A stretch of 64,000 bases of DNA, taken from NCBI GenBank assembly GCA_050115915.1, contig JASFPP010000001.1, forward strand, positions 3,116-67,115. The letters run 5' to 3'. The position numbers were made by a program, and so were the translations under genes. Under the pieces are notes generated by a model. It did not search any database and was not told where the DNA came from. It saw only the letters and a program-made list of their open reading frames with translations. How positions within the stretch are numbered: the first letter of the stretch is position 1; each line of letters opens with the position of its first letter. Source of the stretch: Candidatus Aminicenantes bacterium. GTDB taxonomy: Bacteria; Acidobacteriota; Aminicenantia; Aminicenantales; Aminicenantaceae. This document shows, piece by piece, positions 1-64,000 of the stretch.

Positions 1-672
1 GATCTGCTGGAGGCCCAATACATTGATATTCGCCATAGACCTTGCTGACAGCCTTTGCACTGGCCAGATATCGAGTACGATCCGAGACTCATCATCATAT
101 TCGATCGACCTGTACGCGTAATTTCCGTCAATACCGATCTTGACCTGGAGTTTGCCGTCGGCTCTTCCGTATACGATTGATTTGAGATGTGTCTCGGGCT
201 GGGGTGTCGGGGGGATCGTTTCTTCGGGAACATCCTCCTTTAAAAGAACTGGGGGTTGGGCTGTCGTCCTTTGCTGGGGACGGAAAATCACTTTGATTCC
301 AGTCTCCACCTGGATGATCTCATAGGAGGGGATCGCCTCCGCCAAGTCGAATACAACTCTCGCAGTTTGGGGCTGGAAACGGCCCACACGGATCGCTTTA
401 ACGTTAAACGCATCAACTTCCTGGGATTCACCTGCCAGGATATCTCCGACGGGTGAGAATTCAACGACAAGCCGTGAAGGATCTCTCAACTCAAAATGTT
501 GATATCCAAATTCTCCATCCACTTCCAGTATCACCTCCAAAAATTCGGGGGATCTCCGGACTTCTACGCTTTTAAAAACAGCCAGGTTTTCTTGGGATGT
601 ATCTGGCCATGTTACAGGTGCCATTACCAGAATGAGAACCCACACTAGGATTATATTTCTCGCTTTAATCAA
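1..672 (-). CDS. AMIN-domain envelope protein, N-terminal part (AmiC-type N-acetylmuramoyl-L-alanine amidase or secretin-like); C-terminus beyond window start
   Basis: Stop-free minus-strand frame from about 672 to position 1 (>220 codons). It is absent from the ORF track because it runs off the window. TTG at c(670..672) has AAGGAGG 8 nt upstream and overlaps the TGA of the upstream gene; an alternative ATG lies at c(623..625). The N-terminus MIKARNIILVWVLILVMAPVTW looks like a signal/anchor. Two ~70-aa repeats with RLVVEF / RIVLDIW cores resemble AMIN domains. Confidence 0.55.
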   Translation of the reverse strand, partial: MIKARNIILVWVLILVMAPVTWPDTSQENLAVFKSVEVRRSPEFLEVILEVDGEFGYQHFELRDPSRLVVEFSPVGDILAGESQEVDAFNVKAIRVGRFQPQTARVVFDLAEAIPSYEIIQVETGIKVIFRPQQRTTAQPPVLLKEDVPEETIPPTPQPETHLKSIVYGRADGKLQVKIGIDGNYAYRSIEYDDESRIVLDIWPVQRLSARSMANINVLGLQQI

Positions 673-2798
673 TGTTCTCTACCTCCTTGAGATGTATCTT
701 GACCTGTGTTTGAAGGGGGGCCTTCAACGCCGTCTTTTCGAACCATTGTTACAGTATATTTATAGTTTAACGAATATTCAATATTTATGTCTAAATATTG
801 CCGATCGAAATTGTCGAAATTTGGAAAGCTAATGACACCTGGGGCGAATACCTCTGGAACTTTGAGGAGAAGTGTTTTTATCACTTTGAACAAGGAAGAA
901 CTGCTGCCGGCCTTTTTACGATAAATCCTGTAGGTTCTGAATTCGGATCTATCCTGTATCTTGTGTGAGTCCCGCCAAGTGAGGTTGTTGGCTTCTCTCA
1001 CAGAATCCCCGACTTGATCGTGAAGGCGGACAACCCAGAGTCCCTCAGCCGGGAATGGAATTCTGTGGATCTCCTCCGACCAGGATCTTGCCATGACCTG
1101 ATAGCCCTTTTGGTTAGGGTGAACCTTGTCGGTGGAGAGAAGCGATCTCCAGCCCCCATCATTTTGGGGCCAGTCAAAGTAGATATCGAACATATCGACA
1201 TAAGCGACTTTAATCCGCGTCGCCAGATTCCTGATCTTATCATTCAGATCAAAGATTCTTTGTTTGTAAAAAGCATTATCCCATCTGTGATCCTTCCTGG
1301 GGATGATCGTTGAGAGAACGGGGAAGACTTTTCTACCCCGGCATATCCGGAGCATTTGCTCAAGGTTATAAGCTGTTGTATTCATGGAGATATGATTAAA
1401 TATCACATCGTTCGTTCCCTCCATGAGAAGAAGATATCTGACCTGATGCTTATCGAGAACAGCGGGCATTCTTGCCAGTCCCTGATGGGTTAACTCGCCC
1501 GGCCAGCCTTCATTTAAGACAAAAGTAGGACCATAAGATGTCCAGAGAAGGGATTCCAATCGGGGGATGTATCCGAGCTCAGGAGTGTATTGGTAGTCCA
1601 TCATGCCGTAAGTGATGCTGTCACCGAAGCCAATGTACTTACTCTCATCCAGAACGGCCTGTTGTCTGGTCTTGATCCCGGTTTCATCGGATCGGAAATC
1701 GTTTTTTTGAAGGAGTTCTGCGAGCCGCATAACCTGTGAATGTATCTGCAGGCCTTCTTGCCACGTGAGGCCGATCTTGTCTCCTTGGATCGTGATCCTG
1801 GGAGATCCTGCGAGTTGTGTCTTCCCGGAATAAAGGAGGATCTCTTGACTCCAAGTGCCTTCTCGTTGATACCGGCAGGAGAGGAAGTTTTGACTTCCGC
1901 TTGATTGGCTCCAGACGACGACAGGAATTCCGCCCGATACAAAAGACAGGCTGGGATGGACATCCGTGTCTGTATTGTCGGTTATGCGTTCCTGTTCCGA
2001 CCAAGTATGGCCGTTCCAGACGGAATAAAAGATCTCATAATCGTGGCCATCATGCGAACACCATGTGACCCACGGGAGTCCGTTCGCATCCAGGTCGGCA
2101 TCAGGGAGGATATGAGGAGCATCACTTGTTCTGTTGATCTGGAAGGGGGTTGACCAAAGGTTCCCATCCCAGTAGACGGAGAGAATTTTGTCCTTGCCGT
2201 TGACATTGCCAGACCAAAAGATCCAAATTTTCCCCGTGGCATCTGCTAAGATTTTTGGCTGGTAAACACCATCGAAGGAAGGGGAATTGACGAGCCACGA
2301 TGACTCTGTCTTCATCTCTTTGACCAGAAGCTGAAATTGTCCCTCTGTGTAACGAACCCAGGTCAACCATGCAATATTTGAGAGGTCAAAGCAAAAATCC
2401 GGCGCAAAGTGGTAGCCTTTTGGGGGGCTAATGATCATCGGAGATAGACCGGATTTCCCATCCAACCTTGAAAAGAGAATAGCATTATCGTTATCTGCCC
2501 CCTCCTCCCAGATGGCCCAGGTCATTCCTTGACGGTCCATTTTAGTCACGGGGGCCGAAACGCTTGTGCTTGAGAAAATTTCCTCGACCGTGTATTCCCC
2601 GGAGCTGGAATTCTGCCAGGCTTTACTCAACCCGCCTCGCTGATTTTTAAAGAAAAATACCAAATCCCCCGATTTATATATGACAGGCGAGGCCGATTCC
2701 CCCTTTATCCGATGTGTCTCAGGAGTTGTCCCTCGAAGCAGAAAAGGAGGGATGGTCGTCAACAGTACGAGCAACAGAAAATATTGTGTTTTCTTCAT
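669..2798 (-). CDS. secreted two-domain protein: N-terminal beta-propeller-like repeats plus C-terminal SGNH/GDSL hydrolase
   Basis: Signal peptide MKKTQYFLLLVLLTTIPPFLL. It is followed by about 7 repeats of ~50 aa ending in W (TWAIW, AWLTW, IWIFW, PWVTW, VVVW, GLTW). The C-terminal part has the GDSL block IGFGDSITYG and a distal DxxH (DKVHPNQKG), typical of SGNH esterases/lipases. Confidence 0.7.
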   Translation of the reverse strand: MKKTQYFLLLVLLTTIPPFLLRGTTPETHRIKGESASPVIYKSGDLVFFFKNQRGGLSKAWQNSSSGEYTVEEIFSSTSVSAPVTKMDRQGMTWAIWEEGADNDNAILFSRLDGKSGLSPMIISPPKGYHFAPDFCFDLSNIAWLTWVRYTEGQFQLLVKEMKTESSWLVNSPSFDGVYQPKILADATGKIWIFWSGNVNGKDKILSVYWDGNLWSTPFQINRTSDAPHILPDADLDANGLPWVTWCSHDGHDYEIFYSVWNGHTWSEQERITDNTDTDVHPSLSFVSGGIPVVVWSQSSGSQNFLSCRYQREGTWSQEILLYSGKTQLAGSPRITIQGDKIGLTWQEGLQIHSQVMRLAELLQKNDFRSDETGIKTRQQAVLDESKYIGFGDSITYGMMDYQYTPELGYIPRLESLLWTSYGPTFVLNEGWPGELTHQGLARMPAVLDKHQVRYLLLMEGTNDVIFNHISMNTTAYNLEQMLRICRGRKVFPVLSTIIPRKDHRWDNAFYKQRIFDLNDKIRNLATRIKVAYVDMFDIYFDWPQNDGGWRSLLSTDKVHPNQKGYQVMARSWSEEIHRIPFPAEGLWVVRLHDQVGDSVREANNLTWRDSHKIQDRSEFRTYRIYRKKAGSSSSLFKVIKTLLLKVPEVFAPGVISFPNFDNFDRQYLDINIEYSLNYKYTVTMVRKDGVEGPPSNTGQDTSQGGREH

Positions 2799-2810
2799 GT
2801 TAAACTACAA

Positions 2811-2819
2811 TTTATACCA
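2811..2819 (-). promoter_or_regulatory. extended -10 box TGGTATAAA about 12 nt upstream of the 669..2798 gene start (possible near-leaderless promoter)
   Basis: Minus-strand reading TGGTATAAA with the same TGGTATAA(T/A)TTG context as the copy at 13850..13858. No Shine-Dalgarno lies between the box and the ATG. Confidence 0.35.
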
Positions 2820-2849
2820 TAGCAAATCCCTAAAAGCAATCTGGCGCAC

Positions 2850-3115
2850 GGGGCCGGGAGCATCCCGAAAACCTGATGCTTGCTGCCTGATTGATCCCAT
2901 TAGGGATTCGAAAACAAAATTCCTTCTGGTTTCCCCTGCGAGGAAAATTCGTTCGGACGCGGGCGCTTTCCTCACATTTCCCATTGGGAGATGTCTCCTG
3001 CCCCATAAGCTCTTTTCACGGTTTTCTCCACCACACAATGGGCCCCCCTATTAGTGCAACAAGAATTCATGTCGTCACGGTTTTAGGATCCTAGCCATCG
3101 GGGAATAGGGGGTGT
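2850..3115. repeat. copy A of a paralogous ~270-bp conserved element (second copy at 13560..13845, opposite orientation)
   Basis: Ungapped nucleotide alignment to the reverse complement of 13560..13845. It includes an identical 22-mer ACGGTTTTCTCCACCACACAAT (3019..3040) and a conserved hairpin ACATTTCCC-att-GGGAGATGT (2974..2994). It contains track ORF 2891..3094 (+) whose C-terminal 40 aa are conserved in the copy-B ORF. Confidence 0.6.
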
Positions 3116-3139
3116 TATCGAAAGGAGCGAGGAAGAAGA

Positions 3140-4117
3140 TCAAGGCATCCTTTTAAAGATAAATTTCCAGAGATATTCTTTGGGGATTCCGAAAATTTTA
3201 TCCCTCCAGACACGGTCGCATTGACTGCAGGTTTTTAGATCATCGATGTCTTGTGCGAGCGCTTTTTTCCGCAGGCGCTGCATTTTGTCGTTATTCCAGA
3301 TCTCTCGGATGAGGGTATCTTTGACGTTTCCTAAAACGTAATAGCCAAAGAAGTCCTGCGTACACGGGAGCACAGCACCGTCCCAGAAAATGATCAGAGC
3401 GTGCCAGAGAAAAGTGCATGGAGAATAATTTTTGCGGTTTCTCTGACCCTCCACTTCCCCTGCCCAGTTGTGAAATTCTTTGATCTCCAGCCGGTTTAGC
3501 GGGAGTCCCTTGAATGTGTTAGTAAAATCTTTCCTTTGGCTTTTGTTGGCGCGGATCCGGTGCTCCGGGAAGTTTATCAGTTCTAAAATGGTGAAGGGTT
3601 TTTTGCTCTTTAATTCTTTCTTAATTTCCAAAAACCGCACGATATTTCCAACGGTTTTATTAAAATCTCCGTTGATCCGGATGCTTTCATAGGTGTCTTT
3701 ATCATACCCATCGAAGGAAAACGAGAATTGATCGATTCCGGATTCGATGAGCTTGTACGCTTTATCCTCATCCAGGAGTGTCCCGTTCGTGTGGAACTTG
3801 ACGATCAGTTTTTTATCGTGGGCGTACCTGGCCATTTTGAAAAAATCCGGATGGAGAAGCGATTCGCCTCGGTGAAGAAGATGCACATCTGCTGCAAATG
3901 CGGACACCTCGTCGATGATCTTCTTGAAAAGGTCGAACTCCATGAATCCCTTATCCTCTTTTTTGAGATCCTTGTTCGGACACATCACGCATTTTAGATT
4001 ACAGTGATTTGTCGGTTCTATCCACAGACGCACGGGCATCTGTTTCAGCACCACCTTCTGTCTTTTATAACTGATAAAAAGCCCTAGCAACCTGTTGTAG
4101 TATTCAAACTTATTCAT
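3140..4117 (-). CDS. radical SAM protein with C-terminal SPASM-type cysteine cluster
   Basis: CxxxCxxC motif in PTNHCNLKCVMCPN. Second Cys cluster CTFLW...CTQDFF...CSQCD near the C-terminus, as in SPASM/twitch domains. Only 33 nt separate it from rsmA upstream, so the two are probably co-transcribed. Confidence 0.8.
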   Translation of the reverse strand: MNKFEYYNRLLGLFISYKRQKVVLKQMPVRLWIEPTNHCNLKCVMCPNKDLKKEDKGFMEFDLFKKIIDEVSAFAADVHLLHRGESLLHPDFFKMARYAHDKKLIVKFHTNGTLLDEDKAYKLIESGIDQFSFSFDGYDKDTYESIRINGDFNKTVGNIVRFLEIKKELKSKKPFTILELINFPEHRIRANKSQRKDFTNTFKGLPLNRLEIKEFHNWAGEVEGQRNRKNYSPCTFLWHALIIFWDGAVLPCTQDFFGYYVLGNVKDTLIREIWNNDKMQRLRKKALAQDIDDLKTCSQCDRVWRDKIFGIPKEYLWKFIFKRMP

Positions 4118-4150
4118 TCGATTAGAGTTCTTATAGCATTATTGCTGGTA

Positions 4151-4969
4151 TCAATCAATAGGGGATGATGAAGCCATGAGTGTTTCGAACAGGGAATGAA
4201 AACCTTTTATGGAAAGCTGTTCAGGCCTTATCTTTTTTTCGATGTCAAGATTTTGAAAAACAGTATCCAGATGGTCGCGATGATAGCCGCCCATGATCAG
4301 ATTATTGAAGAGCGTTTTTCTGCGGCTCTGAAACGAAGTCTTTAAAAAGCGCCGGAATTTATCCTCGTCTGTGAGTTCATAAAGAGGCTTTTCTCTTTTC
4401 TTCAGGGAAAGAAGAGCGGACATGACCTTGGGTGGCGGACTGAATGACTGGGGGCCGATCCGCGCGCGGATGTGCGTCTCGAATTCGTTCTGGAAGAGGA
4501 TCGAGATGGGGGCGAATTTTTTGGATCCTGGGGCTGCGCAGATCCTCTCGGCGACTTCCAATTGAAGGAGAAATACGCAGAACGAGAGGAGCTCTTTGTG
4601 TTCGTAGATCTTGAAAAGAATGGGTGACGATATGGAGTAGGGAAGATTTCCGACGATTTTTGGCTTATCCTGAAGAGGTTTTTTTTCGCTGATCAGGCTT
4701 TTGAAATCGACTTTGAGGAAATCTCCTTCGCGAATGGACAGATTGGGGATTTTTTTCTCTTTGAGTAGAAAAGCCAGCGCTCTGTCCTTTTCGATGGCGA
4801 CAACCTCTCCTGCCCATTCGGTTAACGGGATGGTCAAGGCTCCTTTCCCTGGTCCGATTTCTATAATGACATCTTCGTTCTGGGGAGAGATGCAGGCGAT
4901 GATTTTTTTCAGGACATGCGGATTTTTAAGAAAATGTTGGCCCAGTATTTTTGTCTTTCTGTGAGTCAT
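4151..4969 (-). CDS. rsmA: 16S rRNA (adenine1518/1519-N6)-dimethyltransferase RsmA/KsgA
   Basis: GQHFLKNPHVLKKII and SAM-binding IEIGPGKGALT motifs; length 272 aa, typical for KsgA. Confidence 0.9.
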   Translation of the reverse strand: MTHRKTKILGQHFLKNPHVLKKIIACISPQNEDVIIEIGPGKGALTIPLTEWAGEVVAIEKDRALAFLLKEKKIPNLSIREGDFLKVDFKSLISEKKPLQDKPKIVGNLPYSISSPILFKIYEHKELLSFCVFLLQLEVAERICAAPGSKKFAPISILFQNEFETHIRARIGPQSFSPPPKVMSALLSLKKREKPLYELTDEDKFRRFLKTSFQSRRKTLFNNLIMGGYHRDHLDTVFQNLDIEKKIRPEQLSIKGFHSLFETLMASSSPID

Positions 4970-5161
4970 GTCACATGAGTGGATAAGCCTAAATTCGCGA
5001 TCTTCTTCCGGATCTCTTTCTCTATGATTACTTTTTATTCTAACGTATCAAAGATTTCTCTATGGAGCAACTTACTATCCATTTCAATCTTCTGTCCCAT
5101 GGAAATTTTAACATATCTTCCGTATCGATTTCAGGGGAAAAGTACGCAGAAATCTCCATAC

Positions 5162-5189
5162 TTGACAATATATATAAAATTTATATAAT
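5162..5189 (+). promoter_or_regulatory. sigma70-like promoter for the cysteine desulfurase gene
   Basis: TTGACA (5162..5167), 16-nt spacer, TATAAT (5184..5189), about 30 nt upstream of the ATG at 5220 in an AT-rich divergent intergenic region. Confidence 0.45.
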
Positions 5190-5219
5190 AAATAGACTAA
5201 AAGGCGAAAAACAGTCGAT

Positions 5220-6443
5220 ATGTCTATTGATACCGATAAAATAAGAGAAGATTTTCCTGCGTTGCAAAAATCTTATAATTCGAAGCCCATCATCTATCTC
5301 GATAATGCCTGTATGACTTTAAAGCCAAAGCAGGTCACGGATGCCGTTGTCGATTACTACCATAATTTTCCAGGATGTCACGGAAGAACGAACCACCATT
5401 TTGGTGTGGAAACCACAAAAAAGATCGAGGATTCCCGCCAGAAAATACAGAGATTTTTCAACGCCTCATCCAAGGAAGAAATCGTTTTTCTGCGCAACAG
5501 CACCGAGGGCCTCAACCTCCTCGCCAACACGATCGATTTCAAGCCGGGCGATATTGTCGTGTCCTCTGATATCGAGCACAATTCCAACCTGAGACCCTGG
5601 CAGATCATGGAGCGGAAGAAAAATATCAGCCGGGTCATCATCCCGACTCATGAAGACACCATCTTCGACCTCGAAAAATACAAGGAGATAATGTCCTCCC
5701 GGGTGAAGCTGGTCACAGTGCTTGCCACTTCGAACTTGACCGGCGTGTCCTTCCCTCTGGAGGAAATTATTCAGCACGCCCATAAACATAGAGCCCTGGT
5801 TTGTGTTGACGCCGCGCAAAGCAGCCTTTACCAGCCTATAGATGTTCAAAGGATGGATATCGATTTTATGGTCGCCTCCATCCACAAGATGTGGGGGCCC
5901 ACAGGAGTGGGGATCCTGTACGGTAAAAAACAGCTTCTGAATGAGCTCCCTCAGTTTCTGGCAGGCGGAGAGACCGTCGAAGACACGACCTACACCGGTG
6001 CAACTCTTGCACGGCTTCCCGACAAGTTCGAAGCCGGACTTCAGAATTACGCGGGAATCATCGGTGCTGGCGCTACGATCGATTACATCAGACAGATTGG
6101 CCAGAAGAACATCCACGCACACTTACTCGATCTGAATTTCTACGCCACGTCTCAACTTTCTACCATCGATGGCATAAGCTTTATCGGTCCTGAGAATCCC
6201 GGGCTTCGTTCCGGCATTGTGAACCTCCTTGTCGATGGGATCAGCACTGGCGATGTGTCCCGAATCCTGAATGAATCGGAAAATATCATGACACGCTTCG
6301 GGAAACATTGTGTCCATTCCTGGTATAACAGCCGGAAGGTTCCTGAATCACTGAGAATATCCTTCAGCGCTTACAACACCTTTGAGGAGATCGATGTTAT
6401 GACAAATTCCATCAAAAGCATCCTGAAATTCTTCAGGCATTAA
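5220..6443 (+). CDS. cysteine desulfurase / class-V aminotransferase (SufS/CsdA-like)
   Basis: LDNACMTLKP N-terminal block and PLP-lysine region SIHKMWGPTGVGILYG; 407 aa. Confidence 0.85.
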   Translation: MSIDTDKIREDFPALQKSYNSKPIIYLDNACMTLKPKQVTDAVVDYYHNFPGCHGRTNHHFGVETTKKIEDSRQKIQRFFNASSKEEIVFLRNSTEGLNLLANTIDFKPGDIVVSSDIEHNSNLRPWQIMERKKNISRVIIPTHEDTIFDLEKYKEIMSSRVKLVTVLATSNLTGVSFPLEEIIQHAHKHRALVCVDAAQSSLYQPIDVQRMDIDFMVASIHKMWGPTGVGILYGKKQLLNELPQFLAGGETVEDTTYTGATLARLPDKFEAGLQNYAGIIGAGATIDYIRQIGQKNIHAHLLDLNFYATSQLSTIDGISFIGPENPGLRSGIVNLLVDGISTGDVSRILNESENIMTRFGKHCVHSWYNSRKVPESLRISFSAYNTFEEIDVMTNSIKSILKFFRH

Positions 6444-6459
6444 AGGAGACAAAGCGACT

Positions 6460-6837
6460 ATGGCCTGCTGTGCACTTAAAAAACAAAAAAAGCAACTCAT
6501 GATTCTTCCTGTTTTTCTTTTTTTTCTGAGTGTGATGTTCGGTGGCTCGCTCATCCTGTGCCTATCCCTGGGTGGTGTGTTTTCTCGCAATCTTGCCGGG
6601 AAAAGGGACAAAGCTCAAGGCTTGCTCAAAGAGCTCCTCAGAGGTCTGAAGACAAAAATTTTGAACCAGCCCTTTCTGTTCGATTCCAGCGTCCGCTGCA
6701 AGATCAGCGGAAGGATGATGCGCCGCTCCACTCTGTTGGCCGGAGCCGTCTACCGATATTTCAACTTGATCGTTCTGGCTGTTCTCCTGCTTTCTGTTCT
6801 CAGCTTAGTCCAAGGCGCAAGAGCTCTGGGAATCTAA
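6460..6837 (+). CDS. hypothetical small membrane protein (2 predicted TM helices)
   Basis: 125-aa ORF filling the gap between the desulfurase and PP-loop genes, with two hydrophobic stretches. No recognisable motif, so it may be non-coding. Confidence 0.3.
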   Translation: MACCALKKQKKQLMILPVFLFFLSVMFGGSLILCLSLGGVFSRNLAGKRDKAQGLLKELLRGLKTKILNQPFLFDSSVRCKISGRMMRRSTLLAGAVYRYFNLIVLAVLLLSVLSLVQGARALGI

Positions 6838-6876
6838 AATCGTGTTTTCGACAAGAAATCTGTTATACTGTTCCTT

Positions 6877-7698
6877 TTGGAGTCACCAATGAAAAAAGAG
6901 ATCATCGTCGAGTTTTCCGGAGGTATCGACTCTCTCTATGCCGCCCATTTCCTGGCACGGCAGTACGAAAAGGTCCACCTTCTGACCTTCTATAAAGGCT
7001 ATTTGCATTTTGCTTTGAAAGCCAGCCGCCCCAATGTTGACCTGTTGAAAAAACTGCATGGCGAGGACAGAATCGTCTATAAGATCATCAATATTCGAGA
7101 TATATTTAGAGAGATGGCCGTTAAAAGCTACAAGGAAACCAGCAAGAATTACGGGAACGAAGTCGCCTGGTGTATCCCCTGCCGGGCATCGATGGCCATC
7201 GGCAGCATCATTTACGCCCTTGAGAACGAGATCTCTGAATTTACGGATGGTGCCAACTGGGAACAGGCGCCCGACGGAGAAAAACTCCTTGTGACTGCTG
7301 ACAATTATCCGGAGTTCTTGGAATCCGTCAAAAGTTTCGCGGAGGAATACAGCGTCCGTTACCTCCCTATACTCTACGACCTGAACACTCGGGAGGAACG
7401 GAGGGACGAACTCCTGAAGCTGGGTGCCAAAATTGACTTCAACAGTATGGACAGGAAGAAAAAGTCCGTCCTGGATGTGTTCGACCGTGATTTTTACAGC
7501 AGAGTCCAGCCCATCTGCCTGTCCGGTTACCTCGTCCATTGGAAGAGAAATTTCTTCAACGTCAAGGAAGATGTCACGCCCGAAAAGGTGGTGGAATCCA
7601 TCAAACCTAAACTCGATGGGGTGGGGAGAAAAATGATAGAGCTTTACTTTGAGAAAAAGAAGATCGATCTCCAAGACATCCTCAGCCACCGCAACTGA
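6877..7698 (+). CDS. PP-loop (adenine-nucleotide alpha-hydrolase) family ATP pyrophosphatase, ThiI/QueC-like; probable sulfur-transfer or amidation enzyme
   Basis: N-terminal PP-loop SGGIDS (FSGGIDSLYAAHFLA) and a conserved CIPCR cysteine pair. It sits next to the cysteine desulfurase. The fully antisense 268-aa ORF 6883..7689 has no motif and is rejected. Confidence 0.65.
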   Translation: MESPMKKEIIVEFSGGIDSLYAAHFLARQYEKVHLLTFYKGYLHFALKASRPNVDLLKKLHGEDRIVYKIINIRDIFREMAVKSYKETSKNYGNEVAWCIPCRASMAIGSIIYALENEISEFTDGANWEQAPDGEKLLVTADNYPEFLESVKSFAEEYSVRYLPILYDLNTREERRDELLKLGAKIDFNSMDRKKKSVLDVFDRDFYSRVQPICLSGYLVHWKRNFFNVKEDVTPEKVVESIKPKLDGVGRKMIELYFEKKKIDLQDILSHRN

Positions 7699-7787
7699 CC
7701 CTTTTCGTTTCGTAGATTTTCTTATTTTTCCAAAAGAACATCCGATTTCTTCTTTTCGCCAAAGGATAATCCGGTCTTGATGTCCAA

Positions 7788-7816
7788 TTGAAGGGTGCGG
7801 CCCAATTGTTTACAAT
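7788..7816 (+). promoter_or_regulatory. sigma70-like promoter for the TolB-like gene
   Basis: TTGAAG, 17-nt spacer, TACAAT (7811..7816), followed by GGAG/GAGG Shine-Dalgarno and the ATG at 7832. Confidence 0.4.
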
Positions 7817-7831
7817 GGAGACGAGGTCAAA

Positions 7832-8797
7832 ATGAAAAAAAAGAGTGTATTTATTCTTATATGTTTGTATTCAGCTTTGCTGGTGTTCTGTCAGCCACAC
7901 AATGACAGCCAAGTGGCAGAACAGGTTGCGGGCAACTTCGAAGATTATATGCCCGAGATTGAATTCGAAGGAAAAATTGTTTTCCAGTCAGATATGGATG
8001 GCGACTATGAGATCTATCTCCTGACAAAGAATGGATTGGCAAAGCTGACGGATAACGATTGGAACGACGAAAATCCCAAGTGGTCTCCGGATGGGACAAA
8101 GATTGGGTTTACAGCAAATCCAGACGGGAAATATGAGATGTTCGTCATGGATAGCAATGGTCAAAATGTCGTCCAGCTCACGACAGACCTTCGCAATCCC
8201 ATCGGCCATGCCGGCCATAACTGGCATCCTGACGGAAAAAGGATCGCCTACACGGTCGAACGGAGGAGAGGATTCAGGAAGAGCCACAACATGAAAATAG
8301 TGGATATCCAGTCCAAAAAGATGGTCGCGCTGGCCCCTCAATTGAAGGGGAAGGCGGCGATTCCCGATTTTGCACCCTCAGAACCATTGCTGGGGATCAC
8401 TGCCAAGCGAACGATCGGCTGGGAAGTCGCTGTGTTCGATCTCCGCACTAAGGAACTTTCCATCCTTACAGAGGGAGGAGATAGCTGCCGCCCGCATTTT
8501 TCTTGGGATGGAAAACGCATCGCCTATGTCTCCTCAGAGGCCGATGGAAAGGGGGATATCTGGTTGATGAATCCGGACGGAAGCGATAAATCCCGGCTGA
8601 CCCAGAGAGATGAACACCATGATTATTTTCCTGCGTGGTCTCCCGATGACAGGTTCGTCGTCTTCAGCTCGACCCTCAAATATAACAAAAAATTAAAAGG
8701 GGATTGGGGGCTTTACTTGGTCCGGGTAGATAACAAGGAGATCACCCTGTTGCTGGATACTCCTGGGGGGGATCTATTTCCTGATTGGTACCGATGA
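7832..8797 (+). CDS. periplasmic TolB-like beta-propeller (PD40/WD40-like repeat) protein
   Basis: Signal peptide, then repeated SPDG..I.F / DG..I.Y motifs (SPDGTKIGFTANPDGKYEMFVMDSNGQNVVQLT, WSPDDRFVVFSS) characteristic of TolB C-terminal propeller blades. Confidence 0.7.
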   Translation: MKKKSVFILICLYSALLVFCQPHNDSQVAEQVAGNFEDYMPEIEFEGKIVFQSDMDGDYEIYLLTKNGLAKLTDNDWNDENPKWSPDGTKIGFTANPDGKYEMFVMDSNGQNVVQLTTDLRNPIGHAGHNWHPDGKRIAYTVERRRGFRKSHNMKIVDIQSKKMVALAPQLKGKAAIPDFAPSEPLLGITAKRTIGWEVAVFDLRTKELSILTEGGDSCRPHFSWDGKRIAYVSSEADGKGDIWLMNPDGSDKSRLTQRDEHHDYFPAWSPDDRFVVFSSTLKYNKKLKGDWGLYLVRVDNKEITLLLDTPGGDLFPDWYR

Positions 8798-8890
8798 TCT
8801 CATATTCCCCTGATTTTACAGGATCTTCCAAAAAGGTTTTTTTGATCTTATCTTTTGCCTATTCGAGAGGTTTCGCTTCTGGATGAATGG

Positions 8891-9640
8891 TCAGGCCGTG
8901 CGTTTCACGTTTGATTTTGTGTAGCGTTTTTTGAACAGCAGGGCCATGACGAGTGTATCGAGCAGGATTAAAAAGTTCAGTTTGGTTTTCCCCCGGGTCC
9001 GGTCGATAAACTCGATGGGAACTTCTTTGATCGTGAAGTCCAGGAGGTGGGCTTTGTACAGGATCTCGAGCACAATGGAGGGATTTACGGATATGAGGTC
9101 ATCCAGGTCGATCTCCTCGAGGACCTTTCGTTTGAAACATCGAAAGCCCGAGGAGACATCGCGCACGGGAATGCGGAATTTGCGCCGGATGAAGCTGCGT
9201 ACAAAAAACGTGATGATCCGCCGCACTAGATTCCTGTCCTCATCCTTCCCGCCTTTGACAAACCTGGAGCCGATGACGAGGTCGTAATCCTTGCATGCCT
9301 CGAGGAGCGAAGGAATGTGTTTGGGCTGATGGGAGAGATCCCCATCCATTTCGACGACAAAATCAGGCCTGAGCTTGAGTGCTTCTTTGAATCCGTCGAT
9401 GCCGCCGGCCCCCCGGCCCTTGCGTTTTTTACGGATGAGGGCGTGGATTCTGTTGTCTGTCTCCCCCATCTTCCGGACGATTTCACCGGTTCCATCAGGA
9501 GAGTTGTCATCGGCGACCACAACAGAGAGATCCACCTCAACATCGAGCGCCAGAATCTCTTCGATGAGATCCTCGATATTCTCCCCTTCGTTATACGTTG
9601 GGATCATCACAACGGCTTTTCTTTTGAGTGAGTCTTCCAT
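8891..9640 (-). CDS. GT2 polyprenol-phosphate sugar synthase (dolichol-P-mannose synthase / Dpm1-like)
   Basis: VVMIPTYNEGENI and VVVADDNSPDGT (DxD-type) motifs. The track ORF extends to 9679, but that would overlap the upstream GT9 gene. The internal Met at 9640 gives a non-overlapping start. Confidence 0.8.
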   Translation of the reverse strand: MEDSLKRKAVVMIPTYNEGENIEDLIEEILALDVEVDLSVVVADDNSPDGTGEIVRKMGETDNRIHALIRKKRKGRGAGGIDGFKEALKLRPDFVVEMDGDLSHQPKHIPSLLEACKDYDLVIGSRFVKGGKDEDRNLVRRIITFFVRSFIRRKFRIPVRDVSSGFRCFKRKVLEEIDLDDLISVNPSIVLEILYKAHLLDFTIKEVPIEFIDRTRGKTKLNFLILLDTLVMALLFKKRYTKSNVKRTA

Positions 9641-9647
9641 CGGACGG

Positions 9648-10742
9648 TCAGATGAGTTTTTGGATCTCTTCAAAGACATGCTTTGGAGTGGTGGCCTCCA
9701 TACACTTCATGTCGTCACACGTCTGTTTGTAACACGGAGAGCAGTCCACTCCCGCATAAAGCTTGACTCCCCGGTCGTAGAGGTCGATCTCCTGCGGGCA
9801 GGTCGGCCCGAAGAGGGCGACGATTGTCTTCTCCTGGGCGATGGCCAGATGCATCCCCAGTGTATCCGAAGTAACGACTATGTCCATAAACGATAAAAAA
9901 CCAGCGAACTCGAGAAGAGAGTTGTCGGTCCCTGTGTTGTAGATCTTGTGTTTTGAGTTTTTTTCGATGAATTGGTTCAATTCTCTTTCTCTTTGTCCAC
10001 CCAACAGGAAAATATTGGCTTCGACGTTCTCGCTTAAATAATCGACCAGTGTTAAGTAGTTCAGAGGCGGCCACTGTTTGGTCTCGAACTTCACTCCCGC
10101 ACCCGTATTGAATCCTATGGCCACTCGTCCCTCGGAGATGTCATGCTTTTTAAAAAAATCTCTGGCTCTCGTTTTATGGGAATCCTCGATTGCGAACACA
10201 TAGGGGTCTCTTTTGTATTCGATCTCCGCAGTTTTAGCGATGATCTCCTGGTAGGTCATCGTGTTCTCTTTGAACTTGAGGTCGTCATCGATGCCCAGTT
10301 GATAGGCATATTCCGCCTCTGCATTAAGTGGAATAAGATTTCCCTGGGCATTCATCCCGAATCCGAATTTGTGCGGGCATTTGATAAGGGAGGCTACGGA
10401 GGTAGACGGAGGTTCCTTGTCGAGGGAGATGAGGACTTCGAACTCTTCGACAAGCAGCGGTATAATCGACTCCAGATTGTAGGACAACACCCTGTCGATA
10501 AAGGGATTGTTAAGCAAAAGATCCACACTTTCCTCATCCACAAGCCAGGAGATGTGGCTCTCGGGATATTTCCTCTTTACTCCATGGAGCAGAGCTGTTG
10601 TCCGCAGGACATCCCCCTGCGCCCGGCATTTGATGATCAGAATTTTTTTGGGGAAAGGTGTGTAGTGTGAGCATCCATCACAGAGAATCTTGAATTTACA
10701 GGGTTTGTCTCCTTTAAAGTATAAACAGTCGGCTTTGATCAC
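9648..10742 (-). CDS. GT9 family glycosyltransferase (ADP-heptose:LPS heptosyltransferase-like) with N-terminal Cys-rich extension
   Basis: KILIIKCRAQGDVLRTTALL block typical of RfaC/RfaF-type GT9. The 30-aa N-terminal extension carries CLYFKGDKPCKFKILCDGC (C-x8-C-x5-C-x2-C). Confidence 0.8.
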   Translation of the reverse strand: MIKADCLYFKGDKPCKFKILCDGCSHYTPFPKKILIIKCRAQGDVLRTTALLHGVKRKYPESHISWLVDEESVDLLLNNPFIDRVLSYNLESIIPLLVEEFEVLISLDKEPPSTSVASLIKCPHKFGFGMNAQGNLIPLNAEAEYAYQLGIDDDLKFKENTMTYQEIIAKTAEIEYKRDPYVFAIEDSHKTRARDFFKKHDISEGRVAIGFNTGAGVKFETKQWPPLNYLTLVDYLSENVEANIFLLGGQRERELNQFIEKNSKHKIYNTGTDNSLLEFAGFLSFMDIVVTSDTLGMHLAIAQEKTIVALFGPTCPQEIDLYDRGVKLYAGVDCSPCYKQTCDDMKCMEATTPKHVFEEIQKLI

Positions 10743-10832
10743 GTTTTTTCCTTGGGGTTATATTTGATTCCTATTTATGCCACAAATCCACCGTAAAAAC
10801 AACTCTCCATCGACCAAGGGAAAGTTATCCCT

Positions 10833-11522
10833 TTATCGCAATTTGGGATTTTGAGGGATTGGTTTTTTATGATTTTCAGGAGCTTTGATACAGGTATAAG
10901 CGATATGGGGATACCAGTAGCCCGAATGTTGGGGTATAGGCTCAACGGAAAAGCCGATACTTTGAAGCATGTCCAGATACTCTTTCTGGCTCCGGAAATA
11001 AAATCGTTCGCCCAGTGTGAAGCCGATCAGTTTGACGGCCAGAGTTTCCTGGAAGAGATTCCAGGCGTATTTCCACCGCGGCCTGGTGTCCATTTCTTTG
11101 ATGATAAGGATTCCTCCAGGCAGCAGGGATTGATAACATTTCCGGATGATGAGCTCATGTTTGTCATAGGGGATTAAATAGAGGACGTCGACGAGTGTGA
11201 AAACGTCCCCTTGGGGATAATCCGCCTCGACGACGTTGCCGATTTTATAGGTAATTTGGCCGGCATTGGTTTTTGTTGCGTTAGCGATTTCGATCTTTTT
11301 TTCGTCCAGGTCAAGCCCGATGATCTCTCTTTCAGGCGATCCCAAGCTCAAGATGTTGGGAAAAAGCCCATTGCCGCAGCCCAAGTCGACGATCGTTCCC
11401 TCTTTGGGAAAAAGTCCCTCTAGCTGGAGAAGAGGACAGATCTTCAGCTTGATCTTGAGATAGGCCCGGGTGATGGATCCAGCCTTGCTGTAGTGTTCGA
11501 ACAGCTCTTTTTTATCGATCAT
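10833..11522 (-). CDS. class I SAM-dependent methyltransferase
   Basis: Motif I VDLGCGNGLF and post-I acidic residue; 229 aa. Confidence 0.75.
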   Translation of the reverse strand: MIDKKELFEHYSKAGSITRAYLKIKLKICPLLQLEGLFPKEGTIVDLGCGNGLFPNILSLGSPEREIIGLDLDEKKIEIANATKTNAGQITYKIGNVVEADYPQGDVFTLVDVLYLIPYDKHELIIRKCYQSLLPGGILIIKEMDTRPRWKYAWNLFQETLAVKLIGFTLGERFYFRSQKEYLDMLQSIGFSVEPIPQHSGYWYPHIAYTCIKAPENHKKPIPQNPKLR

Positions 11523-11628
11523 GAGACGATTTTTGGTGAGACTCTTAGGTCGTTTATTGGAAGTTTTTGGAAGCGCATCCTTGACTGCTCAATGTTTGCA
11601 CAGTAAATGTTCATGGTTGATTAATCCC

Positions 11629-13515
11629 TCAATCCATGTAGCGGTTGTACCAGAACTGGAAAATGACAAGCGGCCACAACAACTGCCGGTGGTTGTGTGC
11701 GCCCTGGAGGTGCTCTCCCAGGATTCTTTCGATGGCAGCCGGATTGAAAAATCTGTGCTTGTTTAAATTTTCCGGGGAAAGGACATCCGTGACAAAATCC
11801 TTGAGTTCCTTCCTGATCCAGATGCCCAGGGGAATATCGAAACCGATCTTTTTTCGTGTCAAAATTTCGGGCGGAAGATAGGGGGCCATCGCTTTTTTCA
11901 GGATGTGTTTGGTCGTCAGCCCCTTGAGTTTCAAAGAACTGGGGATGGCCCTGGCATATTCGACGAACGTGTGGTCGAGGAAGGGCACGCGGATCTCCAG
12001 GGAGTTGGCCATGCTCATTCTGTCCGTTTTAACGAGGAGGTCGTCCTGGAGGTAGAGCTTGAGGTCCAGATACCCGATCCGGCTCACAGTGTCATTTGCC
12101 GAACAGTTGTCGAGATGGAAGGAGATGGGAGCGAATACGTCCTGGCTCAATTTTTCATGGACATCGGCCGCAAACAGTTTTTCCCTCTCCGAGGGTCCAT
12201 AAGCCCCCCACCAGATGAAGTTTGCAATTTCAGGAGGATAGTCGATACCCGATATGAATTTTTTAGCTTTGAATTCAAAGCTGAGCCTTTTTCTCGAAGC
12301 AGGAAGGATCTTGACGATGTTTTTAACGAGTCCGTCTCTTATGAACTTCGGCACTTTTCTGTAGAGCCGCGCCACCTGATAGGCTTTGTAGGTGTCATAC
12401 CCGGCGAAGAGCTCGTCCCCACCCTCACCAGCCAGCGCGACTGTGACATACTGACGGGCCAGTTTCGAGATCAAATAAGTGGGGATGACCGATGCATCGG
12501 CCAGCGGCTCATCCATATATTCGATCAGCTTGGGAACCAGTTTTCTCACGAGATTCGACTCCACGACAAATTCCTGGTGGTCGGTCTGGAAGCGGTCGGC
12601 CACGATCTTGGCGTATCCCAGCTCGTTAAACGTCTCCTCTTTGAAGCCAATGGAAAAGGTTTTAATCCTCGTATCCGCCACCTCGCTCATGAGCGCTGTA
12701 ATGGAGCTCGAATCCATCCCCCCGCTCAGGAAAACTCCCAGAGGCACATCGCTGATGAGTCGTCTCTTCACCGATCCTTTCAGCCGCGTGTAGATCTCCT
12801 CCATTATCACGGTTTCGTTTTTTGAGGAACCTAAACCATTGCCCTGTTGGATATCCCAGTATTGTTTGATCTGGACCATTCGATCGTTGACGATCATCAT
12901 ATGTCCTGGCAAGAGTTTTTTTATTCCCTTGAAAATCGTCTGGGGGGCAGGAATGTACTCGAAGCTGAAGAATCGCGACATCCCGTCAAAATCCAGTTCC
13001 CGGGGATAACCGGCCTCGAGGATGGATTTGATCTCGGAGGAAAAAACCAGGGAGTTGTCCGACTGCCAGTAGTGGAGCGGTTTTATCCCCAGCCTGTCCC
13101 TTACGAGAATGAGTGTGTTCGTTTTAAGATTCCAGAGAGCAATGGCGAACATGCCGTTCAACCGGGAGATAAAACTCTCCCCTTCCTCTTCGTAGAGATG
13201 GACGATCACTTCTGTGTCGGACTTTGTGGCGAAAGAGTGCCCCTTCTGGATGAGCTCTTCCCGTAATTCAGGAAAATTGTAGATCTCCCCATTATAGACC
13301 ACCCAGACGCTTTTATCCTCGTTCGCAATGGGCTGGTGTCCTGTAACAAGATCGATGATACTCAGGCGCCGCATCCCTAGAGCGACTTTGTTATCTCTGT
13401 AGTAGCCCTCATCGTCCGGACCACGGTGCGTCATCACAGCGCACATCTTTTTTGTCGTGTCCTCTGCTTCAGGACCCAGGCCGTTGAATCCATAAACGCC
13501 GCAGATGCCGCACAT
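11629..13515 (-). CDS. asnB: asparagine synthetase B (glutamine-hydrolysing amidotransferase)
   Basis: N-terminal nucleophile MCGICGVYGF, PP-loop SGGMDSS, 628 aa. It sits inside a glycan cluster, so it could be a WbpS-like sugar amidotransferase. Confidence 0.9.
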   Translation of the reverse strand: MCGICGVYGFNGLGPEAEDTTKKMCAVMTHRGPDDEGYYRDNKVALGMRRLSIIDLVTGHQPIANEDKSVWVVYNGEIYNFPELREELIQKGHSFATKSDTEVIVHLYEEEGESFISRLNGMFAIALWNLKTNTLILVRDRLGIKPLHYWQSDNSLVFSSEIKSILEAGYPRELDFDGMSRFFSFEYIPAPQTIFKGIKKLLPGHMMIVNDRMVQIKQYWDIQQGNGLGSSKNETVIMEEIYTRLKGSVKRRLISDVPLGVFLSGGMDSSSITALMSEVADTRIKTFSIGFKEETFNELGYAKIVADRFQTDHQEFVVESNLVRKLVPKLIEYMDEPLADASVIPTYLISKLARQYVTVALAGEGGDELFAGYDTYKAYQVARLYRKVPKFIRDGLVKNIVKILPASRKRLSFEFKAKKFISGIDYPPEIANFIWWGAYGPSEREKLFAADVHEKLSQDVFAPISFHLDNCSANDTVSRIGYLDLKLYLQDDLLVKTDRMSMANSLEIRVPFLDHTFVEYARAIPSSLKLKGLTTKHILKKAMAPYLPPEILTRKKIGFDIPLGIWIRKELKDFVTDVLSPENLNKHRFFNPAAIERILGEHLQGAHNHRQLLWPLVIFQFWYNRYMD

Positions 13516-13559
13516 CGTCTTCCTCTGGTTCCCTAATGTATCTGAACACCGTTAGAATA

Positions 13560-13845
13560 TCAATCCCCAACTCGGAGAGCGGAATTTCTGAAACTGTGAC
13601 GGTGATGAATCGCGTCGCGCTTTTGGAAGTTCCAATTGTGTGGTGGAGAAAACCGTATGGAGGGCCGGACGGGCATGGTACATCTCCCCAAGGGAGATGT
13701 GAGGGAGGCCCGGAATCGAGTGAAATTTCCTCGCTGGGGAAATTGAACGTGTTTTCGAAATCAACAATTGGAGCTTTCGGAAAGTCATTCATCACAGTTT
13801 TGGAAAAGTTAGAGACGCGGAAGGAAAACGTGTGCGGGACATTGA
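13560..13845. repeat. copy B of the paralogous ~270-bp conserved element (reverse orientation relative to copy A)
   Basis: Reverse complement aligns ungapped with 2850..3115. It has the identical 22-mer (13639..13660 on the reverse strand) and the perfect 9-bp palindrome ACATCTCCC-caa-GGGAGATGT (13680..13700). It contains track ORF 13469..13867 (-) whose middle 55 aa align with the copy-A ORF. Confidence 0.6.
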
Positions 13846-13849
13846 GGTG

Positions 13850-13858
13850 TGGTATAAT
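13850..13858 (+). promoter_or_regulatory. extended -10 box TGGTATAAT about 29 nt upstream of the B12-radical-SAM gene start
   Basis: TGnTATAAT match, same TGGTATAA(T/A)TTG context as upstream of the 669..2798 gene. Confidence 0.4.
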
Positions 13859-13887
13859 TTGAGCCAAATTTTAAACGGACTGTTATT

Positions 13888-15276
13888 TTGAACGCAAACG
13901 AAGTCATCCTGCTCAACCCGCCGGGGGATAAACTCTACATCAGGGACTATTACTGCAGCTTTTCCTCCAAGGCCAACTACTACTGGCCGCCCCAGGACCT
14001 CATCTACCTCAGCGGAATTCTGGATGGAGAGTATAACGTCCGAGTGATCGATGCTATTATCAATAAAATGTCGGAGGAAGCTGTATTCAATGAGATCGTG
14101 GAATCCAGCGCCCGGGCTTTGATTTTCACAACCGGGACGGCAACGATGCAATCGGACCTCCGGTTGATGGAGCGGATCAAAGCCAAGACCGGTATAAAAA
14201 TTGTGGCCAGTGCTGGGATTTTGCCTTTTGTCGGGGAAGATCTTCTCGAGCGGCATCCCTATGTGGATGCCGTCATTCTGGATTTCACGAGCCCGAATAT
14301 TCGTGTTTTTCTCAAAGAAAACGGACAGATGGATTCACCTCTCCTGGGGCTTATCACAAGGAAAAATGGACAGTTTCTGAAGAGCACAGAGATGCCGCCG
14401 CGGACTTATGCTGTGCCTGTCCCCCGCCACGACCTCTTCGATTTTAAAAAATACCGGATCCCGATCGCCCGGAGATTCCCGTTCACTGTTGTTGTGACGT
14501 CGCTCGGCTGCCCTCACAGCTGCGGATTCTGCACGGCTGGTGCTTACGGTTACAGAACGAGGGATGTGGATGGAGTGATCGAAGAGCTTCGTTTGCTGAC
14601 TCGACTGGGTGTCAAGGAGATCCTATTCCAGGATCCCACGTTCACAATCAACACAAACCGTGTGGTCGAGATCTGCAGCAAAATGGTCGAAAACGCGTTC
14701 GATTTTACATGGAGCTGCAACGCCCACATCAAATCTTTCAACGAGGATAAGATCAAACACATGAAGGCAGCGGGATGCCATACGGTGTCGTTGGGCATCG
14801 AGAGCGGGAGCGATGAAATCCTCGAGAAGTATTCCAAAAAGATCACGACAGACGAGATTAAGAGTACGATTCGCATGCTGAACGCTTATAAGATCCATGT
14901 GCTGGGCTATTTTATCATCGGGCTTCCGGGGGATGACGAGGAATCCATCCGGAAGACGATCGATCTGGCCAAGGAGCTGGATATCGATTTTGCTTCATTT
15001 GCCATCGCTACTCCGGATGTGGGCACTCCACTGAGAGAAGAGGCCCTCCAGAAAGGATGGATGCGTCCCGAGGAGGATGTGTTCGACAGCACGGACTTCC
15101 CTGTGCTTGAGGCCGGAACTCTGTCGAAGGAGGAGGTCTGGAAGCTCAGAAACCAGGCAGTCCGGGAGTTTTACCTCAGGCCTTCTTATCTGTTCAAGAT
15201 GATCCGCCAGATCCGGAGTTTGCGCGATATCCAGGTGGCCGTCTCGAACGCCCTATCGCTTTTCCGAAAATCATGA
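13888..15276 (+). CDS. B12-binding radical SAM protein (HpnJ-like class B rSAM)
   Basis: N-terminal cobalamin-binding Rossmann region followed by the radical SAM motif GCPHSCGFCTAG; 462 aa. The ORF starts at TTG per the track. Confidence 0.85.
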   Translation: MNANEVILLNPPGDKLYIRDYYCSFSSKANYYWPPQDLIYLSGILDGEYNVRVIDAIINKMSEEAVFNEIVESSARALIFTTGTATMQSDLRLMERIKAKTGIKIVASAGILPFVGEDLLERHPYVDAVILDFTSPNIRVFLKENGQMDSPLLGLITRKNGQFLKSTEMPPRTYAVPVPRHDLFDFKKYRIPIARRFPFTVVVTSLGCPHSCGFCTAGAYGYRTRDVDGVIEELRLLTRLGVKEILFQDPTFTINTNRVVEICSKMVENAFDFTWSCNAHIKSFNEDKIKHMKAAGCHTVSLGIESGSDEILEKYSKKITTDEIKSTIRMLNAYKIHVLGYFIIGLPGDDEESIRKTIDLAKELDIDFASFAIATPDVGTPLREEALQKGWMRPEEDVFDSTDFPVLEAGTLSKEEVWKLRNQAVREFYLRPSYLFKMIRQIRSLRDIQVAVSNALSLFRKS

Positions 15277-16121
15277 AAAAAGTCATAATCAATGCCGATG
15301 ACTTCGGACTTGTCCAGGGAGTGAACGAGGGAATAATCAAAGCCCATAAAGAGGGCATCCTGACAAGCACAACACTTATGGCCAACATGCCGGGATTCGA
15401 TCAAGCCGTTGAATTGGCGGGGGCCCATCCGAATTTAGGCGTGGGTGTCCATCTCAATATCCTGAGAGGACAGCCCCTCTCACCGGTCGAGAAAGTGGAG
15501 AGCCTTCTCTCCAAAGACAGATGTTTTGTTCCAAGTGTGCCGCACCTCCTCCGTCGAATCTTGCTTAAACGTATAGGCATCGATGAGGTCGAGCGGGAGT
15601 TCAGGGCACAAGTGGAGAAGGTGAAGAATACCGGTCTCTCCCCCAGCCACATCGATAGCGAGAAACACATCCATATGATCCGGCCACTTTTCCGGATTGT
15701 CCTGAAGATAGCAAAGGAGTACAGGATCAACAGGGTACGGTTTATCCAGGAATGCTGTCTCTTCTTACGGCCCGGACAGATGTTGAAATCGATGCTCATC
15801 TCCCTGTCTTCAGCCTCCTTGAAAAAGAGGATGACGAATGAGGGGGTCCGATCACCTGACAGGTTTTATGGCGTTTGCGACAGCGGCCGGATTACCGCCG
15901 CTAAACTTAAAAAGGTCCTTCACAGAGTGAAGGAGGGTGTTACGGAAATTATGGTTCATCCTGGATTTATCACACAAGACATGTTAGAGTTAGAAACGAG
16001 AATCGGGCCTTATTACATCAATAAATACAGAGAGAAAGAGTTGAGTGCATTGCTCGATGAACGTTTGCCAGATGTCATTGCTGATCTGGGGATTCGGTTG
16101 ATAAATTTTAGTCATTTATGA
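15273..16121 (+). CDS. YdjC/ChbG-family carbohydrate deacetylase (HpnK / NaxD-like)
   Basis: MKKVIINADDFGL..GVNEGI..AHKEGILTSTTLMANMP is the YdjC signature; 4-nt start/stop overlap with the rSAM gene. Confidence 0.85.
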   Translation: MKKVIINADDFGLVQGVNEGIIKAHKEGILTSTTLMANMPGFDQAVELAGAHPNLGVGVHLNILRGQPLSPVEKVESLLSKDRCFVPSVPHLLRRILLKRIGIDEVEREFRAQVEKVKNTGLSPSHIDSEKHIHMIRPLFRIVLKIAKEYRINRVRFIQECCLFLRPGQMLKSMLISLSSASLKKRMTNEGVRSPDRFYGVCDSGRITAAKLKKVLHRVKEGVTEIMVHPGFITQDMLELETRIGPYYINKYREKELSALLDERLPDVIADLGIRLINFSHL

Positions 16122-16136
16122 TCGGTCAAAGATCCT

Positions 16137-17129
16137 ATGGATGAAAAACATATAAATCCGCAGATTTCGATCGTTGTTCCGTTTTATAACGAAGAAGACA
16201 ACATCAAAGAGCTCTATGAACAACTCACCCGGGTGCTTGGAGTGTTGGGCGCGTCGTACGAGCTGATCTTTATCGATGATGGGAGCACGGACCGCAGTCA
16301 TGACATATTGATTAAATTGTTCGCATCGGATAAAACCGTCAAAGTCATCCGGTTGCGTAAAAACTTCGGTCAAACGGCCGCTCTTCAGGCCGGATTCGAC
16401 CATGCCAGGGGAAAGATCATTATATCTATGGACGGGGACCTGCAGCATGATCCCGCAGATATCCCTAAACTATTGGCTCCAATAAGTGAGGGATTCGACA
16501 TTGCCTCTGGATGGAGAAAAGAACGGAAGGATAATTTTCTCCTGAGACGTTTTCCCTCCTGGGTGGCGAACCGCATCATGCGCCTCCTCTCTGGAGTTAA
16601 AATCCACGATTTTGGCACAACCTTTAAGGCCTACAGGAGAGATGTCCTCGAGGGGATCCGGCTTTACGGAGAGCTTCACCGTTTTATCCCTGCCCTTATC
16701 AGCCGGACGGGCGTAAAGATCACAGAGGTTCCGATCAAGAATGTGGTCCGCCAGAAAGGGAGATCCAAGTACGGCCTTTCGCGTATCCGCAGAGTGCTCT
16801 TCGACCTGATAACGGTCAAATTCATCATCAGCTTCATCGATCGGCCGCTGCAGTTTTTCGGACTGATCGGTATGATCCTCGGAGGGATCGGATTCACCAT
16901 CGCTCTTATCCTGACAGTGGGGTTTTACTTTTTTGAGTGGTCGATCCGGGACAACCTGGGGAATTTAATACTTGGTGTGTTCCTGATGATCCTGGGGCTC
17001 CAGTTCGTAATGACCGGCCTGCTGGCAGAGATCATCTCGCGGATCTATTTCACCACACACGAGATGCGGATCTACTCTGTGGCGGAGTTGAAGTCCCACG
17101 AACCTCCCGGGAGTGAAGAAGGGAGCTGA
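16137..17129 (+). CDS. GT2 polyprenyl-phosphate hexosamine/hexose transferase (ArnC/GtrB/FlmF2-like)
   Basis: ISIVVPFYNEEDNI, IFIDDGSTDRS and SMDGDLQHDP motifs, plus two C-terminal TM helices as in ArnC/GtrB. Confidence 0.8.
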   Translation: MDEKHINPQISIVVPFYNEEDNIKELYEQLTRVLGVLGASYELIFIDDGSTDRSHDILIKLFASDKTVKVIRLRKNFGQTAALQAGFDHARGKIIISMDGDLQHDPADIPKLLAPISEGFDIASGWRKERKDNFLLRRFPSWVANRIMRLLSGVKIHDFGTTFKAYRRDVLEGIRLYGELHRFIPALISRTGVKITEVPIKNVVRQKGRSKYGLSRIRRVLFDLITVKFIISFIDRPLQFFGLIGMILGGIGFTIALILTVGFYFFEWSIRDNLGNLILGVFLMILGLQFVMTGLLAEIISRIYFTTHEMRIYSVAELKSHEPPGSEEGS

Positions 17130-17155
17130 CCCAGGCCCTGGAAGAGGATAGGCTG

Positions 17156-19267
17156 TTGAACACCATTTTGTCCAGAAACGTTCAACAGAAAGCGGATCTT
17201 TTAATTTGGGTGGGCCTCGTCCTTTTCTGTGTTTTTATCCTTTGTCTTTTTATCCAATCCCTGGATGCCCTCTCTCTATGGATGGATGAAGGATTCTACT
17301 ATCTCGCCACTGAGAGGATCTTGGAACTGGGTTATCCTCTATTTCCTTCCGGACACATCTATTACAAAGCCATTTTGTATGCGTATGTTTCGGCTCTTTT
17401 CACCAAGATCTTTGGGTTCACAGTGTTCAATCTTAGGCTGATCAGCGTCCTGTGCACGATCGGTCTGATCCCTGTGCTTTATCTAGCGGGAAAAAAGCTG
17501 TTCAATCGAACGGTGGGTGTCGGTGCTGCCGTTGTTTTTTCTCTGTGTGTGTGGGTTGCCGAATACGGGCGCGTCGACCTCTACTTCGCCCCTCTTCAGC
17601 TTGTGAGTTTTGGCGGGCTTTATCTTTTTTACAGGGGATTTTTCGAGGAGAAAAAAACGTACAAAATATTTGCGACAGCGGTGTTTATCGCGGCACCCCT
17701 CGTCCATCAGCTGGGAATGAGCGTCTGGTTCTGTTATCCTGCTTTTTTCCTCGTCAAAGGGATACGAAGATTTGTCCGCAGGGATGTGCTTCTGAGTTTT
17801 TCTTTGACAACGGTGTTTTACATTCTTGTCCAGCTCCATGAGTATTTCTTCTGGGAAGTGGGGTATGTGTATGCCAAAACCGATCAGAGCATGCAGGGCA
17901 TGATCGAGTATTTTTTTGCCAGTTTTTCGCTCGACTATTTTTATGAGTTCTACGGCAGTTTTCCCCGAATGAGCCTGATCATCGGGGCCGGGAGTCTTCT
18001 CCTCCTCATCACCTTGTTTCGAGAAAGAAAAGCACAAGAATCCCGTACGCAATCCTTTTCGAAAAACTGGCTCTTTTTGTATCTCTGCCTGGTGTTCCCC
18101 CTGGTCTTCCTCGGCTTTTTCAGGACGCACGTCCAGCCCCGCTACCTCTACCAGCTGTATCCTCTTTTTGTTGTTCTCTATGCTGTTTGCCTTTTTCAGC
18201 TGTCACGGATCCTGATCGAGGTCTTGATGCTGCCTTACAAACAAAAAAGAGGCGCCGGTTTTTCGGTGGCAGCAGGAGTCCTTTTTGTGGCTCTTCTCTT
18301 TTTGACCGCAGAGGGCGTGGGTATCGGGAGGGTGAAGCGGATCGTCGATCGGCAGTATGGCGACTCCATCCAGACAGATATCGTCAACAGGTCGGGGAGA
18401 CATCAGCACTATGATCATAGAGGGCCGGGAGAGTATGTCCGGTACTTTCTCCGGGAAGATGACCTGGTTGTCGCCATCCATGTGGTCTTCCAAAACATCT
18501 ATGCAGGGAGGGTCGACTATTGGCTGTGGTCCGGGGGGCCCGGGACCTGGGATGCATGGGAGGAGACATCCGAGGGATGGAAGGATTTTTATATCGGAGC
18601 CAGGTGGATCAATAATCTGGAAGACCTGAGACAGGTGCTGGAAAAGGATCCCCAAAGGAGGGTTTGGATCATCGCATCTCCCTCTATCCTTCGCAGGGAT
18701 CACATCAACGCAAACATCGCTCGGTTCATCCAACGAGACCCGGAGAAGCTCGTATTTCGGGGCAAAGACGGTATGTCAGAGGTTTATCTATGGAATGACG
18801 CGACAGGGGCTCTAACAGGGCCCCCGTGCACGATGGAGGGAGAATGGATGCCTGCGCTTTTTGGGAAGGCCGTTTTCGAAGAAAATGCTTCAAGAGGCTG
18901 TGCTTTTTATATGCCCAAACAGAAGGAGGGCGGGAAACTCAGTTCCTACAAGACGGGGCAGGCATATTTTCCCGGGCGTTATTCGGTGTCTTTACGGGTT
19001 AAGGCCGAGGATTTCGAACGCGCTGGTGACCGATTGTTGGGCGTTGCCCTTCTCGACAGGCCTGGGGGAGACGAAGTGGTCTCTTACTTTATTACCGGAG
19101 ACAGGATCCAGGAAGGAGTGGATTACCAGGTTTATAGCTTCGATTATTATCAGAACAAGGAAAGTCAAATATATCTGAAGTTTTTATTCACAGGTCGAGG
19201 GAATGTGTGGCTCGATTATGTGGACATAAAGCCAGTGATTGAACCTCCGGCGGATAAATTTCCGTAG
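17156..19267 (+). CDS. GT-C fold membrane glycosyltransferase (ArnT/PMT, GT83/GT39-like)
   Basis: About 11-12 N-terminal TM helices with a DEGFYY motif in the first periplasmic loop, plus a ~300-aa C-terminal soluble domain. It sits directly downstream of the ArnC-like GT2. Confidence 0.7.
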   Translation: MNTILSRNVQQKADLLIWVGLVLFCVFILCLFIQSLDALSLWMDEGFYYLATERILELGYPLFPSGHIYYKAILYAYVSALFTKIFGFTVFNLRLISVLCTIGLIPVLYLAGKKLFNRTVGVGAAVVFSLCVWVAEYGRVDLYFAPLQLVSFGGLYLFYRGFFEEKKTYKIFATAVFIAAPLVHQLGMSVWFCYPAFFLVKGIRRFVRRDVLLSFSLTTVFYILVQLHEYFFWEVGYVYAKTDQSMQGMIEYFFASFSLDYFYEFYGSFPRMSLIIGAGSLLLLITLFRERKAQESRTQSFSKNWLFLYLCLVFPLVFLGFFRTHVQPRYLYQLYPLFVVLYAVCLFQLSRILIEVLMLPYKQKRGAGFSVAAGVLFVALLFLTAEGVGIGRVKRIVDRQYGDSIQTDIVNRSGRHQHYDHRGPGEYVRYFLREDDLVVAIHVVFQNIYAGRVDYWLWSGGPGTWDAWEETSEGWKDFYIGARWINNLEDLRQVLEKDPQRRVWIIASPSILRRDHINANIARFIQRDPEKLVFRGKDGMSEVYLWNDATGALTGPPCTMEGEWMPALFGKAVFEENASRGCAFYMPKQKEGGKLSSYKTGQAYFPGRYSVSLRVKAEDFERAGDRLLGVALLDRPGGDEVVSYFITGDRIQEGVDYQVYSFDYYQNKESQIYLKFLFTGRGNVWLDYVDIKPVIEPPADKFP

Positions 19268-19337
19268 GGAATGAATCAAACAATCGAAACTTATCAATAT
19301 GAATGAGCGAACGGAGAAGAAACGAAAGGAGGGTGGG

Positions 19338-20090
19338 ATGAACAACGATTTTCGGGGGAGTGTGCAGAAGGAGCTCATCGATAAAAGGGGATCTTTTTTT
19401 TCCAAGTATTCCTCACTGTTTCTTGGCAGGAAAAATCTCTTTTCGTTTCTCAGGTATGAGTGTGTGCTTCTGCTCTTCTCAGGGGTGCCCGGGGCGCTGG
19501 GCTTCTTCCTACGGAAAGTTTTCTACCCTGGCTTATTCAAACAGGTTGGGAAAGGCGTGGTCTTCGGACGGAACATTACCCTACGGCATCCCAAGAAGAT
19601 CTCTATAGGCGCGAATACCTTCATCGACGACAACGTGGTGCTCGACGCGAAGGGCGAGGAAAACCAGGGGATAATCATCGGAGAAAATGTCTATATCGGC
19701 CGGAATACCATCTTGAGCTGCAAAGAGGGTTCGATATCCCTAGATGATTTCTGCAACATCTCGGCCAACTGTATGCTCCTCTCAGAGACGGATATCCGTT
19801 TAGGAAAATACTGCTTTTTAGCGGGGCAATGCTACCTCGTGGCCGGCGGGAATCACACATTCGATGACATATCCGTTCCGATCATGTTCCAGCCCTCCTA
19901 TTCCAAAGGGGGAATCACCGTCGGTGAGGATGTTTGGCTGGCAGCCGGCGTTATTGTCCTGGATGGGATCAATGTCGGCAAAGGGACCGTTGTTGGCGCA
20001 GGATCCGTAGTCACCGAATCCCTCCCTGAGTATTGTATTGCTGTCGGAAGTCCCGCCCAAAAGATCAAAGACAGAAAGATTGCCGTTTAA
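19338..20090 (+). CDS. left-handed beta-helix (hexapeptide-repeat) acyl/acetyltransferase
   Basis: Repeated [LIV]GxxxxI hexapeptides (IGANTFIDDNVVL, IGENVYIGRNTIL, VGEDVWLAAGVIV, VGKGTVVGAGSVV). Start placed at the Met with a GGAGGG Shine-Dalgarno (track start 19299). Confidence 0.7.
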   Translation: MNNDFRGSVQKELIDKRGSFFSKYSSLFLGRKNLFSFLRYECVLLLFSGVPGALGFFLRKVFYPGLFKQVGKGVVFGRNITLRHPKKISIGANTFIDDNVVLDAKGEENQGIIIGENVYIGRNTILSCKEGSISLDDFCNISANCMLLSETDIRLGKYCFLAGQCYLVAGGNHTFDDISVPIMFQPSYSKGGITVGEDVWLAAGVIVLDGINVGKGTVVGAGSVVTESLPEYCIAVGSPAQKIKDRKIAV

Positions 20091-20111
20091 ATCAATTTCG
20101 ACGAGAAAGAA

Positions 20112-21350
20112 CTAAGATTTTTTTGTGTGAGTTTTTTCTTCCAGTTCCTGTATGACAACCGAGCAGGCCATGTTCCCCACCACGTTGACACATGTCCGGA
20201 CCATATCGAGTAGCCTCTCGACACCCAGTATGAGGGCGATCCCCTCGAGAGGGATGCCCAACTGCTTCAGGACCAGAGCCAGGGCGATAATCCCGGCCAT
20301 GGGGACGCCGGCTGCTCCGATGGAGGCCATAACGGCCATGAGAACGATCGTGACCTGACCGGTTAAGCCCAAGGGGATGCCGTATATCTGGGCGATGAAG
20401 ACCGCAGACACTCCCTGGTAGAGCGCTGTGCCGTCCATGTTGACAGTCGAACCCAGGGGAATCACGAAGCTGGAGTACTCGCGTTTGACTCCGATGTGCT
20501 CGACACTCTCCATGGCAACGGGAAGGGTAGCCATGGAGCTGGAGGTACTGAAGGCGATGATGATGGCTTCTTTGACAGCTCTGAAGAAATAGAGGGGATT
20601 GGTCCGCCCGAGAACGCTGACAGCTAAGCTGTTAAAGGTGATCCCGTAGAGGATTAATCCCCCTATGACCACAGTGCAGTACTTGAGCAGGGTGAACAGG
20701 ATATCCATCCCGAATCGTCCGATCACTGCTGCGCTGAGGGCGAATACGCCGTAGGGTGCCACTTTCATGACCAAGTGGACGACTTGAATGAAAATATCAT
20801 TGAGGGCATCCAGCATCTTGACCAGGAAATCGGATTTCTCCGTCGGGATGAGCGTGAGAACGATGCCGAAGAGGATGGCCATAAATATGATCTGGAGCAT
20901 GTTGCCGTCGATGAAGGCCTTGACGGGATTCTTGGGGACGATATTGACCAGGATCTCGACGATGGATGGTTTTTCTTCCATCCGTTTGATCCCATCCTGG
21001 GCTCTGGCCTCATAGTTCTCCATGAGTTGGGTTTGGACCGTCTCGGGCAGGCCCTCGCCGGGATTGGCGGTGTTGGCCAAAAAGAGACCCACGCAGATGG
21101 CGATGATCGTTGTGATGACAAAATAAAGGGACGTCTTGGCCCCGATCCGGCCTAGCTTTTTGATGTCTCCCAGGCTGGCAGTCCCCAGCATCAGGGAGAC
21201 GAACACCAGGGGGACCACGATCATGGTGATCAGGTTGAGAAAGACGGTCCCGATGGGTTCGATGAACAAGACCTTTTCTTTAAAAATAAGACCGGCAATG
21301 ATCCCAAGGATGAGTCCGAGGAAGATTTTGGTGTGGAGTTTGATTTTCAT
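20112..21350 (-). CDS. dicarboxylate/amino acid:cation symporter (DAACS family, GltP-like)
   Basis: 412 aa with 8+ TM segments and re-entrant loop motifs (SSSMATLP, NMDGTALYQG) typical of glutamate/aspartate symporters. Confidence 0.85.
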   Translation of the reverse strand: MKIKLHTKIFLGLILGIIAGLIFKEKVLFIEPIGTVFLNLITMIVVPLVFVSLMLGTASLGDIKKLGRIGAKTSLYFVITTIIAICVGLFLANTANPGEGLPETVQTQLMENYEARAQDGIKRMEEKPSIVEILVNIVPKNPVKAFIDGNMLQIIFMAILFGIVLTLIPTEKSDFLVKMLDALNDIFIQVVHLVMKVAPYGVFALSAAVIGRFGMDILFTLLKYCTVVIGGLILYGITFNSLAVSVLGRTNPLYFFRAVKEAIIIAFSTSSSMATLPVAMESVEHIGVKREYSSFVIPLGSTVNMDGTALYQGVSAVFIAQIYGIPLGLTGQVTIVLMAVMASIGAAGVPMAGIIALALVLKQLGIPLEGIALILGVERLLDMVRTCVNVVGNMACSVVIQELEEKTHTKKS

Positions 21351-21371
21351 GGATACCGCCTGTTCTCCCTC

Positions 21372-22130
21372 CTATTGCTTCCGGGCCTTGTATATAAAAT
21401 TGGATGTGCTGTCGAATCGGCCGGATGCCGGGAGAAACTTTTCTATCGTGAATCCCCTCTCCTCCAGGAATTCTTTGATCTCTTCCGGGTAGTAGTGATG
21501 CCGTATCGGAACAAAATACCAATCCATGATAAGCTCTTCCAGCTTTTCCCCCTTTCGGGATTTTTCCCGTTTTTTGAAAAAGAAAACGACGGGAGAGAGA
21601 AACACGGCAAGGATTTTGGAGAGTGCTTTCCATGATTTTTTTGGCGTCCGCAGCAGTGTTTTCCGGATGATCTCGTGGATAAAGGTCGCTTTGGTTTTGG
21701 TGTAGACGGCAAGGAGTAGGGAGCCCCCCTTTTTCAGGACTCTGATCAGTTCTTCGATTGCGCCGAAAGGGTCGGTGGTGTGGTGGGCCGTACCCCAGGC
21801 CCAGACTATATCGAAACTCTCATCCGCAAAGGGAAGCTCGAGCATGTCCTCTTTCTGGAACTGTGCTGTTTCCAAGTTGAATCTGTCTTTTAAGGTCTTT
21901 GCTGTTTCGAGGCTTCCCTCGCTGATGTCGATCCCGGTGACATTGCCCGCACCGTTTTTTGCGAAAATGATACTGAATATGCCTGTTCCGCAACCCGCGT
22001 CGAGAACTTTTTTCCCGGCCACCTCTGTGCCGGAATAAAAGATCTTCCAGTGATTTTCCGATTCCTCATATTCGGGAATATACTCCGTCCAAACGACGTC
22101 ATAGAATTTACTGACTTTTTCTTTATCCAT
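21372..22130 (-). CDS. class I SAM-dependent methyltransferase
   Basis: Motif I VLDAGCGTGIFS, 252 aa. Confidence 0.75.
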   Translation of the reverse strand: MDKEKVSKFYDVVWTEYIPEYEESENHWKIFYSGTEVAGKKVLDAGCGTGIFSIIFAKNGAGNVTGIDISEGSLETAKTLKDRFNLETAQFQKEDMLELPFADESFDIVWAWGTAHHTTDPFGAIEELIRVLKKGGSLLLAVYTKTKATFIHEIIRKTLLRTPKKSWKALSKILAVFLSPVVFFFKKREKSRKGEKLEELIMDWYFVPIRHHYYPEEIKEFLEERGFTIEKFLPASGRFDSTSNFIYKARKQ

Positions 22131-22223
22131 CTGAGCTTGTCTCTGCCTTTTTAGCCTATCGATTCATGTTTTAAAATAGAAGATATCTTATAGACTTATC
22201 TCTTGCAAGTCAATCGGGATGAG

Positions 22224-23204
22224 TTAAAGCCAGTTGTGGGCTTTCGACCACTCCACGGTTTGTAAAATTCCCTCCGCAAAGCTGATCTTTGGGGAATAGC
22301 CAAGCTCTTGTTTGGCTTTTTGGATCGCCAGCGGTTTGGGGTGGATGAAAAAGCTCAGTCTCCCTCGGGTAAGAGGCGCTTCTTTTTTAAAAAGGGCAAA
22401 GGTCCTCTCCAGGACTGATGCAGCCATTATCACGGGAAAAAGGGGAAGGGAGATCGGCGGGATCTTGTTTCCCGCTGTCGATGCGATTGTGGCTACGATA
22501 TCCTTCACACTTAAGACTTCGCTCCCGGCGATGTGATAAATTTGGCCCTTCCGCCCCATCTCTGCGCACAGGAAAACGCCCTCCACCAGGTCGTCGATGT
22601 GGACGGGCGTCTGCTGCGCATTCCCCTTTGTCACGAGCAAAAATCTTTTTTTGGCGATAGCTTTTATGAGTTTAAATGTTCGCCGATCCCCGGGCCCATA
22701 GGCCCACCCCGGCCTGACGATGGCGATGTCCATTCCCTCTTCTGCAAATTGCCGAGCGATGTTCTCTCCCTCGAGCTTGCTCCGGTCATAACTGTTTTGG
22801 GGGTTTGGAACGAAGTCCTCGTTGGCCGCTTCGCCCCCTTCAACTGATCCCAAAACACCCGCAGAGCTGAAATGGACAGTTTTTGGGATACCGGCTGCTT
22901 TTGCAGCTTGGAGCACGTTTTTTGTCCCCTCAGCGTTTATACGAAAAAATTCGTTTTCTGAGAGGATCGATGCGCCCAAGGCGGCTGCACAGTGGAAGAG
23001 AAGATCCACTCCCTCAAAGATTCCTTCCAGAGTCACCGGGCTTGTGATGTCGCCTTTAACGACCTCATAGCTTTGACTGTTTGACCCCTTTCTTCCCATT
23101 GGACGTGTGTGCTGGAAGACACGGACATTCCATTTTTTTCGAAGACATCCCTCGATCAGGGCACGGCCGATGAATCCCGATGCTCCTGTGATAAACGCTC
23201 TCAT
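22224..23204 (-). CDS. NAD-dependent sugar epimerase/dehydratase (SDR family)
   Basis: Rossmann motif ITGASGFIGRAL at the N-terminus (start moved to the Met directly preceding it; track start 23231), plus a YxxxK catalytic region. Confidence 0.85.
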   Translation of the reverse strand: MRAFITGASGFIGRALIEGCLRKKWNVRVFQHTRPMGRKGSNSQSYEVVKGDITSPVTLEGIFEGVDLLFHCAAALGASILSENEFFRINAEGTKNVLQAAKAAGIPKTVHFSSAGVLGSVEGGEAANEDFVPNPQNSYDRSKLEGENIARQFAEEGMDIAIVRPGWAYGPGDRRTFKLIKAIAKKRFLLVTKGNAQQTPVHIDDLVEGVFLCAEMGRKGQIYHIAGSEVLSVKDIVATIASTAGNKIPPISLPLFPVIMAASVLERTFALFKKEAPLTRGRLSFFIHPKPLAIQKAKQELGYSPKISFAEGILQTVEWSKAHNWL

Positions 23205-23217
23205 CGTGATAAGACCC

Positions 23218-24384
23218 TTATCCCTTCGCACCCATAGCTGTATCGAGAACTTGAGCTATTTTATCTTTATAACGGGGATACGTGTAGTCACGGTCGGCAT
23301 TTTCCTTAGCTGCCCTCGCCCTTTCTTGAGCTCTGCTGTCAAAAAGGGCATAGGCGATTCCCTCAGCCATACACTCCGCATCGGGCTCGACAAGGACGGA
23401 TATCTGGTCGTTCAGGACCTGCGTGTGTGTCCAGAGGTTCGTGGCCACGAGCGGCTTTCCTGATTTGAGAAAGGAGTAGATTTTGAGCGGGGTGTTCGTT
23501 CCGGATAGACGGGGCGAGACCAAGACATCAGCCAGGCCGATAAAGAGAGGCATTTGTGCGGGAGGAACCTGTCCTGTAAAAAAGACTTTCTCAGCGATCC
23601 CCAGTTCGCGGGCCTTTTCCTTTTCCCTCTCGACAGCAGCCGGACTCTCTCCCACGAGCAGGAAGACGACTCTGTCATTCTGGAATTGGGATGCGGCCTC
23701 CAATAAAAGCGATATCCCCTGGTAAGGCTGGAAATTACCCGCATAAAGCACGATTTTTTTATCCTTGGGGACAAATTCTTCACGTTTTTGTCTGATCTCC
23801 TCTTGAGTGAATTCCTCTGTTTCGAAATCGATGAAATTTTCGAGGAGAATTGCCTTTGCAGCATAGCCCTCTTTTTCGACCTGTTTGAGGAGATCGAGGC
23901 AGATCACGATGATTGCCCGCGAATTCTTCAGGATGAACCGCTCCATGCTTATAAAGATTCTTTTCAGAAGCCTGGATCGCGAAAAATTGAAATTCTCCAG
24001 CTGTTGGGGAAGACTGGAATGCATATCGTAGATGTGGGGTGTTCGCGATAGCTTGCTCAGGATAACTCCAAAAAGAGCCCCCTCTTCATGAGAGAAGACG
24101 AGATCGTACCTGTTTCGCAATAGCAATCCGCTTGCCTTGAGAAAAAGGAGAAAATCGAGGGGTATCTTTTTGAGCGAAGGACCGATCTTGATCTTTTTTA
24201 TGAAAAAAAGATTGGGGATCCTGGAGATCTTAAGGTTTTTGATCTCTTTGTCCTCTCCCAGGTGATAGGTCACAAGATCGACATCGTGTCCGAGGTCGGA
24301 GAGGGCCCTGATTCTTTGGTAAACGCTGATGGGTGTTCCCCGTGGCTGGAAGAAGGGTTCCGGGGCGAGCATTAGAATTTTCAT
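23218..24384 (-). CDS. GT4 family (GT-B fold) glycosyltransferase
   Basis: 388 aa, MKILMLAPEPFFQPRGTPISVYQR N-terminal domain and C-terminal EX7E-like region (LVSPRLSGTNTPLKIYSFLKSGKPLVATN). Confidence 0.8.
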   Translation of the reverse strand: MKILMLAPEPFFQPRGTPISVYQRIRALSDLGHDVDLVTYHLGEDKEIKNLKISRIPNLFFIKKIKIGPSLKKIPLDFLLFLKASGLLLRNRYDLVFSHEEGALFGVILSKLSRTPHIYDMHSSLPQQLENFNFSRSRLLKRIFISMERFILKNSRAIIVICLDLLKQVEKEGYAAKAILLENFIDFETEEFTQEEIRQKREEFVPKDKKIVLYAGNFQPYQGISLLLEAASQFQNDRVVFLLVGESPAAVEREKEKARELGIAEKVFFTGQVPPAQMPLFIGLADVLVSPRLSGTNTPLKIYSFLKSGKPLVATNLWTHTQVLNDQISVLVEPDAECMAEGIAYALFDSRAQERARAAKENADRDYTYPRYKDKIAQVLDTAMGAKG

Positions 24385-24395
24385 TGATCTTCAGC

Positions 24396-25385
24396 TTATT
24401 CGGATGACGGATCTCGTTCAGAGTCAAAGATCTCCCGTACGAAATAGATCCTTTTGTCTACCGACTCGTGGTAGGCGCGGACCATGATCTCTGCCAAAAG
24501 CCCCAGAGTGATGAACTGGATCCCGATAACAATGAGCAATATGGCCAACAGCAGCAAGGGGCGTCCTGAGATGCCCACCTTGAGAATGAGACGCTGATAG
24601 GAGAGGTATAAGCCAATGAGGAATCCGACGATACCGCTGGCCAGCCCGAATACGCCGAATATCTGGAGAGGTCGTGTGGAATAACTCAAGAGAAATTTGA
24701 CTGTGAGAAGGTCGAGGATGACTTTGACGAACCGGAACACCGTGTATTTGGACTTTCCGTGCTTCCTTGGCCGGTGGTTAACTTCAACCTCAGCTATAGA
24801 AACCCCGATATTGCTGGCAATGGCTGGAATGAACCTGTGCAGCTCTCCGTAAAGATTGATGTTTTTGATGACCTCTTTTCGGAAAGCCTTCAGAGTGCAC
24901 CCAAAATCATGAAGCTTGATGTGCGTGATCTTGGAGATAAGCCAATTGGCCATGGCCGAGGGGATGCGACGTGTCAAAAGGCGGTCCTTTCTTTTTTTCC
25001 TCCATCCGCTGACAATATCGTAACCCTTGTGGATCTTTTCGAGAAGAAGAACGAAGTCTTGAGGATCATTCTGAAGGTCTGCATCCAAGGTGATGATCAC
25101 CTCTCCTTTGGCATAATCGAAACCAGCGGAAAGGGCTGCCGTTTGGCCGAAATTTTTTCTCAGCCGGATAACTTTCACCTTGGGATCCTCCTTTTGGATG
25201 CCCCGCAACACCGGAAAAGTCAAATCCCAGCTTCCGTCATCGACAAAAATGATCTCATAGGAGAGGTTCAGTCCTATTGAGGCTTTCGTGATCTCTTCAT
25301 AGAGGTCTGGCAGGTTTTTCTCCTCGTTAAAAACCGGCACTACGATGGAAAGTGCAAGAGGCTCCTTGGGATTCATTGCGGTCAA
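24396..25385 (-). CDS. GT2 polyprenyl-phosphate sugar transferase (ArnC/GtrB-like), second copy
   Basis: LSIVVPVFNEEKNL, IFVDDGS, LDADLQNDPQD motifs and two C-terminal TM helices. It is paralogous to 16137..17129. Confidence 0.8.
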   Translation of the reverse strand: MTAMNPKEPLALSIVVPVFNEEKNLPDLYEEITKASIGLNLSYEIIFVDDGSWDLTFPVLRGIQKEDPKVKVIRLRKNFGQTAALSAGFDYAKGEVIITLDADLQNDPQDFVLLLEKIHKGYDIVSGWRKKRKDRLLTRRIPSAMANWLISKITHIKLHDFGCTLKAFRKEVIKNINLYGELHRFIPAIASNIGVSIAEVEVNHRPRKHGKSKYTVFRFVKVILDLLTVKFLLSYSTRPLQIFGVFGLASGIVGFLIGLYLSYQRLILKVGISGRPLLLLAILLIVIGIQFITLGLLAEIMVRAYHESVDKRIYFVREIFDSERDPSSE

Positions 25386-25417
25386 TATATCACATTCACC
25401 ACTTTAACGTAAATAGG

Positions 25418-25494
25418 CTGAATTATTCATAAAAGTTGCTGCCAAATTCCTATTTAAAAAAATATTTCATTTCATATTGGCAGCATCTTTTACC
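25418..25494 (+). repeat. direct repeat copy 1 (~75 bp) carrying TGAATTATTCA palindrome and TGCTGCCAA-N36-TTGGCAGCA inverted repeat
   Basis: About 75% identical to 25619..25690: CTGAATTATTCATAAAA ... CCAAATTCCTAT ... CAGCATCTTTTACC. Confidence 0.6.
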
Positions 25495-25618
25495 TTACAG
25501 GCGAGCTGATTTTGCCGCATCTGCTTCGTTACGGCCCATTCGAAGTGGACGGCCACGTCTTCATACGCCGACGCCTTGCATCTGCGACAAACTCAACTCG
25601 TGAATAATCCATCCTTCG

Positions 25619-25690
25619 CCTGAATTATTCATAAAATCTGTGGTCAAATTCCTATACAAAAATCATTTCTTATCGATAGCATCTTTTACC
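25619..25690 (+). repeat. direct repeat copy 2 (~72 bp), immediately upstream of the receiver-gene promoter
   Basis: CTGAATTATTCATAAAATCTGTGGTCAAATTCCTATACAAAAATCATTTCTTATCGATAGCATCTTTTACC. It ends 7 nt before the TTGACA -35 box. Confidence 0.6.
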
Positions 25691-25697
25691 AGGGGAA

Positions 25698-25726
25698 TTG
25701 ACAACATTGGATTTATCCTCTAAAAT
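25698..25726 (+). promoter_or_regulatory. sigma70 promoter of the orphan receiver gene
   Basis: Perfect TTGACA, 17-nt spacer, TAAAAT (25721..25726), ATG at 25749. Confidence 0.55.
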
Positions 25727-25748
25727 CTAAGCCGACCTGAGGACAGAT

Positions 25749-26228
25749 ATGTCTGAAAAAAAGATATTAATCGTAGATTACGACGCAAAGAACCTCGAGC
25801 ACATGACAGAGCTTTTTGTCCCGCATAATCTTACTGTCGTCACTGCGAATGATGGACAGATGGCCTACGAGAAGTACCAGGAGGAGAAACCCGATCTGAT
25901 CGTACTCGAGGCCATGTTGCCCAAGCTCCACGGTTTTGATTTGACGCAAAAGATTCATAGCGAAACTAAGGGAAGCGTTCCCATCGTCATAGTGACGGGG
26001 CTTTACAAAGGGGCCCAATACAAGAATGAGGCGCTGCGGTCATTCGGCGCTGCGGACTATTTTGAAAAACCCTTCGATGACAACCAACTGGTCAGTTCTG
26101 TCATGAATCTCTTATCCGATGAGATCGATATCGAAGAGGACCTTCCGGACCCTGACACGGTCCTTTCCTATCTTTCTCAGATGTCCAAAAAAACCGCTTC
26201 TCCTTCAAAAGAGGAAAAAATCTCTTAA
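25749..26228 (+). CDS. stand-alone CheY-like receiver domain protein with Glu at the phospho-acceptor position
   Basis: Receiver fold markers: acidic pair VDYD near the N-terminus, T in IVIVTG, K in FEKPF. The expected phospho-Asp is replaced by Glu in PDLIVLEAMLP. There is no output domain; the C-terminal 40 aa are acidic and low-complexity. Confidence 0.8.
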   Translation: MSEKKILIVDYDAKNLEHMTELFVPHNLTVVTANDGQMAYEKYQEEKPDLIVLEAMLPKLHGFDLTQKIHSETKGSVPIVIVTGLYKGAQYKNEALRSFGAADYFEKPFDDNQLVSSVMNLLSDEIDIEEDLPDPDTVLSYLSQMSKKTASPSKEEKIS

Positions 26229-26251
26229 AACCTCAATCATTCAAAAGGAAT

Positions 26252-27061
26252 ATGGATAATCCAGATAAAATGGCGAACCTGTGGACGCGTTGCAACAGTT
26301 GCCGTCGCATTCTCTATAAACAAGATATCCTGGACAACCTCTATGTCTGCCCTGAGTGCTTTTTCCATTTTCGCATGTCTGCGAAAGACCGCCTATCCAT
26401 ACTCTTTGATGAAGGAAGATATGAACTTTTCGATGAAGCCATCTCTCCAGAGGATCCTTTGAATTTCAAAGATCAGAAAGCCTATTCCAGCCGTCTTAAA
26501 GAGAACAAGGGAAAGACCTCGCTTCCCGATGCTGTGCTCAATGCCATCGGAACCATGGATGGCCTGAGTGTCGTTGTTTCAGCCATGGAGTTTTCCTTCA
26601 TGGGTGGGAGCATGGGATCTGTTGTGGGAGAGAAGATCACACGCGCGTTCGAGAAGGCTCTCTCGGAAAAGATTCCTGTTATCGTTATTTCCTGTTCAGG
26701 GGGGGCAAGGATGCAGGAGGGCGTTCTCTCCCTCATGCAGCTCATGAAAACAAGCGCAGCGGTCGCCAGACTCGATGATGCGGGGATTCCGTACATCTCT
26801 GTAATGACAGATCCCACAACGGGTGGAGTTACGGCGAGCTTCGCCATGCTGGGCGATATCAACATCGCAGAGCCAGATGCTCTCATCGGCTTTGCAGGGC
26901 CCCGAGTTATAGAGCAGACAATCAAGGAGAAATTGCCAAGGGACTTTCAACGCTCTGAATTCTTGCTCAGCCACGGCATGCTCGATGAAGTTGTTAAGCG
27001 CCTCCACCTGCGAGACTATCTCATCCGGGCGCTCAGGCTTTTCCTCGACAAACCTCAATGA
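26252..27061 (+). CDS. accD: acetyl-CoA carboxylase carboxyltransferase subunit beta
   Basis: N-terminal Zn ribbon CNSCRRILYKQDI...CPECFFHF and carboxyltransferase core; 4-nt overlap with folC as in the canonical accD-folC operon. Confidence 0.92.
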   Translation: MDNPDKMANLWTRCNSCRRILYKQDILDNLYVCPECFFHFRMSAKDRLSILFDEGRYELFDEAISPEDPLNFKDQKAYSSRLKENKGKTSLPDAVLNAIGTMDGLSVVVSAMEFSFMGGSMGSVVGEKITRAFEKALSEKIPVIVISCSGGARMQEGVLSLMQLMKTSAAVARLDDAGIPYISVMTDPTTGGVTASFAMLGDINIAEPDALIGFAGPRVIEQTIKEKLPRDFQRSEFLLSHGMLDEVVKRLHLRDYLIRALRLFLDKPQ

Positions 27062-28377
27062 ATTATGAGCAATGCCTCGTTTATCTGGACCAGATACAGA
27101 ACCTGGGCATAAAATTCGGGCTGGATAATGTTCAAACGATCCTGTCCGCCTTGAACAATCCCCAGAATCATTATCCTTCGGTTCACGTGGCCGGGACCAA
27201 CGGAAAAGGCTCGGTGTGTGCCATGCTGAGTTTTATCCTCATGGAACACGGCCTCCGTCCTGGACTCTTTACTTCCCCCCATCTTGTGACTGTGCGGGAG
27301 CGCATCCAGATAGCAGGAGAGCCCATCTCCAAAGAGGATTTTAGCCGGCTTCTTACCGTCCTTAGGGATGTGATCGAAGAGCTTATCGCCTCGCAGGTGC
27401 TGTTGGCCCCACCTACATATTTCGAGATGTTGAGCTGCCTGGCCTTTCTGTATTTTGCCGAAGTGCAGACAGATATCGCCATATTGGAAGTGGGGATGGG
27501 AGGGCGGTTCGACGCCACGAACGTTGTTGTACCCGTAGTTGCGGCTATTACCACCATCTCTCCCGAGCATCAGAAGTTTCTCGGTGAGACTCCAAGCGAG
27601 ATCGCTTCGGAAAAGGCCGGGATCATCAAGCCCGGCGTCCCTCTGGTATGTGGAGTCGAAGAGAAGGACGCGTATAAAACCATAAAGAATAAGGCGAAGG
27701 AACAGAATGCTCCTTTCCATCCGGTGTTTGCCAAAGACAAAGATCTAAAGAAGACAAAAACCGGCCGGAACTTCCGGTTTGTGTACAGATCGGGGCGAGA
27801 GGAATACGCGTTCGCGCCCTCTATGCTCGGAGAACACCAGGGAAAAAATGGGGCCATCGCCATTGCTGTGGCGCATAGACTATCCAAAGATTGGAGGCCA
27901 TTGGAAAGATCGCGGATTATCCGGGGAATCGATGCGGCCTATTGGCCTGGTCGTCTTGAGGTTGTATCCGATAGACCTCTTGTCCTTGTCGATGGCGCAC
28001 ACAATGAGGAGGGAGCGAAGGCTCTGAAAGCTTACGTCCAGGAGTTCATCTCTTTACCCTGCGTGCTTGTCTTCGCGGTCATGAGAGATAAGGACATCGC
28101 TAAACTGTCCGAGATTCTCTTTCCCCTGGCTGACAAGGTGATTTGCACCAGGTTTCCTTACTTCAAGGCCGCTTCACCCGAAGATATCCAAAAACAGGCC
28201 TCTCGATTTGAAGGCCGGATTGTTGTCGAACCGGATGTGGAGAAGGCAGTCAGGGCCGCTCTTCAAGCCGCAAAATCCGAGGGCACTGTCCTTGTGGCGG
28301 GATCCCTCTTTCTCGTCGGCGAGATCAAGAGAATATTTGCAGGCCATGCGGACATTTCCCAATCAGTGCTGTCATAG
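27058..28377 (+). CDS. folC: bifunctional folylpolyglutamate synthase / dihydrofolate synthase
   Basis: Mur-ligase P-loop VHVAGTNGKGSV, 439 aa. Confidence 0.9.
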   Translation: MNYEQCLVYLDQIQNLGIKFGLDNVQTILSALNNPQNHYPSVHVAGTNGKGSVCAMLSFILMEHGLRPGLFTSPHLVTVRERIQIAGEPISKEDFSRLLTVLRDVIEELIASQVLLAPPTYFEMLSCLAFLYFAEVQTDIAILEVGMGGRFDATNVVVPVVAAITTISPEHQKFLGETPSEIASEKAGIIKPGVPLVCGVEEKDAYKTIKNKAKEQNAPFHPVFAKDKDLKKTKTGRNFRFVYRSGREEYAFAPSMLGEHQGKNGAIAIAVAHRLSKDWRPLERSRIIRGIDAAYWPGRLEVVSDRPLVLVDGAHNEEGAKALKAYVQEFISLPCVLVFAVMRDKDIAKLSEILFPLADKVICTRFPYFKAASPEDIQKQASRFEGRIVVEPDVEKAVRAALQAAKSEGTVLVAGSLFLVGEIKRIFAGHADISQSVLS

Positions 28378-28597
28378 ATCCATGCACGCGGTACGGGATG
28401 TCCTCATTGTTTAATGGAGAAAACCGTTTGAAGGGATAAACGGGCGCGTGGCGTCGCCCATGGGAGGTGCCCCATGTTTGAAGGAAGTTACTTCGCAGGG
28501 GAAAGGGATCGGAATTTCGTTTTCGATATCATACTACAGGGGCACTTGAGATAACCGTGGATCTGATTTGGTTTTGCGAGGGACTTTGGAAGTTGGG

Positions 28598-28626
28598 TTG
28601 CATTTTAGTGTGATAAGTGTTAAATT
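28598..28626 (+). promoter_or_regulatory. candidate sigma70 promoter of the atpF'-atpC operon
   Basis: TTGCAT, 17-nt spacer, TAAATT (28621..28626), 40 nt upstream of the atpF' ATG. Confidence 0.4.
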
Positions 28627-28666
28627 TTCCTCTAATTTTAGCGTCAGATTTGTGTGAAATTTTGCT

Positions 28667-29083
28667 ATGTTAACTGTAGATGCAACTCTCCTCATCGTGT
28701 TCTTCATCGTATGGATCCTTCTATTTGTTTTGAAGAGGATTTTTTTCAAACCTCTAAAGGATATCATGGCCAGGCGGGATAAGACCATTGCGAACAATCT
28801 TCGAGCGGGAGAAGAGGCGAAGACCCGGTATGAGGCAAGTATCGCTAAGATCGAAGAAGACTTGAAAGCTGCACGTCTCCGAGCCAAGGAAACCCAGGAG
28901 AAGTTCACAGCAGATGCTCTGCGCGAAAAGGAGAGGATGCTGTCCGCAGTAGGGCAGGAATGTCGGGCGAGGGTCAATGAAGCCAAGGAGCAGCTGGAAC
29001 AGAAGGTGGATGAACTCAAGGAGGACCTGGCTGCCGAAAGCGGAGTGCTCTCTGAGAAGATCGAAAAGAGGCTGCTCAACTGA
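28667..29083 (+). CDS. atpF: F0F1 ATP synthase subunit b' (second b-type stalk subunit)
   Basis: Single N-terminal TM helix then long charged coiled coil (ARRDKTIANNLRAGEEAKTRYEA...), 138 aa. Confidence 0.8.
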   Translation: MLTVDATLLIVFFIVWILLFVLKRIFFKPLKDIMARRDKTIANNLRAGEEAKTRYEASIAKIEEDLKAARLRAKETQEKFTADALREKERMLSAVGQECRARVNEAKEQLEQKVDELKEDLAAESGVLSEKIEKRLLN

Positions 29084-29664
29084 TGAAACGCAAAGTCCCT
29101 TTTGTCCTTATAATTATTGTGCTTCCCTTTTTCCTCTTCATGTCCGTCGAAGAGGAACATCATGGATCCGATCCCATGGCCTTTATAGCCAAGGTGTTCA
29201 ATTTCCTTATCCTCTTCGGAGGGCTGGCTTACCTGTTGCGCAAGCCGATCCAGCGTTTCTTGGCCGAACGAGCGGTCGAGATCGATACAACCATAAAAGA
29301 TGCTGAGGAACTGCGGCATGGCGCCGAAACTGATTTGGAAAAAGCCGAGAGGCGGCTGAGCGAATTGAGTCGAGAGATCGAGGAGCTCAGGAAAAAAGCT
29401 GTCCTGGACGGGGAGAGAGAAAAGGAGCGAATAATCCGCGCAGCTCGTGAGGAGGGAGAGAGGATGAAGGGGACTGCAGAGCAGGAGATCGAAATGATCT
29501 CCAGGGCCGGGATCAAGGGGCTTAAGGAATACGCTGTGTCTCTTGCCGCCGCTGAGGCTTTGAACAGGATCCAGGCTCAACTCTCTCCCGAAAAACACAC
29601 GCAGCTCATCGACGACTCCATCGAAAGGTTAGAGGATCTGTATGAAACATCGCGTTCTCGTTAA
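29083..29664 (+). CDS. atpF: F0F1 ATP synthase subunit b
   Basis: TM helix plus coiled-coil stalk (AERAVEIDTTIKDAEELRHGAE...), 193 aa, follows b'. Confidence 0.8.
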   Translation: MKRKVPFVLIIIVLPFFLFMSVEEEHHGSDPMAFIAKVFNFLILFGGLAYLLRKPIQRFLAERAVEIDTTIKDAEELRHGAETDLEKAERRLSELSREIEELRKKAVLDGEREKERIIRAAREEGERMKGTAEQEIEMISRAGIKGLKEYAVSLAAAEALNRIQAQLSPEKHTQLIDDSIERLEDLYETSRSR

Positions 29665-30184
29665 AAGGTATTCTCAGGGCCTCATAAGCGCTATCGGGGA
29701 TGAGGAGGAGTTCGCCGCAATCCACGGGGAGCTCCGTCACTTCTTGGGTCTACTCGAGTCTCGTGAAAAACTGAAAGAGGTCCTCCAGAGCCCTTTTCTG
29801 CCGTTGACAAAAAAGAAAGATTTGATAGATGAACTCCTGAGAACTTTGTCCTACAGTCCCAAAACGGCTCGTTTCATCGGTGTGTGTGTGGAGAATGATC
29901 GTTTGGAGTTCTTTGCTGATATTCTGGATTATTTACCGGAGCACTGGAATGAAGAAAAGGGCGTGTCCACATTCGAGGTGTCCTCTGTTGTTCCTTTGAG
30001 CGATAGCCAGAAGGAGAGGCTTCAGAAAAAATTGGAGCAGCTCGAACAAAAGCCCGTGTTTCTAAAGTTCCAAACCGATCCAGATCTGGTCGGGGGGCTC
30101 TCGATAAGACGGGGTAACCTCGTCTATGACATCTCTATCCGGGGAAACTTAGACAGGCTTAAAGAAAATATCATTGAAGGGTGA
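29642..30184 (+). CDS. atpH: F0F1 ATP synthase subunit delta (OSCP)
   Basis: 180 aa, position between b and alpha, OSCP-like helical N-domain. Confidence 0.8.
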   Translation: MKHRVLVKRYSQGLISAIGDEEEFAAIHGELRHFLGLLESREKLKEVLQSPFLPLTKKKDLIDELLRTLSYSPKTARFIGVCVENDRLEFFADILDYLPEHWNEEKGVSTFEVSSVVPLSDSQKERLQKKLEQLEQKPVFLKFQTDPDLVGGLSIRRGNLVYDISIRGNLDRLKENIIEG

Positions 30185-30190
30185 GGCGAA

Positions 30191-31711
30191 ATGGATTTAA
30201 AAGCCGACGAAATATCAAAAATCATACAACGCCAGATCGAGGGTTATGAAACAGGTGTAGATATCAAAGAGGTGGGTACGGTCACTTCTGTAGGGGACGG
30301 TATTGCCAACGTTTATGGACTGGACCACGTGATGTATAACGAACTTTTGGAATTCCCGAACGATGTCTATGGCCTTGCGCTCAACTTGGAGGAAGAGAAT
30401 GTGGGAGCGGTCCTTCTGGGAGAAAGCCATCTCATCAAGGAGGGCGATCTTGTCAAGAGAACGCACAGAATCATGCAAGTGCCCTCGGGGCCTGCTCTTG
30501 TTGGCCGTGTTGTCAATCCTCTGGGGATCCCCCTCGATGAAAAAGGCCCGATTCAGAGCGATGTCAATATGGTTGTCGAGCGTCTTGCTCCTGGAGTTGT
30601 CGAACGCCTTCCCGTTAAGGAACCCCTGCAGACAGGGATCAAAGCGATAGACAGTATGATCCCGATCGGGCGAGGACAGAGGGAGCTGATCATCGGGGAC
30701 CGTCAGACCGGAAAAACAGCGATCGCCATCGATACCATCATCAACCAAAAGGGAAAAGACGTCGTCTGTATATATGTCGCCATCGGGCAAAAAAACTCGA
30801 CCATTGCTTACATTATCAAGGTGCTCGAGGACTACGGAGCCATGGATTATTCGATCATCGTGGCTGCCGCGGCCAGCGATCCTTCCCCGCTTCAGTATCT
30901 GGCCCCCTACAGCGGTTGCGCCATGGGCGAATATTTTCGAGATAACGGGCAGCATTCGCTTCTTGTCTATGACGACCTCTCTAAGCATGCCGCCGCCTAC
31001 AGGGAGATCTCACTCCTCTTGCGGCGCCCTCCCGGGCGAGAGGCGTATCCCGGAGATGTGTTCTATCTTCATTCGCGGCTGCTGGAGAGAGCGGCCAAGC
31101 TCAACGAACAGAACGGCGAGGGATCGCTCACAGCGCTCCCCATCATCGAAACGCAGGCTGGAGATGTCTCGGGTTATATTCCGACAAATGTGATATCCAT
31201 CACCGACGGACAGATCTACCTCGAGCCCGAATTGTTCAATGCCGGCATCAGGCCAGCCATCAATGTGGGGATATCCGTTTCCAGGGTGGGTGGCAATGCG
31301 CAGATCAAAGCGATGAAACAGGTGGCAGGAAAGCTGCGTTTGGACCTGGCCCAATACAGAGAGCTCGTCACTTTTGCACAGTTCGGCACCGAATTGGATA
31401 AGTCGAGCCAAGCGCAGCTCGATAGAGGAGAAAGATTGACAGAGATCTTAAAGCAGGACCAGTACGTTCCCCTGGATGTCGTCAAGCAGATCTTGATCAT
31501 TTTTGCAGGGAATAGAGGTTATCTGGATGAATTCGGAGTTTCCCAGCTCCGTCTTTATGAAAGCAAACTTTACGATTATTTTAACGAAAATTATCCCGAT
31601 CTGCTGCGGAAAATCAAAGAGACAAGGGCTATTGATGCTGACGCGGACGAAGCTCTCAGTTCGGCCTTCGAGGAATTCAACAAGACGTTCAAGGAAGATG
31701 GAGGAGAATAG
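30191..31711 (+). CDS. atpA: F0F1 ATP synthase subunit alpha
   Basis: Walker [18 protein letters not shown] and DDLSKHA signature blocks; 506 aa. Confidence 0.95.
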
Positions 31712-32605
31712 ATGCCGGCTCTGATAGACCTGCGGAAGCGTATCAAAAGCGTGCGCAACACGCAACAGATAACGCAGGCCATGAAAACGGTGTCCACCGT
31801 CAAGTTCCAGAAGGCACAGCGGATCGTCTTGGAGTCGAGGCCCATGTGGCACGACTTCCCTGATCTTGTCTCCAGCGCTGCGCTCTGGGCGCCTTCCACC
31901 GCTCATCCTCTGCTCTCTCGAAGGGAAGAAAAGAAAGTCGTGGGGCTCGTTATCACATCGGACAAAGGATTGGCCGGTGCCTTCAACGCCAATCTTTTAG
32001 AGAAGGCCTCATCCTTTTTCGCAGAGAAGGCAAGGACGAGTGAGGTCCAACTTATACTCGTCGGTAAAAAAGCCGTCGATTTTTTTAAAAAGTCCGCGTA
32101 CCGAGTGCTCCGATCCTATTTCGGACAAGTTCATAAAACCACAGCCGAGGATTGCCGCACATTGGCTCGGTATCTCACTGATCTTTACACGCTGAATAAG
32201 ACCGATACGATTTACGTGGCCTATAATGAATTTAAATCCATCCTCGCTCCCCGTGTGGTTATCACAAAATTACTTCCTGTTGAGTTTTCAGGGGAGGATC
32301 AAAGATCAGAAGATACAGGAGGAGATACAAGTCCATCGGGACAGCGTCCGGATTGGGATCCCTCAGCACTCATGCTGGTCCAAACGCTCCTCCTCCACCA
32401 TGTGGAGAACCAAATGGTCCATTTTTTCTTCGAATCGCAAGCCGCCGAGCACGCAGCAAGGATGATGGCCATGGATAATGCCACAAAAAATGCGGAGGAG
32501 CTGATCGAAGATCTCACACTGGTGTTGAATAAAATCAGGCAGGCATCGATCACAAAAGAGCTTCTGGAGATCATGTCTGCTGTTGAAGCCTTAGCGAAGA
32601 AATAG
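31712..32605 (+). CDS. atpG: F0F1 ATP synthase subunit gamma
   Basis: N-terminal RIKSVRNTQQITQAMKTVSTVKFQKAQ and C-terminal helix ITKELLEIMSAVEAL are characteristic gamma termini. Confidence 0.92.
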   Translation: MPALIDLRKRIKSVRNTQQITQAMKTVSTVKFQKAQRIVLESRPMWHDFPDLVSSAALWAPSTAHPLLSRREEKKVVGLVITSDKGLAGAFNANLLEKASSFFAEKARTSEVQLILVGKKAVDFFKKSAYRVLRSYFGQVHKTTAEDCRTLARYLTDLYTLNKTDTIYVAYNEFKSILAPRVVITKLLPVEFSGEDQRSEDTGGDTSPSGQRPDWDPSALMLVQTLLLHHVENQMVHFFFESQAAEHAARMMAMDNATKNAEELIEDLTLVLNKIRQASITKELLEIMSAVEALAKK

Positions 32606-34471
<1,866 letters not shown>

Positions 34472-34485
<14 letters not shown>

Positions 34486-35224
34486 CCAACTAAAGGGTGA
34501 AGACGAAACTCTTGATACCTTCTACCATGGACGCATCCGTGTCTTTCAGAAAAAGAAGGGATACCGGTTTTCCATCGATGCACCTCTTCTCGCAGACTTT
34601 ATCCAGACAAAGGAAACGGACAGAATCCTGGAATTGGGGACAGGAAACGGGATTGTATCGCTGCTCTTGAGTATCAAGCCTTTCTCAAGCTTGACAGCTG
34701 TGGAGATCCAAGCATCTTTGGCAGATCTAGCCAGAAGGAATGTCAGACTCAACAACTGTGAAGACAGGATCCATGTTATCCACACCGATCTCCGTGTTTT
34801 TTCTGAGAGAGAGAAATATGATGTGGTGTTTTCCAATCCGCCTTACATAAAACGAAACACAGGGCACTTGAGCGAATCGGACGAGAAGTCCGTGGCAAAA
34901 CATGAGTTAAAATGCACTATTTCTGATATAATGCAGAAAACTGAAGAATTATTGGCAACGCAGGGAGTGGCTTATTATATCTATCCTGCAACGAGAGAAA
35001 AGGATTTTATGCGAACGATGGAAGAGATGCAGTTGAGGATTCGGAACATCCGCTATGTCTATCCCCAAAAAGGCAGCGCTCCCAATTTTTTTCTTGTGAG
35101 CATGGACTTTGACTCTCTGGGGGCCCAAAAGCTGCGCCCGCTTATCCTGTATGAAAAAAAAGGCGATTACACCGCTGAAGCGCAGGAAATATTCACGGGA
35201 AGGATCCATGATCCGGCTGATTAA
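34472..35224 (+). CDS. N6-adenine-specific methyltransferase, TrmN6/YfiC-like (tRNA m6A37 methyltransferase family)
   Basis: Motif I ILELGTGNGIV and the N6-MTase catalytic tetrad NPPY (VFSNPPY). Start taken at the second Met to limit overlap with atpC (track start 34448). Confidence 0.7.
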
Positions 35225-36029
35225 GAACCTGGTGAGCCTGTACAAGTACAGGGTTCTCATCCAAAACCTCGTGAGCCGCGAATTGAAAGCCCGCTATCGG
35301 GGAACGGTGTTGGGATTCTTTTGGTCTTTTTTTAATCCGTTCCTTTTGCTCGTCGTCTACACGGTTGTGTTCGGTTTTATCATCATGCCCAGAGATCCTG
35401 CTTTCGAGGGCTCGCCCTGGTTGTATGCGCTCTTCCTCTTCTGTGGGTTGCTCCCCTGGCAAGTCTGGTTCGTTGCCTCGTCCCTCGAATCGGCAAATGT
35501 GCTGATCATACAGGGAAATCTGATAAAGAAGATTCTGTTCCCTGTGGAGATCCTCCCTGTCGTTGTGGTCTCGAGCAATTTTATTCATTTCCTCTTCGGC
35601 CTTCCCATCCTGCTCATTTTTGTTCCGATCCTGGGCGGACACTATTCGCCCTATCTCCTCCTCTTGCCGGTTGTCGTTTTAGTCCATTTTGTATTCACAC
35701 TGGGATTCAGTTTTCTCGTCTCCTCCTTAACAGTGCACTTTAGGGATATCAGGGATATCCTTGCAAATCTCTTGACCTTCTGGTTTTTTGCGACACCCAT
35801 CATCTATCCCATGACCTTTTCAACTGTCCAGGAATCCTCTGTTCTTAAAAATCTCCTCAACCTGAACCCCATGACACACATCATGCAGGGATATCAATAC
35901 TGTGTGTTTTATGGGGATCTTTTTCACTGGAAACGCTTGGGCGTCACCTTTATCGTATCGCTCATTCTGCTGTTCGTCGGATACTCTATCTTTGACAGGC
36001 TGCGGGATTCTTTTCCCGAGGAGGTATAG
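35208..36029 (+). CDS. ABC-2 type polysaccharide exporter permease (Wzm/TagG/KpsM-like)
   Basis: YRVLIQNLVSRELKARYRGTVLGFFWSFFNPFLLL signature of ABC-2 permeases, 6 TM helices. Start at the Met with a GGAAGGA Shine-Dalgarno (track start 35109 overlaps the upstream gene). Confidence 0.8.
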   Translation: MIRLIKNLVSLYKYRVLIQNLVSRELKARYRGTVLGFFWSFFNPFLLLVVYTVVFGFIIMPRDPAFEGSPWLYALFLFCGLLPWQVWFVASSLESANVLIIQGNLIKKILFPVEILPVVVVSSNFIHFLFGLPILLIFVPILGGHYSPYLLLLPVVVLVHFVFTLGFSFLVSSLTVHFRDIRDILANLLTFWFFATPIIYPMTFSTVQESSVLKNLLNLNPMTHIMQGYQYCVFYGDLFHWKRLGVTFIVSLILLFVGYSIFDRLRDSFPEEV

Positions 36030-37310
36030 TTGGTTGCCATAGATGTGGATCATGTGACACGCATATATCAGAAGTACTCTGCCCAGCACCGCTTCAAAAC
36101 CTTCAAGAGTGCGATCGTCAAGGGGGATTTTTTCAAGTCCCTCCGACCGGATGAACTCGTCACAGCATTGGATAATGTAAGTTTTCAAGTCGAAAAAGGC
36201 ACCACGTTCGGCGTGATCGGAGAGAATGGCTCGGGGAAGAGCACTCTGCTCAAGGTGATCACCGGAATCGCCAAGCCCACATCCGGCTCTGTGAGTGTCG
36301 ATGGAAAAGTCTCTGCACTCATCGAGCTAGGGGCGGGTTTTCATCCGGAGATCTCAGGGCGGGAGAACATCTTTATAAACGGCATCATGTTGGGTCTTTC
36401 CAAAAAAGAGATCACGGAAAAATTCGACGACATAGTCCGGTTTGCAGAGCTCGAAGAATTCATCGATGCCCCCGTCAAAACATATTCGTCAGGAATGCAT
36501 ATGCGCCTCGGATTTTCCGTCGCCATCAACGTTAATCCCGATATTTTGCTCATCGATGAGGTCCTGGCTGTAGGGGATGCCTCTTTTGTGCCCAAGTGTT
36601 TGGATCGGATCGATGATTTCCGCAGGAGGAAGAAAACCATCCTTTTCGTCAGTCATGATCTATCTACGGTCGAAAAGATTTGCGATCGAGTCGTCTGGTT
36701 AAAGCACGGGAAGATCCAGACGATGGGGGAGCCCAAGCGGGTTGTGGATGCCTATCTCCAGGATGTTGCTGAAAAGCAGGAAGAGGAATTCGAGAGGCGC
36801 CAGCAGGAGGTCGAGGTCGAAGAGAGTTTCGCGGAGGAGCGGAGGGAAAACCGCTGGGGCAAAAGAGAGATCGAGATCAAAAAAGTGAGGCTGAAGGATC
36901 TGGATGGCACCGAGAAACATGTTTATTCCCCTGATGAGGGAATGATTATAGAGATGGATGTCATGGCCTATTCTCGGATCGAGGATTTTGTGTTCGGGAT
37001 CGGAATATACAATCCGAAGGGCATCAGTTGTTACGGGACAAACACACATCTGGAAGAGTTTATACCGCAGATCATCGAAGGGGAGGGCCGCGTCAGCTTT
37101 CGGATAGAAAGGCTCGGCCTCATCAACGGGACCTACTATTTGGATGTAGCCGCGCATAAAAAAGATGGCTACCCCTACGATTATCACCGCAATCTGTATT
37201 CATTCATGATCTCCTCTACCAAAAAGGATGTGGGGATCCTGCGGCCGGAACATTCCTGGGAGTTCTCCTCCAGGATCAAGATCAAGCCCCCCACCGAAAA
37301 GGGAGAGTGA
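36030..37310 (+). CDS. polysaccharide ABC exporter ATP-binding protein (Wzt-like) with C-terminal glycan-binding-type extension
   Basis: Walker A GENGSGKST, ABC signature YSSGMHMRLGFS, Walker B ILLIDEVLAVGD. A ~170-aa C-terminal beta-rich extension follows, as in Wzt O-antigen-terminus-binding domains. Confidence 0.85.
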   Translation: MVAIDVDHVTRIYQKYSAQHRFKTFKSAIVKGDFFKSLRPDELVTALDNVSFQVEKGTTFGVIGENGSGKSTLLKVITGIAKPTSGSVSVDGKVSALIELGAGFHPEISGRENIFINGIMLGLSKKEITEKFDDIVRFAELEEFIDAPVKTYSSGMHMRLGFSVAINVNPDILLIDEVLAVGDASFVPKCLDRIDDFRRRKKTILFVSHDLSTVEKICDRVVWLKHGKIQTMGEPKRVVDAYLQDVAEKQEEEFERRQQEVEVEESFAEERRENRWGKREIEIKKVRLKDLDGTEKHVYSPDEGMIIEMDVMAYSRIEDFVFGIGIYNPKGISCYGTNTHLEEFIPQIIEGEGRVSFRIERLGLINGTYYLDVAAHKKDGYPYDYHRNLYSFMISSTKKDVGILRPEHSWEFSSRIKIKPPTEKGE

Positions 37311-37400
37311 TCAAATTCGAAACAGGAATATTTGCGATGGAGTACGGAAAAATGTTGCAATCGTGCGGGGTATTTGTATAATGTTCGCCAGGAGTTTGTA

Positions 37401-37724
37401 ATGGCCACCAAGAACAAGAAACATGGACGGGAAGCCCATTCGCGGACAGTTGCCAAAGCGATCAGCTGGCGGATCATCGCCACTCTAACGACGATGACGG
37501 CAGTGTATATTTTTACAGGAGAGTGGTTGATCACCATAGGTGTGGGCGTCGTAGAAGTGATCGCGAAGATCACATTTTACTATCTTCATGAAAGGGTGTG
37601 GCACAAAATTTCCTGGGGAAAAGAAAAACATCCCCTCTCTACCATTCCGGTCAAAGGGGAGATCACGCCCGATGACATGGATAAAATCAGGGATCAACTC
37701 CGCGAACTGGGTTACCTTGACTGA
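37401..37724 (+). CDS. DUF2061-family small membrane protein with hydrophilic C-terminal tail
   Basis: KAISWRIIATLTTMTAVYIFTGEW..GVGVVEVIAKITFYYLHERVW matches the DUF2061 two-helix core. Start at the Met with an upstream AGGAG (track ORF begins 37332). Confidence 0.6.
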   Translation: MATKNKKHGREAHSRTVAKAISWRIIATLTTMTAVYIFTGEWLITIGVGVVEVIAKITFYYLHERVWHKISWGKEKHPLSTIPVKGEITPDDMDKIRDQLRELGYLD

Positions 37725-37804
37725 GATAAAACCAGACTCTTATCAATCATTTCTGGACTTGGCTGAGGGATGAACCGCTAAAGGGAACAAAACTTCTATC
37801 CAAT

Positions 37805-38290
37805 ATGAACACGAAGGTGAAAAAGCTCAGTGAGCTGAAAAAACTCAGGGTGAAATATAAAAAAGAGGGAGAGACGGTCGTTTTTACAAACGGATGTTTC
37901 GATGTGCTTCATAGCGGCCACATCCATCTCTTCAGACAAGCTAAGAAGCGGGGGAATATCCTTATCGTTGCAGTTAACGATGATCTGTCTGTTCGAAAAC
38001 TGAAAGGACCGGCCAGGCCAATTTTCCCGCTCGAGGAACGCTTGGAGGTTCTGGATGCCGTGGAAACCATCGATTACCTGATATCTTTTTCCCAGTCAAC
38101 ACCACGGGAACTCATTCAGGCACTCCTTCCCGATGTGCTTGTTAAGGGGGGGGATTGGAAACCCGATGAAGTTGTGGGGAGGGAAGAGGTGGAGGGGGCG
38201 GGGGGAGAGGTCTTCATTATCCCCTATCTGCCCGGGATATCCTCCTCCGAGATCCTCAGTAAAATAAAAGGCCCGCCGTCTGGATCATAA
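37805..38290 (+). CDS. nucleotidyltransferase of the RfaE domain II / cytidylyltransferase family (D-glycero-D-manno-heptose-1-phosphate adenylyltransferase-like)
   Basis: VVFTNGCFDVLHSGHIHLF (HxGH nucleotidyltransferase motif) and KGGDW, 161 aa, stand-alone without the kinase domain I. Confidence 0.8.
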   Translation: MNTKVKKLSELKKLRVKYKKEGETVVFTNGCFDVLHSGHIHLFRQAKKRGNILIVAVNDDLSVRKLKGPARPIFPLEERLEVLDAVETIDYLISFSQSTPRELIQALLPDVLVKGGDWKPDEVVGREEVEGAGGEVFIIPYLPGISSSEILSKIKGPPSGS

Positions 38291-38492
38291 CAGACAGCAG
38301 GCCTTATAATTCCATATTCAATTATTCGAGCAGTTTTGTATCTTGCTCAGGATTCCTGTAGACAGCCTTCTGAACAATGAGCGATTCTGGGTACAGCATA
38401 TCGTTTCATTTTGGCCTCCTTCCCTATTCGGGAGCACTATTGTTTATTTAGTATATAGTATTACTCAGATATAGTCAAGTGAGTTTGTCCAG

Positions 38493-39671
38493 TTATCGTT
38501 TATCCCGGATGTTCCTCTTCTCCTGTTTGGCCGTGTGATGGGTTTTGACCTGTCCGAAGAACCATGCCCAGATTTTTTTGTTGAACTCCAGGCTTGGGGG
38601 ATTTTTCTTAAGGAGGGAGAGGAAGCTGACCTCCTCTGTGTCTTCTGGTGTCCATTTGAATGTGTAGTCAGTGTTCCAGAGTTCAGGAAAGTCGGGGTGG
38701 AATTGAACGCCGAGAACGTTCGGATATTTCTCATGCTCTATGCCCTCGACCACACGTCCATCGGCGGATGTGGCATTGGTCTTGATCCCTTTCCCCAATT
38801 TCCCGAACGCCTGGTGGTGTGCGCTTATTACCAAGGGACGGTCCCTCTCTCTGAACCCCAGTTCGGCTGTGAATTTGCCCCCCTTGCAGAGAACGATCGG
38901 ATGCAAAAGGTAGGGATAGAGCTTGAGTTCCGGATGAATCCTGCTGTATGGATTTCTGTGCCAGTCGTTTTGTTCCGAGTGGATGACATCCTCGATAAAA
39001 TTCCTCCCGTATAGTTGAGACTGAATATCTTGGATCAAGGTCCCTCCGGTGCCCACGTTCAGACTCTGGGCTCCGAGACAAATACACAACACGGGAAATT
39101 TTGGAGCGGACTCCATGAGCCCCACAAAGCCAGGGTTCTGCAATCCCCCGAAAAGATGAAAGATGAATGAGACCTCAAGGAAATGGCGATAAGGGGTATG
39201 GATCGAGGTCAAGAGCCTTGTTTTTTCGCCATAGACATAGGGGGGGATGTCTGCACCTCCAAAAAAGATAAGGCCATCCGCATTTTCGAATATAGTCTTG
39301 AATTCTGCTGTCATTTCATTCTTCTGGAAAAGGGAATGGACATCGATTGTCCCTTTAATCGTGTGGAATTTGATCCAATCGATATTTTTCTCTTCAACTT
39401 GGGTTTTGGCCTTTTCGAAATCTGTCATTTGTTTCTCATGCAGGATTCCCACAACGACTAGACCCTTCGGGGAAAGAAGCTCTTGTTTTTTCAACTCCAT
39501 GAGAGATTCGATGACAAATGGGGCCGGGTGGAGGATAGCAACGACTACCCGATCATTGTCTTTTTCCGCCGAATGGAAATACGGGTCTTGGGCAAACACA
39601 AGAGTGAATGGACTCAGAATTAGAGAAACACAGAGGAATATTAAAACCCTTAGAAAGTCCGTCTTTTTCAT
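38493..39671 (-). CDS. secreted class I glutamine amidotransferase-like protein (peptidase C26 / gamma-glutamyl hydrolase-like)
   Basis: Signal peptide. Nucleophile elbow CICLGAQSLNVGTGGTLIQDI and C-terminal GVQFHPDF (His/Glu/Asp region) as in GATase1/PuuD-type enzymes. Confidence 0.65.
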   Translation of the reverse strand: MKKTDFLRVLIFLCVSLILSPFTLVFAQDPYFHSAEKDNDRVVVAILHPAPFVIESLMELKKQELLSPKGLVVVGILHEKQMTDFEKAKTQVEEKNIDWIKFHTIKGTIDVHSLFQKNEMTAEFKTIFENADGLIFFGGADIPPYVYGEKTRLLTSIHTPYRHFLEVSFIFHLFGGLQNPGFVGLMESAPKFPVLCICLGAQSLNVGTGGTLIQDIQSQLYGRNFIEDVIHSEQNDWHRNPYSRIHPELKLYPYLLHPIVLCKGGKFTAELGFRERDRPLVISAHHQAFGKLGKGIKTNATSADGRVVEGIEHEKYPNVLGVQFHPDFPELWNTDYTFKWTPEDTEEVSFLSLLKKNPPSLEFNKKIWAWFFGQVKTHHTAKQEKRNIRDKR

Positions 39672-39962
39672 TTCTCAATCTCCAATAGACATTTCTAGGC
39701 TTGGATTATATTTTTTAAGTGCATTTTTGGCAAGTATTTATAGAGAGTAACGAGTTTCACTCAAACCGTGAGGACATGAATTCTCGATGACAGTATTGAG
39801 TAACACAGTGTCTTCTGTCACGGTTCTTGAAAAACATTTAAAGGCACCCCAATTAATGAATTTAAATCCAGGCTAAACCTTTTCGTGATGCGATGCGTTT
39901 ATATAAGGTGATGCCTCAATTAAAGGAATGAGGATGGTTTTTTTCAAGGAGCTGCAAAAATA

Positions 39963-42101
39963 ATGCCGATACGAAAAATTCCGGCCCTGATGATCTTAAT
40001 GCTCCTCTTTGTGTGGCCGGGATTTGTCTTCTCTTCCAAAGAGGAGATTGTCACTATCCCTCGGCTCACTAAAACGCCGAAGATCGATGGGGTATTGGAT
40101 AATCCGATTTGGGATACTGAGGCCCTCAAGATCGTAAATTTCCATCAACTGTCCCCCAAGGAGATGGCTGATCCATCGGAAAAAACCGTGGCTTATATCG
40201 GTTATGATGAAAAAAATCTATACATCGCCTTTAAATGCCACGATTCCGACTCTAAAAAGATTTGGGCTTCAGTGACCAGCCGCGACGGATGTATCGAAGA
40301 TGACTGGGTGATCCTGTTTCTCGACACGTTCAATGAAAAACGCCGAGCTTTCGGATTCATCCTGAATCCGTTCGGTATCCAAATGGACTGTATCCGTATC
40401 GAAGAGGGAGGCAGCGAAAACATGGACTTCAGCTGGGATGCGGTTTTTTCGAGCGAGGGGAGAATAGATGATGAAGGCTATGTCGTGGAAATGGCGATTC
40501 CCTTCAAAAGCATCCGTTTTCCTGACACTGAAGAGAAGGTTTGGGGGCTCACTCTCGGCCGCAACATCCCCCGCAAAGGGGAACTCCTCCTTTGGCCAGA
40601 ATTCTCACGAAAGATCTCAGGATTGATCAGCCAGAGTGAGGAGATCAGGATCCAGGGGCATGTCGAAAAAGGGAAAAATTTCGAGATTATGCCTGTCGTG
40701 ACTTCTCTCAGGACGAAGGACTCGAAGATCGACCCCGAAGCCGGCTTGAACCTTAAGTGGGGTGTCAGCTCCGATCTTACTCTGGATGTCACTGTCAATC
40801 CTGATTACAGTCACATAGAGGCCGACGCTCCAAGAATAGAGGCCAACCAGAGATTTGCTCTTTACTATCCGGAGAAGCGTCCTTTCTTCCTCGAAGGGAT
40901 GGAGATCTTCCGGTTTCCCGAAGTCAATCTTGTCTATACGCGCCGCATCATCGACCCGGCAGTCGGGGGGAAGGCGACCGGAAAAGTCGGGCGATTCACC
41001 TATGGATTTCTGACGGCGTATGACCTCAATCCCACAGAAAGCCTCTGGGATGTCTCCGAGAGTGAGGAAGCGCGGGAGGAAAACGCCCTTTTCAACATCT
41101 TCAGGATGAAATCGGATATCGGACCGGGATCCTACCTGGGATTTTGCCTCACAGATAAAAAAATCAACGGCTCTTTCAATCGCGTGGCTGGAGTAGATGG
41201 ACAGATTAAATGGAAAAACAACTTTTTTTTCTCCTTCCAGGCAGTAGGATCGAAGACGAAGTACGATGACCGGGAGACGGATGTCGTCCCCGCCCTAATG
41301 GCGGAAGCATCCTATTTTTCGAAGTACTGGGGGGCCGGTGTGTCCTGGCAGTCCATGCATCCCGACTTCGAAGCTTCTGCGGGATTTGTCAATCGTGTGG
41401 ATTACAGGCAAATCCTGGGTTATTCCTTTTTGAACTTCTATCCAGAGAAAAACTTTCTGAACCAGATCAGGTTGAGTATGAATGCCGGTCAGATGTACAC
41501 GTATTTTGGGAACACTCTTTCCGACCAGTGGGTGACAGGAAACATTCATCTCCGCTTCACCGAGTTCAATCACATGAACATAACCTATAGAAATTCCATG
41601 GAAAGGTACGGAGGGATCGATTTCCACAAGAATAGCGTTACCCTCAACATCAATTTCAGTTGGGTCGGGTGGCTTCCGTTCGGGGCTTATTTCCGGACGG
41701 GAGATAGTATTTACTATGATGAAGACGATCCATACTTGGGATTCAGCAACACGTATTCGGTCTACTTGACATTTAAACCGAGCAGGAGGCTCCAGTACTC
41801 CATTGATTTTACGAAACAGACTTTTTGGGAGGAACGTGGTGGAGACCAGGTCTATGATATCAATGTCGTGCGCAACCGCTTGACCTACCAGATCTCAAGA
41901 ACCCTCTCTCTGCGCGGCATCCTCGATTACGACCACTCCGACAGAGCTGTTTACGGAAGTTTTTTGGTGAGCTGGGTCTTGAAGCCGGGCACCGTATTCT
42001 TTTTTGGCGTGGACAACAACCTGCTGAAGAACGAGTTCGGCAACTATACCCAGGACGACTATAGCGTGTTTGTCAAGTTTTCCTATTGGTGGAGAATTTA
42101 A
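39963..42101 (+). CDS. large secreted protein with N-terminal CBM9/DOMON-like domain (DUF5916-like), possibly outer-membrane associated
   Basis: Signal peptide; PRLTKTPKIDGVLDNPIWDTEA resembles the start of CBM9-like domains. The C-terminal 450 aa are rich in alternating aromatic/hydrophilic beta-strand patterns and end in FSYWWRI. Confidence 0.5.
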   Translation: MPIRKIPALMILMLLFVWPGFVFSSKEEIVTIPRLTKTPKIDGVLDNPIWDTEALKIVNFHQLSPKEMADPSEKTVAYIGYDEKNLYIAFKCHDSDSKKIWASVTSRDGCIEDDWVILFLDTFNEKRRAFGFILNPFGIQMDCIRIEEGGSENMDFSWDAVFSSEGRIDDEGYVVEMAIPFKSIRFPDTEEKVWGLTLGRNIPRKGELLLWPEFSRKISGLISQSEEIRIQGHVEKGKNFEIMPVVTSLRTKDSKIDPEAGLNLKWGVSSDLTLDVTVNPDYSHIEADAPRIEANQRFALYYPEKRPFFLEGMEIFRFPEVNLVYTRRIIDPAVGGKATGKVGRFTYGFLTAYDLNPTESLWDVSESEEAREENALFNIFRMKSDIGPGSYLGFCLTDKKINGSFNRVAGVDGQIKWKNNFFFSFQAVGSKTKYDDRETDVVPALMAEASYFSKYWGAGVSWQSMHPDFEASAGFVNRVDYRQILGYSFLNFYPEKNFLNQIRLSMNAGQMYTYFGNTLSDQWVTGNIHLRFTEFNHMNITYRNSMERYGGIDFHKNSVTLNINFSWVGWLPFGAYFRTGDSIYYDEDDPYLGFSNTYSVYLTFKPSRRLQYSIDFTKQTFWEERGGDQVYDINVVRNRLTYQISRTLSLRGILDYDHSDRAVYGSFLVSWVLKPGTVFFFGVDNNLLKNEFGNYTQDDYSVFVKFSYWWRI

Positions 42102-42142
42102 TCCCGCGCGAAGGCGACACCGGCTTCATACCGATTCTCTCG

Positions 42143-42406
42143 CTAATCAAGATCGACGAGCTCGCTCTCCCCGGAGCTGAAAATCTTCAGGATCGCTTTT
42201 TTGCTCTTCATTTCGATCGTGTATTCTTCGTGGATTTCACCTGTTTTTGGATCGAGGATCTTTTTTCTTTCGCATAGGCGATCGATCGCTCGTTCTTCAT
42301 CATTAATGAACACAGACCGAGGAGTCTCCTCCCCCTTATATCCCGAATAAAACTTAACTTTGACTTTGCGGTAATCGCTTTGCTTGGATTTATTATCCAA
42401 CGACAT
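42143..42406 (-). CDS. hypothetical small basic protein
   Basis: 87-aa ORF, lysine-rich, with no motif recognised. It is co-directional with the next ORF. Confidence 0.35.
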   Translation of the reverse strand: MSLDNKSKQSDYRKVKVKFYSGYKGEETPRSVFINDEERAIDRLCERKKILDPKTGEIHEEYTIEMKSKKAILKIFSSGESELVDLD

Positions 42407-42482
42407 TTATCTCCTGCGAATTCTGGCTTTTAAGCCATTCACATTGTGGGACCTTGATGGCCGCAACTTTTCCAATGGGAAA

Positions 42483-43082
42483 TTATGCAGGATTGATGTT
42501 CCTCTTGAGCTGTTTAAGTCCCTCCTCACGGGCATGAAGGATTTGCTGGATATCCACTTCCTTCAGCTCCTTTTGCTTCAGAATGTGATCCTTTAGCGCT
42601 CTCCTGTATAAGAGGTATTCGTCTTTAGCGGAGATGTTCGGTTCCACCCGTTCCGTGTACAAAAAATCTTCGATCGGCCGGTTTTTGCCGTTGTTGTTGC
42701 CTTCGCTCAGATCAACCCTGTATTCGCCGTAGACTAAAAAGCAATGGATCATCGGCACATAGGGAAGTCTGTATTTTGTCAAAATTTTATCTGTGCCGGT
42801 GACGATCTCTTCGGTCATGGCGTATATGCCGACGGTCTTTACGATCGGGAGGTCCAGTTCCTGCGCCAGTGTGGCGATCACAGCATGTTTGGTCGTGCAG
42901 GTTCCCTTGTTTTCCTTGAAGAGGATCATCAGATCGTCTCTGTTTGTGTTATACCCGTACGGCAATTCATGGACATATCGACAGGCATCAGTGAAAAGAC
43001 TGATCCCTAAACTCAAAAACTTGGCCGATATTATTCTGGCTTCCGAGAGGAGTCTATTTGGGAAAACCGTTAGTTTGTCCAC
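42483..43082 (-). CDS. hypothetical protein
   Basis: 199-aa ORF of ordinary composition with no recognisable motif. It lies divergent from mfd. Confidence 0.45.
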   Translation of the reverse strand: MDKLTVFPNRLLSEARIISAKFLSLGISLFTDACRYVHELPYGYNTNRDDLMILFKENKGTCTTKHAVIATLAQELDLPIVKTVGIYAMTEEIVTGTDKILTKYRLPYVPMIHCFLVYGEYRVDLSEGNNNGKNRPIEDFLYTERVEPNISAKDEYLLYRRALKDHILKQKELKEVDIQQILHAREEGLKQLKRNINPA

Positions 43083-43138
43083 AGAATTTTTCTAACATAG
43101 CAGAAAGCTTTTAGTCAACATTCAGGTATAATAAGGCC

Positions 43139-46100
43139 ATGAGCTTAAAATTTCTTGCGGAGACAGATGAGTTCAAGAAATTGAAGTCTGCTCTAGATCA
43201 GGGAGCGAAAGGGTTTCACGTTACAGGAATCGTGGATGCGGCAAAGGCCTATTTTCTTGCAACTTTGCTCTTGGATACAGATAAAAAGGTCGTATTTATC
43301 CGGCCTTCCAGTTTTTCCCTCACCAAGGTTCTGGAGCAATGCCAATTCTTTTTATCGCGCTTTTCTGAAGATCTTTCGATCAGTGTTCTTCCTCCTCTCT
43401 CGGAGAATCCATACGCGGAGGTTCCTCCTTCACTCGGATCAATCTCTTCGCGGATGCGGTTCTTCTACTCCTTGACATACACCGAACCGCGGCTTATCGT
43501 GACCAATCTTCTGGGTCTTCTTAAGCCCTTCCCTCATCCCGAACACATAAAGGGTTTTTTCACCGAGGTCGGTGTGGGTCAGAGGATAAATCGTGACACG
43601 CTGCTCGAGATCCTGACCGAATATGGATACACACAAGAGGACATCATCAATGCGCACGGAGAATATTCTTGGCGGGGTGGGATCGTGGATGTGTACTCAC
43701 CCTGGGAAGCTTTTCCTTTCCGTATCGAATTCAGCGGCAATGAAGTTGTCTCTCTTCGAACGTTCGACCTGTCTTCGCAAAGGTCTAAAACAAAAATCGA
43801 CAGACTCCTCTTCCCCTCACTCCGTGAGTTTGTTGGAAATTCTGTCTTCCTCGAAGAGTGGATCCGATTGGCTCAGCAAGAAGCGGACCAGCGTTTTTTA
43901 AAAGACCTTAAGTCGAAAGCAGAGAATCTCGAAAGAGGAGAAATCTTCCCATCCTTTTCTTTTTTGTCGCTGCTTCACAGTGAGCGTTTCTCCACATACC
44001 AGGCCTACCTCAAGGATTATCTTTTTATTATCGATAATCCTGAGGATGTCACCAAAGACCGGGAAGAGACCTATGCGGAACTCGAGGAACAGTTCCATGA
44101 GATATCTGCTCAAGGGAAGTATGCTCTTTCCCCCGCAAAGATTTATCCCCCGGCCTTGTGGGATCTAATAAGGGAGAACGCCATTAAACTGGATGAGCTG
44201 GCAACGCCGGATAACGGGCAGGCGTTTCGTTTTCCTTTTCAATCCACCACGCGGTTTGCCAATAAGATCCCGTTCTTCTTGAAGTACATGAAAAAACTCC
44301 AAAAGGAAAGGGAAAGAAGTTATGTTTTTCTGGCCAATGAAGGTTTGCGTCAGAAATTCGCCGGCCTGCTCTCCCAGCACATGATCCCCTTTGTGAAGGC
44401 CGAAGATCCTTTGGCCTCTCCTCGCGAAGGAGAAGTGAGCCTTTTTATCGGAGACCTCGAGCGAGGATTCCGTTATCCCGGAGAGAAGATCTCCTTCTTT
44501 TCTGAAAAGGATATTTTCACCGAGGAAAAAGTTCTAATCAGTCGTCCTCGGGTCAGAGCGTTTGTCTCCCACTTCCAGGATCTCAAAGCGGGGGATTTTG
44601 TGGTTCATACGGATTATGGGATCGGAATCTTTACCGGTTTGATCAAGCTCAGTGTCGATAAGAGGAAGAGAGAATTTATTGAAATTCACTACAAGGATGA
44701 GGATAAACTGTTCGTTCCGGTCGAGGACCTTAACCTCGTCCAAAAATATGCCCAGTTGGGAACATCTGCCCCGAGCCTGAACAAGCTGGGGACGCCTCAG
44801 TGGGAAAGGATAAAAGCTCGAACAAAAAAGGCCATAGAAACCATGGCCAAAGAGCTCCTCGAGCTCTATGCCAGGCGGAAGGCGCTCGAGGGATTCAGCT
44901 ATAGCCAGGGCGGGGAGTGGCTCTCTGATTTCGAGAAAACTTTCGAGTTTCAAGAAACCGAAGATCAACTCAGAGCGATCCAAGAGATCATGATGGACAT
45001 GGAATCCGAATCTCCGATGGACCGCCTGCTCTGTGGGGATGTGGGATACGGCAAGACAGAAGTGGCCATAAGAGCGTCCTTCAAGGCCGTTATGGATGGG
45101 AAGCAGGTGGCTGTTCTCTGCCCGACAACAGTTTTGGCCAGCCAACACCACAAAACCTTCCAGACGAGAATGCTGCTCTTCCCCGTTCGGGTGGAGAGCC
45201 TCACAAGGCTCCAAAGTCCGACAAAGCAAAAAAAAGTCCTTGCGGACCTCGAAAAAGGATTGGCCGATATCGTCATCGGCACTCACCGTCTCCTCTCCAA
45301 GGATGTGGCGTTCCGAGATCTCGGATTGTTGGTCGTCGACGAGGAGCAAAGGTTTGGTGTCAGCCACAAAGAGAGGATCAAAACTTTAAAAAGCAATATC
45401 GATGTATTGACCATGACTGCCACTCCGATCCCGCGGACCTTGAACCTCTCCCTCTCCGGGTTGAGGGACATCAGTTTGATCGAGACGGCACCCAAAGACC
45501 GGCTGGCGATCCATACGGTTGTCACCACCTTTCGCTCGAGTCTTATCGTATCAGCCATTAGGAAAGAGTTGGGCAGGGGAGGACAGGTGTACTTCATCCA
45601 CAATAAGATCGACGATATCGACACCATTGCCCGCACGATCGAAAAATGGGTGCCGCAAGCTAAAATTGTTACCATTCACGGACAAATGCCAAGCACAAAG
45701 CTCGAGCGCCGGATGGTTGATTTTATCGAGCACAAGTATAATGTCCTCGTTTCAACAACGATCATAGAGAACGGGATCGATATCCCCCTCGTCAACACTC
45801 TCATCGTGAACCGGGCAGACCGATTTGGTCTGGCACAGCTCTACCAGCTGAGAGGAAGAGTAGGGAGGTCATCGCGGCAAGCCATGGCCTACTTTCTGGT
45901 CCCTCCATTCACAGAGCTGACACCTGTGGCCAAAGAGAGGTTGAAGGCCCTGCAGGAATTTACAGAACTGGGTTCCGGCTTCCGCCTCGCAGCTAAAGAT
46001 TTGGAGATCAGGGGGGCAGGAAATTTTCTGGGTTCTGAACAGCATGGGTACATGGAAGCCGTAGGGTTTAACTACTACATGAGTCTTCTCGAGAAGACTG

Positions 46101-46567
46101 TCAGAGAACTCAAGGGGGAGGAGCGGGATGAAATCAACAGTGAGATCAACATGAAGATAGACATGCGCATTCCCGAAAGCTACTTGCCCCAAATCAACCT
46201 CAGGCTCAACCTTTACAAGAGAATCTCTTCTGTGGAAAATCTGGAAGAGTTGAGCAGTATAAGGGAAGAGATCAAAGACCGGTATGGTCCCCTCCCTTCT
46301 CCTGTCGGCAACCTTCTCCGTTATGGAATAATAAAGTTTCTGGCTCAGAGGATCAGAGTCCAGAGGATAGACCGTATCGGCCGGAAGATTGTTTTTAAGT
46401 TCCTCCCTTCCTCGAAGGCAGATGTTGCGGGGGTGACAAAACTGTTCGAGGCATACACCGGATCGATCACGCCCCAGGGGACAATGAGTATTGAGCTCTC
46501 CTCGGATGGAGATGCCGCGCTATTGGATGAAACGATATCCATCTTGAAGGAGTTAAGCCAAGTGTAA
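43139..46567 (+). CDS. mfd: transcription-repair coupling factor
   Basis: 1142 aa; UvrB-homology N-terminus, RNAP-interaction domain, superfamily-2 helicase motifs (GDVGYGKTEVA, DEEQRFGV, LTMTATPIPRTL), TRG and C-terminal D7 domain. Confidence 0.93.
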   Translation: MSLKFLAETDEFKKLKSALDQGAKGFHVTGIVDAAKAYFLATLLLDTDKKVVFIRPSSFSLTKVLEQCQFFLSRFSEDLSISVLPPLSENPYAEVPPSLGSISSRMRFFYSLTYTEPRLIVTNLLGLLKPFPHPEHIKGFFTEVGVGQRINRDTLLEILTEYGYTQEDIINAHGEYSWRGGIVDVYSPWEAFPFRIEFSGNEVVSLRTFDLSSQRSKTKIDRLLFPSLREFVGNSVFLEEWIRLAQQEADQRFLKDLKSKAENLERGEIFPSFSFLSLLHSERFSTYQAYLKDYLFIIDNPEDVTKDREETYAELEEQFHEISAQGKYALSPAKIYPPALWDLIRENAIKLDELATPDNGQAFRFPFQSTTRFANKIPFFLKYMKKLQKERERSYVFLANEGLRQKFAGLLSQHMIPFVKAEDPLASPREGEVSLFIGDLERGFRYPGEKISFFSEKDIFTEEKVLISRPRVRAFVSHFQDLKAGDFVVHTDYGIGIFTGLIKLSVDKRKREFIEIHYKDEDKLFVPVEDLNLVQKYAQLGTSAPSLNKLGTPQWERIKARTKKAIETMAKELLELYARRKALEGFSYSQGGEWLSDFEKTFEFQETEDQLRAIQEIMMDMESESPMDRLLCGDVGYGKTEVAIRASFKAVMDGKQVAVLCPTTVLASQHHKTFQTRMLLFPVRVESLTRLQSPTKQKKVLADLEKGLADIVIGTHRLLSKDVAFRDLGLLVVDEEQRFGVSHKERIKTLKSNIDVLTMTATPIPRTLNLSLSGLRDISLIETAPKDRLAIHTVVTTFRSSLIVSAIRKELGRGGQVYFIHNKIDDIDTIARTIEKWVPQAKIVTIHGQMPSTKLERRMVDFIEHKYNVLVSTTIIENGIDIPLVNTLIVNRADRFGLAQLYQLRGRVGRSSRQAMAYFLVPPFTELTPVAKERLKALQEFTELGSGFRLAAKDLEIRGAGNFLGSEQHGYMEAVGFNYYMSLLEKTVRELKGEERDEINSEINMKIDMRIPESYLPQINLRLNLYKRISSVENLEELSSIREEIKDRYGPLPSPVGNLLRYGIIKFLAQRIRVQRIDRIGRKIVFKFLPSSKADVAGVTKLFEAYTGSITPQGTMSIELSSDGDAALLDETISILKELSQV

Positions 46568-46576
46568 TATAATGGA

Positions 46577-47587
46577 TTGAAATTAAATCAGATGGAGCGA
46601 ATGCGTTTGAAACGTTATGTTTTCTGGATGTTCTGCCTTGGACTTTTGTTTGCCTCCAACTTTGGCTGCAAGCACCAGGCATCCGAGGAAGGAGTGCCGG
46701 TCAAAGGAACATACTCTCCTCGAGAAAAGAATAGCATCATACTTAAAGTTGCGGATTCTTTTTACTTCAATTCCGATTTTGAAAAATATCTTCTGTCCAT
46801 CGTAGGGCAGGAATACAAAGATCTCTCTGTAAGCGCACTCAGCCGCCTCTTCGATGATTTTGTCGATGAGAAGATCCTCCTTCGTGCGGCCAAGGATCAG
46901 GAAACGTCGCTCACTGTCGATGAACAAAAAGAATATCTGGCCAAACTGACGAGAGAATCCTGGTCGAACGGGCGGAAAAGCTTATTGGATGAGCTCGAGT
47001 ATGAAACCCTCCTGGAAAAACTTGTGATTGAGAAATACTTATCACAAAAAATCGAGAGGATTGATGTCACGGATCAAGAAGTTAAAGATTACTATGAACT
47101 TCACAAGCGGGAGTTTTTGCGCCCCGAGAGAGTGAGGGTCAGTCAGATCTTATTGAAGACAGAGGGAAAGGCCGTCGAGATCCTGGAGAAAATCAAGGAC
47201 TCGAGCGGTGAGGCTTTCAGAGAGCTCGCCCGTAAGGAGTCGATCGGAGTGGAGGCATCGAAGGGAGGAGAGATGGGCCTTTTTGAAATGGGACAGCTCC
47301 CTTCCGAGATGGAAAAGGTTGTTTTCGCCTTAAAGGTCGGAGAGATCAGCCCTGTGGTTGAGTCGTCGTATGGGTACCATATATTCAGGCTGGATGAGAA
47401 ATTGGAACCGGAGCTTGTCCCTGAGGATAGTGCTCTCCCTGAGATCAAGATCAAAATATTCAACGAGAGGATTCAGAAGTTTCTTCGAGATCACATGGTG
47501 AGCCTCAAGTCCCGATTGGATTGGAATTCCTATCCAAACAATCTTTCCTTCAGCTATCAAAGGATTGATCATGATGAGAGCGAATAA
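46577..47587 (+). CDS. SurA/PrsA-like peptidyl-prolyl cis-trans isomerase (parvulin domain), probably lipid-anchored
   Basis: Signal sequence ending LLFASNFGC (possible lipobox). The parvulin core is RVSQILLKTEGKAVEILEKI...GGEMGLFEMGQLPSEM...SSYGYHIF. Confidence 0.75.
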   Translation: MKLNQMERMRLKRYVFWMFCLGLLFASNFGCKHQASEEGVPVKGTYSPREKNSIILKVADSFYFNSDFEKYLLSIVGQEYKDLSVSALSRLFDDFVDEKILLRAAKDQETSLTVDEQKEYLAKLTRESWSNGRKSLLDELEYETLLEKLVIEKYLSQKIERIDVTDQEVKDYYELHKREFLRPERVRVSQILLKTEGKAVEILEKIKDSSGEAFRELARKESIGVEASKGGEMGLFEMGQLPSEMEKVVFALKVGEISPVVESSYGYHIFRLDEKLEPELVPEDSALPEIKIKIFNERIQKFLRDHMVSLKSRLDWNSYPNNLSFSYQRIDHDESE

Positions 47588-48545
47588 GATTATCGGAATT
47601 TTCTTAGTTCTTGTGGCTGCCGTAGGGTTGTTCGGGCAGGATATAGTCGAGGCGATCGTAGCTGTTGTCAATGACGATATCATCACTCTTTCTGAATACA
47701 AGCAAGAATATAACTCCCGGATGAGGATGTTGAGAGCGCAACTTCAGGGAGAAGAGTTGATTGAACAGCAGGAGATCATGAAAAATAACCTCCTGGAATC
47801 TTTGATAACGGATAAACTCCTTCTCCAAGAAGCGAGAAAGCTCGGCCTTAATGTCACAGAGCAAATGAGGATGACACTCGATAATATCAAGAGAGAAAAT
47901 AACCTGACATCTGATGAACAACTCAAAAGAGCCCTCGCCCAGCAGGGCATAGCTTATGAGGATTTTTTGAACCAGATGGAACAGAATATGCTGAAACAGA
48001 ACATCATTTTTAATAAGGTGGGGAGCAAAATTGTGATCGACGACTCAGAGATCGTGAGCTATTACAAGGTCCATCAGGAGGATTTTATCGAGCCTATCGA
48101 GTACACTCTCAAAATGATCTACATCGCCGGCGAGGGGAAAAGCTCTGAGGAGATTGAAAGCAAAAAGGGGGAGATCGACAACAGGCTCGACACGAATGGG
48201 GATTTCGGTCAGGTGGCGGGGGAGTTTTCCGAAGGCCCGGAAAAAGATGCACAGGGAGACCTGGGAAGCTACAAAGAGGGAGAATTACAGAAGGAGCTGG
48301 AACAAGCCGTAGAAAATCTGGAGGTGGATGCTGTAACGTCCTGGTTGAACATGCAGGGAGGATGGGTCAGGTTAAAACTTGTGGGGAAAAAAGACAGGCG
48401 CCTGAAAGAGTTTCAAGATGTCCGCAAAGAAATCGAAGGGATAATCTTCGAAGAAAGGCAGCAGGAAGAGTTGGATAAATATCTGCGTGATATCCGGTCT
48501 AAGAGTTATATTAAGGTTCTGATAGGCGACCCTTCCATCGATTGA
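47565..48545 (+). CDS. SurA N-domain chaperone-like protein with degenerate parvulin domain
   Basis: Signal peptide, SurA-N-like helical region (IVAVVNDDIITLSEYKQ), and a C-terminal region aligned to parvulin that lacks the catalytic His/Met pattern. Confidence 0.6.
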   Translation: MIMMRANKIIGIFLVLVAAVGLFGQDIVEAIVAVVNDDIITLSEYKQEYNSRMRMLRAQLQGEELIEQQEIMKNNLLESLITDKLLLQEARKLGLNVTEQMRMTLDNIKRENNLTSDEQLKRALAQQGIAYEDFLNQMEQNMLKQNIIFNKVGSKIVIDDSEIVSYYKVHQEDFIEPIEYTLKMIYIAGEGKSSEEIESKKGEIDNRLDTNGDFGQVAGEFSEGPEKDAQGDLGSYKEGELQKELEQAVENLEVDAVTSWLNMQGGWVRLKLVGKKDRRLKEFQDVRKEIEGIIFEERQQEELDKYLRDIRSKSYIKVLIGDPSID

Positions 48546-48568
48546 TGTGAATTATTCATCTCATTATT

Positions 48569-49120
48569 CTAGGGGAGACAGACAGCGGCGGCGACAGCTG
48601 TTGTCCACAGTCCTTTTTTTCCTGTGGCGATCTGGGTGATGCTTTGAGTTCTGACGGAATGAGTGCTTGAGATATCGTAGCGATTTTTTTTCTCGTTCCA
48701 GATCTCCTTGGTGTCGAAAGACTCCCCCAGTGTTGTGGCCAACATGTATGCGGCTAAATCTGCGGCATATTCCCCTGCCTCCTCCTCGCCCATACCAAAG
48801 GCATGATGTTCGGCGAGATAGCCATGGTGGTTGGGATCGCTGGGCTGGGCCAGCCCGATCGAGGCAGAGATCAGCCTGTGTGCCTCTTCGGTGGCGGTAT
48901 CGCTCATCACCAGGAAGAGGATTTGTCCGGGTTGGAGAAGTTTTAGGCCCTCCTCTCTAGAAATGAGGGAACAATTAGGGGGAAAAATACTGGTGATCTT
49001 GACGAGATTGTATGGAGCAATCCCCGCCTCTCTTAGAGCGATCTCAAAACTGGCCAACTTCTCCCTGTGTTGCCCCATTCCTTTTGTCAGGAAAATCTTC
49101 GTCGGTAAAATCGTATTCAT
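48569..49120 (-). CDS. pdaD: pyruvoyl-dependent arginine decarboxylase
   Basis: PdaD family hallmark PTKIFLTKGMGQH...YNLVKITSIFPP with the self-cleavage serine in the TSI motif; 183 aa. Confidence 0.85.
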   Translation of the reverse strand: MNTILPTKIFLTKGMGQHREKLASFEIALREAGIAPYNLVKITSIFPPNCSLISREEGLKLLQPGQILFLVMSDTATEEAHRLISASIGLAQPSDPNHHGYLAEHHAFGMGEEEAGEYAADLAAYMLATTLGESFDTKEIWNEKKNRYDISSTHSVRTQSITQIATGKKGLWTTAVAAAVCLP

Positions 49121-49179
49121 GTTCGATTCCTGTCTGAAAAATTGAATAAATCTCGGATGATTGTGGTCAAAGTGGGGTT

Positions 49180-49776
49180 TTAATTCTCCTGTTTTTTCTC
49201 TTCTTTTTTGAGGCCTTTATCCTCTTCTGTCTCTTTTTTGTCGATTCCCACTGGCTCCGGTTCTACGAAGTCGATCCTCCTGGAGATCTCGTATTCTCCC
49301 AGAGGCAAAAATTGGGATCCTTTGGACTGGGCGAAGAGCCTGACCACTACAGTCTTCCAGTGCGGGTTGTCTTTGAAGGTAGCCAGCGATTTTCCTTCAA
49401 CACCATAGTTGCTCTTGAGTGTGATGACGTCGCTTTCCTCTCCTGGGGGAACGGGATCGTTTCGGATGGCGGCCAGGAAAGAATCCCCCAGGTTTTCAAA
49501 ATCGCCCATGAACCTGAAATTGGCGTTAAAATTGATATATTTGAGTGGTGAGTCAGTTGTGTTTTTCACGCGGAAAGAAATGGCGGGGACAAGAATCAGG
49601 CGCGGGGGCCATGGTTGATAATATTTGTCCGTCCAGAAAGTATCCACATCCAGAATTTCGATAGAAGACTCGAGGTCTTCAGCGGTAATTGTCTTCCACA
49701 GGCCGGCCTTCTGGAGGACAAAAACGAGAATAACAGCCAGGATGATCACTACAAAAAGAAACGCGTATCTTTTCAT
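49180..49776 (-). CDS. hypothetical membrane-anchored periplasmic protein with Lys/Glu-rich C-terminus
   Basis: N-terminal TM anchor MKRYAFLFVVIILAVILVFVL, 198 aa, no known motif. Confidence 0.45.
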   Translation of the reverse strand: MKRYAFLFVVIILAVILVFVLQKAGLWKTITAEDLESSIEILDVDTFWTDKYYQPWPPRLILVPAISFRVKNTTDSPLKYINFNANFRFMGDFENLGDSFLAAIRNDPVPPGEESDVITLKSNYGVEGKSLATFKDNPHWKTVVVRLFAQSKGSQFLPLGEYEISRRIDFVEPEPVGIDKKETEEDKGLKKEEKKQEN

Positions 49777-49866
49777 GAATCTCCTCCTTGGGACTCCTTC
49801 AATAATAATCTATATTGTACATTTATTCAATGGGATTATCTCACTCTCAAAGCCTGAAATCTGGGG

Positions 49867-51117
49867 TCAGGGCGTTTGGACGATCTGGGAGGCGAGAACG
49901 GGCTCAAGACCGTATTCGTCGACGAGGTGAAAACTCTCCTTGAGCACTTTGAGGGTCTCTTTGGTCGGGTGGCAGATCCCGAGAGCGAATCCGTTTTTTT
50001 GTGCTCGCCGGAAAAGTTCGATGAGCTGCCCCCGGATGTAGCTTTCATCCGGTTCTCCATCCAGAAAAACATGGCGATAAGCGGACGGGATATTCAGGCT
50101 TTGTGCGATATTGTAGGCAACAGAGCCGCTGGTCGTTCGACTGTCTATGAAGAAGAGATCCCTGTCTTTGAGACGTTCCAGAATGATGTTCATCAGTTTT
50201 GAATTGGCTGTGATCTTCGAGCCCATGTGGTTGTTGACACCCCGGATATAGGGGACTTGATCGAGGTTCTTTTCGAGGATCGCAATGATCTCCGCTTCGC
50301 TCATCTCAGAAGTGATCATGCCTTTGCTGTTGTTGCTGCCGTTGTTGTTGATCGCTTCCAGAGGAAGATGAAGGATGACTTCAAGGTCGTGCTGTCTGGA
50401 TATGGTGGCGATTTCTGAAGCCAAAGGACTGAAGGGGATGATGGCGATTGTAAGGGGCCTGCCGATGGCACATAACTCATTGATAGCCTCCAGGCTGTAT
50501 CCCATGTCATCCACAATAAGCGCCACCTTGCTCGCGCCCGGCAGCGGTGTGGTTTTTCGCGCAATCTTGACACCCTCTTTTGCGCACGAAAAAAGAACAG
50601 TGAGTCTGTGCTCCCGAGTATCCTGCGCTTGCCAGAGATAGTACTTTTTCTCATCGGTCTGTTGCTCCTCTTTTTCTGTGATCTGGATAGAGAGCTCATT
50701 AAATGTTTCGAAAAAGGAAGACTCCAACTCGCTGTATTTTTTGATGGGGATGTCGACTAATAAATGATCTACACCATCCTCATCCGTGAAGAGATTGACG
50801 GACTCATCGGGGATACCCGATTCAGTGACGGTCTTCAGAAGCGCTTGAGCAATAGAAACTTTTTCCCCGGCTTTTTTGGCCTCCTCGGCTTCCCTCAATT
50901 CCTTGGCTTTATCTTCGAGTGCTCTGATTCTGGCACTGCGCGCCATTGCGTACTTCGTTGGATATAGCACTGAAAAAACATAGGACTCCAGGCCGCGCTT
51001 CCATCCGATGTAGTCCAAACCCAGAGACGAGAGGATAACCAGGCATACAAGAAATATGTGAATTCCGGGGGAAAGTTTCTCTGGAAGGCTAGCTTTTTGT
51101 GATCTGGAAGCCCTCAT
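49867..51117 (-). CDS. divergent polysaccharide deacetylase family protein (YibQ-like)
   Basis: N-terminal TM segment. The core VALIVDDMGYS...LTIAIIPFSPLASEIA...EVILHLPLE matches the YibQ/divergent polysaccharide deacetylase family. Confidence 0.75.
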   Translation of the reverse strand: MRASRSQKASLPEKLSPGIHIFLVCLVILSSLGLDYIGWKRGLESYVFSVLYPTKYAMARSARIRALEDKAKELREAEEAKKAGEKVSIAQALLKTVTESGIPDESVNLFTDEDGVDHLLVDIPIKKYSELESSFFETFNELSIQITEKEEQQTDEKKYYLWQAQDTREHRLTVLFSCAKEGVKIARKTTPLPGASKVALIVDDMGYSLEAINELCAIGRPLTIAIIPFSPLASEIATISRQHDLEVILHLPLEAINNNGSNNSKGMITSEMSEAEIIAILEKNLDQVPYIRGVNNHMGSKITANSKLMNIILERLKDRDLFFIDSRTTSGSVAYNIAQSLNIPSAYRHVFLDGEPDESYIRGQLIELFRRAQKNGFALGICHPTKETLKVLKESFHLVDEYGLEPVLASQIVQTP

Positions 51118-51123
51118 GGACGA

Positions 51124-52263
51124 TTAATTGGCAAGAAGTTCTTCGGTTGCTTTGAGATAGGCGTTTGAGGTCCTGTCCTCGCCATCGATTTTAACATCCG
51201 GTTCTATTCCCTTCTCCCAAAAATCCTTGTTCTTTTTCATATGAAAGACAGCAGAGGTCAGCAGGAGACCGCTTCCGTCATCCAAAGGTATGAACTGCTG
51301 CTTGGAGACGAGACCGGGAGTTTGGAGGCCGATCACTCTTGCTTTTTTGTTCACTTTGAGTACGGCGGCAATGGCCTCGGCCGCTCCGATTGTGGCCTCG
51401 TTTGTCCAGACGACGAGCGGCAAATTCGCCAGCTCTGTTTTGGATTGGAGCGCCAGAGTTTCCTTTTTCCCCTGGTTGTTCTCGAAGTACCCGGATGCTG
51501 AGTCCTCCAAGAAAAAATTGAGAAAATTCTCGGCTTCTTCGATATCTCCCTCAGCACAGTCTCTCAAGTCAATGATGAGCGGTTTTTTCTTCGTCTTTAG
51601 AGTGGGCAGCAACTCTTCCTTAAGGTTGTTTACACAAGGCGGATAGAGCCGCCTGATTTTTAATAGGCCACTCGTGCCCTTTGTCGCAGTGTAATGAAAG
51701 GTTTCTGTCGGTATCGCAACCCTTTCTAATCTGAGGATTTCAGAATCGCTTCCCCTCAGAATTTTGAGCATCACAGGATCTGTGGACTTGTCCTTCAGCA
51801 AAAGGTTCACCTCGATCATGCTCATGGGCAGTGTGGAGCGCCCGTTCATTATGCTGACTGATTCACCCAGCTTCAGTCCTGCCTTTGCGGCAGGAGAATT
51901 CTCCTTTATGCCGATGATAACGGGGAAGCTTCCATAGGTCTTATACAGTGTTATCCCGGTTTCTTTGAGGTCAGCATCTCTTCGCTGTTCGTACCTAGAG
52001 ACCGCCTCCTTGTCCAGATAGCTTGAGAGAATATCCAAAGAATCGACCAGACCCCGGAAGGCCCCGTCCATAGTTTTTAAAGGATTGGGCTCTTCGACGT
52101 ATTCGTCCCTTATAAGATACGCGACATTCCCCACGAGTTTGAATTGGTCATCGGAGGAGTTATTCCGGGACAATCCGGGAAGAAAATTCTTTTCGAGAAG
52201 AACGAACAGAAGGACGGTAAGAAGGGCGGGAATGAGTATAAACTTTATTCTTCCGATAGCCAT
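51124..52263 (-). CDS. S41 family C-terminal processing peptidase (CtpA-like) with PDZ domain
   Basis: PDZ segment VIIGIKENSPAAKAGLKLGESV and S41 catalytic region (LIIDLRDCAEGDIEEAENFLNFF; TNEATIGAAEAIA). Confidence 0.85.
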   Translation of the reverse strand: MAIGRIKFILIPALLTVLLFVLLEKNFLPGLSRNNSSDDQFKLVGNVAYLIRDEYVEEPNPLKTMDGAFRGLVDSLDILSSYLDKEAVSRYEQRRDADLKETGITLYKTYGSFPVIIGIKENSPAAKAGLKLGESVSIMNGRSTLPMSMIEVNLLLKDKSTDPVMLKILRGSDSEILRLERVAIPTETFHYTATKGTSGLLKIRRLYPPCVNNLKEELLPTLKTKKKPLIIDLRDCAEGDIEEAENFLNFFLEDSASGYFENNQGKKETLALQSKTELANLPLVVWTNEATIGAAEAIAAVLKVNKKARVIGLQTPGLVSKQQFIPLDDGSGLLLTSAVFHMKKNKDFWEKGIEPDVKIDGEDRTSNAYLKATEELLAN

Positions 52264-52290
52264 TTTAACGAACCAAGACCATCAATTGTA

Positions 52291-53475
52291 TCATCTTCGT
52301 TTTAGCCATTGCAAGGGATTAAGGGGCTTTGTCTTGAAGCGGATCTCGAAATACAGGGTTGTTCCCTTGAGAGAACTGTAATCTCCCACCAACGCTATAG
52401 ATTGGTCGGCCTGGACAGGGTCTCCCTTCTTGACGAGAAAGTCAGAGCAGTGTCCATAGAGCGTGTAATAGCTCATCCCGTGATCGATGATGATGAGGTT
52501 TCCATAACCCTGGAAGTGGTCTGAGTACGCCACTGTCCCCGGATGGACGCACCTGACAACCATGTCTTTTCTGGGAGCAATTTCGATCCCATTGTTCATG
52601 GTTGTGGTGTTGAAACGCGGGTGCCTTTGGAGACCGAAGCGTGTCACGACCCTCCCCGTCAAGGGCCATGAGAGAGCCGCTTTTTTTTCATAGAGCGGGA
52701 TAAGCGTGATTGTGGGAGGGATCTTGCTGTTCAGGATCTTTTTCATCAATTTTTGGAGCTGTTCGGCCCGGTCTTCGAGCTCGCCCATTGTTTTCAAGTG
52801 GATTTTCTTATTCTGATCGATCTCACGGACGAGGTCCCTGTTCTTTTTTTCCTCGCCCTCGAGATCCTGTTTTTTTTGTTGGGCGGCCTGGATGAGTCCT
52901 GAGATCTCCTGTTTTTTTTCTGCGAGTTTTTTCTCTGCGGCATTGAGTTCATTCAGGATCTGGAGATAGTCTGCCACAATTTTATCCTGATGCTGGGCCA
53001 GGAGAACCAAATGCTTATTTCCCTGTAGAAGACTGCCCATGTCGTCGGCCTCGATGATAAAATCGATAAAATCGATCCTTCCATATTTGTAAAGGATTGT
53101 TAGAATTTTTCCGATGGATTCTTTTTCTTCCTCGAGCGTTGCCCTCAGCTCGGGTATCTTTCTATTGAGTGCCGACAGTTCCTTATTGGCTTTTCTCATC
53201 TGAATGTTATAGAGCGAGATCTCTTTTTTGATCAGTCTTTTGTTGGTGCTGATCCTGTCCAACTGAGTGAGGATCGACGCCTTTTTCCTCTCGTCCCTTT
53301 TGATCCGCGTTTTAAGGATCTCGATCTCTCCGGCGATCTCTTGCAGGCGCTTTTCGTAGTCTGCGATTTCCTCCTGGCCGGAGATAAGGGGAGAAGAAAG
53401 GATTGCCGGCAGACAAAAAACGATCAGGATAAAACACAAAAGATATCTAGCCATACGTCGATGACACCAAATCAC
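52291..53475 (-). CDS. M23 peptidase-domain murein hydrolase activator (EnvC/NlpD-like)
   Basis: Signal peptide, ~250 aa coiled coil, C-terminal LytM/M23 domain (GIEIAPRKDMVVRCVHPGTVAYSDHFQGYGNLIIIDHG). Confidence 0.8.
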   Translation of the reverse strand: MIWCHRRMARYLLCFILIVFCLPAILSSPLISGQEEIADYEKRLQEIAGEIEILKTRIKRDERKKASILTQLDRISTNKRLIKKEISLYNIQMRKANKELSALNRKIPELRATLEEEKESIGKILTILYKYGRIDFIDFIIEADDMGSLLQGNKHLVLLAQHQDKIVADYLQILNELNAAEKKLAEKKQEISGLIQAAQQKKQDLEGEEKKNRDLVREIDQNKKIHLKTMGELEDRAEQLQKLMKKILNSKIPPTITLIPLYEKKAALSWPLTGRVVTRFGLQRHPRFNTTTMNNGIEIAPRKDMVVRCVHPGTVAYSDHFQGYGNLIIIDHGMSYYTLYGHCSDFLVKKGDPVQADQSIALVGDYSSLKGTTLYFEIRFKTKPLNPLQWLKRR

Positions 53476-53532
53476 ATTTCCTCATGCCCATAATACCACA
53501 CTCTATTGAGTCACACGAGTCGATCAAAAATT

Positions 53533-54477
53533 TTATTTTCTGAAGACATAGATGATCCCGCCCAGTAATCCAACGATCAGCATGAAAGCGAGGTCGATCC
53601 AGGAAAAGGAAATAGCGGCCGCAGATGAGATCCCGTAATATCTGAATATCTCCATGTAGGCACCCTCCCTCAATCCCAGCCCGTTGATGGTTATGGGGAT
53701 GAGCAGGATTAAGTGCACGATGGGGATGAAGATGAAATAATCCAGGAGGGCGATGTCCAGATGGAGGGCCTCTCCTATTAGATAGTAATGAATGATCACG
53801 TTGATCTGAAGGAGTGTCGCCCAGAAAAAAGCCTTGCCGAGAGCCCCTTTTCTCTTCTTGTAGTCAAGGATGGTCTGTCTGAATTGATGTGTCTTTTCTT
53901 TGATGGTGCCAAACGGCTTTTGTTCCGGAAGTTTCTCGAGAATGAGGTCCGCTAGAGGCGTGAGAAAGAGAGAGAGCAGGCCCAATCCGAAAACACTTAT
54001 GATGAGTGCCACCCAGATCACAGGAAATTGCCTGGCCATATCGAGCCGAATAAGGGATGCACAAAGGGCAAAGAGAAAAAGGACCAGAACGCCGGACAGT
54101 CGTTCGACAAGAACGATTGCTGAAGATTTTACGAGGGATTTGGAATAGCGGGAGCCGTCCCAGATGCGGACCACATCGCCGCCGATCCGTGTGGGTAGGA
54201 AGAGGTTGAAGAAGGATCCGACCAGGTAGGATTTTATCAGAAAGCCGAGGGGCACCCAGTCATCCTGGGCTTTGATGAGGATCTGCCAGCGGATGGCGCT
54301 GATCACGAGGCCAAGGGCATGGAGGGAAAAAGAAATTGCCAGCCAGAAATGATCGGCCTCTTTGATCGTGACAAAGATGTCTTTGAGCGAAGCTTGAGAG
54401 ATCAGGATATAGGCAAGGGCCGAGGCGCTAATAATGAATTTGAGCGTGAAGGCAAGGAGGTCCTTTTTTTTCGCCAT
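53533..54477 (-). CDS. UPF0104 / lysylphosphatidylglycerol-synthase-TM-region family membrane protein (flippase-like, HpnL-like)
   Basis: 314 aa, 8 predicted TM helices, conserved RIGGD (LPTRIGGDVVRIWD) typical of UPF0104/TIGR00374 proteins. Confidence 0.65.
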   Translation of the reverse strand: MAKKKDLLAFTLKFIISASALAYILISQASLKDIFVTIKEADHFWLAISFSLHALGLVISAIRWQILIKAQDDWVPLGFLIKSYLVGSFFNLFLPTRIGGDVVRIWDGSRYSKSLVKSSAIVLVERLSGVLVLFLFALCASLIRLDMARQFPVIWVALIISVFGLGLLSLFLTPLADLILEKLPEQKPFGTIKEKTHQFRQTILDYKKRKGALGKAFFWATLLQINVIIHYYLIGEALHLDIALLDYFIFIPIVHLILLIPITINGLGLREGAYMEIFRYYGISSAAAISFSWIDLAFMLIVGLLGGIIYVFRK

Positions 54478-54495
54478 TCAAGCTACCCACAGGCT

Positions 54496-56223
54496 CTATC
54501 TATTTTTTTTAAAAAAGTAATCCCTAGTGACTTTTCCGAGAAATCCGCTTAACAGGATCAGGGACACAAGGTTGGGAAAGGCCATAAAGGCATTGGCGGT
54601 ATCTCCGATGAGCCAGACGATATTCAGGTGGACACCCTGCAGGATCGACCCAGCGAAAAGCAGACCGAGAAAGACCATTCGATAGGAATAAATGACGCCT
54701 TCGCCGAAGATATACTCAAGGCATTTTTCTCCGTAAAAACACCAGCCCAAAAGCGTGGAGTATCCGAAGAGGAAAGAACTAAGGGCAATGATATATCCCC
54801 CGTTTGGAATCACAGAATCGAAAGCGGCTGCTGTAAGTGCAGTTGAGGTCAATCCGTCTGTGGCGCCGAAAGCCGCGGTTTTGAGGTACATTCCTGTGAT
54901 AACAATCGATAGGGTAGTGAGAGTGTTCACAACTAAGGTATCGATAAATGTTCCCGTCATTGCGATCAGGCCGTTTTTAGAGGGATCCGAGGATTTGGAG
55001 GCGGATTGGGCGATCCCTGCGGATCCCAATCCCGACTCGTTGGAAAGCAGTCCGCGACGCACGCCGATCTGAATCACCTGTTTCATGGATGTGCCGACCA
55101 TGGCCCCACCCACGGCTTTGACCGAGAAGGCTGATTTAAAAATGACGGACAGAGCTGCCGGTAAATTTGTGATGTTCGATACAATGACCACAATGGCCCC
55201 GCAGAAGTAGAGGATGATCATGGTAGGGACTAAACGCTCGGATACGCCGCCGATTCTTTTGATCCCCCCCAGGATGACGGCACCGACCATGGTTGTGATA
55301 ACCAGACCAGTCAACCAGAAGGGGACGCCGAACTGGTCGTTGAACGCCAGGGCCATGGAGTTGGATTGCGCCATGTTTCCTGTGCCGAAAAGACAGGTGA
55401 ACGCCCCACAGATGGCGAAGAACATCCCCATGAACTTGGCTAATTTTTCCTTCTTTATGCCCATACGGGCGTAATACATCGGGCCGCCAGACATCTCCCC
55501 TCGTTTATTCTTCACTCGAAATTTGACTCCGAAGAACCCCTCTGCATATTTTGTGGCCATTCCGAGAAAACCCGCAATCCACATCCAAACCGGAGCACCG
55601 GGTCCGCCTGTGGCGATGGCTGTCGCGACACCGGCGATGTTCCCGTTCCCGACCGTTGCGGCAAGGGCGGTCATCAGTGCGGCATAGGGAGAGATATCTC
55701 CCTCCTCCTTATCGAGTTTATCCTTGTGGAGAGCACCTCTCAGGACCATTTTCAGGGAGAGGATAAGCCGGCGCACTTGGATCAAACGACAGATGTATGT
55801 CAAAAGGATGCCGACACCGAGAAGCAGAAAAACCATGACAGGGAACCAGACAAAATCACTGAAATCCTTGATGGAGATGAGAAACTTATCGAGGAACGAA
55901 AGGCTTATGGACAGGTCGATAACCAGAGCTTCATCACTGTCTTTGATATCGATCTCGCGCTCGACAGGTGTCAATCCATACAGATCCATCTTGAGGATAT
56001 GCCGACCTGGCGAAAGATCCGTGAATAGGTAGTTCCCCTCTTGATCGATCTCGGATTTGATAAAGACCTCTTCTTCGATGGGTCTAATCAATACAGAGCC
56101 TTTGGTGTACGGCTCGCCTTTGGGAGTCAGAGTCACCTTGCCTTTAACCTCCGCAGCTCGAAGGGTTGAAGGGCCGACGACAAGCAGGACCAAGATCAAA
56201 GAAACGATGAGTTTTTTTGTCAT
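54496..56223 (-). CDS. alanine/glycine:cation symporter (AGCS family) fused to an N-terminal secreted beta-sandwich (carboxypeptidase-regulatory-like) domain
   Basis: AGCS signature ALMTALAATVGNGNIAGVATAIATGGPGAPVWMW. It is preceded by a signal peptide plus a ~100-aa domain (AAEVKGKVTLTPKGEPYTKGSVLIRPIEEE...GNYLFTDLSPGRHILKM) resembling CarboxypepD_reg/Ig-like folds. Confidence 0.85.
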   Translation of the reverse strand: MTKKLIVSLILVLLVVGPSTLRAAEVKGKVTLTPKGEPYTKGSVLIRPIEEEVFIKSEIDQEGNYLFTDLSPGRHILKMDLYGLTPVEREIDIKDSDEALVIDLSISLSFLDKFLISIKDFSDFVWFPVMVFLLLGVGILLTYICRLIQVRRLILSLKMVLRGALHKDKLDKEEGDISPYAALMTALAATVGNGNIAGVATAIATGGPGAPVWMWIAGFLGMATKYAEGFFGVKFRVKNKRGEMSGGPMYYARMGIKKEKLAKFMGMFFAICGAFTCLFGTGNMAQSNSMALAFNDQFGVPFWLTGLVITTMVGAVILGGIKRIGGVSERLVPTMIILYFCGAIVVIVSNITNLPAALSVIFKSAFSVKAVGGAMVGTSMKQVIQIGVRRGLLSNESGLGSAGIAQSASKSSDPSKNGLIAMTGTFIDTLVVNTLTTLSIVITGMYLKTAAFGATDGLTSTALTAAAFDSVIPNGGYIIALSSFLFGYSTLLGWCFYGEKCLEYIFGEGVIYSYRMVFLGLLFAGSILQGVHLNIVWLIGDTANAFMAFPNLVSLILLSGFLGKVTRDYFFKKNR

Positions 56224-56231
56224 ATTTTCCG

Positions 56232-57653
56232 TTATCCTGTAATGATTTTTTTAATGAATATGAGGATGATGATGAGCACGATGGGCGAGAAAAATTTGAG
56301 AGAAAACACCCAGAGGGGGCGAATCCGGAAGCGAGGATTCCCCTCTCGAACCTCCTCGACGGGTTTTTTCACTCCCCAAATCCAACCCACAAAAATACAG
56401 ATCAAAAGCGCTCCTACGGCAAGGGATATGTTAGCAAACAGGATATCGAATTTACCCATAAAGTCGATATCCGTGAAAAATTTCATTCCGCCCGATGAAA
56501 GCGCGGAGGGAATTCCGAGGAGAAAAGCGAAACCGCCGAGTAAAAGAGCCGCCTTTTTCCGCGACCAGTTCCGTTCATCGATGAAGTATGCCACAGAGAC
56601 TTCCAATAGAGAAATAGTGGAGGTGATGGCTGCGACGAGCAGGAGAGTGAAAAAAAGCGTTCCGAAAAAATTGCCGTTGGGGATCTTGGAGAAAATCAAA
56701 GGGAAGACCTTGAACACCAATCCGGGTCCGGCCGTCGGAGCGATGCCGGGTATGGCAAAAAGTGTTGGGAAAATAATGATTCCGGCCAGGAAAGCGATAA
56801 GAGTATCGGAGAAAGATACCCATCCTGCAGATGTCACCAAATTGTCGGATTTAGGGATGTAACTTCCGTAGGTGATCATGATCCCCATTCCTATGCTCAG
56901 CGAGAAAAAGGCCTGGCCGAAGGCGAAAAGGACCACAGTGCCGTTCAGTTTTGAAAAATCGGGCTTGAGATAGAACGAAACTCCTTCGCTGGCACCGGGG
57001 AGCGTCAGGGCCTTTATGGCCAGATAAATGATCAGAATGAAGAGAATGGGCATCAGGATCTTGGTCCACCTTTCGATTCCGCTCTGAACTCCCCTGGAGA
57101 TGATGAAAGTGGTGATACCGATGACAATCAAAAGGCAGACCAGGGCCATAAGAGGATTGGAAACAAAGCTCGTGTATATCTGGTCGCTCATCTGGCTGCT
57201 GACCTCTCCTCTGAATGTCCCGGAAACGGTTTTGACGAAATATCCCACGGCCCAGCCGGCGATCACAGCATAGTAGGACAGTATACAGATACTTGTCAGA
57301 AGGCCCAGGTAGCCGATGATCTTCCACGGTTTACGGGGTTTGATGTGTTCGAAAGCTCCGATTGCGTTTCGCTGTGTGTGACGGCCGATCGTCATCTCTG
57401 CCAGCATCACCGTGAATCCAACGAGAGCGACTGCCAGAATGTACACGAAAACAAAAACAGCCCCCCCGTATTTTCCCACGACCATCGGGAATCGCCAGAT
57501 GTTTCCGAGGCCTATGGCTGAGCCTGTTGCGGCGAAGATAAAGGCGATCTTCGAGCCCCAAAGGCCTCTTTGACCGGATTCTTGCCTGCTCATATCGTTC
57601 TCCTCGGATGCGAGTGCTGCTTCATCTCGCCTTATTTCACGTATTTGTACCAC
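56232..57653 (-). CDS. sodium-dependent transporter of the neurotransmitter:sodium symporter (SNF/NSS) family
   Basis: GSAIGLGNIWRFP motif in TM1 and 11-12 TM helices; 473 aa. Confidence 0.85.
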   Translation of the reverse strand: MVQIREIRRDEAALASEENDMSRQESGQRGLWGSKIAFIFAATGSAIGLGNIWRFPMVVGKYGGAVFVFVYILAVALVGFTVMLAEMTIGRHTQRNAIGAFEHIKPRKPWKIIGYLGLLTSICILSYYAVIAGWAVGYFVKTVSGTFRGEVSSQMSDQIYTSFVSNPLMALVCLLIVIGITTFIISRGVQSGIERWTKILMPILFILIIYLAIKALTLPGASEGVSFYLKPDFSKLNGTVVLFAFGQAFFSLSIGMGIMITYGSYIPKSDNLVTSAGWVSFSDTLIAFLAGIIIFPTLFAIPGIAPTAGPGLVFKVFPLIFSKIPNGNFFGTLFFTLLLVAAITSTISLLEVSVAYFIDERNWSRKKAALLLGGFAFLLGIPSALSSGGMKFFTDIDFMGKFDILFANISLAVGALLICIFVGWIWGVKKPVEEVREGNPRFRIRPLWVFSLKFFSPIVLIIILIFIKKIITG

Positions 57654-57711
57654 AACGGCACATCCAGGTAAAGCGGAAACTCCGTCTTTGTTGGTCGATG
57701 TTTGATAAGGG

Positions 57712-57740
57712 TTGCATATTCATGCTTCAGCCAGTAAAAT
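57712..57740 (+). promoter_or_regulatory. sigma70-like promoter for fprA
   Basis: TTGCAT, 17-nt spacer, TAAAAT (57735..57740), AAGGAG Shine-Dalgarno before the ATG at 57773. Confidence 0.45.
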
Positions 57741-57772
57741 CGTAGGTTAGCTGAACGAAGGAGACTGAAACA

Positions 57773-58966
57773 ATGCCGAAAGCCGAGATCAAGCCAGATG
57801 TCTTTTACATCGGCGTCAACGACCGCACGACCGACCTCTTCGAAGGTTTATGGCCCATAACAAAGGAGGGAGTCTCCTACAATTCCTACCTCATCAACGA
57901 TGAAAAAACCGCCATAATCGATCTGACCAAATCGATCAAAGGCGACGAATATTTCGACAAGATCGATCACATAACCGACATCAACAAGATCGACTATGTC
58001 ATCGTCAATCACATGGAGCCCGATCATTCCGGGCTAATCCGGACGCTCCGGAGGATCGCCCCGGATGTGACTCTGGTCGGATCGGCCAAAACTAAGGATA
58101 TGCTGGCAAAATTTTTCTCTATTACGGACAATGTTTTGGTGGTCAATGATGGGGATACTCTCCCTCTGGGAAAAAGAACCCTGAAGTTTTTCTCTACTCC
58201 ATTCCTGCACTGGCCGGAGACTATCATGACCTATGATACATCTGACAGAATCCTCTTCAGCTGCGACGCTTTCGGAAGTTACGGAGCCATTCGGGGGGCG
58301 CTCTTCGATGACGACTGCAAATCCAGGGATTTTTACCTCAGGGAAGCCCTTCGCTATTATGTCAATATCCTGGCGAATTTTAGCCCCCGAGTGTTGACTT
58401 CCATCGACAAATTGAAGGACCTGCCCACTGATATCATCGCCCCTTCCCATGGGCTTATTTGGAGGAACAACATTCCTCTTATCGTCAACCTCTATAAGAA
58501 ATGGGCCGAATGTGCCGATGGAGGCGATGAACCGGGAGTGACTCTTATCTATGGTTCCATGTACGGAAACACGGAAGTGGTGATGAATGCTGTTGCTGAG
58601 GGGATTGCGGCAGAGGGTATGGCGCTGGATATTTTTGATGTTTCCCGCAATCACGTCAGCTATATCCTTCCATCCCTCTGGACGAAACGCGGGGTCATGA
58701 TCGGCGCCCCCACCTATGAGGTCTCGCTCTTCCCCACCATGGCCGAAGTCCTCAACATGGCTGCACACAAGCGCATCCGGAACAAAAAGGCCGCCTATTT
58801 TGGGAGCTATGGCTGGAGTGGGGGAGCCCTGAAGGGCGTCAAGACGATCGTGGAGCCCTTGAGATGGGAGGTCGTCGATTCCTTCGAGTTTATCGGGAGC
58901 CCCACAAAAGAGGATATAGCCACAGCTAAGGAATTCGGGCGGAAATTTGCCCGGCTTTTCAAATGA
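57773..58966 (+). CDS. fprA: flavodiiron protein (FprA family; metallo-beta-lactamase plus flavodoxin domains)
   Basis: Di-iron ligand motif HMEPDHSG in the beta-lactamase-like domain, C-terminal flavodoxin-like domain; 397 aa. Confidence 0.85.
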   Translation: MPKAEIKPDVFYIGVNDRTTDLFEGLWPITKEGVSYNSYLINDEKTAIIDLTKSIKGDEYFDKIDHITDINKIDYVIVNHMEPDHSGLIRTLRRIAPDVTLVGSAKTKDMLAKFFSITDNVLVVNDGDTLPLGKRTLKFFSTPFLHWPETIMTYDTSDRILFSCDAFGSYGAIRGALFDDDCKSRDFYLREALRYYVNILANFSPRVLTSIDKLKDLPTDIIAPSHGLIWRNNIPLIVNLYKKWAECADGGDEPGVTLIYGSMYGNTEVVMNAVAEGIAAEGMALDIFDVSRNHVSYILPSLWTKRGVMIGAPTYEVSLFPTMAEVLNMAAHKRIRNKKAAYFGSYGWSGGALKGVKTIVEPLRWEVVDSFEFIGSPTKEDIATAKEFGRKFARLFK

Positions 58967-58973
58967 TGATCAC

Positions 58974-59999
58974 TTAATGATGGGAACCCGGGTATTTTTT
59001 CTCTCCGGCTAGAATGCGGATTTTGAGCTGATTTTGGGGAGGGGGCAGAGGGCATGTCGCGAATGGTGTGTAGGCACACGGGGGATTATAGGCTCTGTTG
59101 AAGTTCAGGTCTACCTTCCCGTTCTCCAGGATACGCGCATTCATGAAGCGGGAGGCCTCGTACGTTTCTTTGCCGTTTGTCTCGTCCCCGAAAATGAAAA
59201 AAAGTGTCTGGGGGTCAGCGGAGAATGCCTCGAGCCTGTAAAGCGTCCCATCGATCTTGAATGTCACATAACCCGGGGTGTCCATGACTGTGTTTTTACC
59301 GACGGCAGTTCCGACTTCCAGTTTTTTTGGCTTTGCAAAGGCCTGAAACTCCGCTTGCACCCTGTATTTTTCATTCGGCGTAAAGAAATCGAGGCCCGTA
59401 TAATTTTTGTAAGGCAAGTGATCGAGATCGCGCAATCGGATCGCATACATGTCGAATCGTTGGATCACCCACATGCGCAGGTTATTCAATTCGACGATAT
59501 CGGGTTTCCCCGTATCATCGGCTTTCAATTCGAACCGATGGATGGTTTTGCCATCGACCTTGAGCGGGATTCCTTGTTCGGCGATGACGCTAACCGTCCC
59601 GTTATCCAGATAGAATCTCCCCGCGACTTGAGGGGCCGATCCCTCGGGGAGCTTGATGGGATTTTTCCCTGATGTTCCGAAAGCGTTCTCTCCCTCTTCG
59701 AGCCAATACAGTCCGGCGATATTTAACCAGCTTGTGGGGGCTCTCATCTCTTTGTCGCGCTTTTTTCTCCATTCGGCCTCTTCCTGGAGAAAAGTCTTCG
59801 AGTCATCATGGGAGAGTGCTTCTGAATAAGCCGAAGGTGTGAGGCATAAGATAAACAGCCACAGGATCCCAAGGAAAGAGCACTGTGTTTTGGCTTTCAT
59901 GATTCGCTCCATTCGTCCTCTCGTTTTCCCTATGTTAGAGAAATCGTTGATTATGTCAATGTTTATGTGCAGCTTTCCCGAAACCGGGCTTACGGACAT
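58974..59999 (-). CDS. secreted hypothetical protein (possibly DUF1684-like)
   Basis: Signal peptide (LGILWLFILCLTPSAYS), 341 aa. The family call rests on general resemblance only. Confidence 0.4.
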   Translation of the reverse strand: MSVSPVSGKLHINIDIINDFSNIGKTRGRMERIMKAKTQCSFLGILWLFILCLTPSAYSEALSHDDSKTFLQEEAEWRKKRDKEMRAPTSWLNIAGLYWLEEGENAFGTSGKNPIKLPEGSAPQVAGRFYLDNGTVSVIAEQGIPLKVDGKTIHRFELKADDTGKPDIVELNNLRMWVIQRFDMYAIRLRDLDHLPYKNYTGLDFFTPNEKYRVQAEFQAFAKPKKLEVGTAVGKNTVMDTPGYVTFKIDGTLYRLEAFSADPQTLFFIFGDETNGKETYEASRFMNARILENGKVDLNFNRAYNPPCAYTPFATCPLPPPQNQLKIRILAGEKKYPGSHH

Positions 60000-60024
60000 T
60001 GCGGAAGCCTCAACCGGCGATTTT

Positions 60025-60048
60025 AAAACTGAAATTCCCTTCAGTTTT
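60025..60048 (+). promoter_or_regulatory. 9-bp perfect inverted repeat AAAACTGAA-attccc-TTCAGTTTT upstream of an extended -10 (TGaTAGAAT, 60067..60075): candidate operator
   Basis: Perfect palindrome arms separated by 6 nt. It sits at the -35 position relative to the extended -10 box, 30 nt before the ATG at 60106. Confidence 0.4.
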
Positions 60049-60105
60049 CAAAGTCCCCTAAAAATGTGATAGAATAACGGTCACAAGATTAGCTCGAGGA
60101 TCACT

Positions 60106-60567
60106 ATGACAAAGGATTGGAAAGATAACTTAGCGAGTTTTTTTGATGGCTACAGGATCATCGAAAGAAGCAAAGAAGATACCATTAAGAACTTCGATCA
60201 GTTTTGTGAATTTGTGGCTGAACCCGCCTTCGAGAGCCTGGGAGAAGAGCTCGAGAATTACAGAATAACATCCAAAATAAAAAGAGATAAGGGAAAATCG
60301 GTCGCCTTCCAGATCAATTTTCCCAAGTCCAAAGTCGAAAACTTTCTTTACATTATCGTGTTCCCCAGAAATTCGCTCGAGCTCCAACTCAAGCTTTTGA
60401 TCAAGGGAAGGCCGGACATCAACAGCCCCATGGAGTGTACAGAAGGCCGATTTATGAAAGATGTCGCACCTGCCGAGATCTTAAAGCTGAAAAAAGAAGA
60501 CCTCATCCAGGATGTCATCGAGCACTACCGCAACTTCTGCTTCAAGGCCGCCACACAAACGGACTAA
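60106..60567 (+). CDS. hypothetical protein
   Basis: 153-aa ORF, acidic N-terminal half, no recognisable motif. It lies directly upstream of the MFS gene. Confidence 0.4.
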   Translation: MTKDWKDNLASFFDGYRIIERSKEDTIKNFDQFCEFVAEPAFESLGEELENYRITSKIKRDKGKSVAFQINFPKSKVENFLYIIVFPRNSLELQLKLLIKGRPDINSPMECTEGRFMKDVAPAEILKLKKEDLIQDVIEHYRNFCFKAATQTD

Positions 60568-60578
60568 CACCCTCCCCT

Positions 60579-61802
60579 ATGAAAAAATCAATTTCGCGGA
60601 TGGAGGGGAGATCTTTACCCCGCGTCGTGCTTGGGATGCATTTTCTGGTGCTGCTGGTTTTTTCGTCTCTGGCTGTGTATCACCTCTTTCCTCTTTTCCT
60701 GGAAGACGTTGGGGGATCGCCTCAAGAGATCGGATTGATCGTGGGGCTCTTTTCCATCGCAGCCTTTCTCTCCAGACCGCTCACCGGTTGGTTCCTGCGT
60801 CGGTTTCCGCCAAAAAAAGTGTGTGTGGCTGGCCTTGTTCTGATGCTCGTTGTTTCTGCTCTCTATGTTTTTGTGGACCGGATCGACTGGAAGATCTTTG
60901 TGATCAGGATTCTTCATGGGTTCGGTTTTTCTGTTTTTGTCCTGGCCGCTTTGTTTATCACCATTATCGCCGTCCCCGCAAAGGTCCGGACATATGCCAT
61001 CGGCGTTGTGTCGACAGGATTTTTGCTGCCACTCCTCGTGGTCCCCTACATCGCCGAAATTGTTATTCAAAGCTATGGATACTTCGAGTTTTTTCTCCTG
61101 GCTGCAATTCTTGTGGCTATTCCTCTTGCTGTCGTGTTTTTTTTAAAGAGCCCTGCGCCTCGATTGGAATCTGAAACTGACTCCAAGCAAAAGGGATTCT
61201 TTCGTCTTCTGGCGCAAAAAAGAATCCTTGTTATTTCTCTGCTCGCCTTTATTTTCGAGACCGGATTGAGTTCCAGCCTTTCTTTTGTTCCCTTGCTCGC
61301 TCATGAGGGGAGCACGATGAAGGCCGGGTATTTCTACACGTTTCTCGGCTTGACAGCTGTCTCGCTCAGGATATTCGGAGGCAAATGGCTGGCTTTTTGG
61401 GGCGATTCCAGGCTGCTCTTTCCGGCATTCTGTTGTCTTTCGGGAGGAGCGATCCTGTTGTATTTTTCTCAGGGGAATGGGCTCCTCGCTCTCTCTGGCA
61501 TGATCTGGGGTGTTGGGACCGGTGTGCTCTATCCTCATTTGTCCGCACTCGCCGTGGAAGGAATTCCCACGAAGGAAAAAGGGATGGCGCTCAGTCTCTT
61601 TGCTGCGTTCGTAGATCTGGGTTTTGCCTTCGGGCCCATCCTTTTTGGTTGGATGTCTCACATCTGGGAGGTTCGGACAGCCTATATTCCCTTAGCTTTC
61701 ATCGTGTTTTTCTCTGCGCTGTTGCTGATCGTTATAGGACGGGATATTCTGTTTGATGCGTCTGAAAGACATGCAAATCATCGCATGGATGATAACCTCT
61801 AG
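60579..61802 (+). CDS. MFS family transporter
   Basis: 12 predicted TM helices with MFS-type loop motifs (LSRPLTGWFLRRFPPKKV). The first 48 codons of the track ORF 60435..61802 overlap the upstream gene, so the start is moved to MKKSISRM. Confidence 0.8.
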   Translation: MKKSISRMEGRSLPRVVLGMHFLVLLVFSSLAVYHLFPLFLEDVGGSPQEIGLIVGLFSIAAFLSRPLTGWFLRRFPPKKVCVAGLVLMLVVSALYVFVDRIDWKIFVIRILHGFGFSVFVLAALFITIIAVPAKVRTYAIGVVSTGFLLPLLVVPYIAEIVIQSYGYFEFFLLAAILVAIPLAVVFFLKSPAPRLESETDSKQKGFFRLLAQKRILVISLLAFIFETGLSSSLSFVPLLAHEGSTMKAGYFYTFLGLTAVSLRIFGGKWLAFWGDSRLLFPAFCCLSGGAILLYFSQGNGLLALSGMIWGVGTGVLYPHLSALAVEGIPTKEKGMALSLFAAFVDLGFAFGPILFGWMSHIWEVRTAYIPLAFIVFFSALLLIVIGRDILFDASERHANHRMDDNL

Positions 61803-61831
61803 CGATTAATCAGGATAGAAGTTAAAAGGGA

Positions 61832-62755
61832 TCAATCGAGGCGGATGATTCCTGCTTTTTTTGCGATTGCGATAGCCTGGTTGTATTCAAGCTTGGTGAT
61901 CCTTCTGGAGAGAGGGGAGCCGGGTTTAATGTCGCCACAGGGATAATACTGAGCCATAATATTGACATACGTGTTCTTTGATATCTCTTGGGCGAGAAAT
62001 CGCATAACATCCTGTGTGCCCGCCAATCCCGAAGGAAGAACGAGATGCCTTATGAGCAAACCTCGGAGTGCAATCCCTCTTTCATCCATCGCAAGATCTC
62101 CCACCTGTCGAAACATCTCTTTGATCGCCTTCTTTGCCACTTGAGGGTAGTCCCGGGCTTGTGAGTATTCTTCAGCGGCTTCCTCCGAGCTGTATTTAAA
62201 GTCCGGCATATAAATATCGACCACCCCATCCAGGAATTGAAGCGTCTCTATAGCATCGTACCCGCCTGTATTGTAAACGAGCGGGATGGATAGCCCTGAA
62301 GCGATCGCATTGGGTAGGGCGGCCAGGATCTGCGGGACATAGTGTGTCGGGCTGACAAAGTTGATGTTATGGCAGCCGAGAGACTGCAGGGCCACCATCA
62401 TCCGGCTCAATCGGTCGATCGATATCTCCTCGCCTTCATCCAAGTGACTGATGGAATAGTTCTGACAGAAGCCGCATCCAAGGTTGCAGTGTGTGAAAAA
62501 GATCGTACCCGATCCGTAAAAGCCGACAAGCGGTTTTTCCTCACCAAAATGTGGGGAAGATGATGAGACTTTGGGCGAGAGGCCAGCCCGGCAGTATCCT
62601 CTTTCCCCCGCAACGCGATCGACTTTGCAATCACGGGGGCATACAGAGCAGCTTTCGAGTAGCTCCTGGGCCCGGGCGATTTTATCCTCGAGTTTGCCTT
62701 CTCTATGGGTCTTGAGGTAAACCGGCAAAAAGCCTTTTTGCGCCACCATCGCCAA
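61832..62755 (-). CDS. radical SAM enzyme of the AmmeMemoRadiSam-system type (PflA-like activase fold)
   Basis: FFTHCNLGCGFCQNYSIS cluster close to the N-terminus, 307 aa, resembling the AmmeMemoRadiSam radical SAM family. No AMMECR1 or Memo genes are present in the window. Confidence 0.7.
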   Translation of the reverse strand: MAMVAQKGFLPVYLKTHREGKLEDKIARAQELLESCSVCPRDCKVDRVAGERGYCRAGLSPKVSSSSPHFGEEKPLVGFYGSGTIFFTHCNLGCGFCQNYSISHLDEGEEISIDRLSRMMVALQSLGCHNINFVSPTHYVPQILAALPNAIASGLSIPLVYNTGGYDAIETLQFLDGVVDIYMPDFKYSSEEAAEEYSQARDYPQVAKKAIKEMFRQVGDLAMDERGIALRGLLIRHLVLPSGLAGTQDVMRFLAQEISKNTYVNIMAQYYPCGDIKPGSPLSRRITKLEYNQAIAIAKKAGIIRLD

Positions 62756-62969
62756 GGATTATAGCACATATTCTGTCTTTTCTCGTAAATCAATGTGCCT
62801 CTCAGGTTTCTGAGCGTCATGAATCGACGAGGCGTTTGGATTGGATAATGGTTTGCTGTTTAAATAGAGTGAAATTTGGATCATGTCTTGTTAAAATAGC
62901 AGTTTGTTAATGAGGTTTTATGAGAGGGCCCAAGGGAAGGTTTAATGAAGGGAAAGAGCGGCGGGTTTT

Positions 62970-63668
62970 GTGACTGATTCAGCTAGAAGATACAGAGTGG
63001 TGGAGGCGTTCCAGCGGATCCCTTCGCTTGTCCATGGTTTCGGGACCCGATATTGGGGGGAGGACGGTTTGAATTCATGTCCGGAGCTGGCCGGCTTTCG
63101 CCATGTTTCCCTCTGTCAGACTCACTCCGATATCGTCCACACCATCACAAGATATCCCCATGATAAGATGGAGGGGGATGCGCTCGTAACAGACCGTCCG
63201 GGCATCCTCCTCAACATAAAGACCGCCGATTGCCTTCCTGTGTTGGTCGTGGATCCTCAAAGGAGAGTTGTCGCTGCGGTCCATTGTGGTTGGAGAGGAA
63301 CCCTGAAGAACGTCATCGCTGAAACGCTCCGGACGATCATACAGAATTTTGGCAGCGACGTGTCATCTCTTCGTGTTGCCCTAGGGCCTTGTATAGACAA
63401 GTCTTGCTATGAGGTTGGGGAGGATGTGAGAGAACGATTTGAACGCTACGGAATTTCCAATGGAAATTTTAACCGCCATCCTTTCAAACGAGAGAAATAT
63501 TTATTCGATCTCAGAGGGACTAATCGGGCTCAGATCCTCGAGATGGGTGTCCCTCGAGAACAAATTTTTTCGGTTGACCTCTGCACGTACTGTGAAAAGG
63601 ACCTGTTCTCCTACAGAAGAGATAAGGCCCATGCAGGACGATTGATCAACTTTATTGGCCTATCGTAA
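62970..63668 (+). CDS. pgeF: peptidoglycan editing factor PgeF (YfiH/DUF152 purine-nucleoside phosphorylase/laccase-like)
   Basis: Conserved His/Cys/His triad context: HSDIVH, ADCLPVLV, VHCGWRG. Confidence 0.85.
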   Translation: MTDSARRYRVVEAFQRIPSLVHGFGTRYWGEDGLNSCPELAGFRHVSLCQTHSDIVHTITRYPHDKMEGDALVTDRPGILLNIKTADCLPVLVVDPQRRVVAAVHCGWRGTLKNVIAETLRTIIQNFGSDVSSLRVALGPCIDKSCYEVGEDVRERFERYGISNGNFNRHPFKREKYLFDLRGTNRAQILEMGVPREQIFSVDLCTYCEKDLFSYRRDKAHAGRLINFIGLS

Positions 63669-63809
63669 TCTCCTGGATTATTCACGAGCCGAGGCCAACC
63701 CACCCCACCCATTCACAAAGGTAGAGGCAGTGGCTTCCGAAGCAGCAGTGAACTACCACGAGGGGGCTACAACGAAGGCTTTGTAGTGAGATCGGTTCGC
63801 CCGAAGGGT

Positions 63810-63884
63810 AAAAGAAGCTAACAACAGGATGGGGAGTTTTCCTTTCAGATAAGTCTTTCTTAAATATATTTGTTAGCTTCTTTT
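63810..63884. repeat. 15-bp perfect inverted repeat AAAAGAAGCTAACAA / TTGTTAGCTTCTTTT with 45-nt spacer, within a structured untranslated region
   Basis: Exact reverse-complement arms at 63810..63824 and 63870..63884. It is followed by a weak terminator-like hairpin ATCAACAGCTTTGTTGAT plus a T-run (63899..63920). Confidence 0.5.
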
Positions 63885-63949
63885 ATGATTAATTCAGGAT
63901 CAACAGCTTTGTTGATTTTTAAGGTATTTTTTCTTATCCTAGGGCTACT

Positions 63950-64000
63950 ATGAAAAACACTTATTCAGAGATTGTGCTGCCGGATTTTCCGTTGTTTAAA
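63950..64000 (+). CDS. 5' end of an unidentified gene (MKNTYSEIVLPDFPLFK...) running off the window
   Basis: ATG at 63950 in an open frame to the window end; only 17 codons are visible. Confidence 0.3.
   Translation, partial: MKNTYSEIVLPDFPLFK

Follow-up and report, generated by a model that had tools for sequence, protein, structure and literature searches.

Three-component glycosylation systems combine a polyprenyl-phosphate-sugar synthase, a flippase and a GT-C glycosyltransferase, and auxiliary enzymes remodel the lipid-linked donor in them (PMC11127046). The YdjC enzyme NaxD deacetylates Und-P-GalNAc in lipid A modification (PMC11279074), glucosamine modification of Bordetella lipid A needs lgmA, lgmB and lgmC (PMC4993483), and lipid-linked GlcNAc is the substrate of HpnI/HpnK/HpnJ (PMC13459092, PMC5462960). 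AprD4 carries out deoxygenation of the glucosamine ring of paromamine (PMC5461906). In the window analyzed here, a 64,000-nucleotide stretch of a Candidatus Aminicenantes contig, the central operon resembles the Arn, Gtr, NaxD and Lgm systems in joining an ArnC-like GT2, a YdjC deacetylase and a GT-C protein. We lean towards reading its surroundings as an envelope-glycan locus built around a three-component-type periplasmic glycosylation operon, which would deliver a modified lipid-linked amino-sugar to a surface glycan. In the window's clade the operon also includes an unusual radical SAM protein, a probable tailoring enzyme.

Organization of the Locus

The block extends from 8891, the stop of the first GT2 gene, to 25385, the start of the last, and its 14 genes are closely spaced and fall into three transcription units (Table 1). 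These boundaries, drawn in an earlier note on this DNA, coincide with gene ends, and all gene families named there were present with strong HMM support. The organizing logic of an ArnC-like GT2, YdjC and GT-C in periplasmic, lipid-carrier-dependent sugar addition was missed. The YdjC deacetylase and the 703-aa GT-C lie inside the same coordinates and went unnamed in that text. The term "island" was not upheld, as GC content (0.47–0.52) is similar to the flanks, codon-usage distance to the flank pool was 0.050 for genes of the block vs. 0.047 for flank genes themselves, no tRNA or mobility genes occur in the window, and the synteny is core and class-wide. No protein of the block reached the equivalog cutoffs for ArnC, HpnJ, HpnK, HpnA or heptosyltransferases I, II and III.

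Table 1. Features of the block and of the downstream exporter group, in window coordinates.
Feature	Position	Strand	Support
GT2a, soluble Dpm1/DPMS-like polyprenyl-phosphate glycosyltransferase, 262 aa	8891–9679	-	PF00535 9e-25
GT9-family glycosyltransferase, heptosyltransferase-like, 364 aa	9648–10742	-	PF01075 3e-20, 73 bits, above cutoff
MT1, class I SAM methyltransferase, 229 aa	10833–11522	-	PF08241 + PF00891, O-methyltransferase-type matches
AsnB-type glutamine-dependent amidotransferase, 628 aa	11629–13515	-	PF00733 5e-106 + GATase_7; divergent from central operon
Divergent intergenic region, asnB/radical SAM operon	13516–13887	.	372 bp, presumed promoters
B12-binding-domain radical SAM enzyme, 462 aa	13888–15276	+	PF04055 2e-28; first gene of central operon
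YdjC-family carbohydrate deacetylase, 282 aa	15273–16121	+	PF04794 6e-67; NaxD/HpnK superfamily
GT2b, ArnC/GtrB-type polyprenyl-phosphate glycosyltransferase, 330 aa	16137–17129	+	solved-structure match
GT-C-fold (PMT_2) glycosyltransferase, 703 aa	17156–19267	+	PF13231 3e-8
Hexapeptide-repeat (LbH) acetyltransferase, WcaF-like, 263 aa	19299–20090	+	PF00132 3e-12; last gene of central operon
SDF/GltP-like symporter, 412 aa	20112–21350	-	PF00375 7e-128
MT2, class I SAM methyltransferase, 252 aa	21372–22130	-	PF13847 + PF08241, both about 4e-26
Extended SDR, NAD-dependent epimerase/dehydratase family, HpnA-like, 335 aa	22224–23231	-	PF01370 6e-40
GT4 glycosyltransferase (GT-B, retaining), 388 aa	23218–24384	-	PF00534 8e-23 + PF13439
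GT2c, second ArnC/GtrB-type polyprenyl-phosphate glycosyltransferase, 329 aa	24396–25385	-	ArnC model 228 bits, cutoff 529
Wzm	35208–36029	+	PF01061
Wzt with Wzt_C domain	36030–37310	+	PF00005 + PF14524 (102 bits)
RfaE domain II	37805–38290	+	TIGR02199 181.0 bits vs. cutoff 181.5
Wzm, Wzt, DUF2061, RfaE domain II group	35208–38290	+	candidate exporter + ADP-heptose step

The Central Operon

Genes of the central operon follow one another with gaps no longer than 31 nt or with a 4-nt overlap, as at the radical SAM stop and YdjC start. Direct reading of the intergenic region upstream revealed an extended -10-like element, TGGTATAAT, about 30 nt before the TTG start; the region had no Rfam family match and no conserved ORF, and the spacer measures only 57–184 bp in loci L002 and L003.

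Among solved structures, GT2b matched ArnC over its full length (9hwj, 3.5e-55), followed by GtrB (5ekp, 1e-38) and DPMS (4e-27), and it carries a hairpin of two C-terminal TM helices; its ArnC equivalog score was 195 bits against a cutoff of 529. The best NCBIfam scores of the YdjC protein were also below cutoff (HpnK 193 bits, cutoff 233; ChbG 178 bits, cutoff 227), and its NADDFG, GVHL and HIDSHxHxH motifs align with EF_3048 (2i5i) and the chitooligosaccharide deacetylase 7vi8, showing that the catalytic motifs are retained. The corresponding step can be likened to those of NaxD on Und-P-GalNAc and HpnK on BHT-GlcNAc. The radical SAM enzyme contains the CxxxCxxC motif at residues 208–215 (CPHSCGFC), and its nearest characterized relatives, HpnJ (NCBIfam 188 bits, cutoff 578) and AprD4 (144 bits; closest solved relative 6fd2, 3e-30), both work on glucosamine rings. 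The acetyltransferase scored 94 bits with a WcaF-family subfamily model (cutoff 192).

The GT-C protein had no match, ArnT included, in sequence searches of PDB and NCBIfam. Its AF2 model (pLDDT 87.8) has a membrane core resembling that of ArnT, an alpha/beta domain on the periplasmic side and, at the C terminus, a CBM-like beta-sandwich; the top Foldseek match was ArnT (5ezm, E 2.6e-9, TM 0.58), a likeness at the level of fold only (TM 0.46–0.58). The beta-sandwich resembles CBM35, CBM16 and a porphyran-binding CBM (Foldseek, E about 1e-4, TM 0.5–0.63), and the D44-E45 pair after TM1 is invariant. No flippase gene of the GtrA, ArnE/F or MATE type was found within the block.

The Flanking Units

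In the left unit, GT2a is closest to an archaeal Dol-P-Man synthase (5mlz, 2.5e-30), has no C-terminal TM helices, and overlaps GT9 by 32 nt. The GT9 protein fell below every Hep equivalog cutoff (Hep I 81<185, Hep II 71<135, Hep III 55<170), and its PDB matches (3tov GT9, 3e-17; WaaF 1psw, 9e-6) cover the C-terminal donor domain only. AsnB has Cys2 and an SGGMDS PP-loop. Its highest NCBIfam score was with the EPS-associated amidotransferase of the XrtA/PEP-CTERM type (615 bits against a cutoff of 817), and E. coli AsnB (8e-49) is a more distant PDB match than the hydroxyamidotransferase TsnB9 (7ylz, 5e-68).

On the right, GT2c shares 49% identity with GT2b and has 2–3 C-terminal TM helices. 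Nearest solved relatives identify GT2a, GT2b and GT2c as polyprenyl-phosphate transferases, in line with the three "bactoprenol-type" GT2s of the earlier note. The SDR scored 168 bits with the HpnA model (cutoff 368) and in PDB matched the oxidoreductase 3wj7 (4e-30), then dTDP-glucose 4,6-dehydratases and UDP-GlcA 4-epimerases, while GT4 had no match in a PDB sequence search at 1e-8. The symporter was found in just 13/36 loci and has the reverse orientation in L017 and L048, which weakens the proposal that it is a dedicated substrate supplier; it is a variable passenger whose membership in the block is doubtful.

Conservation Across Aminicenantes

Comparison of 54 related loci showed the block to be ancient, chromosomally fixed and syntenic throughout the uncultured Candidatus Aminicenantes (Acidobacteriota). 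Among non-duplicate loci with a GT-C at least 44% identical to that of the window, AsnB was the tightest neighbor (29/30), followed by the rest of the left unit (GT2a 24/29, GT9 23/29, MT1 24/29) and the central genes (YdjC 32/38, GT2b 34/39, hexapeptide acetyltransferase after GT-C in 34/41). Right-unit genes were present in 22/30 (MT2), 18/26 (SDR), 17/26 (GT4) and 16/26 loci (GT2c), with the order SDR-GT4-GT2c constant wherever GT4 occurs. Scattering in relatives had been set beforehand as a refuting outcome, and the genes were not scattered. The arrangement YdjC-GT2b-GT-C-acetyltransferase with divergent AsnB persists to 45% GT-C identity.

Part of this co-conservation could be inherited synteny, given that rsmA, accD and folC have been kept together with the block as well. 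In rearranged genomes, with their independent gene orders, the modules are still together: the order is YdjC-GT2b-rSAM-GT-C' in L006, GT2a-GT9-rSAM in L047 and L052, and GT-C-x-MT-rSAM in L040 and L058, and the GT9 and GT2a pairing survives in L045, L047 and L052. The radical SAM gene occurs in four or more distinct gene orders next to YdjC/GT2b/GT-C or GT9, and we infer that it encodes a clade-variable tailoring enzyme. The AsnB of the window scores above the cutoff of the broad asn_synth_AEB model (524>267) and may be a housekeeping enzyme kept in position by synteny. In L045, a single tightly packed operon (DUF362/Fer4-rSAM-YdjC-GT2b-MT-AsnB-MT1, opposite GT-C ... GT9-GT2a) places AsnB and a methyltransferase with radical SAM, YdjC and GT2, and a jointly made, decorated envelope glycoconjugate, as previously proposed, is the best reading.

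Proposed Pathway and Target

At the cytoplasmic face, GT2b, by class a polyprenyl-phosphate glycosyltransferase, would load the lipid from a nucleotide sugar, presumably with an N-acetylhexosamine. Family and operon context suggest that YdjC deacetylates the product to a lipid-linked hexosamine. For the window's clade, remodeling of this amino-sugar by the radical SAM enzyme with its B12 domain, in the cytoplasm, may follow, and the WcaF-like enzyme may add an acetyl group. A flippase would carry the donor across the membrane, and the ArnT-fold GT-C would transfer the sugar to a periplasmic glycan; a carbohydrate acceptor is suggested by the additional CBM-like beta-sandwich. Three co-conserved partner units could build or decorate the same glycoconjugate: GT2a with GT9; AsnB with the O-methyltransferase-like MT, which could serve in carboxylate amidation and methylation; and GT2c with GT4, SDR and MT2, which could supply another lipid-linked donor as well as a glycosylation step in the cytoplasm.

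A look at the literature found no envelope chemistry for any Aminicenantes member. The locus may belong to ordinary synthesis of the LPS core and make no additional polymer, in line with the class-wide conservation of gene content, which speaks more for a conserved structure of the core type than for a variable polymer. We regard the lipid A-core region of LPS, or a conserved glycan linked to LPS, as the most likely target of the proposed sugar addition, with a class-conserved Wzm/Wzt-exported polysaccharide as the second candidate.

The Downstream Exporter Group

The wzm, wzt and rfaE-II genes and the Wzt_C domain are real and highly conserved (Wzt identity 76–100% among the best 120 homologs listed). 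Their assignment to an ABC-transporter-dependent polymer pathway has its basis in proximity and is unproven, since about 10 kb with RR, accD, folC, the atp operon and a TrmN6-like MT separate them from the block and no glycosyltransferase stands beside them in the window, L055 or L056. The window also holds no initiating phosphoglycosyltransferase, polymerizing GT or chain terminator. A functional link to the block possibly exists. The long-range order from the block to Wzm/Wzt is retained in distant relatives, as expected from plain synteny, and L055 and L056 keep the order atp operon, NPPY methyltransferase, wzm, wzt, rfaE-II.

Gene Content and Organization of the Block

Both limits of the block at window positions 8891-25385, which an earlier note had described as a 16.5-kb envelope glycan island, are exact gene ends, and spacers are almost absent between its 14 genes. 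Profile searches gave Pfam matches above the gathering score for all block genes, and the gene inventory of the earlier note was correct for the families it named. Its text did not include the YdjC deacetylase and the GT-C, an ArnT-fold transferase; both lie inside the block and are the genes that give it its logic. Neighbors in the central operon overlap by 4 nt or are separated by gaps of at most 31 nt, an arrangement that indicates co-transcription.

Genes of the block, in window coordinates (rSAM, B12-domain radical SAM enzyme; MT1 and MT2, class I methyltransferases; Hex, hexapeptide acetyltransferase)
Feature	Position	Strand	Family or unit
GT2a	8891-9679	-	Dpm1/DPMS-like GT2
GT9	9648-10742	-	GT9 domain PF01075
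MT1	10833-11522	-	Methyltransferase
AsnB	11629-13515	-	AsnB-type amidotransferase
Divergent spacer, 372 bp, AsnB // rSAM operon
rSAM	13888-15276	+	B12-domain radical SAM; central operon
YdjC	15273-16121	+	Deacetylase, PF04794; central operon
GT2b	16137-17129	+	ArnC-like; central operon
GT-C	17156-19267	+	703 aa; central operon
Hex	19299-20090	+	Hexapeptide acetyltransferase; central operon
SDF symporter	20112-21350	-	Converges on central operon
MT2	21372-22130	-	Methyltransferase; converging unit
SDR	22224-23231	-	Converging unit
GT4	23218-24384	-	Converging unit
GT2c	24396-25385	-	ArnC-like; converging unit

No Rfam match to a riboswitch or other regulatory RNA, such as a cobalamin riboswitch 5' of the rSAM gene, was found in the whole window. 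In a scan of the window, promoter-like sites occurred at chance level (15 seen, 15.1 expected), and terminator-like sites were mildly in excess (28, against 18.2 ± 4.0 expected) but lay inside genes and not at gene ends. Neither the block nor its intergenic regions contained a gene for a flippase (GtrA, ArnE/F-SMR, MATE) or small membrane protein; all 14 genes fall in non-flippase families, and the leftover gaps are too small for a flippase gene, which may lie outside the block.

Conservation of the Locus in Related Genomes

The window was compared by tblastn with 6 metagenome or genome-assembly contexts and 48 GTDB species-genome loci (n = 54). The recurrent order runs rSAM-SPASM, rsmA, GT2a, GT9, MT1, AsnB // (rSAM) YdjC, GT2b, GT-C, Hex, continues with (SDF) MT2 ... 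SDR, GT4, GT2c // response regulator, accD, folC, and is kept down to 45% GT-C identity. Presence was counted over non-duplicate loci with a GT-C at least 44% identical and a flank long enough for the gene concerned. AsnB was the most tightly linked neighbor (29/30 loci), followed in the left unit by GT2a (24/29), MT1 (24/29) and GT9 (23/29). The central operon was represented by YdjC in 32/38 loci, GT2b in 34/39, Hex in 34/41 and rSAM in 14/34, and the right unit by MT2 (22/30), SDR (18/26), GT4 (17/26), GT2c (16/26) and the SDF symporter (13/36). GT2b directly adjoined GT-C in 34 of 39 loci, and the order YdjC-GT2b-GT-C was found in 32-34 of 38-39. Among 120 listed GT-C homologs, every source name that bears a taxon is Aminicenantes or Acidobacteriota.

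The description of the block as an island did not hold. Its GC content (0.47-0.52) is flank-like, as is its codon usage (Jensen-Shannon distance to the flank pool 0.050 for the block and 0.047 for flank genes); there are no tRNA genes in the window and no mobility genes among the window genes scanned, and most of the 54 related loci keep the block in synteny. With the GC, codon usage, tRNA and distribution tests all negative, horizontal acquisition was rejected, and the block is class-wide core synteny rather than an island. The SDF symporter, which the earlier note suggested may supply substrate, is a variable passenger, absent from most loci and found on either strand, and a dedicated supply role is not supported.

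Because the housekeeping genes rsmA, accD and folC are also conserved beside the block, gene order by itself proves little. More informative are five rearranged loci (L006, L040, L045, L047, L052) in which the glycan genes have stayed together and the housekeeping neighbors are lost, which favors a common pathway with AsnB and MT1 among its members. In L006 and L044 the order is AsnB // YdjC-GT2b-rSAM-GT-C', where GT-C' is a 791-aa paralog. L045 has one tightly packed (-) operon, DUF362/Fer4-rSAM-YdjC-GT2b-(Trm112-fused MT)-AsnB-MT1, with the GT-C divergent from it and GT9-GT2a further along the GT-C strand. The rSAM gene directly adjoins GT9-GT2a in L047 and L052, and L040 and L058 carry GT-C-x-MT-rSAM beside a second PMT-type GT-C of about 790 aa. 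In contexts anchored on rSAM and not on GT-C (L006, L057, L058), rSAM lay beside a GT-C of the block's family in 3/3. The expected co-conservation of the block genes was borne out, with modules kept even in rearranged genomes. Overall, the gene inventory of the earlier note stands, a joint glycan locus is the best reading, the island does not hold, and the link to the exporter is unproven.

In most relatives the left border of the block is formed by a radical SAM/SPASM gene (3140-4117, -) and rsmA (4151-4969, -). Relative to L002, L004 and L057, the window carries an insert at 5220-8797, between rsmA and GT2a, that encodes a class V aminotransferase, a 273-aa protein (6877-7698) and a PD40/TolB-like beta-propeller. 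In many other genomes a homolog of the 273-aa protein lies inside the block, between MT2 and SDR, and has weak PP-loop ATPase matches there (ThiI/QueC/DUF7411); the protein may be a further pathway member. Many GTDB-representative MAGs with this block, which is specific to Aminicenantes (L007, L010-L012, L014, L018, L020 and others), are titled 'uncultured Eubacteriales' or 'uncultured Clostridia'; their gene content and identity to the window of up to 78% suggest that these titles are wrong.

The Central Operon

GT2b matched the solved ArnC structure 9hwj over its full length (3.5e-55), followed by GtrB (1e-38) and Dol-P-Man synthase (4e-27), and has the two C-terminal TM helices typical of the ArnC/GtrB class. 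GT2c is a paralog (49% identical), and both score below the ArnC equivalog cutoff of 529 bits (GT2b 195, GT2c 228). The closest solved relative of GT2a, which has no TM helices, is an archaeal Dol-P-Man synthase (2.5e-30). These closest solved relatives support the earlier description of three bactoprenol-type GT2s. In YdjC (PF04794, 6e-67) the motifs NADDFG, GVHL and HIDSHxHxH are intact and align to EF_3048 (2i5i) and the chitooligosaccharide deacetylase 7vi8.

The GT-C had no sequence relatives in NCBIfam at 1e-5 or in the PDB at 0.01, and its likeness to ArnT is at the level of fold only; by sequence it did not qualify as ArnT-family (GT83). The AF2 model is confident (pLDDT 87.8, pTM 0.87): residues 1-385 form a membrane domain of many helices, residues 390-560 an alpha/beta domain and residues 570-695 a beta-sandwich. 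Foldseek placed ArnT 5ezm first (E 2.6e-9), then Emb proteins, ALG9, AglB and STT3, with Pmt4 26th. Searched alone, the beta-sandwich matched CBM35, CBM16 and a porphyran-binding CBM (E ~1e-4, TM 0.5-0.63). The pair D44-E45 is invariant and follows the first TM helix, presumably the site where the catalytic acidic residues of GT-C enzymes sit. The CBM-like domain hints at a glycan acceptor instead of lipid A phosphate, and a glycan would be the more likely of the two.

When 50%-identity clusters (1.84 billion representatives) were searched with a GT-C profile, 1999 clusters matched at E<=1e-10 and 273 at the stricter E<=1e-30. Of 150 matches listed, only a few full-length representatives (P0046, P0361, P0365, P0371, P0389) span the C-terminal beta-sandwich, and most others end near profile position 550. 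The window-type, CBM-bearing GT-C architecture is narrow, with few 50%-identity clusters among the matches listed.

The Radical SAM Enzyme

The rSAM protein carries CxxxCxxC at residues 208-215. Its best NCBIfam matches are HpnJ (188 bits, cutoff 578), AprD4 (144), PhpK-type methyltransferases (136) and BchE (123), and its closest solved relative is AprD4 (6fd2, 3e-30). HpnJ is proposed to contract the BHT-glucosamine ring, after HpnI glycosylation and deacetylation by the YdjC-type HpnK (PMC13459092, PMC5462960), and AprD4 catalyzes a dehydration of paromamine at its glucosamine ring (PMC5461906). By analogy with these glucosamine substrates, and from the position of rSAM beside YdjC, a deacetylated lipid-linked amino-sugar would most likely be the substrate. 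As the protein is predicted to be soluble, it must act before the donor is flipped. If the enzyme carried out a genuine HpnJ-type contraction, the anomeric center needed by GT-C would be lost, so that other chemistry, which we infer could be deoxygenation, epimerisation or C-methylation, would fit a donor role better. The gene lies beside YdjC in the window's clade (the L045 operon also has rSAM-YdjC) and is elsewhere absent from the 10-kb flanks or otherwise placed, which points to an accessory tailoring step.

We tentatively propose, as a possibility that we hold to be less probable than its negation, that rSAM performs HpnJ- or AprD4-type chemistry (rearrangement, deoxygenation, C-methylation) on polyprenyl-phosphate-GlcN and that the CBM-bearing GT-C installs the sugar on an outer-membrane glycolipid. 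A literature search found rSAM tailoring of a lipid-carrier-linked amino-sugar in no described three-component system. If the proposal is true, an rSAM-remodeled lipid-carrier sugar would add a so far undescribed class to the known envelope sugar modifications and would connect, in evolutionary terms, hopanoid head-group chemistry (HpnI/K/J) with LPS modification of the Arn/NaxD type, with AsnB amidation and methylation on the same residue.

Near the rSAM gene, several other loci encode a second PMT/PMT_2 GT-C of about 790 aa (L006 11454-13829, L040 16307-18685, L045 18447-20798, L058 10521-12902). In these other Aminicenantes clades it is accompanied by a Trm112-fused methyltransferase, and the window has neither. 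A DUF362 and 4Fe-4S ferredoxin-domain protein (L045 8741-9895, -) heads the rSAM-YdjC-GT2b-MT-AsnB-MT1 operon of L045 and may be a dedicated electron donor for rSAM.

Partner Units

GT9 membership of the gene called a heptosyltransferase was upheld by Pfam (PF01075, 73 bits, cutoff 22), but its scores fall below every heptosyltransferase equivalog cutoff (I, 81<185; II, 71<135; III, 55<170), and its alignment to WaaF 1psw covers the C-terminal donor domain only. An ADP-heptose-type donor is plausible. AsnB has the Cys2 nucleophile and the PP-loop. It scores highest against the EPS-associated XrtA/PEP-CTERM amidotransferase family (615 bits) and also passes the generic asparagine synthase model; in a PDB comparison it is nearer the TsnB9 hydroxyamidotransferase than E. 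coli AsnB. Amidation of a sugar carboxylate, as suggested in the earlier note, would be a reasonable role for AsnB. A second GT2 plus AsnB-type pair (L005 20258-22106) lies 8 kb from the main block of that locus, its AsnB 38% identical to that of the window, which indicates that AsnB paralogs are repeatedly tied to glycosyltransferases in this lineage. The SDR is an extended SDR of no clear specificity that is also present in loci without an rSAM gene, and GT4 had no match in a PDB sequence search.

Comparison with Known Systems

The combination of a GT2, a YdjC protein and a GT-C is shared with the NaxD and Lgm systems, FlmF2-NaxD-FlmK of Francisella and Acinetobacter and LgmABC of Bordetella, which modify lipid A with GalN or GlcN (PMC11279074, PMC4993483). 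As there, the three enzyme classes, an ArnC-like polyprenyl-P-HexNAc synthase, a YdjC-superfamily deacetylase and an ArnT-fold GT-C, share one operon. The Francisella gene order, which we take to be naxD-flmF2-flmK, matches YdjC-GT2b-GT-C. The likeness is one of enzyme class, and there are differences: the block GT-C, at 703 aa, carries two parts without a counterpart in the ArnT structure 5ezm (537 residues in the solved chain), namely an additional alpha/beta domain and a beta-sandwich of CBM-like fold; the operon adds rSAM and the hexapeptide acetyltransferase; and an AsnB-type amidotransferase is obligatorily linked.

With the Arn (ArnC/ArnD/ArnT) and Gtr systems the block would share a GT2 that ends in a TM hairpin and makes a lipid-monophosphate sugar donor, and a GT-C that transfers this sugar outside the cytoplasm. 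It differs from both in having no flippase gene, the defining third component, and its tailoring set of YdjC, rSAM and LbH acetyltransferase matches no described system. The block is conserved across the whole class; Gtr systems, by contrast, vary between serotypes or are carried by phages. Three-component periplasmic glycosylation can use auxiliary enzymes to remodel the donor while it is lipid-linked; on the carrier, the donor is tailored by the ArnD deformylase in the Arn system and by epimerases in pentofuranose systems (PMC11127046). Tailoring on the carrier is also proposed for the block, where GT2b would load polyprenyl phosphate with HexNAc before deacetylation by YdjC. AprD4, the radical SAM diol dehydratase of apramycin C3' deoxygenation and the solved structure closest to rSAM, is likewise a glucosamine-ring enzyme (PMC5461906), but it belongs to secondary metabolism, acts on a soluble pseudodisaccharide and works with the reductase AprD3, of which the block has no adjacent counterpart. 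The rSAM step, the CBM-bearing GT-C and the obligatory AsnB link are what is distinctive in the block.

The Wzm/Wzt Exporter

The exporter genes named earlier were confirmed by domain matches: Wzm (start ATG at 35208) carries PF01061, Wzt carries PF00005 and the C-terminal carbohydrate-binding domain PF14524 (Wzt_C, 102 bits), and RfaE domain II is real. Wzt, Wzt_C included, is 76-100% identical among its best 120 homologs, a level of sequence identity that suggests a conserved exported glycan in the class. About 10 kb separate the exporter genes from the block, occupied by a response regulator, accD, folC, the complete atp operon (atpFHAGDC) and an NPPY-motif methyltransferase; the immediate neighbors of wzm/wzt are the atp operon, the NPPY amino-methyltransferase, DUF2061, RfaE-II and a peptidase C26. 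The NPPY methyltransferase packed against wzm was rejected as a chain-capping enzyme, since this motif is characteristic of TrmN6/HemK amino-methyltransferases. In E. coli O8/O9a, O-polysaccharide export likewise depends on Wzm and a Wzt with a terminus-binding CBM, but the window pair has no adjacent backbone GTs, terminator or initiating transferase and sits after the atp operon. An initiating phosphoglycosyltransferase, a polymerising multi-domain GT and a WbdD-like terminator were all absent from the 64-kb window, and no glycosyltransferase lay beside wzm/wzt in any genome examined (the window, L055, L056). The exporter and its conserved order are real, and what ties it to the block is a conserved distance. 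By analogy with three-component systems that decorate such polymers elsewhere, the block could possibly decorate an ABC-transporter-dependent polymer (PMC11127046).

At 29642-38290 (+) the atp operon runs unbroken into the NPPY (TrmN6/HemK-like) methyltransferase, wzm, wzt, DUF2061 and rfaE-II, with genes overlapping or nearly abutting; a glycan exporter appended to an atp operon is an odd arrangement. L055 and L056 preserve this string except for DUF2061, and in both of them RfaE-II comes straight after wzt. Further upstream, a 354-aa ORF without a family match (28534-29598, -) is probably a shadow ORF. It opposes two (+) ORFs, 28667-29083 (138 aa) and 29083-29664 (193 aa), that correspond in size and position to the pair preceding atpH in L055 (138 aa, no family match, and 186 aa, ATP-synt_B) and L056 (138 and 201 aa, both ATP-synt_B).

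Interpretation and Alternatives

The reading we favor, with somewhat better than even confidence, is a conserved envelope-glycan locus whose center is an NaxD/Arn-like lipid-carrier amino-sugar transfer with extra tailoring, acting on an LPS-associated glycan. The assignment of the earlier note, unlikely in our view, is that the block makes and decorates a distinct surface polymer that is built in the cytoplasm, receives a cap, such as a methyl group, and leaves through Wzm/Wzt, with RfaE-II supplying ADP-heptose for GT9. The genuine Wzm and Wzt_C-bearing Wzt, the conserved substrate implied by Wzt identity, RfaE-II following wzt directly in L055 and L056, and the conserved long-range order all agree with it, as do a CBM-like GT-C domain suited to a polysaccharide acceptor and the decoration of ABC-transporter-dependent O-polysaccharides by three-component systems (PMC11127046). 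The same long-range order is nevertheless predicted by plain synteny across the intervening housekeeping genes; the enzymes that would initiate, polymerise and terminate such a polymer are missing from the window, wzm/wzt has no adjacent glycosyltransferase in the genomes examined, and the wzm-adjacent methyltransferase is not a sugar O-MT. Quite improbable is protein O-glycosylation, in which GT-C (PMT_2/GT39) would glycosylate secreted or S-layer proteins at Ser/Thr from a lipid-linked donor, as in actinobacterial Ppm1/Pmt. Pfam assigns PMT_2 to the GT-C and PMT to some homologs, public annotation calls it 'glycosyltransferase family 39 protein', Pmt4 is among its structural matches, and paralogs in other clades adjoin AMIN-domain and GDSL proteins. 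ArnT is nevertheless the best fold match and Pmt4 ranks far lower, the model has no MIR-type domain and its extra domain is CBM-like (cf. the polysaccharide-acting Emb and AftD), and the co-location of GT9 and YdjC parallels LPS-modifying systems.

That the block has no joint function, being a set of unrelated envelope and metabolic genes (a housekeeping asnB, a glutamate/aspartate transporter) left adjacent by inherited synteny, we regard as very improbable. Unrelated rsmA, accD, folC and atp genes are indeed conserved in the same neighborhood, AsnB passes the generic model and the symporter is variable, but the five rearranged loci keep the glycan genes together after loss of the housekeeping neighbors, AsnB and MT1 are inside the rSAM-YdjC-GT2b operon in L045, and the overlaps and short gaps in the window point to co-transcription. 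Least credible is a hopanoid (bacteriohopanepolyol) side chain, with HpnJ-, HpnK- and HpnA-like proteins making a BHT-glucosamine or cyclitol-ether head group. HpnI/HpnK/HpnJ follow the same chemical sequence on a lipid-linked GlcNAc, with transfer, YdjC-type deacetylation and a B12-domain rSAM step (PMC13459092, PMC5462960), and the best NCBIfam matches are HpnJ for rSAM (188 bits), HpnK for YdjC (193) and HpnA for SDR (168), with a weak GT2a-HpnB match (50). All four nevertheless score below their equivalog cutoffs (HpnJ 578, HpnK 233, HpnA 368, HpnB 379), the operon GT2b is ArnC-type over its full length (3.5e-55) with HpnI absent from its match list, the Hpn pathway has no step for a GT-C, and the 64-kb window contains no SHC, HpnH or HpnG. 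True HpnI/HpnJ domains are reported solely from genomes with SHC and HpnH (PMC12324291). The hopanoid pathway was rejected as the main reading on the sub-threshold scores, the ArnC-type GT and the presence of a GT-C (PMC12324291).

Most of what the earlier note reported is correct but ordinary glycan-gene annotation. Aminicenantes, an abundant group in the subsurface and in anoxic sediments, are uncultured, and a literature search on their envelope found nothing relevant; the locus offers a concrete outline of a conserved surface-glycan pathway for the class. Since the best named matches of rSAM, YdjC and SDR are HpnJ, HpnK and HpnA, all sub-threshold, name- or BLAST-based hopanoid surveys of Acidobacteriota MAGs could over-call cyclitol-ether capacity (cf. 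PMC5462960, PMC12324291).

Other Envelope-Related Genes

Near the loci, a gene for a GDSL lipase/acylhydrolase (about 700 aa) is found repeatedly (window 669-2798, -; L040 6551-8656; L058 928-3012); in the last two it lies immediately before the genes for an AMIN-domain protein and a GT-C paralog. A second envelope-related run at window 49867-54477 (-) encodes a divergent polysaccharide deacetylase (PF04748), an S41 peptidase, an M23 peptidase and an LPG_synthase_TM protein. The last belongs to a family that, we assume, also includes the hopanoid-associated HpnL and flippase-like domains, and could be a candidate flippase for lipid-linked donors.

Follow-up and report, generated by a model that had tools for sequence, protein, structure and literature searches.

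A radical SAM gene within a conserved operon of the presumed polyprenyl-phosphate-sugar/GT-C type in Aminicenantes: a possible tailoring step in envelope-glycan decoration

Locus organization and conservation

What does a radical SAM enzyme do in an operon that also encodes a deacetylase and two glycosyltransferases, and does this set of genes belong to hopanoid synthesis or to the cell envelope? The question is raised by a 64-kb window (the whole stretch of DNA analysed here) from an uncultured Aminicenantes bacterium. Four core genes are all encoded on the plus strand, namely a radical SAM enzyme (13888-15276), a YdjC-family deacetylase (15273-16121), an ArnC/GtrB-type GT2 (16137-17129) and a GT-C glycosyltransferase (17156-19267), and their ORF coordinates give a 4-nt overlap between the first two genes and subsequent gaps of 15 and 26 nt. 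A preliminary description had located these genes and assigned them to protein families, and both coordinates and domain calls (here Radical_SAM, YdjC, Glycos_transf_2 with two C-terminal TM helices, and multi-TM PMT_2) were borne out. The four genes were placed exactly, but the conserved unit is larger than described, as an acyltransferase gene and a divergent pair of AsnB-like and methyltransferase genes are conserved with them. The gene order radical SAM-YdjC-GT2-GT-C-acyltransferase was found again in at least ten other species-level Aminicenantes genomes, and in ten of these the radical SAM protein showed 59-86% and the four partner proteins 52-89% amino-acid identity. Since the same order recurs in ten other species-level genomes, the arrangement is not due to chance.

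The acyltransferase (19299-20090, plus strand) is a hexapeptide protein of the left-handed beta-helix, WcaF type (Pfam Hexapep; WcaF-family NCBIfam model 94 bits, below cut-off) with an N-terminal hydrophobic segment, and may serve in O- or N-acyl tailoring. It comes after the GT-C gene in loci L001, L004-L008, L010, L011 and L019. On the minus strand, an AsnB-like glutamine amidotransferase (11629-13515; Pfam Asn_synthase and GATase_7; 615 bits on the XrtA/PEP-CTERM amidotransferase model with a cut-off of 817) is divergent from the operon. Its gene adjoins the radical SAM gene in 13 loci, is found in the co-directional order radical SAM-YdjC-GT2-AsnB-methyltransferase in L013 and L015, and is also present in locus L041 of the wider family. 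A class I SAM methyltransferase of 229 aa (10833-11522, minus strand; generic methyltransferase domains) is kept beside AsnB in Aminicenantes loci, and a homologue with 32-36% identity is encoded directly upstream of the radical SAM gene in Planctomycetales loci L033, L034 and L036. The divergent intergenic region of 372 nt (13516-13887) presumably holds the promoters of both transcription units. Other genes of the window specify a polysaccharide exporter of the Wzm/Wzt type, one GT9, one GT1 and another ArnC-like GT2. The operon itself contains no flippase gene.

The radical SAM enzyme

The radical SAM protein (462 aa; Pfam Radical_SAM 100 bits) has an AprD4/HpnJ-like two-domain architecture and carries the cluster motif CPHSCGFC, in which C208, C212 and C215 are invariant. 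Its best-scoring named NCBIfam family is HpnJ, nearly full length, at 188 bits against a cut-off of 577.6, while the AprD4 model gave 144 bits against 500. Identity to real HpnJ is 26-28%. The protein falls in a large family without a name, whose N-terminal signature, LLNPPG.K.Y.RD.YCS..SK..YYWPP.DL..LSG, is not present in HpnJ. In a neighbour-joining tree, where bootstrap support of the family clade itself is only 53%, HpnJ came out as a clade of its own in 200/200 bootstraps, being sister to the family in only 1/200. The AF2 model (pLDDT 80) has as Foldseek top match AprD4 (6fd2) over its whole length (TM 0.77-0.78, E 1e-28 as against 6e-22), and further matches to the Cbl-dependent methylases MgmA, TsrM and TokK. 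The enzyme had initially been called HpnJ-like and B12-binding. The first label is appropriate only in a remote sense, with AprD4 as the closest solved fold. The second was not confirmed: Pfam B12-binding (PF02310) was not detected in the window's protein at E<=0.001, and AprD4 binds no cobalamin (PMC12931638). Precomputed annotations nonetheless list this domain for roughly a third of the close homologues.

HpnJ and AprD4 are thus the two nearest characterised relatives, by NCBIfam model and by solved structure, respectively. The glucosamine ring of paromamine is put on as GlcNAc and then deacetylated. It is this ring that AprD4 acts on (PMC5461906), and HpnJ likewise acts on a glucosamine ring attached by a glycosyltransferase and deacetylated afterwards (PMC13459092). 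We counted this common substrate, a deacetylated glucosamine ring, in favour of hexosamine tailoring by the radical SAM enzyme, whose own substrate is proposed from gene neighbourhood only.

The deacetylase and the glycosyltransferases

The assignment of the deacetylase (282 aa) to the YdjC family was confirmed by a Pfam YdjC score of 227 bits and an NADDFG motif. The HpnK NCBIfam model gave 193 bits against a cut-off of 232.6, and identity to real HpnK is 32%. By analogy, we propose that the enzyme takes the N-acetyl group off a lipid-linked HexNAc. The GT2 (330 aa; two TM helices at the C terminus; DDGS and DGD motifs) matches solved ArnC structures (9hwj/9bhc/8vxh) over its full length in phmmer searches (E 3.5e-55) and GtrB (5ekp) end to end, in agreement with its initial description as an ArnC-like GT2 of the bactoprenol type. 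It is essentially unrelated to real HpnI (23% identity, E 9e-5). Homology thus points to a putative polyprenyl-phosphate HexNAc synthase.

No NCBIfam model matched the 703-aa GT-C (Pfam PMT_2 34 bits). In its AF2 model (pLDDT 83), a membrane domain resembling ArnT is combined with a periplasmic alpha/beta domain and, at the C terminus, a CBM-like beta-sandwich; D44-E45 in the first loop are invariant. The ArnT-like GT-C fold that had been suspected is supported by ArnT (5ezm/5f15) as Foldseek top matches (E 4e-10, TMt 0.56-0.58) at 15% identity. The C-terminal domain matches CBM16, CBM4 and a porphyran-binding CBM in Foldseek, an assignment made on predicted structure with TM values of about 0.5-0.57. 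The acceptor had been proposed to be lipid A or another envelope component. The weight given to lipid A calls for revision: the CBM-like domain and the Wzm/Wzt exporter encoded in the window favour a glycan acceptor at least as strongly.

Linkage across genomes

A GT-C gene was found near the radical SAM gene in 24 of 33 Aminicenantes loci, and six of the nine exceptions are truncated contigs. This linkage persists in loci where YdjC and GT2 genes are not nearby. As about a third of the Aminicenantes loci have the radical SAM gene adjoining a GT-C gene with no YdjC or GT2 gene within 10 kb, the hexosamine link is not universal. Planctomycetales MAGs carry the radical SAM-YdjC pair too, with identities of only 35-38%. 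In eight contexts sampled from the wider family (radical SAM homologues of 38-47% identity), a short DPM1/GtrB/PpgS-like GT2 was encoded adjacent or nearly so to the radical SAM gene in every case, accompanied by a GT-C in seven, methyltransferases in six and a deacylase in four. One of these loci, L051, is a contiguous GT2-radical SAM-PMT_2 trio, and since it contains no deacetylase the radical SAM family can work without one. Wider-family loci also carry an ArnA-like formyltransferase, ArnD-like Polysacc_deac_1, DegT and GT2+DUF2304 pairs. These counts fit the general idea, already put forward in the preliminary description, of a radical SAM enzyme that modifies a lipid-linked sugar ahead of its transfer by the GT-C.

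Comparison with known systems

The LgmA/LgmB/LgmC system of Bordetella and the FlmF2/NaxD/FlmK system of Francisella resemble the operon in combining an ArnC-like GT2, a YdjC deacetylase and an ArnT-fold GT-C. The Lgm system and FlmK add hexosamine to lipid A; the GT2 loads HexNAc on undecaprenyl phosphate and the ArnT-fold GT-C transfers the sugar in the periplasm. NaxD is a YdjC-family deacetylase acting on a lipid-linked sugar (PMC11279074). Both systems lack the radical SAM enzyme, hexapeptide acyltransferase, AsnB-like amidotransferase and methyltransferase that are all present here, and their GT-Cs are about 150 aa shorter and have no additional CBM-like beta-sandwich. In the operon, the acceptor may be a glycan and not lipid A. 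The Arn pathway (ArnA/B/C/D/T) and mycobacterial PpgS/Rv3632/Rv3779 likewise pair a polyprenyl-P-aminosugar synthase with a deacylase and a GT-C; unlike the operon they have no radical SAM step, and the proteins are not orthologues (for the GT2, 195 bits on the ArnC NCBIfam model against 529, and about 40 bits on PpgS).

With HpnI/HpnK/HpnJ the operon shares the logic of glycosyl transfer, deacetylation by a YdjC protein and radical SAM chemistry on the glucosamine so exposed, and among named models the two corresponding proteins score highest with HpnJ and HpnK. The carrier would however be polyprenyl phosphate instead of bacteriohopanetetrol, and the operon is tied to a GT-C in a window that holds no hopanoid genes. 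AprD4 (PDB 6FD2), a radical SAM 1,2-diol dehydratase from apramycin biosynthesis, has the same layout, with a Rossmann-like domain at the N terminus and the radical SAM barrel after it, at an identity of only 23%, but it belongs to an aminoglycoside cluster, whereas the setting here is an envelope-glycan locus with no adjacent AprD3-type reductase. The radical SAM enzyme probably modifies a hexosamine linked to polyprenyl phosphate ahead of its transfer in the periplasm and is not part of a hopanoid pathway. A literature search found no paper describing this enzyme combination, in line with the earlier remark that it was not known as a described pathway.

Alternative explanations

If the operon represented the canonical hopanoid side-chain genes hpnI/J/K, the remaining pathway would have to be encoded elsewhere in the genome. 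Some Acidobacteriota do produce hopanoids (PMC5462960), and sub-threshold matches in the window extend beyond HpnJ and HpnK to HpnA (168 bits), HpnL (49 bits) and HpnB (50 bits), but all lie below the curated cut-offs, the ArnC-type GT2 has no HpnI model match, and GT-C linkage plays no role in hopanoid synthesis. The earlier statement that no squalene-hopene cyclase lies nearby holds for the whole 64 kb, from which shc and hpnH are absent and where none of the five ORFs of >=600 aa is a cyclase. A survey of high-quality bacterial genomes, as opposed to MAGs of the Aminicenantes lineage, found HpnI and HpnJ domains only in genomes with SHC and HpnH (bioRxiv 10.1101/2025.07.29.667474). That the operon is not canonical hpnIJK is thus sustained; given the scores and the type of GT2, the hopanoid reading is effectively refuted at the family level and hardly credible. 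Very doubtful is also an HpnJ-type ring contraction of polyprenyl-P-glucosamine to a carbocyclic aminocyclitol that the GT-C would move to lipid A. It would agree with the nearly full-length HpnJ match, the overlap with the YdjC/HpnK-like gene, the ArnT fold of the GT-C and the nearby GT9 heptosyltransferase-like gene. Against it stand the distance of that match from its cut-off, the low identity to real HpnJ, the separate HpnJ clade, the family signature and the closer structural similarity to AprD4, and the CBM-like domain is no feature of ArnT. Chemical reasoning further argues that ring contraction, which the preliminary description had considered, would lose the anomeric carbon and yield a phosphate ester; because this destroys the glycosyl donor for an inverting GT-C, a cyclitol product is unlikely.

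PMT-family GT-Cs (GT39) can glycosylate proteins. The radical SAM enzyme might act on something other than the lipid-linked sugar, such as a nucleotide sugar that serves as precursor, the polyprenyl carrier or a protein or peptide acceptor, leaving YdjC, GT2 and GT-C to a plain Lgm/Flm-type hexosamine transfer. This would suit Aminicenantes clades C and D, where the radical SAM gene adjoins a PMT-type GT-C of ~790 aa with no YdjC or GT2 gene within 10 kb, and the nucleotide-sugar enzymes (NTP-transferase, DegT, SDRs) of wider-family loci. We nevertheless regard it as rather unlikely, considering the polyprenyl-P-type GT2 in all eight wider-family contexts including the minimal L051 trio, the overlap of the radical SAM and YdjC genes here and their adjacency in a second phylum, and nearest characterised relatives that use glycoside-bound hexosamine, not nucleotide sugars or peptides. 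Less likely still is a cobalamin-dependent C-methyltransferase of class B adding at least one C-methyl group to the lipid-linked sugar. Class B enzymes such as GenK do C-methylate aminosugars (PMC9204698), and the B12-binding domain listed for some homologues, the fold matches to Cbl-dependent enzymes and several clear B12-radical SAM paralogues in related loci point in this direction. PF02310 is however undetected in the window protein, cobalamin-free AprD4 is by far the closest match in structure, and the clear B12-radical SAM paralogues in neighbouring genes fall outside the enzyme's own family in the tree.

Proposed pathway

For lipid-linked hexosamine tailoring we infer the following substrates and products. 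The GT2, judging from its full-length homology, would load polyprenyl phosphate at the cytoplasmic face with HexNAc taken from a UDP-sugar, and the YdjC enzyme, by analogy with NaxD and LgmC, would deacetylate the product to polyprenyl-P-hexosamine. The radical SAM enzyme would then abstract a ring hydrogen and alter the sugar while keeping the anomeric phosphate. AprD4-type dehydration/deoxygenation seems the most plausible chemistry, with epimerisation or C-methylation as alternatives; the idea of deoxygenation is weakened because no AprD3-like reductase partner is encoded adjacent to the radical SAM gene. Methyltransferase, AsnB-like amidotransferase and hexapeptide acyltransferase may put on further decorations. 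After flipping by a flippase from outside the operon, the ArnT-fold GT-C would pass the modified sugar on, in the periplasm, to an acceptor, for which a polysaccharide or LPS glycan held by the C-terminal CBM-like domain is favoured over lipid A phosphates. On balance we find it somewhat probable that the operon serves envelope-glycan decoration in Aminicenantes, following the polyprenyl-phosphate-sugar/GT-C scheme with an added radical SAM tailoring step.

Gene content and surroundings of the operon

An open reading frame read-out recovered, on the plus strand and with exactly the same coordinates, the four genes reported in the preliminary description. They encode a radical SAM protein of 462 aa (13888-15276; Pfam PF04055, 100 bits, with a CPHSCGFC motif), a YdjC protein (15273-16121; Pfam PF04794, 226.8 bits over the full profile), a family 2 glycosyltransferase (GT2) with two C-terminal TM helices (16137-17129; Pfam, NCBIfam and TM prediction) and a polytopic 703-aa protein (17156-19267), whose sole sequence-level match in Pfam and NCBIfam was PMT_2 with 34 bits. 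The first two genes overlap by 4 nt and the following gaps measure 15 and 26 nt. A WcaF-like hexapeptide acyltransferase is encoded by a fifth co-directional gene (19299-20090, plus strand) starting 31 nt after the GT-C gene. Upstream, on the minus strand, lie genes for an AsnB-like amidotransferase (11629-13515), separated from the operon by a 372-nt gap, and a class I methyltransferase (10833-11522), and on the same strand Pfam and NCBIfam identified a GT9 heptosyltransferase-like gene and a further GT2. An NCBI protein 100% identical to the radical SAM protein carries the name Candidatus Aminicenantes, which assigns the DNA to an uncultured member of the Acidobacteriota/Aminicenantia.

The operon is set in a chromosomal envelope-glycan neighbourhood that also carries housekeeping genes (ATP synthase, Mfd, KsgA, SufS). 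It includes an ABC exporter for transporter-dependent polysaccharide export (35109-37310, plus strand), of which the permease is Wzm-like and the Wzt ATPase bears the carbohydrate-binding Wzt_C domain. This exporter could supply a periplasmic glycan for decoration by the GT-C. A second ArnC-like GT2 (24396-25385, minus strand), 50% identical to that of the operon, scored 228 bits on the ArnC model, above the 195 bits of the operon GT2. It is grouped with a GT1 and an SDR (22224-25385, minus strand); the best match of the SDR was the HpnA model (168 bits vs a cut-off of 368), and no second GT-C for the product of this GT2 was found in the window. The sole candidate flippase for a lipid-linked sugar in the window is a 'flippase-like domain' protein of 314 aa with about eight TM helices (53533-54477, minus strand; TIGR00374 with 69.6 bits, above its cut-off, and a weak HpnL match), encoded 34 kb from the operon; no small ORF of the GtrA or ArnE/F type was detected in the window.

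Adjoining ksgA upstream, a 709-aa protein with a GDSL/SGNH domain (669-2798) and a radical SAM/SPASM maturase-like protein (3140-4117) are encoded on the minus strand. The same GDSL protein flanks the radical SAM locus, together with AMIN-domain and PKD-repeat proteins, in other Aminicenantes (L039, L020, L043, L052). This part of the chromosome may thus be a conserved 'envelope' region in which the glycan genes are exchanged. ORFs of 268-354 aa had no Pfam match (6877-7698, both strands, and 28534-29598, minus strand); the latter had no NCBIfam match as well, and the former, scanned against Pfam, lies where long ORFs are found on both strands. Scans of the window for tRNAs and Rfam families gave no matches. 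The consensus promoter scan stayed at chance level (7 sites vs 5.8 expected), terminator-like sites exceeded chance (16 vs 7.8 expected, sd 2.8) and were scattered within coding sequence, marking no unit boundary, and neither scan was of help in delimiting the operon.

Conservation of the gene arrangement in Aminicenantes

A scan of the genome collection with one genome per species gave 38 loci, onto which the window proteins were mapped by tblastn. In the window's own clade (L001, L003-L008, L010, L011, L019) the divergent AsnB-like gene and the block radical SAM-YdjC-GT2-GT-C-acyltransferase were kept, with identities to the window of 52-89% for the four partner proteins and 59-86% for the radical SAM protein; in one further locus (L002) all genes of the block were kept save the GT-C. 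Arrangements in more distant Aminicenantes included radical SAM-YdjC-GT2-AsnB-methyltransferase in two loci (L013, L015), YdjC-GT2-radical SAM followed by a PMT-type GT-C (L030), and a GT-C gene on the opposite strand (L012). Of 33 Aminicenantes loci, 24 encoded a GT-C within a few kb of the radical SAM gene, either of the 703-aa type or of a PMT/PMT_2 type of about 790 aa directly downstream; six of the remaining nine were contigs ending beside the gene. The linkage between radical SAM protein and GT-C in Aminicenantes is thus nearly constant. Together with the conserved block, it confirms the operon as a real, selected gene arrangement.

Some individual loci deserve mention. In the related MAG with the incomplete block (L002, 9671-13732) the GT-C gene is cleanly absent from between the GT2 and the acyltransferase. 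Three loci from other Aminicenantes clades (L020, 10001-13866; L017, 10001-13745; L039, 6317-14902) encode a radical SAM orthologue of 59-61% identity followed directly by the different GT-C of about 790 aa (PMT/PMT_2) and then ftsK, and neither YdjC nor GT2 was present within 10 kb. In one of these (L039) both GT-C types flank the radical SAM gene.

A large unnamed family of radical SAM proteins

The operon protein is a member of the radical SAM superfamily: its cysteine motif (C208-x3-C212-x2-C215) lies within the Radical_SAM domain and showed no variation among 13 close homologues or 31 distant ones. Its closer identity had been described as HpnJ-like, and here the evidence points elsewhere. 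HpnJ (TIGR03471) was indeed the best NCBIfam model, but with 188.1 bits vs a cut-off of 577.6, followed by AprD4 (144), PhpK (136) and BchE (123). Nine further family members scored 115-178 bits on the HpnJ model and none of them reached any NCBIfam cut-off. Identity to three annotated HpnJ proteins, with authentic hpnJ-hpnI-hpnK loci taken from Burkholderiaceae replicons for comparison, was 26-28%. A search among 1.84 billion cluster representatives revealed full-length relatives in over 150 clusters defined at 50% identity, with 280-625 bits and 31-59% identity to the operon protein, all nearer to it than HpnJ. In neighbor-joining trees (Poisson distance, 200 bootstraps) the Aminicenantes proteins formed one clade (200/200) within the wider family (106/200). 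HpnJ formed its own clade (200/200) that never included the operon protein and was sister to the family in only 1 of 200 replicates. The family shares the N-terminal signature LLNPPG.K.Y.RD.YCS..SK..YYWPP.DL..LSG, which is absent from HpnJ, from BchE and from B12 radical SAM paralogues encoded beside family members.

Of the proposed B12-binding radical SAM enzyme, the Radical_SAM domain with its CX3CX2C motif held. The Pfam B12-binding domain PF02310 gave no match in the operon protein at E<=0.001, yet it is recorded for about a third of the homologues. An AlphaFold model (pLDDT 80) predicts an N-terminal Rossmann-like domain. Its best match, extending along the entire protein, was AprD4 (TM 0.77-0.78, E 1e-28), which exceeded the matches to the cobalamin enzymes MgmA, TsrM, OxsB and TokK. 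AprD4 is a 1,2-diol dehydratase, and its substrate is the glucosamine ring of paromamine (PMC5461906); it has a Rossmann-like domain but does not bind cobalamin (PMC12931638). Given this best structural match and the undetected Pfam domain, the label 'B12 radical SAM' is unproven and doubtful for the operon protein. HpnJ itself is still given as putative and mechanistically unexplored in recent reviews (PMC13459092; PMC9204698).

Outside Aminicenantes, four Planctomycetales MAGs (L032, L033, L034, L036) showed the order GT2-(methyltransferase)-radical SAM-YdjC, with the methyltransferase present in three and without a match in L032. Two more radical SAM paralogues follow directly downstream in the other three; in L032 there is one weaker radical SAM match, located upstream. 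Genes for an ABC-2 exporter, an FAD amine oxidase, a nitroreductase and a carbamoyltransferase are also part of the L033 locus (4636-19730), and loci of this type have the appearance of an expanded form of this core. Eight more distant contexts (38-47% identity), found by profile protein search, all encoded a short GT2 (231-312 aa; DPM1/GtrB/PpgS-like in most cases) no more than a few kb from the radical SAM gene, and often right beside it. A GT-C (PMT_2 or STT3) was found in seven of the eight, class I methyltransferases in six and a deacylase in four (YdjC in L054; ArnD-like Polysacc_deac_1 in L041, L042 and L052); L041 also had an AsnB-like gene. The same company of short GT2, GT-C, deacylases and methyltransferases is thus kept by the family across phyla. 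It includes a contiguous trio of GT2 (239 aa), family radical SAM protein and PMT_2 (566 aa) in L051, and in L042 what looks like a full Arn-type pathway, with SDR, NTP-transferase, DegT, formyltransferase, a deformylase-like gene, GT2 plus DUF2304, PMT_2 and five radical SAM genes.

The metagenomic locus with the trio (L051, 377-14041) carries eight radical SAM genes around it, the family member included, one of which encodes a 935-aa double radical SAM fusion; the family protein was present on 23 contigs. Plasmid pDCAR1 of a cultured sulfate reducer, Solidesulfovibrio carbinolicus DSM 3852, encodes four radical SAM proteins that are related to the operon protein (about 26% identity) and fall outside the family (L044, 56890-82299); their genes lie in a glycan-type locus with SDR, acyltransferases, glycosyltransferase, SGNH hydrolase and sialate O-acetylesterase.

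Partner enzymes and alternative readings

The ArnC-like nature of the operon GT2 was borne out by its full-length match to solved structures. Residues 3-315 align with residues 3-310 of ArnC 9hwj (E 3.5e-55), and full-length alignments were obtained with three ArnC structures in all, with GtrB (5ekp, E 1.6e-38) and with DPMS. It has DDGS and DGD motifs and a C-terminal hairpin of two TM helices (~237-301). It reached 195 bits vs the cut-off of 529 on the ArnC equivalog model and is predicted to be a polyprenyl-phosphate glycosyltransferase of the ArnC/GtrB/DPM1 type, not an ArnC orthologue. Assignment of the neighbouring protein to the YdjC deacetylases likewise stands, with its NADDFG acidic motif near the N-terminus, though it fell just short of the HpnK model (193.3 vs 232.6 bits) and is 32% identical to authentic HpnK. 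NaxD deacetylates undecaprenyl-P-GalNAc (PMC11279074). From this role, and because genes for an ArnC-type GT2 and for a GT-C lie beside its own, we infer that the YdjC protein may deacetylate a polyprenyl-phosphate-linked HexNAc.

These scores also bear on whether the genes might represent a hopanoid operon. Sub-threshold matches to HpnJ, HpnK, HpnA, HpnB and HpnL do occur in the window, but no shc, hpnH or hpnI was found within its 64 kb, and the operon GT2 has essentially no similarity to authentic HpnI (23% identity, E 9e-5). A canonical hpnIJK set was rejected, since the curated cut-offs were missed and the GT2 is of the ArnC type instead of HpnI. Judged by the content of the 64-kb window, the operon is not a hopanoid operon, and sub-threshold matches to HpnJ, HpnK, HpnA or HpnL in such loci should be taken as an annotation trap and not as a capacity to make hopanoids.

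The 703-aa protein had been considered ArnT-like, which applies to its fold and not to its sequence family. Its AlphaFold model (pLDDT 83) found ArnT (5ezm/5f15) as the best Foldseek match in the PDB (E 4e-10, TMt 0.56-0.58), followed by Emb proteins, AglB, ALG9, Pmt4 and AftB, and these matches identify it as a GT-C; an invariant D44-E45 after TM1 gives it an acidic first periplasmic loop. Identity to ArnT, however, is 15%, no NCBIfam model or PDB sequence matched, and all 173 sequence homologues were from Aminicenantes. ArnT orthology was rejected for this absence of sequence-level membership. The protein also differs from ArnT in an extra C-terminal β-sandwich (residues ~590-703), which in the predicted structure matches CBM16, CBM4-2 and a porphyran-binding CBM (TMt about 0.5-0.57). 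With this CBM-like domain and the Wzm/Wzt exporter nearby, a glycan would be at least as strongly indicated as lipid A as the acceptor. The trio of GT2, YdjC and GT-C would work like LgmABC of Bordetella and FlmF2/NaxD/FlmK of Francisella, but is not orthologous to them.

Proposed pathway and significance

From the folds, family placement and gene linkage, which the analysis established, the following scheme proceeds to substrates and products that are all inferred. The GT2 would form a polyprenyl-P-HexNAc, the YdjC protein would expose its amine and the radical SAM enzyme would modify the sugar ring. The methyltransferase, AsnB-like enzyme and acyltransferase might then decorate the sugar, which would cross the membrane via a flippase and be moved by the GT-C onto a periplasmic glycan. 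The substrates of HpnJ and AprD4 are glucosamine rings that are installed as GlcNAc and afterwards deacetylated, and action on a deacetylated glucosamine fits the overlap between the radical SAM and YdjC genes. Ring contraction takes away the anomeric centre, and on chemical reasoning the cyclitol suggested in the preliminary description would therefore be an improbable donor for the GT-C. We favour reactions that would keep the glycosyl phosphate, namely AprD4-like dehydration or deoxygenation, epimerisation or C-methylation; the first of these is weakened by the absence of an AprD3-like reductase gene beside the radical SAM gene.

Pairs of a polyprenyl-P-sugar synthase and a GT-C decorate lipid A, O-antigens, teichoic acids and arabinogalactan in the periplasm. 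Among published characterised systems of this kind we found none with radical chemistry on the lipid-linked donor, and a literature search on HpnJ, radical SAM or YdjC with ArnT, GT-C, undecaprenyl phosphate or Aminicenantes returned no paper combining these elements. While each single part comes from a known superfamily, the association of radical SAM protein, GT2 and GT-C is robust and appears to be undescribed. The operon would join the familiar decoration scheme to a proposed radical SAM tailoring step by a large unnamed family. The recurrent GT2, GT-C and deacylase company is the main argument for regarding polyprenyl-phosphate-linked sugars, to be transferred later by a GT-C, as the substrates of this family. 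That the proteins of about 460 aa with the LLNPPG..RD.YCS signature are a widespread family dedicated to such radical tailoring before transfer (e.g. deoxygenation, epimerisation or carbon-skeleton change) is a tentative proposal, which we regard as possible rather than probable. If true, it would add a new biochemical layer to envelope glycan diversification, common in uncultured anaerobes. The assignment, if right, would give a function to the big annotation bin of 'radical SAM protein / BchE-like / YgiQ-like' proteins, would provide a third case beside HpnJ and AprD4 for radical chemistry on glucosamine rings, and would predict that abundant anaerobes of sediments carry unusual aminosugars (deoxy, branched or rearranged) in their envelopes.
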